This document shows, one piece after another, positions 1-64,000 of a stretch of DNA of 64,000 bases. Under the pieces are notes generated by a model that worked only from the letters and a program-made list of their open reading frames with translations, searched no databases and had not been told where the DNA came from. Numbering within the stretch: the first letter of the stretch is position 1; every line of letters starts with the position of its first letter. The position numbers and the translations under genes were made by a program. Source of the DNA: Marsupella aquatica (taxonomy: Eukaryota; Plantae; Marchantiophyta). The stretch lies in contig OZ316897.1 of NCBI GenBank assembly GCA_973895155.1, positions 22,233,455 through 22,297,454 of the forward strand, given 5' to 3'.

Positions 1-280
1 TTGCGCGAGGATGAGTATGGGGATCAATCTGCGACTCTGCGCCGAACTCGAACAGCACAGCTGCAAGGCCCAGCCCGCTGAGTCCTCTGATGGCGGCTCC
101 GGTGGGCGCCGCTATTCCCTTGCCTAGCGTCTGAGGGTTGCGGAATCCCTTGAAAGTAAAGTCGTCCACGGTCGGGTTGGTGACATTGAAATCGGTGGTG
201 AGGTCGGGGTCACTCGCAAGAACTGTGTGCACCATCAGTGTGAACACCAGCAGTCCCAAAATGAACACAAATTTCGCCAT
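1..280 (-). CDS. Germin-like protein copy 1, exon 1 (partial; continues beyond the window start)
   Basis: ATG at 280; nearly identical to exon 1 of the other copies (signal peptide, SDPDLTTDF, ...IDPHTHPRA germin box). Confidence 0.88.
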   Translation of the reverse strand, partial: MAKFVFILGLLVFTLMVHTVLASDPDLTTDFNVTNPTVDDFTFKGFRNPQTLGKGIAAPTGAAIRGLSGLGLAAVLFEFGAESQIDPHTHPRA

Positions 281-512
281 GGTGTATCGGTAGATTGGAT
301 GCCCACCTGTTGTTCTAATTCCGTTCGCTCCAATGTGATCAGGATTCAATTAACTGCACGTCGTGGATAGTTTCGGCAGGCTAGTAAAGAAGCACTCAGA
401 CTGTACGCAAGTCCGAATGCTTTCAGTGAGGTGTTCACAGACTAGATTTGGGAAGTCTAATACCCAAGTCTAATACCTGGTTCCGGTTGAATCATTTGAA
501 CAAGGACAACGG

Positions 513-520
513 TATTTATA
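513..520 (-). promoter_or_regulatory. Putative TATA box (TATAAATA) of GLP copy 1
   Basis: CCTATAAATACC about 230 bp upstream of the ATG; conserved at 5408-5415, 22247-22254 and 53993-54000 in front of the other intact copies. Confidence 0.6.
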
Positions 521-3500
521 GGAATTGAACGAGTAAATTAGCTGAGGGAATTGGCTGAGTGCAGTTCCTTGTAGAGAAAGGCAAGTCTGTTTGACAAAGT
601 CAACAATTGGAAACACGGTTAGAAGGAAGGCCCGACGGCTCTCCATTAACACTCCTCCCGCCCGGCCGACAGGCCCGGTCTTGTCTGTGCTGGGTCATGA
701 CTTCGTGAACTGACGAGCATGAGGAAGTCGGCTTGGAAGGTCAGGCTGGCTGATCGACCACTTCGGACTTTGTACAACTAACGGCATTACACATTGTACA
801 CTTGGCTGGAACGATATTACTCATGAAGGGGTCCGTGCCTCCTTGGCTTCTGAAGCGAGTACAAAAAATAATTAAGTGGCTAGCAGATCAAATTTACAAG
901 TGAAAGTACATAAACGGAGCCTATTTGCGATACAAATTAAACTGCACGCCGTATATGCATTGTATATCATTACGTACATATATGGAACGTGGGAGTGTTC
1001 ATTGTGCTGTGCATCTATATATGCTGCAGTGAGATGTATTTGATAAAATGGCCCGAGAATAAATAAAGCAGTGGAATAGTTTCATGCTTGTTAGACCCGA
1101 ACGTGGTGCCAAGTGGTGTTGCTGGGACGTTCACAAGGGTCAGTCTACCGTTCTAGTCCTTCTGTACCAAAAGCCTTTGGGAAGATCAGACTTAGTGTGA
1201 TTTGTTCAACTCGTTTTTGTGAATGAGAATTGGGATAGAGACAGGTGGTGAGAAAGACCACCGCTTACCAACAGTCGATAACTCCGAGATAACTCCGAGT
1301 CAGTCACTCATTGACGAAGTTCACTTACGTGTATCAGTCCGATTTCACAATAGAGGCCAGGTCCCTCCGGAAGTGGCTATTTCAGATCAATCAGGGATGC
1401 ACGTACGCTTATCGCGTGAGGCTGGATTGCATAAGCTTAGTCTTTGATCCATGGTTAATGAATAATTGAAGGCGAGTCAAGCTGACTATTTCTTCTTGCG
1501 ATGTCGAATTGCCGCCAACGAACCCGGAGAAAACATTCAATCTCCTACTTCGTTTGAACGAAACGCTATATTGGAACAACCCACAGCAGCAATCTTGACT
1601 AGGATGTTCTAGGCGATGAGTAAGCATACGAACTGACCAACAAATACGAATAATCAGCATACCAGCTGAAACTTTTACTATCAAGCTGTACGTTGGAAGC
1701 TTCAGTTCAATGAAATTATATTTCCTGTCCAGTCTGATATTTCCTGTCCAGTCTGATAATTATATGGGCTTTCAATGTTGGACGTGACAACTTGCATGTA
1801 GTGAGTAAACCGGCAAACCCGAGACACCTCTTGAACTCTCCGCCTTCATAGAACAAGCTAGGTTTCTGGATGTAGATAAGTTTCGGTCCCTTTGACTTCG
1901 TGTAGCAGAAAGTTAATTGCCAATCACATAGCCATGCAATGAAGGAATGACAGAGAAGTTCAGAATCACTGATGCAGTCAGTAGGATGACAAAATTTGGC
2001 AATGTTAGGCTTCTTAGCATTTCAAGCATGAACGGTTTGTTGAGAGATGAGGGAACAATTGATCGAAATTAGTTTCTTACCAACCACATTGCGAGAACTT
2101 CAACAGAAAATTTTTCTGATGTCTTAAACGAGGTCTTAAATATTGGAGGAAATCTCGCAATGTTAAGTTAATTTGAAAATTAGTTCCATAGGCTTATAAT
2201 CATTCCGAGCATGAAAGGTGTCTTCAGAGATGAGAGAGAAATAGAAAATTGTTCTTTGCACTGCAATACTTTCAAAGAAGGAAATTCATAAGTTCTTGAG
2301 CTCAAACTGTAGTACTCGGTTCTTTGTTAGGTTAATACTGACAAGGCATAAACCAGAGCTATAGCTCTAGTTTCGAGAGGCTATCATCCCCCATGTACTT
2401 GAAGCCTACAAGAGTTTTAATTCTTAGCTACTAAATATAGAGAAGTTTTGTATTGTCCCCATCCAAATCAATGTTTGGGAAGATAGTCCTATGACCTCAT
2501 CGTCATGGGCACCAGGTCAAAAATAAAGCTGCTCAGTAAAGTAAAACTCTTTCCCCTATGCTTCAAACTGTTTCCAAATGCAGAGCCTTCACTAGAGTAT
2601 CAGGTCCAATGGCGCAGCCAGGGCAGAGCAAAATGGGTACAGATAGGCCCGATAATTCAAGTGATTTTTCATAAAAGGGCAGCTAACTCTTTCTCTGTGA
2701 CCCAGGGCCACTGTAAAATAAAGGAGTTCTTCTGAGGGCTCTCTGACTTGCATCTTTAGGACTTGATGGACATCAAAGATGTCTTGAAGACTTAACCAGA
2801 CCCTTATCATGGTGAAGCTTTGTAAGTTCTAGAAACACAGTAGCACCACAAATTTGAACTTAGTGGAAGTTGGGTCCTTCTCCGGTACACAGGGCACCAC
2901 GTACTGCTGCAAGTCCGGGTGCAATTAAACCTGCAGAATTTTATTGGGTCACAGAATGAACTCTGTCTATGATGATCATATATTGTTGGGTTGACCTCTG
3001 ATGTTCAAACTCCCTCCTGGCTCGGAAAAGTTGGGACTTCTTGGTCATTTTCAACTGTCAATCTGATGAACTCCAGTAACACTTTTCCACAAACTACAAT
3101 CTACACTTGGCCCCTTACTCTTTCTTTTTTTGCAACCCATGAATTTGGCTCTTGAACGGATTTGACCAGTGAGTCCCAAACCCTGATGGAGTGGATTTTG
3201 TATACATCTCAACTTTGCAATGAAAACTGTGCATCACTTGGGCCGCTGGGCTAGTAGTTAATACTCACTTGTGTAAAGTGGCAGTGAATCACTAAGGTTT
3301 TTCAAAATTAAAAGACGCAAGAGAAAACTTAATGGAGAAGTTAAGACCATCCTGATAGACTGAGCCTCAGAATCATGCAAGACAGTCCACAGTATCACTT
3401 TCACTAAGTCTGTTGTATCTGGTTCTACTCACAAGCTAAGTCTGTTGTATTTGGTTCTACTCACAAGCATGACAGGAAGGCTCCACAAACTAATTTCCAC

Positions 3501-4150
3501 ATCTCATACACATTCAGGCCAAATGTTTAAATTTTCCTAATTAATATATAAAACACTCGTAACAACAAAGGTCTCTAAAATCCGGAGATAGTATAAATTT
3601 GCATGTTTGCAGAGGCAAGAAGCTACACAATAGTAAAGGCGAGAGAACAAAGTAAACTGATCACAGAAAACCAACGAACCAAAAGCTCCATGAGCCAAAA
3701 AGCCCTAAACCAACAAGAACTACAGTCGAGCCCTAAAAAGCTCCAAATTAACAAAAAACAATGTCGGCTAGCTGCAGACTTCTGAGTGCTACATACAACC
3801 AGGCACACTTATTCTAGAATTGGAAGCATTATAGATGCCTCCATATCAAATAATGAAGAAATGCCGTTAGTCTCAGCAGCAGCCTTACATTCATAATTGC
3901 GAAGTACTGCCTGGATTGGGGAATTCAATTCCTGTATCCCTGCTGAGTCTAGCTAAGATGGCATTTTCACAACAAATTTAGGCTTGATACCCAATGCGTG
4001 TACGGGAATTTAGTGCCCCCAAGTTTGAACAAAGTGTATCTACAGAAAGCTTCACTACAAACTATGCGAATCTGCGAATCCGTCTTTAGACGAATGCTCC
4101 AATACAAAAGCCAATTCGTCAATGGTGTAACATCGACCAGATTGCACTGT

Positions 4151-5191
4151 CTACCAGGTTAAGGTGACATTGTTCTTCATCGCAACGGACTGCTTGACCT
4201 TGTCTATTTCCTGGTTGTTGCCATTGATGCCGAAGGCCGTGCTGAGAACATTGTCGGGGAGACCTTTGCCACCGGCGGTGAAGAGAGCTTTGGCAATCAG
4301 GAGCGTTCCGGGGTTCTCACTGGAGAGCGCAGAGAAGCCTGAAGCCGGTGTCTTACCATTATTGCGCTGCCAGTGCAAAGTACCCTTGGGAAACACAAAG
4401 ATGTCGCCCGCCAGCACGGTTGTCTCGAATAGCTCGTTTGCAGTATCGACAAATCCCACGTCAAGTGCCCCTGAAACAAAAATAAACCACAAGAATCACC
4501 ACTTCAGTCTTCGTTATAATTAGTCATCACTGGGAAAAGCGGGGTTCTCAACATGTTTGAGCGTACCGAAGCATAATGTTTTTCTAGCAGGACGGCATCA
4601 GCAGCTTGTCACATCATCTAACGATGCTAATGAAACACAGCTGCACGAAATTAAACGGTAGCTGAGTACGACTACTGACGAGCCTCCGGTCCTTCACCAC
4701 CTCAGAAATGCAGGACTTAATTTGATTACATCAAATGCAGCAAGTAACTTGATATGGTGGATCGATGACAGAAACTGAAAATTCCAATTAAAGGAAATGC
4801 CATTGATTCGGATTCCGGAATAGATTGGCATGCACACGGCTTAGATCCATTACGTGCAGTGTCATAACGAATTTTTCGAAACTGTACCTGTAAGAACGTA
4901 GAACACTTCGGTTGCGCGAGGATGAGTATGGGGATCAATCTGCGACTCTGCGCCGAACTCGAACAGCACAGCTGCAAGGCCGAGCCCGCTGAGTCCTCTG
5001 ATGGCGGCTCCGGTGGGCGCCGCTATTCCCTTGCCTAACGGCTGAGGGTTGCGGAATCCCTTGAAAGTAAAGTCGTCCACGGTCGGGTTGGTGACATTGA
5101 AATCGGTGGTGAGGTCGGGGTCACTCGCAAGAACTGTGTGCACCATCAGTGTGGAAACCAGCAGTCCCAAAATGAACACAAATTTCGCCAT
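4151..5191 (-). CDS. Germin-like protein copy 2 (cupin_1), 207 aa; exons 5191-4888 and 4470-4151
   Basis: Signal peptide MAKFVFILGLLVSTLMVHTVLA; germin boxes PHTHPRATE and GDIFVFPKGTLHWQRNNG; GT-AG intron 4887-4471 joins in frame (VLTG/ALDVGFV); 304+320 nt. Confidence 0.95.
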
Positions 5192-8100
5192 GGTGTATCG
5201 GTAGATTGGATACCCACCTGTTGTTCTAATTCCGTTCGCTCCAATGTGATCAGGATTCAATTAATTGCACGTCGTGGATAGTTTCGGCAGGCTAGTAAAG
5301 AAGCACTCAGACACGCAAGTCCGAATGCTTTCAGTGAGGTGATAACAGGGTAGATTTGGCAAGTCTAATAGCTGGTTCCGGTTGAATCGTTTGAACAAGG
5401 ACAACGGTATTTATAGGAATTGAACAAGGAAATTAGCTGAGCGAATTGGCTGAGTGCAGTTCCTTGTAGAGAAAGGCAAGTCTGTTTGACAAAGTCAACA
5501 ATTGGAAACAAAGGCTAGAAGGAAGGCCCGACGGCTCTCAACCCTCCTCCCGCCCGGCCGACACGCCCGGTCTTGTCTGTGCTGGGTCATGACTTCGTGA
5601 ATTGACGAGCATGAGGACAAAAATTATTGAAGTGGTTAGCAGATCAAATTTATAAGTGAAAAGTGCATAAACGGAGCCTATTTGTGATACAAATCTGCAC
5701 GCCGTATATGGATCGTATATCATTATACATATGAAACGTGGGGGTGTTCATGGTGCTGTGCATCTATATATGCTGTAGTGAGATGTATTTGATAAAATGG
5801 CCCGAGAATAAATAAAGCACTAGAATAGTTCATGCTTGTTAGACCCGAACGTGGTGCCAAGTGGTGTTGCTGGGACGTTCACAGGGATCAGTCTACCGTT
5901 CTAGCCCTTCTGTACCAAAAGCCTTTGGGAAGATCAGACTTAGTGTGATTTGTTCAACTCGCTTTTGTGAATGAGAATTGGGATAGAGACAGGTGGTGAG
6001 AAAGACCACCGCTTGCCAACAGTCGATTATTCCGAGATTACTCCGAGTCAGTCACTCATTGACGAAGTTCAGTTACGTGTATCAGTCAGATTTCACAACA
6101 GAGGCCAGGTCTCTCCGGAAGTAGCTATTTCCGATCAATCAGGGATGCACGTACGCTTATCGCGTGAGGCTGGATTGCATAAGCTTAGTCTTTGATCCAT
6201 GGTTAATGGATAATTGAAGGCGATTCAAGCTGACTATTTCTTCTTGCGATGTCGAATTGCCGCCAACGAACCGGGAGAGAACATCAAATCTCCTACTTCG
6301 GTTTTACGAGAGAAGGAAACCCCACAGCAGCAATCTTCACTTGGATGTTCTAGGCGATGAGGAAGCATACGAACTGACCAACAGATACGAATAATTAGCA
6401 TACCAGCTGAAACTTTTACTAACAAGCTGTACGGTGGAAGATTCAGTTCAATCAAATGATAGTTTCTGTCCAGTCTCGAGGGAAGTTTAAGCCCTGATTA
6501 TATGGGCTTTCAACGTTGGACGTGCCAACTTCCATGTAGTGAGTGAACCGGCAAACCCGAGACAAGCTAGGTTTTTGGATGTAGATAAGTTTCGGTCCCA
6601 TTGACGTCGTGTGGCTGGAAGTTACTTGGCGATCACATATCCAGGCAATGAAGGAATGACATCAGAATCACTGATCTAGTCAGTACGTGACTAAATTTGG
6701 CAATGCTAGGCTTCTTAGCTAGCATTTCAAGCATGAAAGATTTGATTGAAAGATGAGGGAACATTTGAAATTAGTTTCTTAACAACCACATTGCAAGACT
6801 TTCAACGAATTAATAACAGAAAAATTCTGAGATTTGTGATGTCTTAAATATTGGAGTAAATCTGGCAATGTTAAGTTAATTTGAAAATTAGGTCCATAAG
6901 GCTTATAATCCTTCCGAGCACGAAAGGTGTTATCAGAGATGAGAGAGAAATAAAAAATTCGTTGCACTGCCAGAGAATGAAATTCATAAGTTCTTAAGCT
7001 CAAACTGTCAAACTGTAGTACTTGTTTTCTTATTTTAAATATTGACAAGGCATGGTGGGCTATAATAACCCGGAGCTATACTGTAACTCCAGTTTCGAGA
7101 GGCTGTTATTCCCCATGCAGGACAGTAATATACTTAAATATGCCTACAAGAGTTTTAATGCTTAGTAGAAATAGAGAAGTTTTGTATTGTCCCCATCCAA
7201 ATCAATGGTTGAGAAGATAATGCTGCTCACTAAAGTAGACTGTTCCCCTATGCTTCTAACTGTTTCCTAATGCAGAGCCTTCATTAGAGGACAAGGTCCC
7301 AACGGTGCAGCCATTGCAGAGCAAAATGGTTACAGCTAGGCCTGACAATTAAAGTGGTTTTTCATCAATGGGCACTAACTCTTTCTCTTTGACCAAGGGC
7401 CACTTGTAAAATAAAGGAGAACTTTATTAAGAGGGCCCTCTTGCATCTTTAAGACTTGATGGACAACAAAGATGGATTGAATACTTAACCAGACCCTTAT
7501 GATGGTGAAGCTTTGTAAGTTCTATAAACAAAGCCGAGAGAGACATGGCTATGTGGTAGCTCACTTGAATAGTGACTCATAGGTCTTGGTTTCAAAAGTT
7601 TGACTAATCCCTTTCTGTGGAGTTTTACAGATTTCCCATTAAAATTAAAATTTTTTAAATTAAAATTAAAATTCTAGAAACAAAGTAGCAACAAAAATTT
7701 GAACTTCGTGGAAGTTGGGTCGTTCTCCATTACACAGGACACCACTGGTCCCAAACCCTGATGGAGTGTATTTTGTATGCATCTCAACTTTGCATGAAAA
7801 CTGTGCATGCATCACTCGGGCGCTAGACTAGTAGTAAATAATCACTTGAATATGTAAAGTGGCAGTGAATCACTAAAGTTAGTTATTTTAAATTTGTTGC
7901 ATCTTGATCGTCCATGACTGTGCATCTCTCTCAATTACACTTCCCCATCCCCACCTTAATTCCTATCAGTTGTAGGGAGGAAAAGAGGAACATCCCATTC
8001 CAGCCATAGTTCCAGCCCTACCAAAATAAAGCCCTTACATACCCAACTTCCCCTTTCCACTTCTAATTTTAGTAACATATGCATTGAAAAAGTTTGGCAT

Positions 8101-10539
8101 AGCACCTAGTACACAAAACACATTATTTACTCTAAAAATGGTTATTGTCTCATCCTTTATTCCCACCTTTATTGAGTTCATTGATGTTTCACTTTTGCAC
8201 TAACTCACAGTGGTGTCAGCACGTTGCAGGCTGGGGTTGCAAAGTAAGGTGCTATCATTAATTTGCCTCTTACACAGCCTTTTACTCGTTATCCATTCAG
8301 ACAATTAGTTTCGGGTGGATACAAATGAACTGCTTTCATCTAATTGGTTTAATGAGGGTCATGACAAAGTTTCCCTGCCTGCCCCCCCCCCCCCACTCCC
8401 AGTAAAAAATCTCTACCCCCCTGTGAACCTACCCCCCTTGGTACCCCTTGTTATTATTTTTGTAATGTTAAAAATTGACCTTGTTACTTAGAAAAACTAA
8501 CATTTTGGCAATACTTTATACCCTTCAGATAATTAAAAACATAGGTTTGGTATAGTTTATATAAGCTTCATTAGTTACATTTTCTTAGTTCAAAGAATAC
8601 TATTTACCCAAATATACCAAATACTTCCTGCGCTAATGCATGCACTTTATTGATAATACTATTTGAGAATAGCAAGTACTCATATATGTCTATTTGGCAA
8701 CATGATAGAAATAACAAAAATACAATCTCCTCCCTAATAAAGGAAATATAATCGGCTTCCCTAGACTCAAACCCGATGACATCCTAAACCTCCAAAAACC
8801 CTACAACTGAGCATACAACCTTGCATAGAACTTTGGACACAAATCTATAATTGGAGGACCCCAATCTTCTCTCCCCTTTGGATTCAATGGGCAGGGATTA
8901 GCCACAACTTACAAAGGCATACCAAAAGGCATTGATAGACACATGTATCTATATATTAGATGATGCCATGCGTAAAACTAAGATGATGTCACGTGGCATA
9001 GATGATTATATACCCCCTTCCCAAAAACAAATGGGAGCAGAATATCATTTGCCCTTCCTTACTTAGAAAGTGACATTCGCATATAATTGCGGGTTGTTTA
9101 GTTACAAGCAAATTCTAAAAATTATCTCAATATGAATAAAATTGACCAGGGCTTGAATTGTTCTCACGTCCGACCCGTTTTACCTAAGAGTGGAGGCCCA
9201 GGGCAAAGTTTTGGGGAATCCATATTTTCAAAATTGGATAGTAAGTCTCCAAGCTACACAACACCATAAAACATCTCAGCCCAAGTAAAGCTGACACAAC
9301 AGAGTTATTGATGCAACTTAGGATGGTAACATACCCATTTAGCACAGAAACACCACCATGAAAACTTAAAATCACACTCAAACTTAAAATACTGTTAGTT
9401 CAATGTGCACATTGTCATTAATCCTGAACATCTGATCTCACTCATTCATACATCCCAGAAATTTGACAGTTTATTTGTGTGGATAGTGTATCCCTGTGTT
9501 TGTTGCTATGAGCATTTGAAATTTATTGTTCATGTGTCTAACTGTTGTTGGTGGTCTTGAGTCAAACAGACCTGGTGTGTTTGTCAATTGTTGCAAAAAT
9601 ACTGCAAAAAGACAGATCCCTGTTTGTGATGGAAAATGCTGGCATGGCCACACATGGAGCCAGGCCATTTAGAAGGCACTTTTTATGGGGTCCCTCAAGA
9701 AAAAGAAAAGGACCAAAATGGACAAAAGGAAAGGATTGGGAAAGAATTAATGGAGGAGTTAAGCCCATCCTGCTGGACTGAGCCTCAGAATCATGCAAGC
9801 AAATCCACAGTGTCACTTTCACTAAGTCTGTTGTATTTGGTTTATTCACAAGCATTACAGGAAGGCTAGTCTACAAACTAATTTCCACATCTCATACACA
9901 TTCAAGCCAAATCTTTAAATTATCCTAATTAATATGTAAAACACTCGAAAGAACAAAGGTCGCTAAATCCCGAAATAGTATAAATTTGGATGGATGCAGA
10001 GGCAAGAAGTTACATATAATAGTAAAGGGGAGAAAACAAAAATAAACTGATCGCATAAAACCAAGAGCTAAAAGCTCCATGAGCCAAAAGGCCTAAACAA
10101 ACGAACTACAGTTCAGTTGAGCCCTAAAAAGTTCTCCAAATTAACAAACAACAATGTCGACTACCTGTGGACCTCTGAGTGCTACCTACAACCAGGCAGA
10201 CTTATTCTATGAATTGCAAGCATTATAGATGCCTCCATATCAAATAATGAAGACATGCCGTTAGTCTCAGCAGCAGCCTTACCTTTGTAAGTTCGAAGTA
10301 CTGCCTGGATTGGGGAATTCCTGTATCCCAGCTGAGTCTAGCTAAGATGGCATTTTCACAACAAATTTAGGCTTGATACCCAATGCGTGTAAGGGAATGT
10401 AGTGCCCCCAAGTTTGAACAAAGTGTATCTAGAGAAAGCTTCACTACAAACTATGCGAATCTGGGAATTCGCCTGTCGGCCAATGCTCCAAGACAGAATC
10501 CAATTCGTCAATCTCGTAACATCGACCAGATTGCACTGT

Positions 10540-13370
10540 CTACCAGGTTAAGGGTGGGTTCCCACCAAGAGTTATTTTCTAAACTACATTTGTTAAATCA
10601 AAAGTTAACAGGCGCAGGGTTCCCGCCGGCTCAACTGGCTGGCTTAGTTAAAATAGCTAGTTAAAATACATAACTATCCTTAGTTAACGAGTGTTTGTGT
10701 GCGAGTACTTAACCAAAAAGTTAAGTGCCAAGGTTCTTGGCACTTAACTTTTTGGTAACAATTTTCACCCTGTCTCAATGTAACATTCCTTGTTGTGGCG
10801 GGGTGAACCAGCCGGGGAGTGTCGTGCAGGGTAGTGTTCGGGTGGTAGTGTGGAAGAAGGAGCTCCCGGGAGTAAGTAGACGTCTGACATTGTGCTTTTG
10901 AATGAGGATGCTTGTTGAGAATTCGTGTTTTTGCTGTTGTCCCCAGTGAACTGCCAGAAGCTCTTTGCGGCAAAGTACTTAGAACCAGATGACCCTTACC
11001 CGACAGCAGAGATCGGACAGGGGAATTTTTGATAGTTGAACTTAGTTTCTCTCGGTAAGGAGAAGTGGAATTCAGAAAGATCGAGGCATTAGCTGGAAGT
11101 TGATAACTGGAGTTGTGCTCAATTGACTTTGGGACTCGCTCGCCTGCTTGGAATTAAAGACGTATAGCAGCATGGATTCCTCGGCCAATGTGCTTGTAGA
11201 ACAATCTTACAAGCAAGCCACGAGATTCAACTGAGTGTCCTTCTGAGTGTCGTAGCTTTGAACATTGTGTAAGCTTGAAGATATGTACACTATCGAGTAG
11301 AAGCTATTGGTGGCATTGTAAAGGGTAATAGAAGCATGCGCAAAGGAACAGTTTCCCAGAAACATGTCTCCTTGATAGGGGTAGCATAATTGTTATATAA
11401 TAGTGCCAAAATCCTGCAAAATCAATTCAAGTTCTCCACAAGTTCTCAAGTGTCCTCCAGGCCCACCTCTGTACTTTAATGGCAGCACAAAAAGTCATTC
11501 TACTTATAATAATCCAAGCCAATCCGAAGCTACACTCCTTTTTCAACTACGGGAAGGAATATCACCTCCTGTGTTTAAAACCATTCATTGGTACTTTTGA
11601 ATAAGTTTATACAACCGATCAGGCAACCGGCAGGCTTTCAATCTGTTTTGTATTTTAAAATTCTGCTCTGAGTTAGTTTTGTTTATGGAAGTTATCAGCC
11701 GAAGTTTGAATAGAGAAGGAGGGCATTTTTCTTCTCGTAAAGCACTCTGCTGCAATACATTCTATAGAAAGACTACTACGAGAGAACCGGTGAGCTAGAC
11801 ACGGATGACAAGGTCAGTTGTCACTTGTACCTTTAAAGGAGGCAGAGCAGCGAAATCATACATCAACTAGAGGAGGGAAATTGAAACGAGTCGGCGGAAT
11901 ATACCAACTATGACCCTCCAATTGTGCTTTGCCTAGGCAGAGCCTATGAAAGCGGTAGCAGACTCCGGAACGAAAAGCGGCATCAGAGAAGGGCCCTCCC
12001 GGTACTCGCGTGGAACAGAGTAGAGCAGATCAAACACAACGAAAGCAGATCGACGGACTCTAAATTGTCACTAGGTCAGCTGCGCGAGAGCGAATCTGGG
12101 CGCCAATTGTTCACACCATAGGATGCAAACGTCCAATCCACGAAAACCGGAGACCCGGACAGCAAGTTTGGGGACTTCGACCGGCTGGCAGGCAGCATTG
12201 CTGGACCGCAGAGGTCTGAATGAGAGCTCACTTCAACGCCTTGCACCTCCGTTTGCGAGCAACACAGCGCACTCTTTGTCGCTCTGCAATTGAGCTGGAT
12301 TTTTCAATGCCATCAGAGGGGTACCAGTTCTCTCGGAGGTAGTGGAGGGGTACCAAAGGAGGATATGCGGGAGAGTGAGCACTGAGTAATTCGCGAATTT
12401 ACCACACTTTTGACCCTATGTAAAAAGTTTTTGATCTTGAGACTAGTAACCAAGTTAGGTCTTAAAAACCGGTTGGAACCCTTAGTTAATAGTTAACTAT
12501 CAGTATTTCATGATAGTACCTCCTAGTAACTCTAATTATCCCTAACAATGGGTGGGAACCTACCCTAAGGTGACATTGTTCTTCATCGCAACGGACTGCT
12601 TGACCTTGTCTATTTCCTGGTTGTTGCCATTGATGCCGAAGGCCGTGCTGAGAACATTGTCGGGGAGACCTTTGCCACCGGCGGTGAAGAGAGCTTTGGC
12701 AATCAGGAGCGTTCCGGGGTTCTCACTGGAGAGCGCAGAGAAGCCTGAAGCCGGTGTCTTACCATTATTGCGCTGCCAGTGCAAAGTACCCTTGGGAAAC
12801 ACAAAGATGTCGCCCGCCAGCACGGTTGTCTCGAATAGCTCGTTTGCAGTATCGACAAATCCCACGTCAAGTGCCCCTGAATCCAAAATACAACACAAGA
12901 ATAATGTCTTCAATGTTCATTATAATCATCAATGGGAAAAGCAGAATTCTCAACATGTTGGTCGACGTATCGATCTAAGCATAGTTTTTTTCTAGCACGA
13001 TGGCACCAGCAGCTCGCCACATCATGTAACGATTCTAATCAAACATAGCTGCAGGAATTAAACGCTAAGTGCGACTACTGACGAGCCAGCGGTCCTTCAG
13101 CACGTAAGACATTGCAGCATTTTGATTACATCAAATGAATCAAGTAACTTGATATGCTGGATCGATTAAAGGAAAACCCATAGATCCGGATTATGTTGAC
13201 ATGCGCACGGCTTTGATCGATTACGTGCAGTGTCATAACGAATTCTACTGAACTGTACTTGAAAGAACGTAGAACACTTCGGTTGCGCGAGAATGAGTAT
13301 GGGGATCAATTTGCGACTCTGCCCCGAACTCGAACAGCACAGCTGCAAGGCCCAGCCCGCTATTCCCTTG
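10540..13370 (-). pseudogene. Germin-like protein copy 3, pseudogene
   Basis: Exon 2 largely intact (about 12566-12876) but its last codons are separated by a 2-kb insertion (original stop at 10540-10542). Exon 1 has a 34-bp internal deletion and is cut at about 13370, with no ATG or promoter. Confidence 0.88.
10552..12565. mobile_element. Non-autonomous PIF/Harbinger-type DNA transposon, 2014 bp
   Basis: 15-bp TIRs GGGTGGGTTCCCACC / GGGTAGGTTCCCACC (1 mismatch); TAA duplicated at 10549-10551 and 12566-12568; the empty site CCAGGTTAAGGTGAC is seen in GLP copies 2 and 5; no transposase ORF. Confidence 0.88.
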
Positions 13371-15444
13371 TTGCGCCAGCCTTGTGATCGGCCACTTCGG
13401 GATCTCATTGGGTATCCAGATGGTTCGATACTTTCAGATTTCAGCTACTCCGCAACTCATTCAGCTCGTAACTATCAGCGTTGGGCCTTTTCTTTGTATG
13501 TTCAGTCCTCTCATTTCCTCTACAAATTATAGTGTCGTCATTCAAATCGACGAGCTTCATTACGTACTCCAGCTACTCAGTGTACTCTACGAATTACTCT
13601 TAAAACATTCCCTCAGTTCCCCATGGGAGTTTTCAGGTCACAGCTTGACAGTCAAGTAATCGCATGCATCTTTAGTAGCCACCTTTGCATTCGGATTGAT
13701 CGTTTGCTATTTTCTCTTTTCTTTGGCCCAAAGGCACGAGGTGCGACATACCCCTCGGGAACAATACCCTGACTGTCTTTCAATCCCTGGTCCATGCGTT
13801 ACTTTGTGCTCGGACGGCGTTCATTTGTACCAACACACTTCAGGAGGCGGTATGATAGCGGCGCAGGAATTGCTTGAACCAAAAAGCTGAATCCTTAGCG
13901 TATCGCTTCAAACTGTCACTGCGGTCAACATATATAGTTGAGACCAAAGAGATGAGTGTAGCCAGATATCCACTCATAACAGTCTACTACTCAATACTGC
14001 CCAGGCAAATTAGCCCCTTACATCTGCCCCTTCCCTGAACCCAAACAAACACCGGATATCAAAAGAGATTTAGCAGAGGAAGATTTCGATCACATGGACT
14101 CCGAATATCGAAGGAAGCTCGCTTACGATACAACTCAAGCAAACCTTCTCCAGCTCAGGTCACACAACTAGTGACAATAACCTCACGAGTTGGGAGGAAA
14201 CGCTGTGCATTGCTTACTGTTAACTTAACCACTCGCTTGCCAGACACTTCACCTGGGTCCATTTCCTTACTCTGACACATCTCCAAAAATTTCTATTACT
14301 CTGCCTAAACTCAGTCCGTAAGTATAGACTGCAACATTCATGAACTCCTTTAATCCTTGATTAACATGTGTCGATTGAGTTCAAAGATCCGATTCTTTGA
14401 TTTTAAAACCTGACACCAGAAGATTTCTCATACTTGAGGCCGTCTCATCTTTTTACTCTTTTGCTCCAGGTCTTCGAGACGTACTCGGGGTCAGTTAATA
14501 GATTCTAGTTCTCTGTGCCCCTTCTCTCTGCACCTACTCGTGACATAAGAACCCCATATATATAATGCCGGTTCAAGCAATTGATCCATGCCCAATCAAT
14601 GTGAACTCCAGCAATCTGGCCCCTACACTACTGTTGGCGCAGGAAAGTTTAAGATGTAGAGTCAATAATGAGATGAAGACCCTTCAGTCCGGCCAAAGAA
14701 TTGATTTGCCTTTCTAGGTCCCCGCAAACCTTTGACATCTTCAATGTTTAAACATCGGAGCTTTGGCAATTGGACAAAGAATTTAGTTTAGAAGTAAATG
14801 TGTACATTAATTGTTAGATTGTTTTATTGTGAAGAGTTTTCGAAGGCCTCTGGCAGGCTTCGCACCACACCAACTGAGTTCAAGATGGCCTAGTTACTAT
14901 TCGAACTTTTGAAGTAAGTTTTCACAATACCAGAACTTCAAGCGACCAATGCAGACAGCCCCAGAAAGGTTCGGCCAGGAAGTGAAATTCGTAGCAAGAT
15001 TCGACTTCAAGGTGAGCACGGGGGTGAGCTCGACAAGTATCAGTCAGCAAGCTCATTCGCGTAGCCTCAGCTGTCAATTGAATTCAATTCGTAGAGTCAA
15101 ATCTGATAGAATGTTCCAAATTGGATACATATATGGTATCATGTTCATTTACATATATCCGTCCAGCATTGTCAGCTGCGACTTCAATTCTATTCCCGAT
15201 AAACGTAAAACTAAATCCGATAGAGGATTACCAAATTGGGCATCAATCTGTCATCATGTCCGTATGTGTAGTGCATTCAACAGCTTTCGATTGACATTAA
15301 GAATGAAGATAGATCTGATAAGAAATGTCTGTCACTGCAATTCTGCAATGATGATGACCTACAAAGAAGAGTGCCCGGCCTCCTCACATCACGACTATAG
15401 ACCGACCACTGGCACAGCATTCGATTCTATGACACATTCTGCTC

Positions 15445-16446
15445 TCAAGCCAAACCGACCATCTTTAATGAGTCGGTCCACAAGTGATCCTCTTTTTCCT
15501 CGTCGTAAGCATGCTCTGCATACCCAGGATCGCTGATCGCACTCCCCTCCTTCACCGGCAGGCTAACCTGCACATCCTCCAAATACTTGCCTCCTTTCCC
15601 CTCCCACTCCTTCCCCACAGCCGCCCAAACGGTCGTCGCAGCCCCCTGCTCCGTGCTCTTCATAACAGCATTAATCTCGGGCGAGTTCAAGGCTTCCTTC
15701 AAGTCCTCTGCCAAATAGTTCATCAGCTGCGTCCGGATGCCCCCCGGGTGCAGGCTCGTCGCGTGGAGCCCCTGCTGCCCGAAATGCCGATCGATGTGAT
15801 TGGCCATATAGATGTTTGCCGTCTTGCCTTGCCCATATGCGAGCATGGGATTGTAGTCTCCTGTTTTGAAATTGTAGTCCTCGAAGCGGATGCCACTAAA
15901 GCGATGGCCGGATGATGCAACTGTGACGACGCGCGAGTTGAACTCCGGCGTAGAAGAAGCGAGCAGACTGGGCTTGAGGAGGTTGAACAGCATGAAGTGG
16001 CCGAGATGATTGGTGGCGAATTGAGTTTCGAATCCGTCCACAGTTGTGGTCCCTGGGGCGGGGATGGCCATCACGCCTGCGTTGCACACGAGGACGTTGA
16101 TCGGTTTCTCGGCGGTCTTGGAGAGGAACTCCGCTGCTGCAGCTCGAACGCTCTCCAGGGAGGAGAGGTCCATGGACAGGAGCTCGACGCGGCCGGGCTC
16201 GAGTAAGTCCGCTAGTGCCGTTTTGCCCTTCTCAATGTCTCGTACCCCGCAGTACACCGTCGCTCCTGTGGTCGCGATGGCACGAGCAGTCTCGACTCCA
16301 ATTCCTGACGAGCATCCGGTTATTAGGAAGGTTTTGTTCTTTAATTTGCCTTCCAGCCCCTCGTCCTGAATGATTTGCAGAGCGGTAGGACGGGCGTCGC
16401 CTGCTCCGTGAGGATTCACATGGACTGCTGCGTATTTGGATGCCAT
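15445..16446 (-). CDS. Short-chain dehydrogenase/reductase (retinol-DH/WWOX-like classical SDR), 333 aa, intronless, copy A
   Basis: TGCSSGIG Rossmann motif, CNAG, TNHLGHF, YGQGK catalytic YxxxK, LHPG. Start placed at 16446 (MASKY) by comparison with the 333-aa paralogue; TATAAA at about 16583-16588. Confidence 0.93.
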   Translation of the reverse strand: MASKYAAVHVNPHGAGDARPTALQIIQDEGLEGKLKNKTFLITGCSSGIGVETARAIATTGATVYCGVRDIEKGKTALADLLEPGRVELLSMDLSSLESVRAAAAEFLSKTAEKPINVLVCNAGVMAIPAPGTTTVDGFETQFATNHLGHFMLFNLLKPSLLASSTPEFNSRVVTVASSGHRFSGIRFEDYNFKTGDYNPMLAYGQGKTANIYMANHIDRHFGQQGLHATSLHPGGIRTQLMNYLAEDLKEALNSPEINAVMKSTEQGAATTVWAAVGKEWEGKGGKYLEDVQVSLPVKEGSAISDPGYAEHAYDEEKEDHLWTDSLKMVGLA

Positions 16447-17984
16447 TGTCGGAGAACGAACCCGAAGCGTAGCTAGGAGCGCGTGGAGTGGGCGAAGTTT
16501 ACGGTATGCTTGCTCCGTGTTTGGCGCTGTGATGGTATTCTGAGTGTGGACTTGTGGAGATTGCAGAAAGATCCAAGGAATGTTTATACTGTCTCGATCT
16601 GCCAACTCTTGTTTAGAGGTTTGGTGTGGAGGAAGTTCGTTTGAGACTTCGAAAAAAATAAAACGAAGAAATGGACCACGACGTTTGGCCATCATTGTGT
16701 CCGGGCAGGGTAGGAATTCGTACTTTCTGTTCTTTCCATGCGTAAGATTTCGGTGTTCTAGAACGTGTCTCCCTTAGAGGTCTACTGCAATTTGGGTGTA
16801 TGTAGGACGGATTTTCATCGGAAGTTTCTGAAACAAAAGTTCAAAAACCTTAATTTATCCAGAATCACATTTCACGGAAATATCGTCCGCTAGATTACCT
16901 TCGGGCACTTCAAGGCAAAAAAGCTTCAGCTAGATTACCCTCGAGTAAGGACTCCTTGAACGCACCGTTGATTTGCACACCAAGACACCCCGGCCTACAG
17001 AAACTACAGCAGATCAAGCGAGCTGCTACCTGGACACTTCGGGTATCGAGTGTTGAAATTCGCGCGGTCTTGTCGCTTGCCTGCTCCCATGACTCGCTGT
17101 CAGAAGTAGTTACTGTACACTCAGGCTGCATCGGATCTTACTGACTACCTAGAGCTTGCTGCCGGTCGGTAGGCTGTCTGGTTGATGGCCGTTTGACTCT
17201 GATCCTCTTTCCGTCCTATCTGGTTGCGCCCACTTAGACTGACTCAACTACTTATATTCCCGGTCAGAGTGTACTTGTCGTCTTCCTTTGCTTACGCACT
17301 TGGACCCCACTCCATTCATGTATTTAAACGCACTATTGTGCCTTACGATAATCAAGTTTCATAATCATCTGAAAACTTCCACATCGAGATGATTAAGTAT
17401 GCAACAGACTGCATACTTATACTGTAATGATAGGTCTCAGCCTACCGTCATTGCAGCTAGGGAAGAGCCACCCAGTGGTCATCCGGTTCTCTATCTAAGC
17501 TTTTCTAAAGTATCAAGTCCGATACAAAGCAATTCTTCAAGATTTTGTTTTCGGTGTTGATTTCTTCAAGCTCCGCTCTGTCCTGGTCTCTTGCTTTCAG
17601 GAGATCTTGGATGACGGAAAACACTCCCTTAGACCGTCGGACCGACCAGCAAACTAAACCGTAAAGCTCGCTTCTCGCTCTGTTCTGGCATTCGCCAATT
17701 CCTGCACCTCATTCATGTCTCTCCTCAGCTGAAATACGACTTTGAAGGTGAAAGTTAACGTGCCATAGTCGACGACGTGCACACGGACCTGTTTGTAATA
17801 GTTAAAGCCACCCCTAATTGTCCAAACTTCTGGATTGTGGAGTTCGCGACGAATCAAGCAGGATCCAAAACTTGCCTTCACTGTAAAGTTCATGTCAGCT
17901 GTGTTAGCAATTGGATTTTCATCTATGGAAGAATTGTCGTAGAAACTTTTCATTTGGTTCTTTCCAGTAAATCTTGTTTTTTTT

Positions 17985-19640
17985 AAATATGTCATTGAGA
18001 AAGTAAGATGTTGTGTCGGCCAAGAAGTTGTTGAGAAAAAACATGTACTTTCGGCCCAGAGATGTGGAGAGAAAAGATGTAGTGTTGGCCAAGAGGTTGT
18101 TGAGAAAAAAGATGTCGTGTCGGCCAAGACGTCGTTGAGAAAAAAGATGTCATGTCGGCAAAGACATTGTTGAGGGAAAATACCCGTGCGTTGCACAAGA
18201 TGTTGGTAAGAAAAAATATGGTGTGTCGCCCCAAGATATTGTTATGTGAAAGCTGTCATGAAGTAAAAAGATACAAAAGTCATTTGCCAAAGATGTCATT
18301 ATGTGAAAGATGTTGTTAAAAAAAATGTGTCATTTTGTCAAAGATATTGTGAAGTAAAAGATGTTATAAGAAAAAAATGTTGTTTCACCCAAGCTGTCAT
18401 TCTATGAAAAATGTTATGAAATAAAAAATCAAGGGGAGAAGGAGCGAGTCAAGTTTTTTTTTTCTACCCAAAATGCCTACCCTTTTGTTTTTCTACCAAA
18501 ATGCCCCTGCATTTGAATGGCGACCACTCTATAAATTGGCGCAATGTTATATAATTATCGGTTTCAGGTTTAGGGTGTTAGGGTTTAGGGCTTAGCAAAG
18601 ATGACCATTCTGTCGCTCTCCTTTCAATCCCCCTGCACTGCATAAAAAATGTTGTTTGGTTAAAGATGTTGTTGAGAAATAGATCGTGGTGCAAAAGATA
18701 TCGTTGAATATATAAATAAATAAAAATTGTTAAATTGTATTATTGCATAAAAACTTTTGTTGAGTGAAAGATATCATTGTGCAAAATACTGGTTTGGTAG
18801 CCACAAAAGTTCCCTTTCCAAATTTTTTTCTCCTTGCACAACAAAATTCTTGAATAAAAGATGTCATTCATTTGCACAAAAGACTGGCTATGACACCACA
18901 AAAGTATAACAAAATGATAAGTTTTTTCCCTTTTTTCCCTTCCTTTTAAACCATTTTTCTCTTATGTTCCTTTTGAACCTTAACCTCCCCTTTTGTCCCA
19001 TTCCCCTATTTTTGGTCTTCTCTTGTTCTCATTCACCATCACTCCACTTGCTCGCCGCACACCCCCCTCCCCACCCATGCGAGACTGGAGCCCTTCGAGG
19101 GGCTGCCCTACATTGCAAGTGTGCCCCTTGCCCGACACCTTGCGACCAACGCTTGATCATGCCATGCGCTTCACTATGTCTTTGGGCCTTATTACTTTGT
19201 TTTTTGGCATTGAAAATGACAGTGCAAATGACTGTAAAAATCACCACAAATATTGGGAGAACCTTTTTTTTATCGATCTAGTGCCTAAAATATTATTAGC
19301 AATTCAACTCCACTTGCCACTATTATACAAGACTATGCTGCACACAATATTGAATATGTACAATACTTATTTGCATGGATCATGAATATACTCCTTTATC
19401 CTCGTGCATTGATACTCATCATTGTGCTAAAATCTTTCACTGTTTTTGGTGTCTTGTGTGATTATTTTTTGCTTGTCTTGGATAATGGTGCAACTTTTTG
19501 TGAGTCACACTAAACTCAATTCACACTTTGGCTTTATTACTTACCTTTGACCAGATTTTTAAATTTTTGTGCCCTGCAAATTTGAATGAGGACCACTGTC
19601 TCTAAAAAGTGGCACAACTGTGTATTATAGGAGTTAATGT
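17985..19640. mobile_element. Non-autonomous Helitron-like repeat with about 30-bp tandem subrepeats (same family as 23904-48985)
   Basis: Subrepeat GATGTCGTGTCGGCCAAGACGTCGTTGAGAAAAAA (17990-18420); TACCCGTGCGTTGCAC at 18181; terminal motif AATTTGAATGA..ACCACT...AAAAAG.GGC.CAAC...GTATTATAG (19578-19630) shared with 48930-48979. Boundaries approximate. Confidence 0.5.
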
Positions 19641-21084
19641 ACTAACTTTGTTGGAGGCTTTGTTTGGTTTTTTAGTAAATGGGTCAGCTTCCCTGTTTAG
19701 TGCCCTTTTCTTAACTCATTTGTTTGGCAAGCCATGAATTGGCTATTGAATGGATTTGACCAGTTCTGAAACCTAATGGAGTGGGTATTGTATACATTTT
19801 AAAATCACAAATTACTAAAGAAAAGTGCAATCATCACTTTGGCCTTAGTTAAGTATTAAATAGATCTTTGATGTTCATGAAGTACTCAAGGTGCACGAGG
19901 GGCTTGGTCGTTAGTCCTTCCTTTGCACTGCAAAAGGGGCCCTATCACTACGGCAAATGTTCATTTGCATGGTGACCAGCAGACTTGTCCTATTCACTTA
20001 AGTGAACAAATACCCCTCATAGGACCACTATATTTTGAGCCATAGATTGTCCATAGTGGTAAATTAATGAGATGAGATTGATTTATGAATTGGAAGGAGT
20101 CTAATGTAGCTATAGTAGTTTCCATGAAGAATTGAAATAGCTATAAATTTGTCAAGATTAGTCACTCAGTCACTTCACTCTCCACACTTAGTATTTTCAG
20201 AAGTTCGTTTTTTAGCATATAACTACGACAAAAAAGATATCATAAGGTATATCCTGAGAGGAGGTAACAGACAGAAGCCATGTCTAGCTCGCTGCATATA
20301 TAGACATCATTCAAACCTTGAGTTGAATTCCAAAGCCGGAACTTGGATCCGTAGACATCGCACTCCCAATTATGGAGAGATACATAGATCCATATCTATT
20401 TGGTGAGCAAACTCCCGCTGCACACGAATTCATACTTCTAATGTATGTGTTCATTTCCATACATTGGACATATTTAAGACAAATGCTGAAATGAGAGTTA
20501 TGAAAATTCGCAACAAACAATGTCGATGAGCTGTGGAGCTCTGAAAATATAGAAACTAATGCAAAGAACAAAAGGTGCCACAGAGGGAGACAGGATCCCG
20601 AAGGCAACAAACCCCAAGAAACCCAATGATGGAGGGAAACACTTAGGCGAACAACACAGGAAGGCAGAAGAGCCAAAACGCCCAAGAATCCGCAGCAACT
20701 GGCTAAAGAATAAAAACTAGATTGAACCCTAATGAGCAAAAAACCGAAGCTCCTACAACCAGGCAGAATTATTGTAGCGTAGATCGAAGAAATGCCGTTT
20801 GTCTCAGGTCTCCGGCAGCTGCCTTACATTTATAATTGCTAAGTACTGCCCGGATTGAGGAATTCCTGCATCCCTGCTGAGTCTAGCTAAGATGGCATTT
20901 TCACAATAAATTCAGGCTTGAAACCAAATGCCTGTACGAGAATGTAGAGCCCCCAAGTTCGAACGAAGTGCATCTACCAGAAAGCTTCACTACAGACTAT
21001 GAGAATTTGCGAATCCGTCTTTCGGCCAATGCTCAAGACAGTAGCTCGTTCGTCAATTGTGTAACATTAACCAGATTCAATCCA

Positions 21085-22030
21085 CTACCAGGTTAACGTG
21101 ACGTTGTTCCTCATCGCAACGGACTGCTTGACCTGGTCTATTTCCTGGTTGTTGCCATTGACACCGAAGGCCGTGCTGAGAACATTGTCGGGGAGACCTT
21201 TGCCACCGGCGGTGAAGAGAGCTTTGGCAATCAGGAGCGTTCCGGGGTTCTCACTGGAGAGCGCAGAGAAGCCTGAAGCCGGTGTCTTCCCATTATTGCG
21301 CTGCCAGTGCAAAGTACCCTTGGGAAACACAAAGATGTCGCCCGCCTGCACGGTTGTCTCGAATAGCTCGTTTGCAGTATCGACAAATCCCACGTCAAGT
21401 GCCCCTGGAACAAAAATAAACCACAAGAATCACCAATTCAGTCCTCATTATAAGATCATCACGGGGGAACCAGGATTCTCAATGTTTGGACGTACCGAAG
21501 CATATTTTCTCTAGCACGATGGCACCAGCAGCTCGTCACATCATGTAACGATCCTAATGAAACACAGCTGCAGGAAATTAAACGCTAGCTAAGTGCGACT
21601 ACTGACGAGCCTCCGGTCCTTCAGCACGTAAGAAATACAGGACTTAGTTTGATTACATCAAATGCAGCAAGTAACTTGATATGGTGGATCGATGACAGTG
21701 TCATAACGAATTTTTCGGAACTGTACCTGAAAGAACGTAGAACACTTCGGTTGCGCGAGGATGAGTATGGGGATCAATCTGCGACTCTGCGCCGAACTCG
21801 AACAGCACAGCTGCAAGGCCCAGACCGCTGAGTCCTCTGATGGCGGCTCCAGTGGGCGCCGCTATTCCCTTGCCTAGCGTCTGAGGGTTGCGGAATCCCT
21901 TGAAAGTAAAGTCGTCCACGGTCGGGTTGGTGACATTGAAATCGGTGGTGAGGTCGGGGTCACTCGCAAGAACTGTGTGCACCATCAGTGTGGACACCAG
22001 CAGTCCCAAAATGAACACAAATTTCGCCAT
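21085..22030 (-). CDS. Germin-like protein copy 4, 207 aa; exons 22030-21727 and 21404-21085
   Basis: Same motifs and exon sizes (304+320 nt) as copy 2; GT-AG intron 21726-21405. Confidence 0.95.
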
Positions 22031-25000
22031 GGTGTATCGGTAGATTGGCTGCCCACCTGTTGTTCTAATTCCGTTCGCTCCAATGTGATCAGGATTCAAT
22101 TAACTGCACGTCGTGGATAGTTTCGGCAGGCTAGTAAAGGAGCACTCAGACACGCAAGTCCGAATGCTTTCAGTGAGGTGATAATAGGGTAGATTTGGCA
22201 AGTCTAATAGCTGGTTCCGGTTGAATCGTTTGAACAAGGACAACGGTATTTATAGGAATTGAACAGGGAAATTAGCTGAGCGAATTGGCTGAGTGCAGTT
22301 CCTTGCAGAGAAAGGCAAGTCTGTTTGACAAAGTCAACAATTGGAAACAAAGGTTAGAAGGAAGGCCCGACGGCTCTCAACCCTCCTCCCGCCCGGCCGA
22401 CAGGCCCGGTCTTGTCTGTGCTGGGTCATGACTTTGTGAATTGACGAGCATGAGGACAAAAATTATTAAAGTGGTTAGCAGATCAAATTTATAAGTGAAA
22501 AGTGCATAAACGGAGCCTATTTGTAATACAAATCTGCACGCCGTATATGCATCGTATATCATTATATATATGAAACGTGGGGGTGTTCATGGTGCTGTGC
22601 ATCTATATATGCTGTAGTGAGATGTATTTGATAAAATGGCCCGAGAATAAATAAAGCACTAGAATAGTTCATGCTTGTTAGACCCGAACGTGGTGCCAAG
22701 TGGTGTTGCTGGGACGTTCACAGGGATCAGTCTACCGTTCTAGACCTTCTGCACCAAAAGCCTTTGGGAAGATCACTTAGTGTGATTTGTTCAACTCGTT
22801 TTTGTGAATGAGAATTGGGATAGAGACAGGTGGTGAGAAAGACCACCGCTTGCCAACAGTCGATTATTCCGAGATTACTCGGAGTCAGTCACTCATTGAC
22901 GAAGTTCAGTTACGTGTATCAGTCCGATTTCACAACAGAGGCCAGGTCTCTCCGGAAGTAGCTATTTCCGATCAATCAGGGATGCACGTACGCTTATCGC
23001 GTGAGGCTGGATTGCATAAGCTTAGTCTTTGATCCATGGTTAATGGATAATTGAAGGCGAGTCAAGCTGACTATTTCTTCTTGCCATGTCGAATTGCCGC
23101 CAACGAACCGGGAGAGAACATCAAATCTCCTACGTACTTCGTTTTTACGAGAGAAGGAAACCCCACAGCAGCAATCTTCACTTGGATGTTCTAGGCGATG
23201 AGGAAGCATACGAACTGACGAATAATTAGAATACCAGCTGAAACTTGTACTAACAAGCTGTACGTTGGAAGATTCAGTTCAATCAAATGATAGTTTCTGT
23301 CCAGTCTCGAGGGAAGTTTAAGCCCTGATAATAATATGGGCTTTTAACGATGGACGTGCCAACTTCCATGTAGTGAGTGAACCGGCAAACCCGAGACACC
23401 TCTTGAACTCCCCACCTTCATAGAACAAGCTAGGTTTTTGGATGTAGATAAGTTTCGGTCCCTTTGACGTCGTGTGGCAGGAAGTTACTTGCCAATCACA
23501 TATCCAGGCAATGAAGGAATGACATCAGAATCACTGATCTAGTCAGTATGTGACTAAATTTGGCAATGCTAGGCTTCTTAGCTAGCATTTCAAGCATGAA
23601 AGATTTGATTGAAAGATGAGGGAACAATTGAAATTAGTTTCTTAACAACCACATTGCAAGACCTTCAACGAATTAATAGCAGAATTTTTTTGAGATTTGC
23701 GATGTCTTAAATATTGGAGTAAATCTGGCAATGTTAAGTTAATTTGAAAATTAGGTCCATAAGGCTTATAATCCTTCCGAGCACGAAAGGTGTTATCAAA
23801 GATGAGAGAGAAAAAAAAATTTCGTTGCACTGCCAGAGAATGAAATTCATAAGTTCTTTAAGCTCAAACTGTCAAACTGTAGTACTTGTTTTCTTATTTT
23901 AAACGAGCTCAATACCCGTGCATTGCACAAAAGAAATCGTGTCGGCCAAGACGTCGTTGAGAAAAAAAAAATGTCATGTAAGCCAAGAGGTCGTGGAGAG
24001 AAAAAGTGTCGTGTCGGCCAAGAGGTGGTTGAGAGAAAAAAAGTCGTTGAGTAAAATAGATGTCATGTTGGCCAAGAGTTCATTGAAAAAAAAGTTGTCA
24101 TGTCGGCCAAGATGTCGTTGAAAAAAAGATGTCATGTGGGCAAAGACATCATTGAGAGAAAATATGTTGTGTCGGCCAAGACATCGTTGAGGGAAATTAC
24201 CCATGCATTGCACAAAGGATGTCGTTAAGAAAAAAAATGTCGTGTCACCCAAAATATCATTAAAATAAGGATCTCATGGCGCCCAAGATATTGTTAAGAA
24301 AACAGATGTTGTGGCGCCCAAGATGTAGTGTCCCCCAAGATGTCACTAAGAGGATAGTATTGTTGCGCCCAAAATGCTCTTAAGAGAATTATATGTTGTG
24401 TTTCTCAAGAATGATGTTCTTATGTGAAAAATGTCATGAAGTAAAAAGATGTTATTAAGAAAAATAAGTCATTTTGCCAAAGATGGCATGTTGCCCAAAT
24501 TAAAGGTCATCAAGTAAAAAATTGTGTCAAATAAGCAGATGTCATGTCGCCAACGATGTCGTTATGCCAAAGATGTCGTTAAGTATTAAGATGTTGTTAA
24601 GTATAAAATGGTCAATAGATAAAGTATGTCATTACTAAACGATGTTATGAAGTAAAAGATGTTGTTAAGTACATATCGGGCCTGATACCTGTGCATTGCA
24701 CAAGCGATGCATGTTGAGGTGAGAAAATATATCAAGGTGAGAAAAGATGTCGATAAGTGTCATGCCGAGGGACAGTGCCGCTTGTGCACATCGGCATGTC
24801 CCTCGCATGCCCGCTAGGTATGGTTAGGGCTAGTGTACTACTTGAGTTAGTGTCATGTTCTTGTAGCGAGTCTGGGCTGTTCTTGAAGCAAAAGGGGTTT
24901 GTTAGTGTGACGCCTAGACCCGGTCCTACTTAGGGCATGTTTTTCTTTGCCGTTCTACAGTTCTTCTTGAATCGCTGTGAGACAGAGTTTTTCAGAGGCT

Positions 25001-26495
25001 GCTCGTCGGTTCCGTACACGGAATTCACACAGTGATTCGTTAGATGCTCCCGGCCGATCTTGGCATCTCGCCGGTTTTTGATTCGATTTCAGCACGTTTG
25101 TTTCTATCACGCCTTTTATTCAAGAAGAACTCTCGAGTTAGCGGTGACGGGAAGAAGATTTCTTGTGGCAGTTTCGACAATTTTTGGTTAAGCCGTTGCA
25201 ATTTCCTTGATAGACATTGGAACGAGGCTTCAAAACTATGGGTTTAGTGTGGAGTTATGTGTATACTTAAGTGTATACACATAACACTCCCGTCGGGGCC
25301 CAGGTTTTCCTTTTCCGGCCGCAACCTTCTTTGTGACCTACATCGGCGACTTGCTGCCGACTGCACAGGCCGCTGCGGCCTCGCTCGCGTTTTTATGACC
25401 CTTGTTCGTTAGTTTTTATGGGCATTTTCCCGGCCACAGCTGCCGCGCGACCACTTCCCTTCCGACCGCGCGCCCCGTTTTTCTCTTTTTCGCCGTTTCC
25501 GGCCGTAGTCTCCCCTTTGCCTCCCTCCCGATCGCATAAGGCAGGCTGCGCATAGGGCATCGTGCCCTCTCGTTTTTGCCAGCATTTAATTAAGGAGGAA
25601 GGGAGTCGACTAGCGAGCACAAGCGCAAGGGGGGAGACAGAGCCGAGGCAGGCAGCAGCGAGTGGGCACGAGGCCCTATGCTGCATTAAAGGGGGAGGGG
25701 GAGTACATACGACTCCCTTCTCGGGAGTCCTCCTGCAGCACACGAAGCAGCATTGAAGCAGGGGGAGACAAGCGCAAGGAGAGAGGGCACGAGGCCCTAT
25801 GCTGCAATAAAAGGAGGCAAGGAGGGGGAGCGAGAGTGCCAGGAGAGGGCACAAGGCCCTAAGCTGCATTAAAGGAGGGGAGGGGAGTTCAATTCGAACT
25901 CCCTCACACGGGAGTACTTAGGCCTGCCAGGGCACGAAGCCCCAAGGAGGCTTCGGGAGCTCATAAGGAGGAGGGAAGGGGGTGCGAAGCCCTATGCACA
26001 GGGCTCATTTCTTTTTCTACGCCTCACTCTTCCCGTTTTCTTTTCGGCTTGTCTCACTTTTTCGCTGCGCGACGATCGACCTGCTGCCAGTTCCCGGGTC
26101 CACATCGGGCCGATGTGTATACACTTAAGGGGCCCCTTTCACGTGTTGCAGGGCCCATTTCTTTCCGTTCGCTCTTGCTTTGTTCTCGACTACTTGCATA
26201 GGGCACCGTGCCGGCCGGTCCTTCCTTTTTCGGGTCCACATAGGGACCCGACGTATACACTTAAAGGGGCCAAATGTATAGACTTAAGGGGGGCCCCTAT
26301 TCATGTTTTCAAGGGCCCATTCTTCCCGGATTTCTTTGCTGCCGCCACATGTCATCTGCATAGACTTTGACAGTTTCTCAGCGCTTACACATTCTACACA
26401 TTGCTGCCTTGTACCGTTTATTTCCTAGCCTTGGGGCTGCCACTCCTTTTTCTTGTCAATTTCTTTCCCATTGGCACCCTGGGTGAGCATGCAGC

Positions 26496-27490
26496 ATGTC
26501 AGCCGACGAGCCAGGAGGTAGCAGCTCATCGCCACCAACACCCCGGTACCACTTACGGAGTGATCCACGACCATTGGTGCCAATTTCATTGGAGTCTCGG
26601 CAATTTCGACGACGTCAGCAGACAGCAGCAGCACCCACACCATGCAACCCTTCTGCTACATTTGGCGGTCGCTTCACCTCTACCCCGAAGCCTGCTATCA
26701 CTTCTTTGCCTTTTTCTCCTTCTGCATCGGTGATTGTTCCAGCTTCACCGACATACAGCATGGATGCCAGCCACTCATCTGGCCGCATTGAGCGCTTCAG
26801 CGGGCGGCCAGGCACAGTCTCTTTACGTGAGTTCAAATCCACTTTCTACACTGTCGTTTACGAATTGGAGTTGAAGTATGGCAGCAATTTCACAAATGCT
26901 TTTGCATTTAAGCAGCTAGCCAGGTATGTGCACCACAAGGCTTTGGATGTGTATGAGCAGCATTCTCAACGGCTGCTTGCTGTCACACAATTGCCTAACC
27001 CTGCCTATGCCACTGCAATTGCGGCTGCCTCACAACTGGCATTACAGAATGCCATTGCAGCCCATGCTGCTGCTCCTGCCACTTCCCCTCCTACTCCAGT
27101 TCCCACCACTGCACCAGTTACTCCCACTGTCTTGGCACAGGCTACATCAGGCATTTCTCCCACCATTGATTCCCCTGCCTTTGCTGATCCAGTGGCTGAG
27201 TTTTTCCAGGTTCTTGAATTGGAATTCCCAATCAAGAGTGCTGACAAAATCATGCAGTTGACCACATTTGTGAGGCAGCGTGATGAAACATTGAAGATGT
27301 TGTATCGCCGGCTTCTCAAGCTGAAGGAAGACACCCAGAGCATCACTGACCTGGAAGCTGCTCATCGCTATCTTCGCGCGTTGGAGGGCACCCCAGCTCT
27401 CCAATCGCAAGTGTTGCAGCAAGTATTCTCAGAGTTTGGAGACAGCTACACCCTGCTCAATGTCTATGACACTGCTGAGAAACTTGAGTT
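26496..27490 (+). pseudogene. gag: gag N-terminal part of the DNMT retroelement (interrupted by the nested LTR element)
   Basis: IERFSGRPG...REFK and FVRQRDETLKMLYRRL capsid-like motifs; removing the insertion and one GAGTT restores the frame AEKLE-LAHAHYEAS into the 41042 ORF. The true start could be the ATG at 26760. Confidence 0.8.
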
Positions 27491-28880
27491 TGTCGTATAG
27501 TGCTAAGTATCAAAAGTGACTCTCCTCACCTAAAACCAGGGTTTCGATCCCTTTAAGAACAGATTTCAGAATGAATTGTATAACTTTTATCACTCCGAGT
27601 GATTTAGAGTCTTGAGCTCTATGTTGACTTCACTTCTCAATAAAAAAATCGAATAAACAAACAACAAAGTAACTGAACTTCTGATTTATGAATTAGAGAA
27701 GAAATGAGTAAGGATTTAGAGACTACAAGCTGCTACTGCCACTCCTTCAGAAAGGATTTGGGCTCAGTATAGACATGAAATCTATCTCATAATTCATCCA
27801 TCTCACTCTTCAAAACACAAAGGTTAATGATAATGGAATTCTCAATCTGATAAAGCAGAAGCTTTCTGATTGCAAATGAATGATATGATTTAAAATGCCG
27901 TCAACATGGTTTGACATCAGCGATACGCAATTCAGTCAAACTCTAAACCATATTCCAGAATCAAAGCAACAGTACTAACTACTCTGAGAATCAGAATTTA
28001 CTTCTCATTTATCATTAACTATTCTTGAATTGGCTAGCGAATCCTGACTCTGCAAGCAAGCCTAGCAGTGAATTCAATACGAGTTTCAGAAATCTGCAAC
28101 TGAATTCAATCACCACAGGAATCTCTTGAATTCAATCTTAACTTCAATCAATATAGCTTTACTTCCATACAAAACACTCACAGCATGCCTTGTTACAATG
28201 GAAGGAGGAGAAAACTATTCAGAAGACTCAATTCTGAATACAGTATTAACTCTATTTCTCTCTACTTCAAATGAGCATTCTACTCTGTCTTATAAGTGCT
28301 GGAATCCTAAAATGGAGGAGGTAAGAACAGTCGTGCCTTTCCAAGCTTAAAACTAAACAAGGGAGAAGCACAGCATAAGTACTTCAACAAGTGTGGTAGA
28401 ATACTACTTTACTAGTAATCTACTTCAAAAACTAAGTGTTGAGCGGACGCTGCTAGAAGCGTCGGGAGAATCTGGACGCTGCTAGAAGCGTCTTAAGTAA
28501 AACCAACGGACGCTGCTCACACTGCTCACAGCGTCAATACTAGGGTGGACGCTGCTCACAGCGTCGTGTGTTGAAGCTGACGCTTTCCACAGCGTCGGTC
28601 GAAATCCTCATAGAGTCTTGGTGGCGGTCGGGCACTGCCAAAAGCGTCATGAGGAGGTTGGACGCTTCCGCAGCGTCTTGAGTAAAAGAAACGGGCGCTG
28701 GTCACAGCGTCGGGCAAAGTACACTAGGAATCGTCAGGAAAGCCGGAGATGTCAAATATTTCTATAAGTGTCCAGAACAAGTAAATGTTGGCCGGAAGGT
28801 GTCTAAAGTGTAAGTAAATCTTGTGATATGCTAAAAATAAACAAGTTTCCAGAAAAAATTGCAGGGACACCCATACCACA
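27491..28880 (-). repeat. 3' LTR of the nested element
   Basis: Direct repeat of 39649-41038; only two substitutions noticed by eye. Confidence 0.97.
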
Positions 28881-28882
28881 TA

Positions 28883-28897
28883 GCCCTCCACTTAAAT
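28883..28897 (-). other. Polypurine-tract-like motif adjoining the 3' LTR (ATTTAAGTGGAGGGC)
   Basis: Abuts the 3' LTR; an identical 15-mer occurs at 32366-32380 just after pol. Confidence 0.7.
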
Positions 28898-28957
28898 TTC
28901 GCCGTGTCCCCACAAGACATGACCGAATTGAATCAGAAGCGAGTGACATGTTCTTCA

Positions 28958-29434
28958 TTAATAATATTCTGGCTTAATAATCCAAGTAGTGCTCAAAATC
29001 ATTGACGGGAGTTGGGAGATATCCGAATCCAGAATATAAAAATCGAGGTCATGGAATTCTTCTCCGATCTGTATTGGGACTCCTTTAACTCTTCCCCAAA
29101 GATTAATGATTCGTCCATCGATTGATATCTGAGCAGATATCGGTTGTACTTCTTGATGAACAAATTGCTGGCACAGTCTGTGGGAGAGGAAATTAATTCG
29201 AGAGCCTGGATCAATAACAAAGTGTTGAATAGCATGTCCTCCCAGTTTGATCTTGCCTTCAAAGGAATGTTGGAAAGCACGGGGTAAAGAATTCCAACAA
29301 TCCATAGTAGCTTTGATGTCCCACATGAGCAGATAAATATCAATTCGAAGGAGAAAGAAGGAAACAATTGCAGGATGCTGCAAAAGTAACGGCTTATATA
29401 CATATAAATGACAACACCGTTTGATATCTCTCAT
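28958..29434 (-). CDS. Extra ORF4: retropepsin-like (aspartic protease fold) domain, 158 aa
   Basis: IKLGGHAIQHFVIDPGSRINFLS ... GRVKGVPIQIG ... LDFYILD ... MILSTTWI parallels the element's own protease (IQGCVIRRVPVDGGASVNLIT ... GKLTKVETLIAG ... LDYVVIN ... VLLGRPWL). Confidence 0.6.
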   Translation of the reverse strand: MRDIKRCCHLYVYKPLLLQHPAIVSFFLLRIDIYLLMWDIKATMDCWNSLPRAFQHSFEGKIKLGGHAIQHFVIDPGSRINFLSHRLCQQFVHQEVQPISAQISIDGRIINLWGRVKGVPIQIGEEFHDLDFYILDSDISQLPSMILSTTWIIKPEYY

Positions 29435-29446
29435 AAATGGTGTCCT

Positions 29447-32020
29447 TCAAATCTGTGTCCTAGATAAAACACCTTGAATAATCACATCCGGATAAGAAGG
29501 AATAATAGGTAGGAACGCTAAACACCTAAGCGACTTGAACCCTTGGGAAGCCGGTAGCATACATTGTTTTGTAATCAACTGCTCCCTTAGCTTAACAAGC
29601 TTCTTCTCATATTTAATTGGAATAGCAAACCCACCAGGACAAACCCAAACATAGTATGGATAGGGCCATGGAATTTCCGGCACAAGGGGCGGAAATGGAG
29701 CTTGAGCTCGTCGAAGCATATACACCCAACACCAAATTTCGAACTCCGAAAACTTATGTCGTCTGTCCTTATCAATGGGAGGAACCGCCTTCCCAGGTTC
29801 ATATGTGCGAATCAAACTACGAATCCTCGGATGGGATGTCATTGGCAAAATCTGCTGCTGCTGCAAAATGCTCTCCATCTCCAGATGTCGAAAAGCTACT
29901 CGAAATTGTTTCTTCTCCCACCTGTGAATTGAAGCCAAATTAGGGATAGGATTTCGGGGTGGCAAATCCACTGTATGCCGAAGTCGAGGAGGTACTCTGA
30001 TAATGCGAGGGTCTTCGTCTTCTTCTCCATCACTTGGTGCTCCTATCCAACGGAAAATTACATCTGGCATAGCGGAAGGAATCACTGACTCCTTAACTGG
30101 TCGAATTGGCAATGTAACAGGAGACGAAGGAGCAGAAGGTTCGGGCTCCAGTGGTTCAAATTCTTCTCTTGCAACAGTAGCTGGTTGATCTGCAATGGAA
30201 TGCATTGGTACTAAAACAGGAAGTTCTTCTTTAAAATTATCGCTAGGTAAAGAGACTTCCTGGTTAGTTCGATCTGTCAAAAGTACAGGAAGGGGTAGCT
30301 CGTCTGTTCCGATAGGTGCTTCTCCCTGTTCAAAATCCTGGGAAGATGCTTCAGGAAAGATCTGTCGACTGATAGCATGGCGCAACCGTTTCCAAGATTT
30401 TCGAGTATACGTCACTGAAAACTCCTCCCGAATGTTTTTATCCTCGTTTGTAGCCAATGAAACTGGTGCTGAGCTGGTTGTCGAAGCGGGTGTCTCGGGT
30501 ACCAATATGGGTACAGATATACCCATATTACCAGATACCTGATTGCGACTCGGAAAACCAGCAGAGCCTCCTTCAATCAACTCATCTTCAGGAGAAACCC
30601 ATTTTACAGGCGGAAATGAAGGAGCTCCTATCGCGGCTATTGCCTCATCTAATTCCTTAGTTATATCCAAAGGAATCGATATGAGTGAACCAGGTGTAGA
30701 CCAGGCAGGGTATCTTGCGACAGATTGGGGAGAAGTCACTGGTTCACCTACTTCGTCTATATCCACAATTGCATCCTCCGAATCAACTTTAACCAGCTTC
30801 ACAATTTCTGAGCTTAATATTTCTGACTCCTGGACCAGAGGGATTTCACCTATATTTGGGCTAGAACTAAGAGAGTCGGACGAATCATACTCCTGTAAAG
30901 CCTGCAAAGCATCACTATTTGCCTCTATGGGAACCAAAACAGGGGTAGAAGTAAATCCATCATACTCGTCCTCAGCAGTAGAATGTTGAAGAGGTTCCCC
31001 TGAAAAACCTTCTTCATCCACCCTCACCTCATCTTCAACATTCATCCGAGAAGCAGAATTATCCTGATCAACATCATAAATAGGCTCGGCAGCACAAGGT
31101 GAACACGAGAGTCGAGGTGACATAGAATGCTCCAACCCTGTTGGCATTGCTGAAGGAACATCTTCGGCAACTTGAGCCTCTCTTGGTTGGTGAAGAATCG
31201 GATCGTCACTCCCTTCAGCTGATGCTCTTGTCTCTTTCAATTTCCGAACTTCACCCACCAGTTCAGGTTCCTCACAGTCGAGTATTGCACATAGCTCTAC
31301 CACTGTGGAATTGGCTCGGACTTCTCGTACTTCAGGCATATAATTTGCTTCACCGGTAGATGCTCTCTGATTGTTGCGATAAAAATCTTTTTCCAAGACA
31401 AGCAGACAGTCATACTTATGGTAAATGTGAGCTAAATAAGGGGCCAAGTAGGTACACCTTATTTTCCCCGTTTTCAGCCTGCTACGAAAATTTTTGACCT
31501 GAGTATGAATTACTCGGTGCAAAACCTTCGTCCAATTGATAGACTGCGTCTGTTCTAATGAACAGATCACCGTTGCAGCGAACGAAAGAGTGATGCGCGT
31601 CTGGCTTTCTGGGTAGAAAATTGGTGCCAGAAATCGAAATAGACGCTGCAGAGAATTATCTAAGCAGTCCGCCGCTAGCCATCCATTCCGCCTCTTGAAG
31701 GATCCTGGAGCGAAGAAGGATTCTACATAAACCCGAGGCTCACAATCAACCCTCTGTAAATCCTCGCCCTCCATCGGCGTCGAATAGACCTTCGCTATGA
31801 GCGCTTCAGTCCAAACACTGGGACGCGAGCGCACATCAATCCTTTCTTCAGCGTCCCAGACACCTTGATCGATAAGGCTGAATTCGCAAATCTTCCAAGG
31901 AAGTTGAAGCAGCTTCTTCAAGCCCATTTTTGCCAGAGCCGTCTTCAACTGCCGCCTATGCACTGCATTCGATGGAATGTCTGTGAGTATTGGTCGCGTC
32001 GTCAGCTCAGTCTCCGCCAT
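29447..32020 (-). CDS. Extra ORF3 (env-position accessory protein), 857 aa, unknown function
   Basis: Long uninterrupted ORF between the two PPT motifs; globular N-terminal ~210 aa, acidic/Pro-rich middle, basic/aromatic C-terminal domain. Confidence 0.8.
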   Translation of the reverse strand: MAETELTTRPILTDIPSNAVHRRQLKTALAKMGLKKLLQLPWKICEFSLIDQGVWDAEERIDVRSRPSVWTEALIAKVYSTPMEGEDLQRVDCEPRVYVESFFAPGSFKRRNGWLAADCLDNSLQRLFRFLAPIFYPESQTRITLSFAATVICSLEQTQSINWTKVLHRVIHTQVKNFRSRLKTGKIRCTYLAPYLAHIYHKYDCLLVLEKDFYRNNQRASTGEANYMPEVREVRANSTVVELCAILDCEEPELVGEVRKLKETRASAEGSDDPILHQPREAQVAEDVPSAMPTGLEHSMSPRLSCSPCAAEPIYDVDQDNSASRMNVEDEVRVDEEGFSGEPLQHSTAEDEYDGFTSTPVLVPIEANSDALQALQEYDSSDSLSSSPNIGEIPLVQESEILSSEIVKLVKVDSEDAIVDIDEVGEPVTSPQSVARYPAWSTPGSLISIPLDITKELDEAIAAIGAPSFPPVKWVSPEDELIEGGSAGFPSRNQVSGNMGISVPILVPETPASTTSSAPVSLATNEDKNIREEFSVTYTRKSWKRLRHAISRQIFPEASSQDFEQGEAPIGTDELPLPVLLTDRTNQEVSLPSDNFKEELPVLVPMHSIADQPATVAREEFEPLEPEPSAPSSPVTLPIRPVKESVIPSAMPDVIFRWIGAPSDGEEDEDPRIIRVPPRLRHTVDLPPRNPIPNLASIHRWEKKQFRVAFRHLEMESILQQQQILPMTSHPRIRSLIRTYEPGKAVPPIDKDRRHKFSEFEIWCWVYMLRRAQAPFPPLVPEIPWPYPYYVWVCPGGFAIPIKYEKKLVKLREQLITKQCMLPASQGFKSLRCLAFLPIIPSYPDVIIQGVLSRTQI

Positions 32021-32403
32021 CGCGTGACTTGTTAGCTCCGTAAGCTCAGTGAGAATCGTGTTCCATAGTGAACTAGGGCGAAGCGCGACTGCTTACTCCT
32101 CAGCGTCCCGTTGAGCTGTCGCAATCCGCCATTGTACAAGATGCCTAGTCATCGGCTCACAGCGTCTCATGCAACTGAACTAATACAAAAGCGGACCTCT
32201 GCACAACGTCCTTTGTAAACTAAGTGGACGCTTCCCCAGCGTCGAGTTACAATGGACGCTTTTCACAGCGTCCAATGTAAAAACTGAAAGTAACTAAAAA
32301 AAATTAAAAAAATATGCCGAATACTTACTAGGGAGGGTCACTAATTCTAACTAAGTATAACTACCGCCCTCCACTTAAATTGCAACCTGTCCCAGGTGGA
32401 ATT

Positions 32404-35376
32404 CTAAATGGAAGACTCATAGTACCGTTTAATCCTAAACCCATTGATTCTAGTGTTAAGTGGGTGACCATCTAAGGTAGTCAATGAAACTGAACCATTA
32501 TCCCAGATGTGTGTAACTCGGTAAGGACCAATCCAATGAGTATGAAGTTTCCCAGGAAATAGCATATAACGAGAATCAAAGACTAATGCTAAATCACCAA
32601 CATCTAACTGCACTACGCGCAGCTTCTTATCATAAGCAAGTTTACGCTGGTTCTGAATGGTGACTGTATGGTCTAATGCTAAAAGTCTAACTTCTTCTAA
32701 TTTAACAATATTGGAAAACCGATGTGAGAGACTATCTGAAGGAGAGAGTCGGTGTGGTACCAAGATACGTTCCGTTGGTAACGAAAATTCTATTGGAATA
32801 ATACTATTCAGGCCATAGGTCAGATAGAAGGGGGTGTGAAGAGTTGTAATCTTCTCAGCGGTGCGGTAAGCCCATAATGCAGAATGGAGCTTCACATCCC
32901 AATCTGTCTTGTGAGATTCTACCATTTTATTCAGAATCTTGCCCATAATGCCATTAGCTCTCTCGGTTAAGCCATTAGCTCGGGGGTTGTAAGGAGTAGT
33001 TTTGCGATGCTTGATAAGATAAAGGTCAGTGATTAACTCAATAGTTGAGTTAAGAAAATGCAAACCCCTATCGCTTACCAACTCCAAAGGACAACCAAAC
33101 CGGGTGATAATGTGCTCAAAGAGAAATGCAGCTGCGGTTATAGCATCATTCTTGCGAGTAGCTTTCGCCTCTACCCATTTGGTGGCATAATCAGTGGCCA
33201 GAATAATATATTTGCTTCGGCTTTTCCGAGCTGCTGGAGAAATTGGGCCAATAAAATCAATCCCCCATTTCTCAAATGGTGCCAACGGAAGGATAGGCGT
33301 AAGAGGCCATTTGGAACTAGCAGTGGGCTTCCCGATCCTTTGACAGGGATCACAGGTCTTAATAAAATTGTAAGTATCTCGATGCATAGTAGGCCACCAG
33401 TATCCAGCATCCAAAATTTTCTTAACTGTGGTATTCACAGCATAATGCCCACCGGTTTCTCCTGAATGTAAAGCTTCAATTACTTGGGGAAGTTCCCTAT
33501 CCTCTAGACAACGTCGCAATTGTTGATCAGGACCTTGTTTAAACAAAGTGCCCCGAATAATGGTATAGGGACCCACCTTATGAGCAAAGACAGCTCGTTC
33601 TTCCGCATTAAAGCCTTCAGGGAACGTTCCATGAAGCAGCATGTGCACAATATTAAAATATCGAGAAGACTCCCCTTCAATGTGCCACAAATGCTCGTCA
33701 GGAAATTCATCGGAGAGATTATGCTGATTCTCCGGACCAGGTAACCGAGATAGGAAGTCTGCATTCTCATGATGTTTGCCAGGTCGGACATGAACTTCAT
33801 AATCAAATTCTTGGAGTAGTAAAACCCAGCGGGCTACTCGTCCTGAGAGATCCACTTGGTTAACCAAATATTTTAAGGAATTATGATCAGTGTGAAAAGT
33901 AACCTGATACCCCAACAAATAGTGACGAAATTTCTTACACGCAAAGACGATGGCCAAAGCTTCCCGTTCAGTGACGGAGTAGTTTTTCTCGGCTGCACTC
34001 ATTTGGCGGCTGGCATAGTAAATTGGATGGTCACGGTTTTCCACATCCTTCTGACTGAGATTAGCTCCAATGCAGAACGCAGAAGAGTCAATGAAGACAT
34101 GAAACTTCTTAGTCCAATCTGGGGGTGACAAAATAGGTGCAGAGATTAACCGATCCTTGAGCAACTGGAATGCTTGCTGCCGCTCCTCATTCCATGTATA
34201 TTCCACATCACTTTTTAACAGTTGGGTTAAGGGTAAGGCAATATTAGCATGTTTATAAATGAACCGACGATAATACCCCACATGTCCCAGAAAAGCACGA
34301 AGCTGCTTTAAATCGGTCGGTGGTTGCAACTCCATAATTACTCTAACCTTCTCTGTATCAACCTCAATGCCGCGTTGTGAAATAACATGGCCTAACAAAA
34401 TTCCCTCCTTCATACCAATAAAGCACTTTTCTGGATGAAGACACAACTGAGCCTCTCTACACTTCTGAAATGTCTTCTCCAAATGGACGAGGTGTTCAGC
34501 CGCTGACCCGTAAACACAAAAGTCGTCAATAAAAATCTCCATGAAATGCCGCAAATATTCTTGAAAAATAATCATCATAATGCGCTGAAAAGTACCCGGG
34601 GCATTACACAGCCCAAAAGGCATCATGGTAAATGCATATGTACCCCAGTCGGTGGTGAACGTAGTCTTGTCGCGATCCTCCTTCCGAATGGACACCTGGT
34701 TATAACCAGAGTACCCATCTAAAAAACTGTATAACTCATGCAAGGCCACTGAATCAAGTACCAGATCAATAAATGGCAAAGGATAATGATCTTTCCGAGT
34801 GGCAGCATTCAACTTCCGGAAGTCTTGACAAACGCGAATTTTCGTTTTACCATCGGGTCCCGGCTTTTTGGGGACAATGACAATTGGTGAGACCCATTCA
34901 CTACTCAAGACCGGGTAGATAAATCCAGCAGTCGTGAGCTTGTCCAACTCGTCTTTAACCAGGATGGAATATTTGGGATTCAAACGGTACTGTCTCTGTC
35001 GGACAGGTACTGCTCCTTCCATAAGGTCAATACGATGTTCGCCCAAATGTGGATGGATACCTTTTAAATCAGAATGACTCCAGGCAAAGACATCTTTATA
35101 CTGGGTTAATAAACTGATATACTGTTCCCGTAGCTCTCCTTCGATATGCTTACCAATATTCAAAAACTTGCCTGGCTCAATTTCGATTTTCTGACAAGCT
35201 TTTGGATCCACAATTCCATCCGTGAGGTTTGCCGGCTGAAGTCCAAGTTTGGATACTTCTGGTGCAAATGGCTCAAGGGTAGCTGACACTCCCATATCAT
35301 GGTGTAAATCCCTATTAGCCTCAGTATTAGGAGGTTCGTCTGCTGCTGGGCCCACTTCCGATGATGAAGTTAATTG
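32404..35376 (-). CDS. pol: pol (RT-RNaseH-integrase) of the nested element
   Basis: RVCQDFRKLN, LDGYSGYNQ, MPFGLCNAP, FIDD, IDSSAFCIG, TDHNSL, H-H-C-C zinc finger, WGIDF, SDRG, ERAN, GPY; same frame as gag-PR beyond a single TGA. Confidence 0.95.
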   Translation of the reverse strand, partial: QLTSSSEVGPAADEPPNTEANRDLHHDMGVSATLEPFAPEVSKLGLQPANLTDGIVDPKACQKIEIEPGKFLNIGKHIEGELREQYISLLTQYKDVFAWSHSDLKGIHPHLGEHRIDLMEGAVPVRQRQYRLNPKYSILVKDELDKLTTAGFIYPVLSSEWVSPIVIVPKKPGPDGKTKIRVCQDFRKLNAATRKDHYPLPFIDLVLDSVALHELYSFLDGYSGYNQVSIRKEDRDKTTFTTDWGTYAFTMMPFGLCNAPGTFQRIMMIIFQEYLRHFMEIFIDDFCVYGSAAEHLVHLEKTFQKCREAQLCLHPEKCFIGMKEGILLGHVISQRGIEVDTEKVRVIMELQPPTDLKQLRAFLGHVGYYRRFIYKHANIALPLTQLLKSDVEYTWNEERQQAFQLLKDRLISAPILSPPDWTKKFHVFIDSSAFCIGANLSQKDVENRDHPIYYASRQMSAAEKNYSVTEREALAIVFACKKFRHYLLGYQVTFHTDHNSLKYLVNQVDLSGRVARWVLLLQEFDYEVHVRPGKHHENADFLSRLPGPENQHNLSDEFPDEHLWHIEGESSRYFNIVHMLLHGTFPEGFNAEERAVFAHKVGPYTIIRGTLFKQGPDQQLRRCLEDRELPQVIEALHSGETGGHYAVNTTVKKILDAGYWWPTMHRDTYNFIKTCDPCQRIGKPTASSKWPLTPILPLAPFEKWGIDFIGPISPAARKSRSKYIILATDYATKWVEAKATRKNDAITAAAFLFEHIITRFGCPLELVSDRGLHFLNSTIELITDLYLIKHRKTTPYNPRANGLTERANGIMGKILNKMVESHKTDWDVKLHSALWAYRTAEKITTLHTPFYLTYGLNSIIPIEFSLPTERILVPHRLSPSDSLSHRFSNIVKLEEVRLLALDHTVTIQNQRKLAYDKKLRVVQLDVGDLALVFDSRYMLFPGKLHTHWIGPYRVTHIWDNGSVSLTTLDGHPLNTRINGFRIKRYYESSI

Positions 35377-38300
35377 TCAGGAGGGCCTAGTTGGTTTTAT
35401 GGGAGCATCAGACAGATAAACTTCCAAGTAACGAACTTCCTCCAGTTCAAATTCCAATGGCTGCAGGACTAGCGAAGAGGTCGAAAAATCCGAGGTGTAC
35501 CCATCATCTGTTTGTGTTTCTCCAAAATGTGGTTCCGGAACCCAACTAACAGTCACCTTAGGCTTCCCAAATGAAAGCTCTTGAGATTGCCAATTAACCT
35601 GAACTTGAGCCTTATACAACCATGGTCGGCCTAACAAAACAGGAAAGCTGGATGGTATTTCCGGATTAATAACCACATAATCCAACAGAAAAGGGACACC
35701 AGCAATCAAAGTTTCTACTTTGGTCAGCTTCCCTATGGGTACCACACGAGACTGATCCGCCATGCGCAAAATCTTGGGAGTGGGCTCAAACTTAGTGAAA
35801 CCCAAATTAAATGCTGCTGACTGTGTAATCAGATTAACGCTGGCTCCTCCATCCACAGGAACTCTCCGAATGACACACCCCTGGATTTGAACCTCAATTT
35901 CCATCGGTCCTTTGTCCTCCCACTCTGTTCGTAGCACATCCACAGAAGGTAACTTCTTCTTCCTCCGTTTTCCTGCAAGGAGGCTCCTCAGCTGTCGCCT
36001 ATAAACCGGATTGTCCTGTAATAATTCCCCAATGGTGATATGTGCAGGATGATTCTTGACATCTTCAACAATATCATAACCTGGATTTTTCAGTGGCTCT
36101 TTAGCTTTGACTACTACTGGTGGGTTAGGAGATTGCACTTGCTCCTTAACTAGCTCTTCCAGATGGTCTTTCACTTCCAAAGAGATGTCGGGCAAGAAGT
36201 ATTTTGGGTCATATCGGTCATAAGCAGGGTCATCTTCTTTGTCGAGGCCTTCCTTACATGGCTTGCGCCCTTCATCCTTGGGAGCTTTCGCGACCTTCTG
36301 ATGCTCGTGCTTCTTGGTCTCCTTTTTCTTCGAACGAGTAGTTGCGTAAATATTAGTCAGAACTTTATCCCGATTCTGAACTCGATCATTCGGCATACCA
36401 ACTACTTCAGGTTTCACTAAATGACTTACCAAGACATCAGGCACCACCCCGGATACTGGTTGATGAAAAAGTGAATCTGGCTTTAATTCCACCCGATTTA
36501 CATCCATATGTTGAATGAAGCTGCATTGCTCCATCTCTTCAGAATAAACCATCCGAATCTTGGCTTCAGGTCGACTTGCTTCTTTAACTGGCTCTTGAGC
36601 AAATCGAACCATCAGCCTAGGCTTAGCCGGATTCGGGCATTCCACCGGTAAGTGTCCTTCTTTTCCACAGTTCCCACAGACAGGTGTATACCCCACCTCC
36701 TGTTTGGGATAAGGGCACTGGGGTGAATAATGATCAGGTTGGCCACAATTCCAACAAGCCCCTTTTTGACGCGGCATTCCTCGTGGTGGGTATCCTCCCG
36801 GGGGTCCCATGGGTGGTCTTGACGTTGGTTTATTGAAAGTGGGCTTAGGTGGTCCCCAAGTCGGTCTGGAAGCAGGAGGTGGTGGGAAATACTGTCCAGG
36901 GGGTGCTGTTTGGACGGTATACGTGGGATCGTACTCATACTCCTCAGCCTCTTCTTGACCATCTACATAATTCACCGGGGTTCGTAATGTGGGGCACTCG
37001 TTCGGGTAATGGCCCTGCTGACTGCATCGGGTGCACCATACGTTCATTCTCATGGGAGCAGGCAACCTTCGTACTGGTTTTACCGCGGCGATATTGACAT
37101 TCAACTTGGACAATTGGCCAGAGAGTTCTTCCATCATGCGATCCATCTTCTTCTGGTTGGGAACTTTATTATTCCCTTTTACAGAGGATTTCTTCTTTTT
37201 AGGAGCAACGGATTCTGAGTCGGAACTTGAGCTTGAACTATCACTAGTGCTCGAATTTGTACTCTCGTCCTCCTCACTAGTGCTACTTTCACTTGATTCC
37301 GTCTCCGAGTCAGATTTAGACCTGGACGTTTTCTTCTTCTTTCTTTTGTCTTTCTTCAGGTCCTTCTTAACTCGTTTTCTCTCTGAAATCTCCGAGTCTA
37401 CGTACTTCTGGGCTGCCTCTTGTACTTCTTCCAAAGTGGTGCCACCTTCTCGTCTCACGTAACGAGCAATCCTGGAGGGTAAACCGTTAATAAACCAGTC
37501 CTTGATAGTAGATTTCGAGGTAGCTGGATTATATTGATCTACCAAATCCAATAATTTGTCGGCATATTTCCTCACAGACCCATGTTTCTTCATGTGCAGA
37601 TGTGAGATTCGGGCAAAGGCACGCGCAGCTGCTCCTTCTTCTTTATATTTGGCCAAGAAAGCAGCCTTCAATTTCCCCCAATCCTGCTTGTCCGGAAAAC
37701 GGTCATACCATTTCTGAGCACCCTTTTTCATTAGACCACCAAACAGATTGGCTTTTTCAGCGTCTTGACTCTGTCCATTGGATGCAGCTGCAGCTTCAAA
37801 TTCTTTCAAATACACCTCTGCATCCTCCTTGGAAGTACCGAAGAACCGGTCGTACCTCACATTATTTCGAGCCATCGTGGTTGGAGCTAGGAGGGTAACG
37901 AAAGGAAGAGCTGATCGGGTAGCAAATGGGTTTGGGCTGCCCAAGCCTGAACTGCTGCTTGTCTTACTAGAAGACGAACCACCGGCTTCACTCAGTGGTT
38001 CTGGATTATCCAATTGTGAAAGATCGACAGAATTATCTTGGGCCAGCGATTCTGCAACTGTATTCTCGGGTAAACCCAAATTTCTTCCTTCGGTATGAGA
38101 TAAGGCCCTCTCAGTGGTACTATCCACACCAGAGTCAATTTGGTTCACCGAACGTACTGTCTGCTGGCGGAGCTTGGTCTTTTGAGAACCAATAAGTTTT
38201 GGACCTGAACGAAGATTTACAAACAGGGGTCGGGTCGACGTGGGCCTTTCCAAAGAGCCACTTGCCTCTTGAATAGATCCCACTTGTTTCCACACACTAC

Positions 38301-38430
38301 CCGGTGCAGGTGCTCCTGGTGACTGGAATTCGGGTAACAATGTGCGAGGGGTCACTACTAATTTTGCAGCATCCGAATTACTGGAGGTCTTGGTAGGTTT
38401 TCTTTTATTCGGTGGATCTCCCTCAGACAT
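35377..38430 (-). CDS. gag: gag-protease of the nested element, 1017 aa
   Basis: Retrotrans_gag-like core; three CCHC knuckles (CTRCSQQGHYPNEC, CWNCGQPDHYSPQC, CGNCGKEGHLPVEC); protease VDGGASVN...LLGRPWL. Confidence 0.93.
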   Translation of the reverse strand: MSEGDPPNKRKPTKTSSNSDAAKLVVTPRTLLPEFQSPGAPAPGSVWKQVGSIQEASGSLERPTSTRPLFVNLRSGPKLIGSQKTKLRQQTVRSVNQIDSGVDSTTERALSHTEGRNLGLPENTVAESLAQDNSVDLSQLDNPEPLSEAGGSSSSKTSSSSGLGSPNPFATRSALPFVTLLAPTTMARNNVRYDRFFGTSKEDAEVYLKEFEAAAASNGQSQDAEKANLFGGLMKKGAQKWYDRFPDKQDWGKLKAAFLAKYKEEGAAARAFARISHLHMKKHGSVRKYADKLLDLVDQYNPATSKSTIKDWFINGLPSRIARYVRREGGTTLEEVQEAAQKYVDSEISERKRVKKDLKKDKRKKKKTSRSKSDSETESSESSTSEEDESTNSSTSDSSSSSSDSESVAPKKKKSSVKGNNKVPNQKKMDRMMEELSGQLSKLNVNIAAVKPVRRLPAPMRMNVWCTRCSQQGHYPNECPTLRTPVNYVDGQEEAEEYEYDPTYTVQTAPPGQYFPPPPASRPTWGPPKPTFNKPTSRPPMGPPGGYPPRGMPRQKGACWNCGQPDHYSPQCPYPKQEVGYTPVCGNCGKEGHLPVECPNPAKPRLMVRFAQEPVKEASRPEAKIRMVYSEEMEQCSFIQHMDVNRVELKPDSLFHQPVSGVVPDVLVSHLVKPEVVGMPNDRVQNRDKVLTNIYATTRSKKKETKKHEHQKVAKAPKDEGRKPCKEGLDKEDDPAYDRYDPKYFLPDISLEVKDHLEELVKEQVQSPNPPVVVKAKEPLKNPGYDIVEDVKNHPAHITIGELLQDNPVYRRQLRSLLAGKRRKKKLPSVDVLRTEWEDKGPMEIEVQIQGCVIRRVPVDGGASVNLITQSAAFNLGFTKFEPTPKILRMADQSRVVPIGKLTKVETLIAGVPFLLDYVVINPEIPSSFPVLLGRPWLYKAQVQVNWQSQELSFGKPKVTVSWVPEPHFGETQTDDGYTSDFSTSSLVLQPLEFELEEVRYLEVYLSDAPIKPTRPS

Positions 38431-39624
38431 CCCTCATTCTCCAAGCACGGGTGATTTTGAGACACCAGACCCGCTCCTCAGGAGTCTTTATGCAAGGAGT
38501 CACCATTTAGGTGCGACGTTATCACCCCACTCCGGGAGATATGAACCTGCTTCCTCAAAGTGACTTCCCGTAGCGTCGTTCAACATCCCTTGCATGATTC
38601 CTCCCCCTTGCTATCCCGTAGCTAATACTTCCCTTCAGTGACCAGCCGAGATTCTAAAACCTCGTTTTCTCTGGTGCGTCCTTCAGGTTGAGACGCGGAA
38701 AGGCACACCAGAAGCGTCGCGCACGTTGGTTCGTCACAGATTCCACCGGACGCTGCTCACAGCGTCCACTGGGATCGGACGCTACTCGAAGCGTCCTGAC
38801 TTGCGGAATCTTCTGGGACGAATCGCATTGGACGCTCTTCGCGGCGTCCTTCCTTATCTCCTTTACGGTGGCGATTACTGGAACCGGGCGTTCCCCATAA
38901 TCTCCGACTTCCTTCACCCTGAAATTTCTTTACCACATGGTACGCTACACTAGGCCATCCTACTAATCAGACGTCTAACTCCTTCCTAATCTTCTACGCA
39001 ATTCCTGGTGCATGATTCTTTCCGCTAACTCCCGAATGGAAATGACTAAATATCACTCCTGTGTGATCCTACCATTCAGCCTTAATATTACTAAATGCAA
39101 ACTTTCATCTTCCCACCAGGTGATAGTTAACCAATGTATGCCATTCCTCCCTCTCAGGCTCAGAACCCAAGAATTAACATAACGATTCCTCAAATTCCTA
39201 ATTCTTAATGTTCCCAAAGATCGGATAGGTGGCATCGGTCACACGAACCAGGATGGTTGGACAATTTTACAAATCATACGTCCCGAGCAACGTTAGAATA
39301 ACTTCACTTGTCACTCAAAGTGTCTTTGGTGTCTTCGACTATCTCCAAAGCAACTTGACGAGCAACAGCTCCTCTCTGTGAGGCCTTTTCTGGTGGGAGG
39401 GCGGTTTCTTCTCTTAAGTTTGGCACCACAAATTTTTCCAATACTCTTAAGAGAGCTTCCGGGGCGCTTTGGATAGAGTACGGCATCACCTCGAAATGGA
39501 AGCTCTTCATCTTTTTAACTGGAGTGATGACGCATCTTCACAATTATAGTAGAACGTGAATTCCTCTCCCGTCTAGCTCCTTCTGGCATACACTGCCTGT
39601 ACGTCAATTCAATCTTAAATTCGT

Positions 39625-39642
39625 TCCCCGGCAGCGGCGCCA
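39625..39642 (-). other. Primer-binding site TGGCGCCGCTGCCGGGGA (tRNA-Asp type)
   Basis: 6 nt from the 5' LTR; matches the Athila-type PBS complementary to the 3' end of plant tRNA-Asp (sequence recalled, not aligned). Confidence 0.85.
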
Positions 39643-39648
39643 AAAAGA

Positions 39649-41038
39649 TGTCGTATAGTGCTAAGTATCAAAAGTGACTCTCCTCACCTAAAACCAGGGT
39701 TTCGATCCCTTTAAGAACAGATTTCAGAATGAATTGTATAACTTTTATCACTCCGAGTGATTTAGAGTCTTGAGCTCTATGTTGACTTCACTTCTCAATA
39801 AAAAAATCGAATAAACAAACAACAAAGTAACTGAACTTCTGATTTATGAATTAGAGAAGAAATGAGTAAGGATTTAGAGACTACAAGCTGCTACTGCCAC
39901 TCCTTCAGAAAGGATTTGGGCTCAGTATAGACATGAAATCTATCTCATAATTCATCCATCTCACTCTTCAAAACACAAAGGTTAATGATAATGGAATTCT
40001 CAATCTGATAAAGCAGAAGCTTTCTGATTGCAAATGAATGATATGATTTAAAATGCCGTCAACATGGTTTGACATCAGCGATACGCAATTCAGTCAAACT
40101 CTAAACCATATTCCAGAATCAAAGCAACAGTACTAACTACTCTGAGAATCAGAATTTACTTCTCATTTATCATTAACTATTCTTGAATTGGCTAGCGAAT
40201 CCTGACTCTGCAAGCAAGCCTAGCAGTGAATTCAATACGAGTTTCAGAAATCTGCAACTGAATTCAATCACCACAGGAATCTCTTGAATTCAATCTTAAC
40301 TTCAATCAATATAGCTTTACTTCCATACAAAACACTCACAGCATGCCTTGTTACAATGGAAGGAGGAGAAAACTATTCAGAAGACTCAATTCTGAATACA
40401 GTATTAACTCTATTTCTCTCTACTTCAAATGAGCATTCTACTCTGTCTTATAAGTGCTGGAATCCTAAAATGGAGGAGGTAAGAACAGTCGTGCCTTTCC
40501 AAGCTTAAAACTAAACAAAGGAGAAGCACAGCATAAGTACTTCAACAAGTGTGGTAGAATACTACTTTACTAGTAATCTACTTCAAAAACTAAGTGTTGA
40601 GCGGACGCTGCTAGAAGCGTCGGGAGAATCTGGACGCTGCTAGAAGCGTCTTAAGTAAAACCAACGGACGCTGCTCACACTGCTCACAGCGTCAATACTA
40701 GGGTGGACGCTGCTCACAGCGTCGTGTGTTGAAGCTGACGCTTTCCACAGCGTCGGTCGAAATCCTCATAGAGTCTTGGTGGCGGTCGGGCACTGCCAAA
40801 AGCGTCATGAGGAGGTTGGACGCTTCCGCAGCGTCTTGAGTAAAAGAAACGGGCGCTGGTCACAGCATCGGGCAAAGTACACTAGGAATCGTCAGGAAAG
40901 CCGGAGATGTCAAATATTTCTATAAGTGTCCAGAACAAGTAAATGTTGGCCGGAAGGTGTCTAAAGTGTAAGTAAATCTTGTGATATGCTAAAAATAAAC
41001 AAGTTTCCAGAAAAAATTGCAGGGACACCCATACCACA
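39649..41038 (-). repeat. 5' LTR of the nested element
   Basis: 1390-bp direct repeat of 27491-28880, adjacent to the PBS. Confidence 0.97.
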
Positions 41039-43165
41039 GAGTTGGCCCATGCACATTATGAGGCCAGTATTGCGCGTCCACCGCGATCCAGGTACCAGGC
41101 TGCTGCTCCTACACTGGCCACTCCTTCCCGTGTGCCACAGTATGGTTCCAAGACCAAGCCAACACATGTTGCTTTCATGCTGCCATCTTGCAACTACTGT
41201 GGTAACCCTAATCACAAGGCTAATGAATGTGAGATTGTTGCTGAGGACCTGTCTTGTGATTTTTGCGGGAAAGTGGGCCACTTGGAGGCAGTTTGTTTTG
41301 CCAAATTCCCCGAGAGGAAGCAGCTACGACAGCAGGCCACTCATCCTGCTCCTATTTCAACTCCCCCACCAGCTAGGAGGGCTCCTACTGCATCAGTTGC
41401 TCCTCCTTCCAGTGGCAAAGCATCCAGTGCTAACAAATTGCCCAAGCAGCAACAAAAGCAACCCGCTCAGAAGGAGGCTCACAACGCACAGGCAACTCAA
41501 CTCCAGTCTCTGACTCATGAGGTTGAGTCATTACGTGCCCAACTTGCCAACATCAAAGGCAAGTCCACTGCCTCTGTTGTTCCTTCTCAACCGGCTGGTC
41601 ACGTGCAACCCATCCCTGGCCCAGGCACCTCTGACAGTTCAGCACCCCTACCCCGCTCTTTCTATGGCTTGCCATTTGATGCTCATATGGGTGAGTGTGT
41701 GTTGTCCTCTGCTCCACAGCCTGGCCTTACAGCAGAATTTTCAGATTCATTCGGCCCTTCCTATTTTGCTTACCAGCAGGCCAGTGCTGCCTCCCGTATT
41801 GCTCCCACACGCCGCATTGTACAAGCTGATGGTCTTGCTGCTGGTCCTATGACTAGAGCCAGGGGAGCTCGGGCTGTCATGCCCCAATCTTTTCAGCCAC
41901 TCACACTTGCTGAAGAGCGCACCTTGTTGGCGAGGGGGGAGGGAGCTACAGCTACATCCATTCCACCACCAGGTGCTGCTGACATTTCACAGGGAGTTGT
42001 TTTTCCTGAGCTGCTTGAGCATTTCACCTCCGGTATGGCACAAAGGATTCTTACCACTCCACTTTTTAGTTGCCATGATTTACAACTGGATGCTAGAGCT
42101 ATCATCAGAGCGCTAGAGGGCTCACTGCATTCTTCATCAGCCCCTGTGACACCGGTTTTGGAGGTCCAATCTCATGTTAATACTGGACCTTCTTCTTCTC
42201 CATTGCATGCTTCCACTGGTTTGGCTATCCCAGTACAGATTTCCAGTGGTAGAGATGACAGTATTGCTGTAGATTGTGTGACCAGAGCTACACTTGATTC
42301 TGGTCATGCTGCTCCATCTTTCCTGGCTATGCTGTTGAGTGGGAAGACCATGGACACTAACTCCCTTCACAAGGTACCTCATCATCTGCCAAAAGTGGTG
42401 CCTAGTGATAGGACTTTAGTTTCCACCACCATTGCCATTGTTGACAACAGGAATTCAGCAGTCAAGTTGGAGGGTCACACTCCTCAGGTGGTCATGCTAG
42501 ACACAGGCGCTCAACGAGTAATCTTGGGCATTCAGTTTGCCAAGAAGATGGGACTGCTAACTGATCATTTATAGCAATCCAGGTGGCACATTCGGACTGC
42601 TAGTGGCACTGTGGAGGATGTGTTGGGTGAGAGTTCTACTTTACTCACTCTCACTTTTAATGGAGGTACAGATCAGGAACTGCATTTCCTAGTCAGATGT
42701 TTGGTTACCAATGCCACTACGTATGATGTGCTCATTGGCCAGGAGGCTTTGTTCCCACCAGGTTTTACCATTGACAACTGGCATGAGCATGCATACTACA
42801 GAGTTGATTGGCATACGGATGGCTCACACTTGGGATACATTCCACTTGATTTGCATGGTGCCCATACCCCTATGGCTCACCACTGTGTGTTGAAAGCAGT
42901 GCACACAGCTACCTATGTCAACCACCCATTGCAGGATTGGATTGAGGAGGATGAGGATGAGGTGGCTATTGCACATGCTGCTGCACGTGTAGCAGCACTT
43001 TCCAGCAACGTGGATCATCAACCAGAGGTGGTACAACGGCTCCAAGCAGCCCATGGACCTTTGGTGGCTGCATTGCACAAATTTGAGGACCTTGGGCAGC
43101 ATAATGGACAACCAATAGCCCCAATCTTGAGCGCACCAGTTACCTGGACTCCTCCTTCAGATGGC

Positions 43166-44110
43166 CTTACATTGCTTGAGCTTTTTGGTGGCATTTCTAC
43201 AGGCCTGGAAGCTCTCCTAAAGTCTGGCATGGTGGTGAAGCAGTACATCTATGTGGATATTGATCCAAGTGCAAGGCAAGTGGCTGAATCCCGTCTGCTG
43301 GAATTTTCAGAGCGATTTCCTCAGCAGTTTCCACACAGTGCATGGAAGTCTGCATTTTCTTTCTTTCCTCCAGATATCCAGCTTGTCCAGCACCGGCACT
43401 TAACCCTTCTTGGCTCCCTTGATTTGATCATAGCTGGTTGGGAATGCCAAGGGTTTTCAGCTGCTGGTCATGGTGCTGGACTGCATGATTCTCGTTCTGG
43501 CCTTTTCACAGCATTGGTTCAGATTCTCACCTGGGCTCAATCCCTTTATCCTGCTGTTGGTTATATCATTGAGAATACTCCATCTCAGTTTGACCAGCGT
43601 CCACAGGTCAAAGAGGATTTCAGTGTGGTCCAACACTACTTGGGACCACCCCTTCTCATTGATGCAGTGCACTGTGGTTCTTATGCACATCGTCTTCGTA
43701 ACTTTTGGACTAACCTTGCACCACCTTCCTTGCTGGAGATGGCTCTTCACCACACATCCAGGGACACTAACCTTGCAGTGGACCAGATTTTGGATCCTGA
43801 CAGTTCTTGCCAACCAGTTACACGGCAAGAGCCAGCACCTTGGTATCCAGCTAATACCATTGGACAACCCCGTGCTGCTTGGCCTACATTTGTGTCCTTT
43901 CCAGGTGCACATGCTTTTCAGGGTGATGGTCCTGGGCTGGTTTATCGACATTCTACCGGTACATGGGATGAACCTAGTCCTGAGGAGAGAGAACGGGCTA
44001 TGGGCTTCCAACCCGATACTACAGGTCACACCAAAATCACCAGGCTGGCCAGGAATGCTTTACTTGGCAGGGTAATGGATCTCAATGCTCTCACTTGGCT
44101 TCTGGTCACT
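43166..44110 (+). other. C5 cytosine DNA methyltransferase domain (DNMT3/DRM-like motif style) inside the polyprotein
   Basis: Motif I LELFGGISTG, II YVDID, III PDI, IV IAGWECQGFSAAG (Cys codon 43445-43447), V GLHDSRSGLF, VI IIENT, VIII AHRLRNFWTNL, IX ERERAMGF, X RNALLGRVM; open across the whole domain. Confidence 0.9.
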
Positions 44111-47100
44111 TGCATCCTTTTTCAGATGTACATTCCTCCAGCATTAGGAGCTCCAGCCCTACCCCTCCACAGTGCTGCTACATGGCATCCAGACCAGGTG
44201 CACTTACCTCTAGTCAACACTCACCGCTTCAGTCCAAGTGTTGGGGGGGAGGAGGTCCCTTGTAATGTGGCTGACATTATTTATGAGTTTCATGGTGTGG
44301 ATCAGACTAGAGCAACAGATACAGCAGGCCTTGGAGAGGCCTCATCACCTTATCAGCAGCATGCTAGCAGCTTGGACAGTGGAGAGGCTGGCACTTCTGG
44401 CTCTTCAAGCACGAGTACATCAGGTCCTATTCCTAGTGTTGCCAACTACACATTTATCATGGGCAACCACCTGAGTAAAAGACAGAAGGACCAGCTGCTG
44501 AATTTGCTCCTCAAGCATGAGAATGTGTTTGCTTTCTCTATGAAGGACTTGGGTAAGTGCAAGACTATGCAGTTCTCCATTGAGTTGGCTGATGAAACAC
44601 CTATCTTTAGGCGGAGACACCGTTTGAGTAAGCATGAGTGGCAGCTGGTGGATGAGAGGTGCCAAGAGCTTTATGAAGCTGGTCTTATTCAGCCATCTAC
44701 ATCAGATTTTGCGGCAGCTACAGTGATGCCAGCAAAGAAGGACTCCAGTGGATTGTGGACAGAGAAGCGCATGTGTGGGGACTAGGCCATTGAACCTGGT
44801 CACACCCCAGGACAGGTACCCCATGCCGCGGCCAGAGGAGCTATTTGATAGCATTGGAGACTCAGACATCTTCACTCTTGTGGATCTAAGGCAAGGCTTC
44901 AACCAGATTTTGCTGCTTGCAAAGGATCGCAAGAAAACAGCTTTCCATGGTAGTAACCAACTATGGAAGTGGTTGGTGATGCCATTTGGCTTGAAGAATG
45001 CGCCCATATTCTTTCAAAGAGTCATGGACCAGGTTCTGCAAGGTGCTGAGTTTCTGAAATGCTACATTGATGATGTGTTGGTCCACAACAAAGGATTTGA
45101 CCAGCATCTACTTGACCTTGAGGAGCTATTCATGAGGCTTAAGAAGGTGAACCTAAAGATACACCCCAAGAAGTGTGAATTTGCTGTCAGATCAGTAGTA
45201 TATCTTGGGCATCGCATTCTTCCAAATGGAACCATGGCTCACTGGGCCAAGGTGGTATCCATCTTGGAAATGCCCACTCCTACCGATGTTCACACTTTGA
45301 GGAGTTTTATTGGGTTGTGCAATTACTACCGGATCTACATCAAAGATTTCAGTACCATTGCACACCCATTGTATGCTTTGTTGAAAAAGAATGTGACTTG
45401 GACATGGAGTACAGATGCTGAGGCAGCATTTGCCACTTTGAAGGAGAAGCTCTCAGAATAACCGGTGCTGAGAAGACCTGATTTCAACAAGGTCTTTGTG
45501 TTACACACAGATTGGAGTGCCCTTGGGATTGGTGCCATTCTGGGCCAGCATGATGAGGAAGGTAAAGAGTACGTCATTGCCTATGCATCCAGGAGCAACA
45601 ATCAGGCAGAGAGTCATTATTCTTCTTATGAGGGTGAATGCCTTGCTGTTGTGTGGGCTGTCATACATTACAGGCCCTACCTCTATGGGACCAGGTTTGT
45701 TCTCTACACCGACCACCAGCCCTTGAAGTGGTTGATGACCAACGACAAGCTTACTGGCAAGCTTGCTCGTTGGGCACTCATACTCCAGGAGTATGATTTT
45801 GAGGTAATTCATAGGCCTGGTGTGACACATCAAAATGCTGACACTATGTCCCGCAGCCCTTTGATTGCCTCTGATGATCCCTCAGATGCACGGCAGGATT
45901 TTGACCAGGTTTCCATCCTGCCTACATTTCATGCATCTACCTATCTTGCTTTGCTGCCATGCTACATTGTTGACCAACCTGTGGTGGACATATGGGAGGA
46001 CAGTGACACTCTGAGATTTCTGCAGGATGGGAGTACCCCACCCATGTTACTGCTGCCCAGAGAGACCGAATTCAGCAAAGGTCCAAGCGCTACTTGTGGA
46101 AGGGAGATCATCTTGTGCGCTGCTTGCCAGACAGGGAAGTGGTGGTTCCACCCATTCATGAGAGGGTTGGCCTTATCCGTAAGGTACATTCTGAGCTTGG
46201 TCATTTTGGTGTTAAGAGGACTTATAGCCTCTTGGTCCCCCATTATCATTGGAGAGGCATGCATGGCCAGGTTCGAGATGTTATTGCCCGGTGTGAGCAG
46301 TGTGATAGGGTAAGGACTTCTTTCACATCTTGGCAACCCACACTTCATCCACTCCCTATTCAGGGCATGTTTTATCGTTGGTCATGTGATTTTGCTGGAG
46401 AATTACCCCTCACATCTCGGGGTAATCTCTACATCATGATCATGATAGAGCATTTCTCCAAGTGGATAGAACTTGTGGCATTGCCGGATAAGACCTCCCG
46501 TAGCACCAGCTAGGCATTCTTGCAACAAGTTCTCAGCCGCTTTGGAGCTTGTGCAGAATGTCTCACTGACCAGGGCTCAGAGTTTAGAGGAGAGTTCCAG
46601 GAGCTGCTTGATCAGGCTCTCATTGATCATCGCCGGACATCCCGAGATCACCCATGGGCAGATGGCTTGGCATAGCGCATGGTTCAGACATGCAAGAAGG
46701 GCCTTCGGAAGATCTGCCTCACCAAAAACAAGGAGGATTGGGACCTGGCCTTACCCTACATTGCCATGGGGTATAGGATGTCCAGACATGCATCACTGTC
46801 TAACTTTTCTCCCTACTTCTTGTTGTTTGGTCGTCACCCAGTTCCACCTTCTGCTATTGCTTCTCACATGCTTCAGGTGGTGGACTTGGATTCAGCTGTG
46901 ACTTGGTCTGATGTGATCTCTGAGAGGGCTGCCCTATTCAGGAGGGTTATGCCCATGGCCATGGAGAATTTGGCCATTGCACAGCACAGGGACACACTGC
47001 GTTATGCACACACACGAGGGGGCACTTTTCAGCCCAAGGTCAGGAAGTTTGAAGTGGGAGATTTTTTGTACTTGCAGCGGCAAGCTAACGACACCCTGGA

Positions 47101-47281
47101 CACCTCTACCAGTCGCACTATTCTCAGGGTCAAAGCTATTCGACCGTCTGGAGTGCTAGAGTTACAAGGGGCAGATGGGCGCACAATTGCTGACAATGCC
47201 AAGAATTGCGCCCCTTGTCATCTGCCTAACCTGGATCCCACCATTGTGACTTCTACTTGGATTCCACCTGTGGACTACCCT

Positions 47282-47416
47282 TGCAAAGTGTGTTTGCGAA
47301 TTGATGATGTTGACCAGATGCTGCTGTGTGACAATTGCAATGGAGGGTACCATCTTTTCTGCCTTCGGCCTGAACTTACCCAGGTGCCAGAAGGGTTATG
47401 GTTTTGCCCTTCCTGT
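47282..47416 (+). other. PHD finger at the integrase C-terminus
   Basis: CKVC...MLLCDNCNGGYHLFCLRPELTQVPEGLWFCPSC is a canonical C4HC3 pattern, in frame with the integrase C-terminal ORF 46679-47434. Confidence 0.93.
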
Positions 47417-50400
47417 GCTCCACGTGCTACCTGAATTTTCTTCAGCCCTCCTTTTGACTGTGGTCTGGGGGGGGATACAGAGGTTTACACCTCCACTACG
47501 TACATACCATCTCAGTTGCTTTTTCTTGGCACTTGTGAATGTGATTGGACTTTTTTCTCAGGATGTTGGTTGCTAGCAGCTTGCACATATGCATTGCCGG
47601 TGACTTGTATGTTTTCGATACACTATGGCTACGATACTATATGTCACGACATAAGAGAAAAACATTTTGAGCTGAGAGAAATATGTCAAGGAAAGAAAAT
47701 ATAGCAAGGTGAGAAAAAGATGTCATATAGAGAAAAAACATTCGGAGGTGAGAAAAATAAGTCAATGAGAGAAAAGATGGTGAGATGAGAAAAAGATATC
47801 AATATGAGGGAAAATGTTGAGGGTGACGAAAGATGTTGTGGTGAGATAAAGATGACCAGGTGAGTAAAATATGGCAAAATGAGACAAATATAATATATAT
47901 GTTGAGGTGAGAAAAGATCTCAAGGTGAGGAAAATATGTCAAGATGAGGAAAGATCTTGAGGTGAGAAGATCTTAATATGAAGAAACTATGTCAAGATGA
48001 GAAAATATTTTATCTATATTTTATTTATATTTGAAAATATTTCAAAAAAATCAGAATTTTTAATTTATGAATAAATTTAATTAAAATTTGATTAATTTTT
48101 TCAATTGTGGCAGGTATGGGAAGGTTAAAGGGTAGCTTGGGCAGGAACTTGTTTTTAGAAGGGGTGTATGGATAGATCTTAAAGTGTGGAAAAAATTATG
48201 TTTTGATAAACATTCAAGATTGATTGTCGCTTTTTTGTAGTTTGTAAAGGGACCCGATCAGGATTATAGTGGTACATGGTAAAGGGAGGCCTCCTTGATA
48301 CTCTTGCATTGCTAGAGACCCTCCTTATTTTTTTTACTATTAAATTCATTTTGTGCTTGGAAACATTGCTCTCCATTTTCATTCACAAAAGAAATCATTC
48401 TTTCATGTTTTTCATGTTTGTAACATATAACTCTTGCATTGCTTATAATGTTATTGCATTGATTATAGTAGTCTTCATTCTTTCATGTTTATCATTCTTT
48501 ATTTTCATTCTTTATTTTCATTCTTTATTATAGTAGTCTTTCATTCTTTCATGTTTTTCATGTTTTTCATTGTTTTTATTATAGTTTTTGATATGATCTT
48601 TGTAATCTAACTTATTTTTAATTAACTTATTTTAATTAAATTACTATCATTATTATATTTTACAATATTGTAATACTTACAATAATATATAGTGTAATGT
48701 ATATTATGTATTTTTGTATTTCATGTGTATAACTCCTTGATACCCATGCATGTACATTCACTCTCTTGTTTTGTGTGCCCCATTGGTTCTAGCATTGGTT
48801 CCCTACTTTTGTGTCTCCTATTTGATTCCCCGTTTGTTTGGAATGTATTTATTATTTTTTGGTGCACACTGTATTTAACATAACCTTTATTCCTTCTTTT
48901 TGACATGATTAATATTTTTCGGACATTACAAATTTGAATGAATACCACTTCATAAAAAGGCGCAACCTTGTATTATAGTTTAGTATATTAACAAGGGATG
49001 GTGGGCTATAATAACCGGGAGCTATACTGTAGCTCCAGTTTCGAGATGCTGTTATTCCCCATGCAGGACAGTAATACACTTAAATATGCCTACAAGAGTT
49101 TTAATGCTTAGTAGAAATAGAGAAGTTTTGTATTGTCCCCATCCAAATATCAATGTTTGGGAAGATAATGCTGCTCACTAAAGTAGACTGTTCCCCTATG
49201 CTTCTAACTGTTTCCTAATGCAGAGCCTTCGTTAGAGGACAAGGTCCCAACGGTGCAGCCGTGGCAGAGCAAAATGTTACAGATAGGCCTGATAATTAAA
49301 GTGGTTTTTCATAAATGGGCAGCTAACTCTTTCTCCTTGACCCAGGGCCACTTGTAAAATAAAGGAGAAGTTCATTAAGAGGGCCCCTCTTGCATCTTTA
49401 GGACTTGATGGACATCAAAGATGGATTGAATACTTAACTAGACCCTTATGATGGTGAAGCTTTGTAAGTTCTAGAAACAAAGCCCAGAGAGACATGGCAG
49501 TGTGGTAGTTCACTTGAGTAGTGACTCATAGGTATTGGGTTCAAAAATTGTGACTGACTAATCCCTTTCTGTGGAGTTTTACAGATTTCCCCTTAAAATT
49601 AAAAATTTTTAATTTTAAATAAAACTTCTAGAAACAAAGTAGCAGCAAAAATTTGAACTTAGTGGAAGTTGGGTCCTTCTCCATTACACAGGGCACCACT
49701 GCTGCTACTCCTGGTGCAATTAAACCTGCAGAATTTTATTGGGTGACAGAATGAACTCTGTCTGAGATGATAACATATTGTTGGGTTGACCTCAGATGTT
49801 CAAACTTCCTCCTGACTGGGAAAGTTGGGACTTCTTGCCAGTCATGTTCAACTCTCAATCTGATGAACTCCGGTAAAACTTTCCCACAAACTACAATCTA
49901 CACTTCGGCCCTTACTCTTTTTTTATTTGCAATCCATGATTTTGGCTCTTCAATATATAGAGTTGACCAGTGAGTCCCAAACCCTGACAAAGTGGATTTT
50001 GTATGCATCTCAACTTTGCAATGAAAACTGTGCATGCATCTCTGGGGCGCTAGGCTAGTAGTAAATAATCACTTGAATGTGTAAAGTGGCAGTGAATCAC
50101 TAAAGTTATTTTGAATTTGTTGCATCTCGATCGTCCATGTGCATCTCTCCCAATTACACTTCCCCGTCCCCACCTTAATTCCTATTAGTTGTAGGGAGGA
50201 AAAGAGGAACATCCCATAATTCCAGCCACAGTTCCAGCCCTGCCAAAATAAAGCCCTTACATACCCACCTTCCCCTTTTCCAGTTCTAATTTTAGTAACA
50301 TATGCATTGAAAAAGTTTGGCATAGCACCTAGTACACAAAACACATTCTTTACTCTAAAAATGGTTATTTTCTCATCCTTTATTCCCACCTTTATTGAGT

Positions 50401-52776
50401 TCATTGATGTTTCACTTTTGCACTAACTCACAGTGGTGTCAGCACATTGCAGGCTGGGTTTGCAAAGTAAAGCTAGGTGTTTGCTTTCATTTGCCTCTTA
50501 CACAGCCTTTTACTCGTGATCCATTCAGACAATTAGTTTCGGGTGGATACAAATGAACTGCTTTCATCTAATTGGTTTAATGAGGGTCATGACAAAGTTT
50601 CCCTGCCCCCCCCCCCCCCCCCCCCCACTCCCAGTAAAAAATCTCTACCCCCCTGTGAACTACCCCCCTTTGTACCCCTTGTTATTATTTTTGTAACGTT
50701 AAAAATTTACCTTGTTACTTAGAAAAACCAACATTTTGGCAATACTTTATACCCTTCAGATAGTTATAAAATATAGGTTTGTTATATTTTATATAAGCCT
50801 CATTAGTTACATTTTCTTCGTTCAAAGAATATGATTTACCCCAATGTACCAAATACTTCCAGTGCTAATGCATGCACTTTATTGATAATACTATTTGAGA
50901 ATAACAAGTAGTCATATATGTCTATTTGGCAACATGATAGAAATAACAAAATACAATCTCCTCCCTAATAGAGGAAATATAATCGGCTTCCCTAGACTCA
51001 AACCTGATGACATCCTAAAATCCTAAAACCCTACAACTGAGCATATGTACAACCTTGCATAGAACTTGGGCCACAGATCTATAATTGGAGGACCCCAATC
51101 TTCTCTCCCCCTTGGATTCAATGGGCAGGGATTAGCCCCAACTTACAAAGGCATACCAAAAGGCATTGATAGACACATGTATCTATTAGATGATGCCATG
51201 TGTACCACTAAGATGATGTCGTGTGGCATAGATGATTATATACCCCCTTCCCAAAACCAAATGGGAGCATAATATCATTGGCCCTTCCTTATTTAGAAAG
51301 TGACATTCGCATATAATTGCAGGTTGTTTAGTTACAAGCAAATTCAAAAAATTACCTCAATATGAATAAAATTGACACTTGAATTGTTCTCACGTCCAAC
51401 CCGTTTTACCTAAGAGTGGGGCCCAGGGCAAAGTTTTGGGAAATCCATATTTTCAAATTTGGATAGTTAGTCTTAAGAATACACAACACCATAAAACATC
51501 TCAGCTCAAGTAAAGCTGACACAACAGAGTTATCCCTGAAAAACTCTGATTATTGATGCAACTTAGGATGGTAACATACCCAGTTAGCACAGAAACACCA
51601 CCATGAAAACTTAAAATAAGACTCAAACTTAAAATACTGTCAGTTCAATGTGCACATTGTCATTAATCATGAACATCTGATCTCACTCATTCATACATCC
51701 CAGAAATTTGAAGGTTTATTTGTGTGTATAGTTTTCCCTGTGTTTGTTGCTATGGGCATTTGAAATTTATTGTCTAACTGTTGTTGGTGGTCTTGAGTCA
51801 AACAGACCTGGTGTGTTTGTCAATTGTTGCAAAAATACTGCAAAAATACAGATCCCTGTTTTTGATGGAAAATGCTGGCATGGCCACACATGGAGCCAGG
51901 CCATTTAGAAGGCACTTTTTATGGGGTCCCTCAAGAAAAAGAAAAGGACCAAAATGGACAAAAGGAAAGGATTGGGAAGAATTAATGGAGAAGCCCATCC
52001 TGCTGGACTGAGCCTCAGAATCATGCAAGCAAATTAATCCACAGTGTCACTTTCACTAAGTCTGTTGTATTCGGTTTACTCACAAGCATTACAGGAAGGC
52101 TAGTCTACAAACTAGTTTCCACATCTCATACACATTCAAGCCAAAGTTTTAAATTATCCTAATTAATATGTAAAACACTCGCAAGAACAAAGGTCGCTAA
52201 ATCCGGAGATAGTATAAATTTCGGTGCATGCAGAGGCAAGAAGTTACATATAATAGTAAAGGGGAGAAAACAAAAATAAACTGATCACATAAAACCAAAA
52301 AGCTCCATGAGCCAAAAGGCCCTAAACAAACTAAACAAACGAACTACAGTTCAGTTGAGCCCTATAAGTTCTCCAAATTAACAAACAACAATGTCGACTA
52401 CCTGTGGACCTCTGAGTGCTACCTACAACCAGGCAGACTTATTCTATGAATTGGAAGCATTATAGATGCCTCCATATCAAATAACGAAGAAATACCGTTA
52501 GTCTCAGCAGCAGCCTTACATTTATAAGTGCGAAGTACTGCCTGGATTGGGGAATTCCTGTATCCCTGCTGAGTCTAGCTAAGATGGCACTTTCACAACA
52601 AATTTAGGCTTGATACCCAATGCGTGTACGGGAATGTAGTGCCCCCAAGTTTGGACAAAGTGTATCTACACCAAGCTTCACTACAAACTATGCGAATCTG
52701 GGAATCCGCCTGTCGGCCAATGCTCCAAGACAGAAGCCAATTCGTCAATCGTGTAACGTCGACCAGATTGCACTGT

Positions 52777-53772
52777 CTACCAGGTTAAGGTGACATTGTT
52801 CTTCATCGCAACGGACTGCTTGACCTTGTCTATTTCCTTGTTGTTGCCATTGATGCCGAAGGCCGTGCTGAGAACATTGTCGGGGAGACCTTTGCCACCG
52901 GCGGTGAAGAGAGCTTTGGCAATCAGGAGCGTTCCGGGGTTCTCACTGGAGAGCGCAGAGAAGCCTGAAGCCGGTGTCTTACCATTATTGCGCTGCCAGT
53001 GCAAAGTACCCTTGGGAAACACAAAGATGTCGCCCGCCAGCACGGTTGTCTCGAATAGCTCGTTTGCAGTATCGACAAATCCCACGTCAAGTGCCCCTGA
53101 AACAAAAATCAACCACAGGAATCACCACTTCAGTCTTCGTTATAATTAGTCATCACTGGGAAAAGCGGGGTTCTCAACATGTTTGAGCGTACCGAAGCAT
53201 AATTTTTTTCTAGCACGACGGCACCAACAGCTCGTCACATCATCTAACGATCCTAATGAAACACAGCTGCAGGAAATTAAACGCGCTAAGTGCGACCACT
53301 GACGAGCCTCCGGTCCGTCAGCACGTAAGAAATGCAGGACTTAGTTTGGTTACATTAAAAAATTCCAGTTAAAGGAAATGCCATTGATTCGGATTCCGGA
53401 TTATATTGGCATGCACACGGCTTAGATCCATTACTTGCAGTGTCATAACGAATTTTTCGGAACTGTACCTGAAAGAACGTAGAACACTTCGGTTGCACGA
53501 GGATGAGTATGGGGATCAATCTGCGACTCTGCGCCGAACTCGAACAGCACAGCTGCAAGGCCCAGCCCGCTGAGTCCTCTGATGGCGGCTCCGGTGGGCG
53601 CCGCTATTCCCTTGCCTAACGTCTGAGGGTTGCGGAATCCCTTGAAAGTAAAGTCGTTCACGGTCGGGTTGGTGACATTGAAATCGGTGGTGAGGTCGGG
53701 ATCACTCGCAAGAGCTGTGTGCACCATCAGTGTGGACACCAGCAGTCCCAGAATGAACAAGAATTTCGCCAT
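52777..53772 (-). CDS. Germin-like protein copy 5, 207 aa; exons 53772-53469 and 53096-52777
   Basis: Same motifs and exon sizes as copies 2 and 4; GT-AG intron 53468-53097. Confidence 0.95.
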
Positions 53773-55490
53773 GGTGTATCGGTTGATTCGATTCCCGCGT
53801 GTTGTTCTAATTCCGTTCGCTCCGATGTGATCAGAATTCAATTAATTGCACGTGGTCGACAGTTTCGGCAGGCTAGCGAAGAAGCACTCAGGCATGCAAA
53901 CAAGTCCGAAAGCTTTCAGTGAGGTGCTAAAAGGATAGATTTCGCAAGTCGAAGATCCGGTTCCGTTTGAGTCGTTTGAACAAGGACAACGGTATTTATA
54001 GGAATTGAGTGAGGGGAATTGGCTGAGGAGAGCAGTTCCTCGTAGAGAAAGGCAAGTCTGTTTGACAAAGTCAACAAGTGAGGACAACGGTGAGATACTT
54101 AGAAGAAGGCTCCACGGCTTCAACCTTCCTCCCGCCTCGCCCGACAGGCCCGGTCTTGTCTGGGCTGGGTCATGACTTGGTGAACGGACGAGCAGGTTGG
54201 CTTGGTTGGAAGGTCGATCGCCCACTTCGAACTTTGTACAATTAACGGCATTACACATTGTACCCTTGGCTGAAACGAGATTCCTCAACGTACAAGGGGT
54301 CCGTGCCTCCGTGCTTCTGAAGCGAGGACAAAATTATTGAAGTGGCTAGCAGATCCAAGTGAAAAGTGCATAAACGGAGCCTCTTTGTGCGACAAATCTG
54401 CGCGTTGTACATGCATGCAATAGTACGTACATCATCTTACTAGTTAAGTGCGAACTGCAGCCAACTGTTCACAAGCTCGGGTCTAGAGTGCGGGGTGCGG
54501 GTGAAAAGTAAGGGTGAGCCACTGCAACGTAATAGGGTTGGAAGAAGAAGCGGCGGATCTGGCACTTGAAACACAAGGGAGCTCCGTTGCTGCGTTGGAA
54601 GTGGATCGGCGATGGTACATGGAAAAGCAGGGGGTGGATCAGCGATGGTGCATGGAAAAGCAGGGAAGCGCACGTGAATGAAAGCCAGGGAAGTCCGAGA
54701 TCAGCTGCATGATCGACTGGCCTTTTAATTTTGCGCTGTCATTGATTTTGAATTTGCGTAAGTTGACTGCGTATAAGGATTGATCGACGTTTTGCAGTTT
54801 TCTCGGGAGCGGCATTTCCTCTCAGCAGAAAGGCAAGGACCGCAGGGCCAACTTCCTACGTTTGGTAATGTAGCTAAGAACTTCCTGCTCTTCGCTGCTG
54901 CAAATACTTCCAAGCTCAATCCACCACCTCCGAGCCTTATCGAGTGCTTCTTAAACGGCGTGCTTTGAGCTCGGTTGCCTGGCCGTTGTCCTGTTCGATT
55001 TCCCACCATTTGCGCCGTTGCCCTGTCTCTGATTTCCCACCATCAGACCTGCTCTTCATGGTAAGAGAGAGTTGCTGTCTGCACGCTCTCACAGGATTTG
55101 AATTTGGACAGTGAAAATCTGGAATTTACGATCTGCTGCAGGGATCTGGGAGGGACTCCACCTGTTGGCCTCGAGGATATCATCTACTCCCTTCTTCATT
55201 ACCCACATCACGTTTTGGCCTCACCCGGTGCTGTTTTCGTCACTACGTCATTCTGGTGGAGCAGGCATTCCCTTGACAAATTCCAACATCTCATATTTTT
55301 CAAGACGTAAGTAACATCGCCTCCCCCAAGTTCGAGCTCCCCTGAAGCTAGGGGATTCCGTCAAGAAGGTCTTCAATAACACCGCCACCGATAATAGAGC
55401 TGCTCGATAGATAACGCAGAGTCTTCTTACCAGACTGCTAATTCTGAGATGCTAAATCGGGGTAGAGCGAGCTCTAAGTGAAACTATTAG

Positions 55491-55738
55491 CCACTCCAAA
55501 ATACGTTGGAAATTGTTCCTCGACAGCTATACGAGTGCTCCGAAGCTGGATCTAAATACGTTGAAAATTGTTCCTCGACAAGCTATACAACTCCGGAGGA
55601 GCTAGGAACGCAATTATCCACTCCTGAATGTTGCAAATTGTTACTCGACCAGCTATACAGGAGGAGCTAGGAAAGCAATTAACCACTCCTGAATCCGTTG
55701 CAAATTGTCCACGCCAAGCTATACAACTCGGTGGAGCA
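55491..55738. repeat. Degenerate tandem repeat, about 4 units of 55-65 bp
   Basis: Recurring CCACTCC..AAT.CGTTG.AAATTGTT.CTCGAC.AGCTATAC...GGAG.AGC. Confidence 0.7.
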
Positions 55739-58714
55739 GCCAAAAGTCCGAGTCAGATCGTAAGATTTGTTTGTACATAGTCTAAGGTTGAGGTTCAGTT
55801 ACAATGAGTTTTCAAAATAGCACGGAACTGACTGAGCGCTGAGTGTAATGAAGTACAGTACTGAACTTGCTCTCTGTTCGCTTGAGTTGATCAGTGCGAA
55901 TGAGCTTACATATATTCATAGGGAGCACTCTGTCTCTGAAGTTGCCCGAGAATGGCACAACTATTCTCCCTTTCAGCGAAAATAGTTGAGGCTACTTCCC
56001 GATTCGAAATGCTGAGCGCTGCTTGGCCACTTGCCTGATTAAGCTCTCAACCACAGAAATTCAAAGCACCTGTTTGCCATAGAGCAGAATGGAGACTCGG
56101 AAGACCCTGTATTGGTGCTGCAGAGAAAAGATCTAACAGGAAGGAAGCAGATTAAAAAAGGAATGCCAAAACTCTGAATTTCTTGGACTGTCTGCCAATT
56201 ACGGATTCTAGCAGCACCAACAAATCTTTGCTACTCGAGAAACATACTTTGGAATCTTTCCTGTCTCTCAAAATATCAGATGATAATCGTCGTGAGGCCT
56301 AATTGCCCGGTCCTCAAGATGTCTGGCGCAGCCACTGCCTTCTCATAGGGCCCCATGTTGGAACGCACCCAGCTGCCATCTATCTCTACTTGCGTTTGTC
56401 ATCATCGGAGAAATTAATCGTGATGGCGTCTAATTTGTCTGTTTCTCTCAGATTACTTTAGCTATTGTCCTGAGTTTTTTTGGTACTGAGTCTTTTTTGT
56501 CTTCTGCATTTTTTTGTCCTCACCTCTATTGGCGTTGAAAGAACGGGTAATCGGAGCTATTCTCTCATGTAACGTAGACTATTGAGTCTCGTGTCAGGCA
56601 GATCGAACGGATATGGAAGTTGATGGGCAAAGGCATGAAACTAACAGACATTGAGTTTTCCTCGAAATTGCCCTGACTCACCGTCCCGTCAACAAATTTG
56701 ATTCATAGCGTTTTCAACATTTTCAACTCAGCACAGACAGATTATGTTGACACAGAATGACTTCCAAGGAGACAATGAGGTCAAGCCTGATGTAGCTACC
56801 TGGAAAGATACGTAGTATGAAGCACAAATGGATTTCCCTCTGTTCCCCACGGGAAATCCAGTTTGTGAAGGGGTGTTGCGCCAGCCTTCTGATCGGCCAC
56901 TTCGGGATCTGATTGGGTATCCAGATGGTTCGATACTTTCAGATCAGCTACTCCTCAACTCATTCAGCTCGTAAATATCAGCGTTGGGCCTTTTCTTTGT
57001 ATGTTCAGTCCTCTCATTTCCTCTACAAATTGTAATGTCGCCATTCAAATCGACGAGCTTCATTACGTACTCCAGCTACTCAGTGTACTCTACGAATTAC
57101 TCCGTCTTCAAACCAAGTCCCTCAGTTCCCCATGGGGAGTTTTCAGGTCACAGCTTGACAGTCAAGCAATCGCATGCATCTTAGCCACCTTTTCATTCAG
57201 ATTGATCGTTTGCTATTTTTCTCTTTTCTTTGGCCCAAAGGCACGAGGTGCGACATACCCCTCGGGTCCATGCGTTACTTTGTGATCAGACGGCGTTCAT
57301 TTGTACCAACACACTTCAGGAGGCGGTATGATAGCGGCGCAGGAATTGCTTGAACCAAAAAGCTGAGTCCTTAGCGTATCGCTTCAAACTGTCACTGCGG
57401 TCAACATACATAGTTGAGACGGTCAAAGAGATGCGTGTAGCCAGATATCCACTCATAACAGTCTAGTACTCAATACTGCCCAGGCAAAATAGCCCCTTAC
57501 ATCTGCCCCTTCCCTGAACCCAAACAAACACCGGATATCATTAGAGATTTCAAGCAGAGGAAGATTTCACATGGACTCCGAATAACTAAGGAAGCTCGCT
57601 TACGATACAGCTCAAGCAAACCTTCTCCAGTTCGTGTCACACAACTAGTGACAATAACCTCACGAGTTGGGAGGAAACACTGTGCATTGCTTACTGTTAA
57701 CTTAATCATTCGCTTGACAGACACTTCACCTGGGTCCATTTCTTAGTCTGGCACATCTCTAAATTTCTATTTCTTTGCCATCTCACAATCTGTATGTATG
57801 GACTTCAAAATTATTGAGCTAGTTCAATCCTTGATTCCCATATGTCGATTGAGTTGAAAGATCCGTTCTTTGATTTCAAAACCTGACTTCAGCAATCTCG
57901 CCCCTACATGAGTGTTGGCGCAAGAACGTTTAAGATGTAGAGTCAATAATGAGATGAAGACCCTTCAGTCCGGCCAAAGAATTGGTTTGCCTTTCTAGGT
58001 CCCCGCAAACCTTTGACATCTTCAATGTTCAAACACTGGTGCTTCGCCAATTGGGCCAAGGATTTAGTTTGGAAGTAAATGTGTACATTAATTTAATGTT
58101 AGATCGTTTTATTGTGAAGAGTTTTCGAAGGCCTCTGGCAGGCTTCGCACCACACCAACTGAGTTCAAGATGGCCTAGTTACTATTCGAATTTTGAAGTA
58201 AGTTTTCACAATACCAGAACTTCAAGCGACTAATGCAGACAGCCCCAGAAAGGTTCGGCCAGGAAGGGAACTTTGTAGCAAGATTCGACTTCAAGGTGAG
58301 CTCGGGGGTGAGCTCGACAAGTATCCGTCAGCAAGCTCATTCGCGTAGCCTCAGCTGTCAATTGAATTCAATTCGTAGAGTCAAATCTGATAGAAAACTT
58401 CCAAATTGGATACATGGTATCATGTTCACGTACATCCGTCCAGCATTGTCAGCTGCGACTTCAATTCTATTCCCGATAAACGTAAAACTAACTCCGATAG
58501 ACGATGACCAAATTGGGCATCTGTCATCATGTCCGTGTGGTGCATTCAACAGCTTTCGATTGGCATTAAGAATGAAGATACATCTGATAAGGAACGTCTG
58601 TCACTGCAATTCTGCAATGATGATGACTTATAGAAAAGAGTGGCCCGGCCTACTCACATCACAACCATAGACCGACCACTGGCAAGGCATTCGATTCGAT
58701 GACACATTCTGCTC

Positions 58715-59716
58715 TCAAGCCAAACCGACCATCTTTAATGAGTCGGTCCACAAGTGATCCTCTTTTTCCTCGTCGTAAGCATGCTCTGCATACCCAGGAT
58801 CGCTGATCGCACTCTCCTCCTTTACCGGCAGGCTAACCTGCACATCCTCCAAATACTTGCCTCCTTTCCCCTCCCACTCCTTCCCCACAGCCGCCCAAAC
58901 GGTCGTCGCAGCCCCCTGCTCCGTGCTCTTCGTAATAGCCTCAATCCCGGGCGAGTTCAAGGCTTCCTTCAAGTCCTCTGGCAAATAGTTCGCCAGCGGC
59001 GTCCGGATGCACCCCGGGTGCAGGCTCGTCGCGTGAAGGCCCTGCTGCCCGAAATGCCGATCGATGTAATTGGCCATATAAATGTTTGCCGTCTTGCCTT
59101 GCGCATATGCGAGCATGGGATTGTAGTCTCCTGTTTTGAAATTGTAGTCGTCGAAGCGAATGCCAGTGAGGCGATGGCCGGAAGATGCGACTGTGACGAC
59201 GCGCGAGTTGAACTCCGGCATAGAAGAAGCGAGCAGACTGGGTTTGAGGAGGTTGAACAGCAGGAAGTGGCCGAGATGATTGGTGCCGAATTGAGTTTCG
59301 AATCCGTCCACAGTTGTTGTTCCGGGGGCGGGGATGCCCATCACGCCTGCGTTGCACACGAGGACGTTGATCGGTTTCTCGGCGGTCTTGGAGAGGAACT
59401 CTGCTGTTGCGGCTCGAACGCTCTCCAGGGAAGAGAGGTCCATGGACAGGAGCTCGACGCGGCCGGGCTCGAGGAAGTCCGCTAGTGCCGTCTTGCCCTT
59501 GTCAATATCTCGTACCCCGCAGTACACCCTCGCTCCTGTGGTCGCGATGGCACGAGCAGTCTCGACTCCAATTCCTGAAGAGCAACCGGTTATTAGGAAG
59601 GTTTTGTTCTTTAATTTGCCTTCCAGCCCCTCGTCCTGGATGATTTGCAGAGCGGTAGGACGGGCGTCGCCTGCTCCCTGAGGATTCACATGGACTGCTG
59701 CGTATTTGGGTGCCAT
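58715..59716 (-). CDS. Short-chain dehydrogenase/reductase, 333 aa, intronless, copy B
   Basis: TGCSSGIG, CNAG, YAQGK motifs; close paralogue of 15445-16446. Confidence 0.93.
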   Translation of the reverse strand: MAPKYAAVHVNPQGAGDARPTALQIIQDEGLEGKLKNKTFLITGCSSGIGVETARAIATTGARVYCGVRDIDKGKTALADFLEPGRVELLSMDLSSLESVRAATAEFLSKTAEKPINVLVCNAGVMGIPAPGTTTVDGFETQFGTNHLGHFLLFNLLKPSLLASSMPEFNSRVVTVASSGHRLTGIRFDDYNFKTGDYNPMLAYAQGKTANIYMANYIDRHFGQQGLHATSLHPGCIRTPLANYLPEDLKEALNSPGIEAITKSTEQGAATTVWAAVGKEWEGKGGKYLEDVQVSLPVKEESAISDPGYAEHAYDEEKEDHLWTDSLKMVGLA

Positions 59717-60119
59717 TGTCGGAGAACGAGCTCGAAGTGTAGCTAGGAGCGTGTGGATTGGGCGAAGTTTACGGTATGCTTGCTCTGAGTTTGGCGTTGT
59801 AATGGCATTCTGAGTGTGGACTTGTGGAGATTGCAGAAAGATCCAAGGAATGTTTATACTGTCTTGCTCTGCGAGCTCTTATTTAGAGGTTTGGTGTGGA
59901 GGAAGGTTGGTTTGAGAATCCGAAAAATATAAAACGAAGACATGGACCACGACGTTTGGCCATCATTGTGTCCGGGCAGGTAGGAATTCGAACAGTTTGT
60001 TCTTTCCGTGTGTACTAGGTGTTCTAGAACGTGTCTTCCTTAGAGGTCTACTGCAATTTGGATGGATGTAGGAAGGAATTTCTTAGGAAGTTTCTGAAAC
60101 AAAAGTTCAAAAAACCTTC

Positions 60120-60506
60120 CTAATGAGCCTAGAATTGAGAGGTCCCACTTTCTATCCCCCCTCCACAGGCATCCCCCCATCCCCCCATCCCCCCTCCATC
60201 CCCCTCCACAGGCAAGGGTTGTGGAGATGAGCCTAGAACTGAGAGGTCCCATGTTCTATCCCCCTTCCACATGCAAGGGTTGTGGAGGGTGAGTGTGTGT
60301 GTGAGTGGGGTGTGATGATAGGAGTATTGGTTTTTCCTCAGCCCTGGCTGGTTCGCTTTGGGCTCTGGTTCAACCCTCTCGCCCTCCTGGTCCTGGGTAT
60401 GTTGACCCCCCTTGTGGGTTACCCTACAGAGGTGTATGCTCAGGAGTTGATCATCTATCCTCTATTGGATGGATCAGCTTTCGGTTTCAAAGCAAAAAAA
60501 AAAACC
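60120..60506 (+). mobile_element. Probable non-LTR retroposon fragment (SINE or 5'-truncated LINE)
   Basis: Absent from the paralogous site at about 16850; ends in an A-run; AACCTTC repeated at 60113-60119 and 60507-60513; internal direct repeat ATGAGCCTAGAA.TGAGAGGTCCCA. Confidence 0.6.
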
Positions 60507-62407
60507 AACCTTCAGTTATCCAGAATCACATTTCACTGAAATATCGTCCGCTAGATTACCTTCGGGCACTTCCAGTCAAAAAGCTTCAGCTAGATTACGA
60601 GCAAGCACTCCTTGAATGCACCGTCGTTGTACAGCAGATCAAGCGAGCTGCTACCTGTCCACTTCGGGTATTGAGATGATTACATATGCAACATACCGCA
60701 CACTTATACTGTATGATAGGTCTCAGCCTACCATCGTTGCAGCTAGGGAAGTGCCACCGGGTGGTCATCCTGTTAGTTCTGGTGACATGGGGTGGTTCTC
60801 TATCTAAGCTTTTCTAAAGTACCAAGTCCAATACAAAACAATTCTACAAGACTTTTTTCAGTGTTGATTTCTTCAAGCTCCATTCTGTCCTGGTCTCTTG
60901 CTTTCAGGACTTCTTGGATGATTGAAAACACTCCTTAGACCGTCTGACCGAACCAGCAAACTAAACTGTAAAGCTCGCTTATCGCTCTTTTCTGGCATTT
61001 GCCAACTCCTGCACCACATTCATGTCTCTCCTCCAGCTGAAATAAGACTTTGCAGGTGAAAGTGGACCTACCATTGTCAGCGGCGAAGCGGAAAGTGCAT
61101 ACAGATCTGTTTGTAATAGTCAAAGCCACCCCTAATCGTCCAAAGTTCTGGATGGTAGAGTTTGCAACAAATCAAGCAGTATCCAAAACTTGCCTTCACT
61201 GTAAAGTTCATGTCAACTGTGTTAACAAATTTTAGGATTTCATCTTTGGAAGAATTGTCATAGAAATTGTTCTCTTTGTTTCTTAGTGGGGCCTAAAAAT
61301 AGTTTTGGCTGACCTATGTTCAGCTATGTGAGAAGGGACCAAAAAAGTCCCCCCAGATATTTTTGTTGTGCAATACATACAGACTGCAATACAATGGATT
61401 GCAATACTCTACTTCTATACAGTTTCCTTTGTTCTAAAGATACCAAAACAAAATCTAATGTATTATAATTATACAGTATTTGTATTAGGCAAGATCATGA
61501 TGGCTTAGGTAAGCAGAGGAAGGAGATACAAGGGGAACATTTAATGGTTTGTCTTTTTTGTTTAATTCCTTCTTTTGTTCTCTTTCAACTTTTTTGCCTT
61601 TTTGTGTTTATTCAACTTTTTTGTCTTTTTGTGTTTATTTGTTGTTTTTAGATTTTCTTCCCGGAGAAGGGTCTTGTATTTAGGGAGACTATTTTTAGTG
61701 TGATTGTCTTCCTCATTTAGGGGGTCCTATTTCTATGGAATTGTATTTCACCAAAAACCTGAGTTTCACCCCTATTCCACCAGTATCTTTGATAGGCTAA
61801 ATATGAGTACAATTTTTAAAAGAATATTTTTCTAATCAGGTGAGCTTTTGTATAAGAATTGAGTTAGGTGTGTTTCTAGATAGTAGTTACAAAATTAGCA
61901 TAAGCTAAGTGTGACATTAACTAAGGTAACTAAGGGCAAGATTATATAAAATGTGGGTTAGGTGTGCTTTCTATGAAGGTAACCAAAAGATTAACATAGA
62001 TTAGGTGTAACATTAGCCAGGCCCATATCAAATATATTCACTTATGTCACCAATGGGAGTGTATTGTTGATAATGAATGAGTGTGGCTGGATTTTAGGTT
62101 TACACCAAGAAGTCAAGGTGTCTCAATCTTGACTTGGAACTATCATGACTTGATATGCAAATGTGTAAACTTCTTAATCTATCTCTTCCTGTAATAGCAA
62201 ATTGGATTGATGTTTCTATGATAGATTATTCTTAGAAAGATTGTTGCAAATACCGACAATAGATAAATTATCTTTATCCATGTAAGAGAGCATACCAAAT
62301 CCCATTCTTTTCCTGTGGGTAAGAACTACAAGGTAAACATAATTCATTTAGTTTGTTGGAAAAACCATAACAAATACAAAGTAAATAATATATATTGATG
62401 TCATATG

Positions 62408-62760
62408 TGTTAAGCATAGATGACAATCGCAACGGCAAGCCCATGAACTATCCAATGCACAAGTGTTGACACAGAGAGATATGTGGTTCACCTCCACTAG
62501 AGGCTACGTCCACGGGAACACACAAGAGCTTTACTGCACTCTAGGCTGATCGGCCATACCAAGCATCCACAACACAAGTTCTCCCTATCTCTCAACTCAC
62601 TGGCTTTGTAACAATGAGCCTGAGTTCCTACTCTCCAAGCAAACACCGTTTAGGTATAGTGTATGTACAGCATAACTAACCTAACCTAGTCTGTGATTAA
62701 GGTTAGCCCTAATTGTAGTACAGTCGTAACTCTAGACCTAAGAGTAAATTAATCCTAACA
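62408..62760. mobile_element. Solo LTR, 353 bp (Copia-like appearance)
   Basis: TGTTA...TAACA termini; 5-bp TSD ATATG at 62403-62407 and 62761-62765. Confidence 0.8.
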
Positions 62761-64000
62761 ATATGTGCATGATACTTGCAATAACAAGTTCAAAATTGGT
62801 TAACCTTTTAACATATCTATCTAAAGCTCTGACTACCTCTACCTTAATTGTGTGGAGCTTAAGTACATGGGTGTCATCAATGTCAAATCCTAAAGCATCT
62901 CTCCACGTCTCATCCGAACTAAATCACACTTCTTTGCCTAATACATGAGGGAGTGCATAATAATTTGATGTTGCTACATGAAGCTGCACCATTCTCAATA
63001 ACAATTGTTTTGTTTTATTTACTTTTGTAAATCATGAGCTCATTAGCAGGGACCAAAGCCCGTCACTAAGGTTCATGAGGGTGGACCAAAAAATTCCTTC
63101 TCTAAATCATTTGAGTTGTGCTTCAAGTTGTCAAGACTACCAACTCAGAACCCTGAGGTCTAGGGCTCAAATTGCAACTTCAGTGTGCAAGTAAATTAAT
63201 AACCTTTTGAGGGTAGAAAATTGTCAGGGAGCCTAGGTTCCTGCTGACTATTTAAACTCAGAGGCAGCTTTTGTATTAATTGGGCTCAACTTCACTCTAT
63301 TGTTCCGGGGTGGCCAAAATCATGCAACCATGTATTAGTTGTTGCAGTCATGGGCAGTTTTGGGTACAGCACCTCAAGAACGTAATCCATGAAGGCATCC
63401 CCTTTGGCATACTTATTTGCTAATTGTTTACATGGTCATGAAGAGAATTATTAGAGTGCTTGCTTAGTGCTCTCAGAGTACTAAAGAGATAAAGTGCCTG
63501 GGGTAAAAACTTTTGATTTTTCCAGGGGTGAGGTCACCCCAATGTCACTTTCATATTACCTAATTTGGCCCAAAAGCATAGTGGACCACAAATACGTTGC
63601 TAGAGTGTGACTCAAGTGACATGACATGCATAGTGATGCAAGTAAGCAATCAGTCCTTGGAGACAGAAGTATTCTTCTTCCATGATGCACCACTCTTGTC
63701 AACTCAATTCCAGGTAACTCTTGGTTTTTCAGCAATAATTGGAAAATGACATTGGGCATGTCGCAAACAAGGTTTTGATCCTTAGAGTGATCATTTTCTG
63801 AAAACAACTAGTAGGCGTGTAATTTAGTTCAGCCTTTGTGACTGACCCCCTTGGTCTTGGGCCTGGTCTGGTTTTTTTGTAAATGGGTCAGCTTCCTCTG
63901 TTTAGTGCCCTTTTCTTAACTCATTTGTTATAATTTTTGAAGCTGCTATAATGGTGAATGCACATTTCAGATTTTGTCTTATTCAGATTTTTTTAGTTTT

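Follow-up and report, generated by a model that had tools for sequence, protein, structure and literature searches.

Organization of the locus

The stretch of Marsupella aquatica DNA analysed here (64 kb, referred to as the window) harbours a Gypsy-type retrotransposon at 24758-47651 on the plus strand, as are all parts described below unless stated otherwise. The element measures 9,341 bp without a nested insertion, and its coding order is gag, protease (PR), DNMT3-like methyltransferase, reverse transcriptase (RT), RNase H (RH), integrase, and PHD finger. Judging by its sequence, this broken copy is a dead element in the short form of a split-repeat family, in which a module A precedes the coding region and a module B follows it (A-coding-B). 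The nested insertion, to be kept apart from its host element, is an ordinary young Gypsy LTR element of 13.5 kb on the minus strand (27491-41038), with LTRs at about 27491-28880 and 39649-41038 that are 99.86% identical and with a 5-bp duplication GAGTT (27486-27490 and 41039-41043). One contig of run X2 passes from 41039 straight into gag, thus representing the empty site.

Module A (24758-25119) begins with TGTCATG and is the putative right half of an LTR (promoter, R, U5). Contig depth is high up to about 25143, while the end of the module at 25119 was set by analogy with relatives, where the identity between the two A copies (A1 and A2) stops at the primer site. An imperfect palindrome is predicted to fold just inside the left end (24761-24809), and relative L023 has a predicted hairpin at the matching position. 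Further inside, positions 24959-24972 form a perfect 14-nt complement of 25118-25131, equalled by only one of 1000 shuffles; the 5′ arm of this duplex is the predicted start of the transcript, and the 3′ arm, at the end of A, is the predicted self-primer binding site. A canonical TATA box is absent from the matching place in the window copy. The variable leader (25144-26486), in which self-comparison reveals short direct and inverted repeats and a palindrome at 25254-25285, has a contig depth far below that of both flanks and gave no Pfam match in the three frames scanned.

The gag-like ORF is split by the nested element. Its first part (26487-27490) has no Pfam match, and the ORF has collinear matches in relatives; the remainder (41044-42574) bears two CCHC-type knuckles and, from about 42461, the start of an aspartic protease with an in-frame stop at 42572-42574. 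A C5 cytosine methyltransferase domain lies between protease and RT (43172-44092; PF00145, E 2.2e-6); its best solved relatives are DNMT3A proteins (E 1.2e-7), with the catalytic Cys aligned. In this respect the window copy differs from 24 of 26 long homologs, where the methyltransferase is downstream of RT. RT and RNase H (44727-45794; PF00078, PF17917), assigned to Gypsy through Pfam matches only, are damaged by a frame break near 44783 and a stop at 45459-45461. The integrase (46151-47000), consisting of an H2C2 finger and an rve core, has a frame break near 46028 and stops at 46511 and 46673; two Asp of the catalytic triad are present, and the third position, Glu in P0027 and P0032, is the stop at 46673. 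A PHD finger (47282-47416; PF00628, E 8.7e-12) ends pol, with the stop at 47432-47434. The G-run noticed earlier at 47467 is a G8 polypurine tract (47467-47474), found at the same place in relatives, directly before their B1/B2 repeat. Module B (47475-47651), the putative left half of the LTR, contains short tandem subterminal repeats, ends with CACGACA, and is 177 nt long, as compared to 176 nt in L012.

Ends and target site

An earlier note on this DNA described precise integrase-type ends, and TGTCATG (24758-24764) and CACGACA (47645-47651) are indeed complementary at six of seven positions, flanked by TAAG on the left (24754-24757) and on the right (47652-47655). Taken alone, such ends are weak evidence, since four position pairs no more than 150 nt from each end give TG..CA together with a 4-6 bp duplication; among these, 24758/47651 has the best inverted repeat. 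They are nevertheless read as real integrase-type ends because 15 contigs of run X3 diverge into unrelated sequence precisely at position 47651 (agreement 0.39), contig depth rises over bins 24703-24828 in all four runs, and relatives end in the same motifs with 4-bp duplications. No loose contig end at 24758 occurs among the 24 rows listed (612 further rows). In 17 complete related insertions, the 4-bp duplication is exact in 12, carries one mismatch in four, and is lacking in one, and a 5-bp duplication is never found, which favours TAAG over the ATAAG alternative. Removal of the element restores the register of the host tandem repeat, as can be read directly from the sequence.

The reported lack of a direct repeat shared by leader and trailer was borne out: their best match is only 14 nt (E 0.3), and neither end of the copy matches the rest of the window. 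There is no tRNA-type primer site in the copy, in agreement with the missing TGG-type site reported earlier, and no tRNA gene was found in the 64-kb window.

Two forms in related insertions

The relatives examined are the best 80 of 497 confirmed loci, retrieved with a query that required integrase; they come mostly from one old burst in short-read metagenome assemblies and include no very young copies. They comprise 39 long, 34 short, and 7 incomplete or rearranged loci. Dropping duplicates and loci with too little flank leaves 59 distinct insertions, 30 short (A-coding-B) and 29 long (A-coding-B-A-B), which have their ends and 4-bp duplications in common. Split direct repeats are thus present in about half of the insertions, and ordinary LTR pairs in none of the 19 loci whose 5′ end is visible (7 short, 12 long); B never stands ahead of A1 in these 19, nor does any of them have the layout A-B-A-coding-B.

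On the integrase tree, the two forms are intermingled (19 changes versus 19.8-20.0 when shuffled). With stars on 3 of 56 and 7 of 26 inner branches, tree resolution is poor, and the lack of clustering, of these forms as of the joint types treated below, is weak evidence. Because short forms are scattered among long ones, the repeat-less form appears to be a recurring product and not a lineage, and the idea of an LTR-less Gypsy lineage put forward in the earlier note is not upheld. In the organism of the window itself, the 24 rows per loose-end table (1194 and 612 further rows) show neither a B|A nor an A|B joint. Two scans of viral contigs gave no relatives. The order B-A-leader-gag in L081, L083, and L084 could be read as tandem copies; this reading was set aside, as a collapsed assembly gives the same order. 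L081 was assembled as a circle (127-nt overlap).

Junctions, primer sites, and repeats

In relatives, the B1/B2 repeat begins directly after the polypurine tract, and module A ends at the self-complementary primer site. B joins A via the palindrome GACA-GC-TGTC, which is kept in relatives at 45-52% protein identity. The spacer in the 29 long forms is GC (13), AC (9), GT (3), AT (3), or AA (1), and 28 of these are derivable from GC by transitions. In all four distant relatives (45-52% identity), GACAGCTGTC is located 56-108 nt downstream of the G-run. B1 and B2, each 176 bp long, are direct repeats separated by about 290 bp; in L082 they are the same across 106 bp.

In 19 of 21 rows, the arms of the self-primer pair best where expected, and at least 10 Watson-Crick pairs form in 17. 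They are perfect, with letters differing, in the window copy, L023, L081 (0 of 300 shuffles), and L084 (9 of 300), and the duplex is not clear in L083. The primer arm begins 30-38 nt downstream of a TATA box in relatives. Priming in this family is likely not tRNA-based.

The joints between A2 and B2 (n = 29) are full in 12 cases, two bases shorter by the script's rule in 9, and of other kinds in 8; in L067, the joint contains about 290 nt of leader in addition to the primer site. Joint types are not clustered on the tree (15 changes versus 13.8), and the variation looks as if ends had been joined afresh in each copy. Transversions between A repeats amount to 0.019 within an element versus 0.035-0.042 between elements (n = 11), and for B repeats to 0.015 versus 0.026-0.028 (n = 29), with the own partner being the nearest repeat in just 5 of the 11 A cases and 5 of the 29 B cases. 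The divergence of A does not track that of B (rho 0.14, P 0.68, n = 11).

A probable permuted LTR with an internal attachment site

Since B starts after the polypurine tract, A ends at the primer site, and the B|A junction is palindromic, the family probably has B-GC-A as its true LTR and carries the integrase attachment site within that LTR, and the window copy would be a dead short form of such an element (probability about 0.65). Only the long form would be competent for replication, with a transcript that begins in A1 and ends in A2. Reverse transcription would be primed, as in Tf1, by pairing of roughly the first 12 RNA bases with the site after A1, a self-priming for which there is precedent (PMC4600332). 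Ordinary strand transfers, which A1 and A2 can provide, would then yield the linear cDNA B-GC-A...coding...B-GC-A, which has no attachment sites at its ends. Integrase would make a 2-nt staggered cut over CA-GC-TG, producing both CA-3′ ends together; cleavage of a palindromic LTR-LTR junction by integrase likewise has precedent (PMC1905944). The earlier suggestion of a different priming and strand-transfer mechanism would hold for priming, which is likely not tRNA-based, and the integration route also departs from the textbook one, whereas strand transfer can be ordinary.

A long form would result if the junction of the 5′ LTR is used and the two free cDNA ends are joined, either before integration as a circle or after it by host repair. 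A short form would arise from a one-LTR circle, from cleavage of both junctions, or from B1-B2 annealing in repair, and that of the window would date from insertion or thereabouts. The PHD finger and methyltransferase may act on chromatin and are unnecessary for this scheme. Long copies in the genome of the window should carry B-NN-TGTCATGCC behind ends equivalent to 47651, with A2 stopping near the equivalent of 25119. A symmetric two-LTR-circle model in its plain form was rejected: it predicts A-B-A-coding-B, found in 0 of 19 loci, and because of this zero an extra, unexplained asymmetry is required.

It is unlikely, though less so than the other alternatives, that all copies with the same permuted LTR are born long and that short forms arise later by B1-B2 recombination, in the manner of solo LTRs. 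The direct repeats are available for it, and it would produce precisely A-coding-B, retaining the duplication and leaving such copies scattered on the tree. However, short and long forms are of similar age (P 0.30, 0.45, and 0.27), and the share of short forms does not rise with age (short:long 10:9, 12:7, and 8:13 per age third), in a sample whose lack of very young copies leaves room for early recombination.

Quite improbable is copying of the Ngaro/PAT type, where transcription would begin in A1 and continue into B2, the missing ends would be templated by the internal B1|A2 junction, and integrase would trim GC from two ordinary linear ends. The repeat order is that of Ngaro, PAT, VIPER, and TATE (PMC6681497), the lack of A-B-A-coding-B is accounted for, and GC fits ordinary 3′ processing in size; yet the start of B at the polypurine tract, the end of A at the primer site, and the unlike joints between close copies, one with primer site and leader, are left unexplained.

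In retroviral replication, the first strand transfer lands on a 3′ copy of R. A truly repeat-less family in the host of the window, spreading as A-coding-B by a new strand transfer or Ginger-like cut-and-paste, would lack that landing site and is the most doubtful reading: the window copy has no repeat, about a hundred similar copies are indicated by the family/flank contig depth ratio (a rough estimate), and the long form is seen only in relatives, the closest at 77-82% protein identity, but the window landmarks (ends, G-run, length of B, primer duplex) all match split-repeat relatives, in which short forms make no clades.

Comparison with known elements

As expected of Ty3/Gypsy elements, the window copy has the pol order PR-RT-RH-integrase, a DDE integrase, TG..CA ends, and a duplication within 4-6 bp. 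The primer site behind the 5′ repeat and the polypurine tract before the 3′ repeat are matched by the self-complementary site and the G-run. In contrast to the two complete terminal LTRs of Ty3/Gypsy, the window copy has none, and its relatives have split repeats. The closest description is that of KnitGypsy-Dnmt3 from Klebsormidium nitens, which likewise has a Dnmt3-like domain in addition to Gypsy pol (de Mendoza et al. 2018, PMC5890265). The legend of Fig. 4c in that paper likens the repeat arrangement to that of DIRS elements, which is given elsewhere in the paper as A-coding-B-A-B. This layout is absent from the window copy and present in 29 of 59 close relatives. The likeness is one of description, no K. 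nitens sequence having been identified among the matches. The accessible part of the paper says nothing of a short form, a junction palindrome, self-priming, a PHD finger, or a mechanism, and no published mechanism for the layout was found in the literature.

In Tf1/Sushi elements and plant Tcn1 chromoviruses (PMC4600332, PMC6317226), as here by sequence, the primer site is complementary to the RNA of the element itself at its predicted 5′ end; these are described as having ordinary paired LTRs and mostly a chromodomain, whereas the present family has a PHD finger and split repeats. Ngaro, PAT, VIPER, and TATE have the repeat order A1...B1-A2-B2 in common with the long form and, according to the same source (PMC6681497), use a tyrosine recombinase, as opposed to a DDE integrase with TG..CA ends and a 4-bp duplication. 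Membership in DIRS/Ngaro/PAT was rejected, given the rve integrase and no recombinase match in the frames scanned. The resemblance to Ginger transposons noticed earlier is superficial. Ginger1, Ginger2, and GingerRoot share a Gypsy-like integrase with the window element, and Ginger1 also TG..CA ends and a 4-bp duplication (PMC6839031), but they have no RT, while RT, RNase H, polypurine tract, and primer site are all present here; moreover, GingerRoot has inverted repeats of 100-150 bp, TA ends, and a 6-bp duplication. With RT and RH present and an inverted repeat of just 7 bp, Ginger/GingerRoot membership was discarded. Also dismissed were Troyka (PMC12440569), animal only, with paired LTRs, CG..CG ends, and a 3-bp duplication, alike only in having unusual ends; REM1 of Chlamydomonas, described as having a truncated, reversed integrase; and Gypsy-7a_cRei, which shares the PHD finger yet has two LTRs.

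The proposed cut has known parallels. In IS911-type junction cleavage, a DDE enzyme acts on a palindrome of two abutted ends. The DDE enzymes of HIV-1 and foamy virus have been reported to cut such a palindrome at two-LTR circle junctions (PMC1905944; PMC1180852). In all these systems, the junction is a by-product or enzyme-made, while in the family considered here it is encoded in the LTR and would be the sole attachment site.

Significance

In seed-free plants, a high-copy family with a DNA methyltransferase and a PHD finger would likely be missed or mis-cut by tools searching for paired terminal LTRs. More broadly, and tentatively, at somewhat less than even odds, an LTR-internal palindrome may have taken over from the cDNA ends as the attachment site in an old LTR lineage of green plants, with integrase opening the junction like a bacterial circle-junction transposase and repair of the leftover ends determining if a new copy is live (A-coding-B-A-B) or dead (A-coding-B), in roughly equal shares. 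If true, this would break the rule that the two priming sites make the attachment sites of an LTR element, and would account for a layout drawn once, in 2018, for KnitGypsy-Dnmt3. It would also provide a natural case in which cutting of an internal palindrome, hitherto examined as a side activity in retroviral integrases, is the normal integration path, and would name a directly testable 10-bp substrate. The family may show how split repeats of the DIRS type can originate from an ordinary LTR, and its route would be a third integration mode for LTR elements, between retroviral end-processing and DIRS-type circle recombination.

Ends and coding content of the element

The Gypsy-type retrotransposon with a DNMT3-like domain and a PHD finger (24758-47651) is bounded by TAAG|TGTCATG on the left (24754-24764) and by CACGACA|TAAG on the right (47645-47655). 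Four position pairs no more than 150 nt from each end fit TG..CA with a 4-6 bp duplication, so that the ends needed outside support; among these pairs, 24758/47651 has the best inverted repeat. In public sequencing data, 15 contigs of run X3 part from the window at 47651 and continue in unrelated sequence (agreement 0.39); contig depth rises in the bins at 24703-24828 in all four runs, stays high until about 25143, and then drops. These observations confirm the integrase-type ends proposed in the earlier note. Its statement that leader and trailer share no direct repeat also holds: self-comparison of the window gave only a 14-nt chance match as their longest common stretch and no second copy of either end. 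The contig depth of the element family (1200-1700, against about 17 for one flank contig) suggests very roughly a hundred copies.

Without a nested insertion, the element comprises 9,341 bp and encodes, in this order, a gag-like ORF, protease, C5 methyltransferase, reverse transcriptase (RT), RNase H, integrase, and a PHD finger. The solved structure closest to the methyltransferase is DNMT3A (E 1.2e-7). Among integrases with a named source, the closest are those of Calypogeia fissa, a liverwort (87%), and of Sphagnum, which suggests a seed-free plant as host. The window copy is dead, with stops at 42572, 45459, 46511, and 46673, the last being the third catalytic residue of the integrase; its frame also breaks near 44783 and 46028. 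In the window (43172-44092), in its close relatives, in the distantly related locus L081, and in the homologous protein P0001, the methyltransferase is placed between protease and RT; in most of the distant homologs (among P0002-P0026), it follows RT/RNase H and precedes the integrase. The domain has either shifted position or been acquired on two occasions. A further C-terminal extension beyond the PHD finger is present in several distant homologs, and L081 (9285 nt) has two long open frames, separated by one stop that falls between its methyltransferase and its RT.

The nested insertion is a young Gypsy LTR element on the minus strand (27491-41038), possibly Athila-like, with 1389-bp LTRs 99.86% identical and a 5-bp duplication; its empty site is present in one contig of run X2. 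It has long open frames for gag-protease (1018 aa) and RT-RH-integrase (990 aa), as well as an extra 881-aa ORF and a 162-aa ORF ahead of the 3′ LTR, neither of which has a Pfam match.

The tandem repeat hosting the DNMT3 element (23904-24757 and 47652 to about 48985; related copy at 17990-19630) is an insertion of roughly 2.2 kb relative to a duplicated segment at about 7021-7040, and is probably another multi-copy mobile element. Two short-chain dehydrogenase ORFs, both on the minus strand (15445-16773 and 58715-59878), belong to a 2.2-kb segment present in duplicate with 93% identity, and the entire window is pieced together from segmental duplications with 82-96% identity.

Two forms among relatives

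A scan of metagenome contigs gave 603 matched stretches, 497 of them confirmed, and the best 80 of the 497 were kept. Behind the PHD stop, nearly all 80 loci carry a G-run, then module B (about 176 bp) with the end motif of the window; what follows is either unrelated flank or two bases and the start motif of the window. Mapping of B and of module A (290 bp) on the best 80 of 497 assigned 39 loci to a long form, A-coding-B-A-B, and 34 to a short form, A-coding-B, with 7 incomplete or rearranged. Two rearranged loci with inverted segments beside the PHD end (L027 and L072) were excluded from the counts. After removal of duplicates of a single insertion and of loci with less than 330 nt of flank, 59 distinct insertions remained, 29 long and 30 short. 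The 4-bp duplication is exact in 12 of the 17 two-ended loci (3 short, 9 long), has one mismatch in four, and is absent from one; a 5-bp duplication occurs in none of the 17. The window copy is a short form. Short tandem units, two or three in number, close module B, and an imperfect palindrome of about 50 nt just inside the left end (24761-24809; at the A start in relative L023) keeps its position with different letters.

A probable permuted LTR

The split repeats of the family are likely a permuted LTR. In relatives, identity between the two B copies begins directly behind the G-run, and that between the two A copies ends at a fixed point, behind which no tRNA-type primer site was found. The sequence there is instead complementary to a site in A, 30-38 nt past the TATA box. 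The pairing is best at the expected place in 19 of 21 rows, 17 having at least 10 Watson-Crick pairs (two rows represent one insertion). In the window, 24959-24972 forms an unbroken 14-nt duplex with 25118-25131 (1 of 1000 shuffles), and two of its pairs differ from those of L023, each on both sides. Among the distant relatives, L081 has a perfect 13-mer duplex of different sequence (0 of 300 shuffles) and L084 a 12-mer (9 of 300); no clear duplex was seen in L083, and L082 lacks the first A.

By the established rules of reverse transcription, the cDNA would begin with the base that follows the polypurine tract and finish with the one that precedes the primer site. Its LTR would accordingly be B-NN-A, with the TG..CA ends in mid-LTR. 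The complementary site has the same layout as in Tf1-type self-priming, as described in the accessible parts of PMC4600332 and PMC6317226.

Junction and joint

The two-base B|A spacer of the 29 long copies reads GC in 13, AC in 9, GT and AT in 3 each, and AA in 1, so that the junction is a palindrome, GACA-GC-TGTC, eroded through transitions. This 10-mer is found 56-108 nt past a G-run in all four distant relatives, L081-L084 (45-52% identity; two belong to one family), eukaryotic retrotransposon contigs that stray in three prokaryote genome assemblies and are likely contamination. A 2-nt staggered cut across the palindrome would produce both CA-3′ ends, and we infer that the element integrase makes this cut. 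According to the accessible part of PMC1905944, HIV-1 integrase is able to cleave a palindromic junction of two LTRs.

Of the joints between the second A and the second B in these 29 copies, 12 are full-length, 9 lack two bases as scored by the script, and 8 are altered in some other way; inspection by eye gave an additional base in L051, one of the 9. Joint types show no clustering (15 changes against 13.8) on a tree with good support for 7 of 26 branches, and the joint looks to be made anew. In L067, the second B is preceded by the primer site plus some 290 nt of leader, as expected if the joint links right and left cDNA ends. Repeats within an element are closer than those between elements, for both A and B; this is a weak signal, the own partner being nearest in just 5 of 11 (A) and 5 of 29 (B) cases, with no correlation between A age and B age. 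As to the long form in the window's own organism, neither of its joints (B|A or A|B) was found among the 24 loose ends listed per table (a further 1194 and 612 exist).

Origin of the short form

The earlier note had suggested an LTR-less Gypsy lineage with a different mechanism; a likely different integration stands, and the lineage does not. Short and long labels are scattered on the integrase tree (19 changes against 19.8-20.0 shuffled; 3 of 56 inner branches well supported), and the short form is a product. Gradual loss after insertion is argued against by the ages, which are alike in both forms by three proxies (P 0.30, 0.45, 0.27; short:long 10:9, 12:7, and 8:13 by age third) in a sample without very young copies.

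From a symmetric two-LTR circle, A-B-A-coding-B and the long form should arise equally often; the former arrangement was seen in none of 19 loci, nor was B found ahead of the first A in any of them (one has just 158 nt of room). The left end seems always to derive from the 5′-LTR junction, a bias that might reflect when each end is synthesized or a signal in the leader, for which the 25254-25285 palindrome is a candidate.

Relation to known elements

Troyka, GingerRoot, VIPER/TATE, and Gypsy-7a_cRei, compared from the accessible parts of their descriptions, all differ from the element. DIRS elements have a recombinase and ordinary Gypsy elements paired LTRs; the window element lacks paired LTRs and has no recombinase match in the frames scanned. 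It resembles self-priming Gypsy elements up to the cDNA and likely departs from them at integration. No published account of a permuted LTR or internal attachment site in such elements was found in a search that left Repbase and most subscription journals outside, and "permuted LTR", "split LTR", and "A-B-A-B" occur in none of the 25 matches listed out of 177. The name KnitGypsy turned up in one paper. A 2026 preprint (10.64898/2026.05.21.726589) mentions streptophyte Gypsy-DNMT3, with no terminal structure in its accessible parts. De Mendoza et al. (2018) describe KnitGypsy-Dnmt3, a Klebsormidium nitens Gypsy element with a Dnmt3-like domain, a figure legend giving its repeats the arrangement of DIRS elements (PMC5890265). 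It is with this element, judging from that description, that the window element most likely belongs.

Follow-up and report, generated by a model that had tools for sequence, protein, structure and literature searches.

A dead Ty3/Gypsy retrotransposon copy in a liverwort whose Pol carries a DNMT3-like methyltransferase domain, likely acting on the element's own DNA

Does a cytosine methyltransferase domain embedded in a retroelement of the liverwort Marsupella aquatica belong to that element, and what would it do there? We analyzed a 64,000-nucleotide stretch of contig OZ316897.1 (hereafter the window), in which the element is a degenerate copy of an old Ty3/Gypsy-type retrotransposon family of mosses and liverworts. 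It spans 24758–47651, with the domain order gag, protease (PR), DNMT, reverse transcriptase (RT), RNase H (RH), integrase (INT), and PHD finger. The original prediction placed the retroelement polyprotein at 41044–47434; the true start of the element is 24758, position 41044 merely marking where a nested insertion has just ended, and that description overlooked the dead state of the copy, its split by the insertion, its PHD finger, and its split-repeat ends.

All parts of the element lie on the + strand between identical TAAG 4-mers (24754–24757 and 47652–47655) that form its target-site duplication, and a simple-repeat flank of one kind runs on at either side beyond them. Two host dehydrogenase ORFs and a germin exon were also noted, the exon being placed by its matches no more finely than Streptophyta. 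The 5' non-coding part (24758–26495) opens with a repeat, A, whose 3' limit is undefined in the window and whose 9-nt terminus, TGTCATGCC, is that of A in related loci. The 5' part of gag (26496–27490; 331 open codons from ATG, 73% identity to the N-terminus of relative P0003) is separated by the insertion from the 3' part and linker (41044–42424), where a pair of CCHC zinc knuckles begins near 41186. The aspartic protease follows (42425–42859; LDTGA near 42497), interrupted by a stop at 42572, and its Pfam matches (PF13975/PF13650) fall below cut-off with half the domain scanned. The DNMT3-like C5 cytosine methyltransferase occupies an open frame at 43136–44125, between protease and RT.

Downstream lie the RT (44450–45458; YIDD, PF00078 E 3.3e-27), for which the nearest solved structure is Ty3 RT (E 3.6e-40), RNase H (45462–45860; PF17917 E 4.3e-39), and a DDE integrase with its H2C2 zinc domain (46007–47260). 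A C-terminal PHD finger (47270–47434, then a stop) has a complete C4HC3 set (PF00628 E 8.7e-12), and its nearest solved structures are the PHDs of WSTF, CHD4, Lid/KDM5, ATXR5, and BAZ2B. Eight G residues (47467–47474) are the likely polypurine tract and are kept directly 5' of the second repeat, B, in related loci. B is present as a single 177-bp copy (47475–47651) ending TGTCACGACA, and its length, start, and end match B of related loci.

The window copy is dead: a Gypsy element of 13.5 kb sits nested in gag, and the coding sequence is broken by four stops and two frameshifts. Beyond the protease stop, these lesions are a frameshift near 44783 in RT, a stop at 45459 just before RNase H, and in the integrase a frameshift near 46028 and stops at 46511 and 46673, the last sitting where the third acidic residue belongs. 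The nested element (27491–41038, - strand) is a young Ty3/Gypsy without DNMT, with Pfam matches to gag, RT, RNase H, and integrase, LTRs (27491–28880 and 39649–41038) identical at 1388 of 1390 positions, and a flanking 5-bp duplication, GAGTT (27486–27490 and 41039–41043). As originally proposed, the C5-methyltransferase shares one ORF with the C-terminal half of the protease and the start of RT (736 aa, 42575–44785, stop to stop); the limits of this ORF are lesions, not natural ends, and in relatives P0003 and P0060 gag-PR-DNMT(-RT) forms a single open frame.

The domain is a DNMT3-like C5-methyltransferase by sequence and modeled fold, and methyl transfer is predicted. A Pfam scan of the 736-aa ORF, the check suggested with the original prediction, returned PF00145 above cut-off (27.8 vs 22 bits, E 2.2e-6), so the refuting outcome of no match did not occur. 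DNMT3A is the top PDB sequence match (E 1.2e-7), and the AlphaFold model (pLDDT 96.2, pTM 0.93) has DNMT3A/3B/3C as its top Foldseek matches (E 1.1e-18, TM up to 0.74/0.85), so that it shares with DNMT3 both the fold and an unpermuted series of motifs. The predicted series I–VI and VIII–X is in place, with labels assigned by us, guided by a DNMT3A alignment: motifs I to V start at 43181, 43250, 43367, 43430, and 43487, and VI, VIII, IX, and X at 43562, 43682, 43982, and 44060. The window domain keeps the catalytic Cys of motif IV (GWECQ, 43430–43459), the Glu of motif VI (ENT, 43562–43582), and two Arg of motif VIII (43682–43708). In the decayed related loci (best 80 of 244), Cys is retained in 76/76, Glu in 64/79, and the Arg in 49/80 and 48/80. 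The GWEC motif, flagged early on as atypical, does have Glu rather than the Pro of cellular DNMT3 before the catalytic Cys, but it is usual within the family: Glu stands there in 74 of 76 scored loci, and among wider parsed relatives E-C (76/126) and P-C (43/126) forms are intermixed across both domain orders described below.

The methyltransferase is a family feature. It is present in all 80 kept loci, which collapse to 60 groups at 99% identity; because these are the best-scoring of 244 loci found with a query that itself contained DNMT, copies without the domain were selected against. Among these best 80 of 244, the domain order is that of the window wherever neighbors lie on the contig, and a stop-free DNMT stretch of >250 aa survives in only one. 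In the contigs of four runs, DNMT bins were covered, as were RT and integrase bins, and none of the matches listed left a loose end at B. No RNA run was listed as containing the family, which carries no weight on the question of expression. Compared with the window sequence, which all these comparisons share, DNMT has dN 0.245 and dS about 2.2 (76 loci) and RT dN 0.139 and dS about 2.3 (62 loci), giving a DNMT dN/dS of about 0.11 from medians with dS near saturation (threshold <0.2); these sequence comparisons indicate purifying selection on the domain. Named relatives come from three bryophyte genera (Calypogeia, Marchantia, and Sphagnum) plus Closterium. Chlorophyte relatives place DNMT after RNase H, directly before integrase; this second order, RT-RH-DNMT-INT-PHD, occurs in 40 of 139 further relatives. 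A profile-search total of 82,998 (E 0.001) was rejected as a DNMT count, the profile having included RNase H and integrase columns. Because the trees were fast IQ-TREE analyses supported by SH-aLRT alone, rooted at the midpoint and lacking cellular DNMT3 sequences, we claim no donor or order of events.

The ends of the family are DIRS-like, with A-coding-B-A-B in place of an LTR pair, of which the window retains only A-coding-B; its 5' and 3' element ends share no similarity, and a search for a regular LTR pair was negative. The complete arrangement is present in L004, L012, L017, L039, and L070. The 3' end reads B-A(-B) in 18 loci (14 groups) and B only in 24 (18 groups), with 4 unclear. Termini are TG...CA, and among the 12 loci with both ends visible the 4-bp target duplication seen in the window is perfect in nine, matches at 3 of 4 positions in one, and is absent in two; it is never 5 bp. 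The internal B-A junction is near-palindromic (CA, 2 nt, TG), with a 2-nt spacer in 18/18 loci (AC 10, GC 4, GT 2, AT 2). Reading by eye the 45 nt that follow A in nine loci revealed no TGG-type primer-binding site, and an early candidate near 25180 was abandoned when the A-B layout became apparent. Pfam searches of six element ORF pieces gave no match to a tyrosine recombinase, an rve plus H2C2 integrase being present instead.

The family matches a kind already in print. As its sequence and the published description indicate, it is of the type of KnitGypsy-Dnmt3 from Klebsormidium nitens (de Mendoza et al. 2018, PMC5890265), a paper to which the original prediction had rightly pointed. By its account, the two share an intronless DNMT3-like domain in Gypsy Pol with key residues kept, purifying selection, and a DIRS-type repeat arrangement despite Gypsy domains; the bryophyte family differs in occurring in land plants rather than an alga, and its PHD finger, target duplications, and junction go unmentioned there for KnitGypsy-Dnmt3. 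The likeness is by description only, as homology-search and cluster matches included no Klebsormidium-named proteins. The species listed in that survey included Physcomitrella and Selaginella, not Marchantia or Sphagnum, and we found no land-plant description of such a DNMT-bearing Gypsy family in the literature searched. SymbioDIRS-Dnmt3 of Symbiodinium, as presented in the same source, likewise has DNMT3 in Pol, A-coding-B-A-B repeats, and two alternative domain orders, but it integrates by tyrosine recombinase, in contrast to the DDE integrase, TG...CA ends, and 4-bp duplications of the bryophyte family. EpiLTRs/DAM-LTRs, as outlined in bioRxiv 10.64898/2026.05.21.726589, are likewise Gypsy-like and carry both DNA methyltransferases and a domain that reads chromatin; they differ in a DNMT sister to DNMT4, in also carrying DAM, and in having a chromodomain as reader, and the preprint's outline sets streptophyte Gypsy-DNMT3 apart from them. 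Cellular DNMT3 (animal DNMT3A/B; bryophyte DNMT3) shares the unpermuted catalytic domain and fold (TM 0.74/0.85), whereas the element domain has about 21% identity to it, lacks introns and ADD/PWWP, is embedded in Pol, and often carries E-C. REM1 of Chlamydomonas is reportedly a PHD-bearing Gypsy element. Gypsy-7a_cRei, also from Chlamydomonas, is another green-lineage Gypsy whose Gag-Pol includes a PHD, but its entry in PMC9940879 lists no DNMT among the domains and describes left and right LTRs.

What, then, would the enzyme do? We consider it fairly probable that in this dead bryophyte Ty3/Gypsy copy the Pol-borne domain served to methylate, at CG sites, the element's newly made DNA copies. 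As part of Pol, the enzyme would be co-packaged with RT in the particle, and CG sites of the cDNA would be methylated before or at integration, so that a new copy arrives pre-marked; de Mendoza et al. 2018 put forward packaging and cDNA methylation as their hypothesis too, in the text of PMC5890265 on these elements, which also reports de novo CG methylation in yeast by SymbioDIRS-Dnmt3 domains. A point against CG methylation is the Glu in motif IV, a position held by Pro in cellular DNMT3 and HhaI. At synonymous sites, C at third positions before G is rarer in the element (25/383) than in the nested Gypsy (55/266, p 1e-7; 0.07 vs 0.21), as is NCG (22/245 vs 60/196, p 7e-9), with no CHG depletion in the same comparison; this control is one element only, younger than the DNMT element. 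The avoidance fits self-methylation without proving it, and CG loss is not diagnostic, since another RT fragment, in L039, has a CG o/e of 0.07 and host methylation alone suffices.

An active enzyme could instead target chromosomal DNA, either the new insertion with its flanking sequence or loci of the host, rather than particle cDNA, possibly steered by the PHD-integrase. DNMT and PHD do occur together in both architectures, the chlorophyte-type DNMT lies directly before integrase, and the solved PHDs nearest to that of the window are chromatin readers; yet RT and RNase H separate DNMT from integrase in the bryophyte family, and in-element CG avoidance fits methylation at every replication cycle, leaving this alternative unlikely.

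For the ends, we propose that the internal B-A junction would be a template for rebuilding both termini, with the integrase cutting there and its PHD finger reading histone H3 tails in site choice, and that the window's A-coding-B form would have arisen by recombination between two B repeats after insertion. A wider picture, which we offer tentatively and would not bet on, is of an old green-lineage Gypsy clade (chlorophytes, Zygnematophyceae, liverworts, and mosses) without LTR pair or tRNA primer, in which the palindromic junction GACA-GC-TGTC templates the termini, the DDE integrase cuts it in the manner of a circle junction, DNMT3 CG-methylates the cDNA, and the PHD picks landing chromatin. 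It seems quite unlikely that A-coding-B itself transposes, released by cuts at the two junctions of a circular intermediate, instead of being a later recombination product. B-only ends are the commoner class and retain perfect target duplications, and in L071 a solo A-B unit is flanked by a duplication matching at 3 of 4 positions. On the other hand, L012 (A..B-A-B) and L026 (A..B) show both forms at one site with flanks 97% alike, an assembly collapse being ruled out by bodies only 92% alike; moreover, the permuted A-B-A-coding-B that free two-junction cutting of a circle should also produce was absent among the loci examined.

The Glu before the catalytic Cys raises the further prospect of a catalytically weak or dead domain kept for DNA binding or scaffolding, for example to shield cDNA. 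In bacterial enzymes, activity depends in part on the Pro of the PC motif, and Glu predominates in the loci and parsed relatives counted above. In yeast, no activity of the one Klebsormidium domain assayed could be detected, a result that its authors treat as inconclusive (PMC5890265). We nevertheless rate loss of activity as improbable, given the invariant catalytic Cys, the retention of Glu in motif VI and of the Arg residues in motif VIII by both the window domain and distant relatives, the mixing of E-C and P-C forms across both architectures, and the complete predicted fold. A one-off captured passenger of the window copy, which the original prediction named as its refuting outcome, is refuted by the family-wide presence of the domain (best 80 of 244 loci, three bryophyte genera) under purifying selection, leaving it next to no chance.

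The known range of DNMT-bearing Gypsy elements, previously one alga, now takes in land plants and, with a second domain order, chlorophytes, a spread that suggests a long-kept function. The pairing of split repeats and a DDE integrase implies a mode of replication for which we found no description in the literature searched, and such elements would be missed or misclassified by LTR-finding programs. Annotated bryophyte 'DNA methylase' genes such as MARPO_0020s0163, MARPO_0204s0011, and MARPO_0008s0049 are probably parts of these transposons, and the copies in the genetic model Marchantia make it testable why a transposon carries its silencing enzyme.

A single 736-aa ORF, read from stop to stop at 42575–44785, joins a C5 methyltransferase domain to the C-terminal half of an aspartic protease before it and to the opening part of a reverse transcriptase (RT) after it, as proposed in the original prediction, and Pfam DNA_methylase scores it at 27.8 bits, above the cut-off of 22. 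Downstream of the methyltransferase, Pfam detects RT, RNase H, integrase and a PHD finger. The C5-MTase motifs are unpermuted, and the nearest solved sequence is DNMT3A (E 1.2e-7). An AlphaFold model built from a 44-row alignment (pLDDT 96.2) placed DNMT3A, 3B and 3C on top in Foldseek (E 1.1e-18), in concordance with the ESM Atlas (score 0.96), where the top cluster is mainly Streptophyta.

The element proved far longer than predicted. Its supposed start, 41044, is merely the first base past a second Ty3/Gypsy element (27491–41038, minus strand) that interrupts gag; the true termini are 24758 (TGTCATGCC) and 47651 (TGTCACGACA), each bordered by TAAG. The whole insertion lies within one simple-repeat tract: it landed inside a degenerate AG-rich tandem repeat (17990–18400, 23900–24750 and 47652–48010) that flanks it on both sides and recurs elsewhere. 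The window copy is dead, with four stops (42572, 45459, 46511 and 46673) and two frameshifts (near 44783 and 46028), but its DNMT reading frame is open despite these lesions elsewhere. Two relative proteins, P0003 and P0060, carry gag, protease and DNMT in a single open frame, which in P0060 extends into the start of RT. The 5' non-coding part (25550–26330) contains short repeats, both direct and inverted, with the potential to form RNA structure by pairing.

The nested Gypsy is very young, its LTRs differing at 2 positions (1388/1390 identical), and has a GAGTT target duplication. One in-frame stop between its gag-protease and pol frames reads TGA CAA TTA (35371–35379, minus strand), a context that fits the read-through signal CARYYA, and an additional 881-codon open frame past integrase (29447–32092, minus strand) gave no Pfam match. 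Both elements interrupt an array, spanning 1–23900 and 48900–61300, of tandemly duplicated intron-bearing germin-like (cupin) and intronless short-chain dehydrogenase genes (copies of the latter at 15445–16773 and 58715–59878).

A first homology search yielded 34 relatives out of 7,993 candidates, including named proteins from Calypogeia fissa, Sphagnum magellanicum and Marchantia polymorpha, and a later search added 2 Marchantia genes. In metagenome contigs, 446 candidate stretches gave 244 confirmed loci, and the best 80 of these, clustered at 99% identity, form 60 groups. The predicted place of the DNMT within Pol was borne out as a family feature: 80/80 loci have it, in a set skewed towards DNMT-bearing copies. 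Wherever neighbouring domains are present in these best 80, the order is gag-PR-DNMT-RT-RH-INT-PHD. Independently of this sample, contigs from four runs covered DNMT bins and also RT and integrase bins. The catalytic Cys is retained in 76/76 scored loci; a stop-free DNMT stretch of >250 aa occurs in only 1/80. Against the window, which all comparisons share, and with dS close to saturation, the median values for DNMT (76 loci) were dN 0.245 and dS about 2.2; those for RT (62 loci) were 0.139 and about 2.3, respectively. The domain is real and common to the whole family, not an accident.

We found no LTR pair for the DNMT element within the window. In relatives, the 5' end instead carries a repeat A of about 290 bp, and 3' of the PHD come a G run, a repeat B of about 180 bp, a further A and a further B. 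A B match was present in 46 loci, of which 18 show B-A(-B), 24 a single B end, and 4 are unclear. Where both ends are visible (12 loci), a 4-bp duplication is perfect in 9, a 3-of-4 match in 1 and absent in 2, and none has a 5-bp duplication. No TGG-type primer site after A was seen by eye in 9 loci. Two loci, A..B-A-B (L012) and A..B (L026), share one site, with flanks 97% and bodies 92% alike; the A..B form can therefore arise after insertion, and the window's A-coding-B is probably such a short form. The inner B-A spacer is 2 nt in 18/18 loci (AC 10, GC 4, GT 2, AT 2). C-to-T changes in either strand would turn GC into AC, GT or AT, so the palindrome GACA-GC-TGTC is likely the original junction; it looks similar to the junctions formed where the ends abut in circles of retroviruses and of the IS3 family. 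In another locus (L071, 15335–15803, minus strand), a solo A-B unit that lacks a coding part is found 310 bp past an A-coding-B copy; its target duplication matches at 3 of 4 positions, and it is the equivalent of a solo LTR.

Beyond these loci, the DNMT follows RNase H in 22 of 23 long relatives, among them Tetradesmus and Hariotina (chlorophytes), and precedes RT in 1. A further 139 proteins comprise 84 with RNase H then DNMT, 5 (one from Closterium) with DNMT after protease or before RT, and fragments. Quick, unrooted trees of hand-chosen rows (37 DNMT, 29 RT), which allow no inference on a donor, group the window with Calypogeia and metagenome copies (support 100) and unite the after-RNase-H type (SH-aLRT 97 for DNMT, 91 for RT). 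P0035 is the exception within the latter group in the DNMT tree: its DNMT precedes RT, yet it is placed with the after-RNase-H type, which suggests that the domain shifted position more than once. Motif IV GWEC had been called atypical, but E-C occurs in 76 of 126 parsed proteins (P-C in 43) and is therefore the family norm. Judged by these relatives, the host is most likely a bryophyte. One DNMT-Gypsy polyprotein (P0041, 3602 aa) has an additional PF00293 match, which we take to be NUDIX.

With anatomy, fold, residues, selection and ends established, we infer that the enzyme, as part of Pol, would be present during reverse transcription and would methylate CG in the element's cDNA, an idea already put forward by De Mendoza et al. 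2018 (PMC5890265). Synonymous C3 precedes G at 25/383 sites against 437/851 before HH, a strong avoidance of CG that exceeds the one in the nested Gypsy (55/266; p 1e-7), with no CHG depletion at synonymous sites of the DNMT element. Among 18 listed sites with C or G in other copies (from 40 of 311 rows), CG stands at only 3, which suggests that CG loss predates the window copy. In L078, CG o/e is 0.54 in another Gypsy versus 0.28 in the DNMT family. Against reading CG loss as a sign of self-methylation, an RT fragment in L039 has CG o/e 0.07; host methylation can therefore yield the same pattern. Also counting against self-methylation of the cDNA, the Klebsormidium domain had no detectable activity in yeast, a result its authors call inconclusive (PMC5890265). 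The PHD finger is closest to chromatin readers (e.g. WSTF, CHD4, Lid/KDM5 and ATXR5) and may take part in integration site choice.

De Mendoza et al. 2018 (PMC5890265) describe KnitGypsy-Dnmt3, with Gypsy domains and DIRS-like repeats, and give a 96-genome table without Marchantia or Sphagnum. Such elements are mentioned for 'streptophytes', with bryophytes unnamed, in the text covered of PMC12344493 and the passages covered of bioRxiv 10.64898/2026.05.21.726589. The literature searched, with subscription journals and Repbase outside it, gave no land-plant description of a DNMT-bearing Gypsy. The window family is of the same known kind as KnitGypsy-Dnmt3, its range now extended to land plants, and its end structure merits study in its own right.
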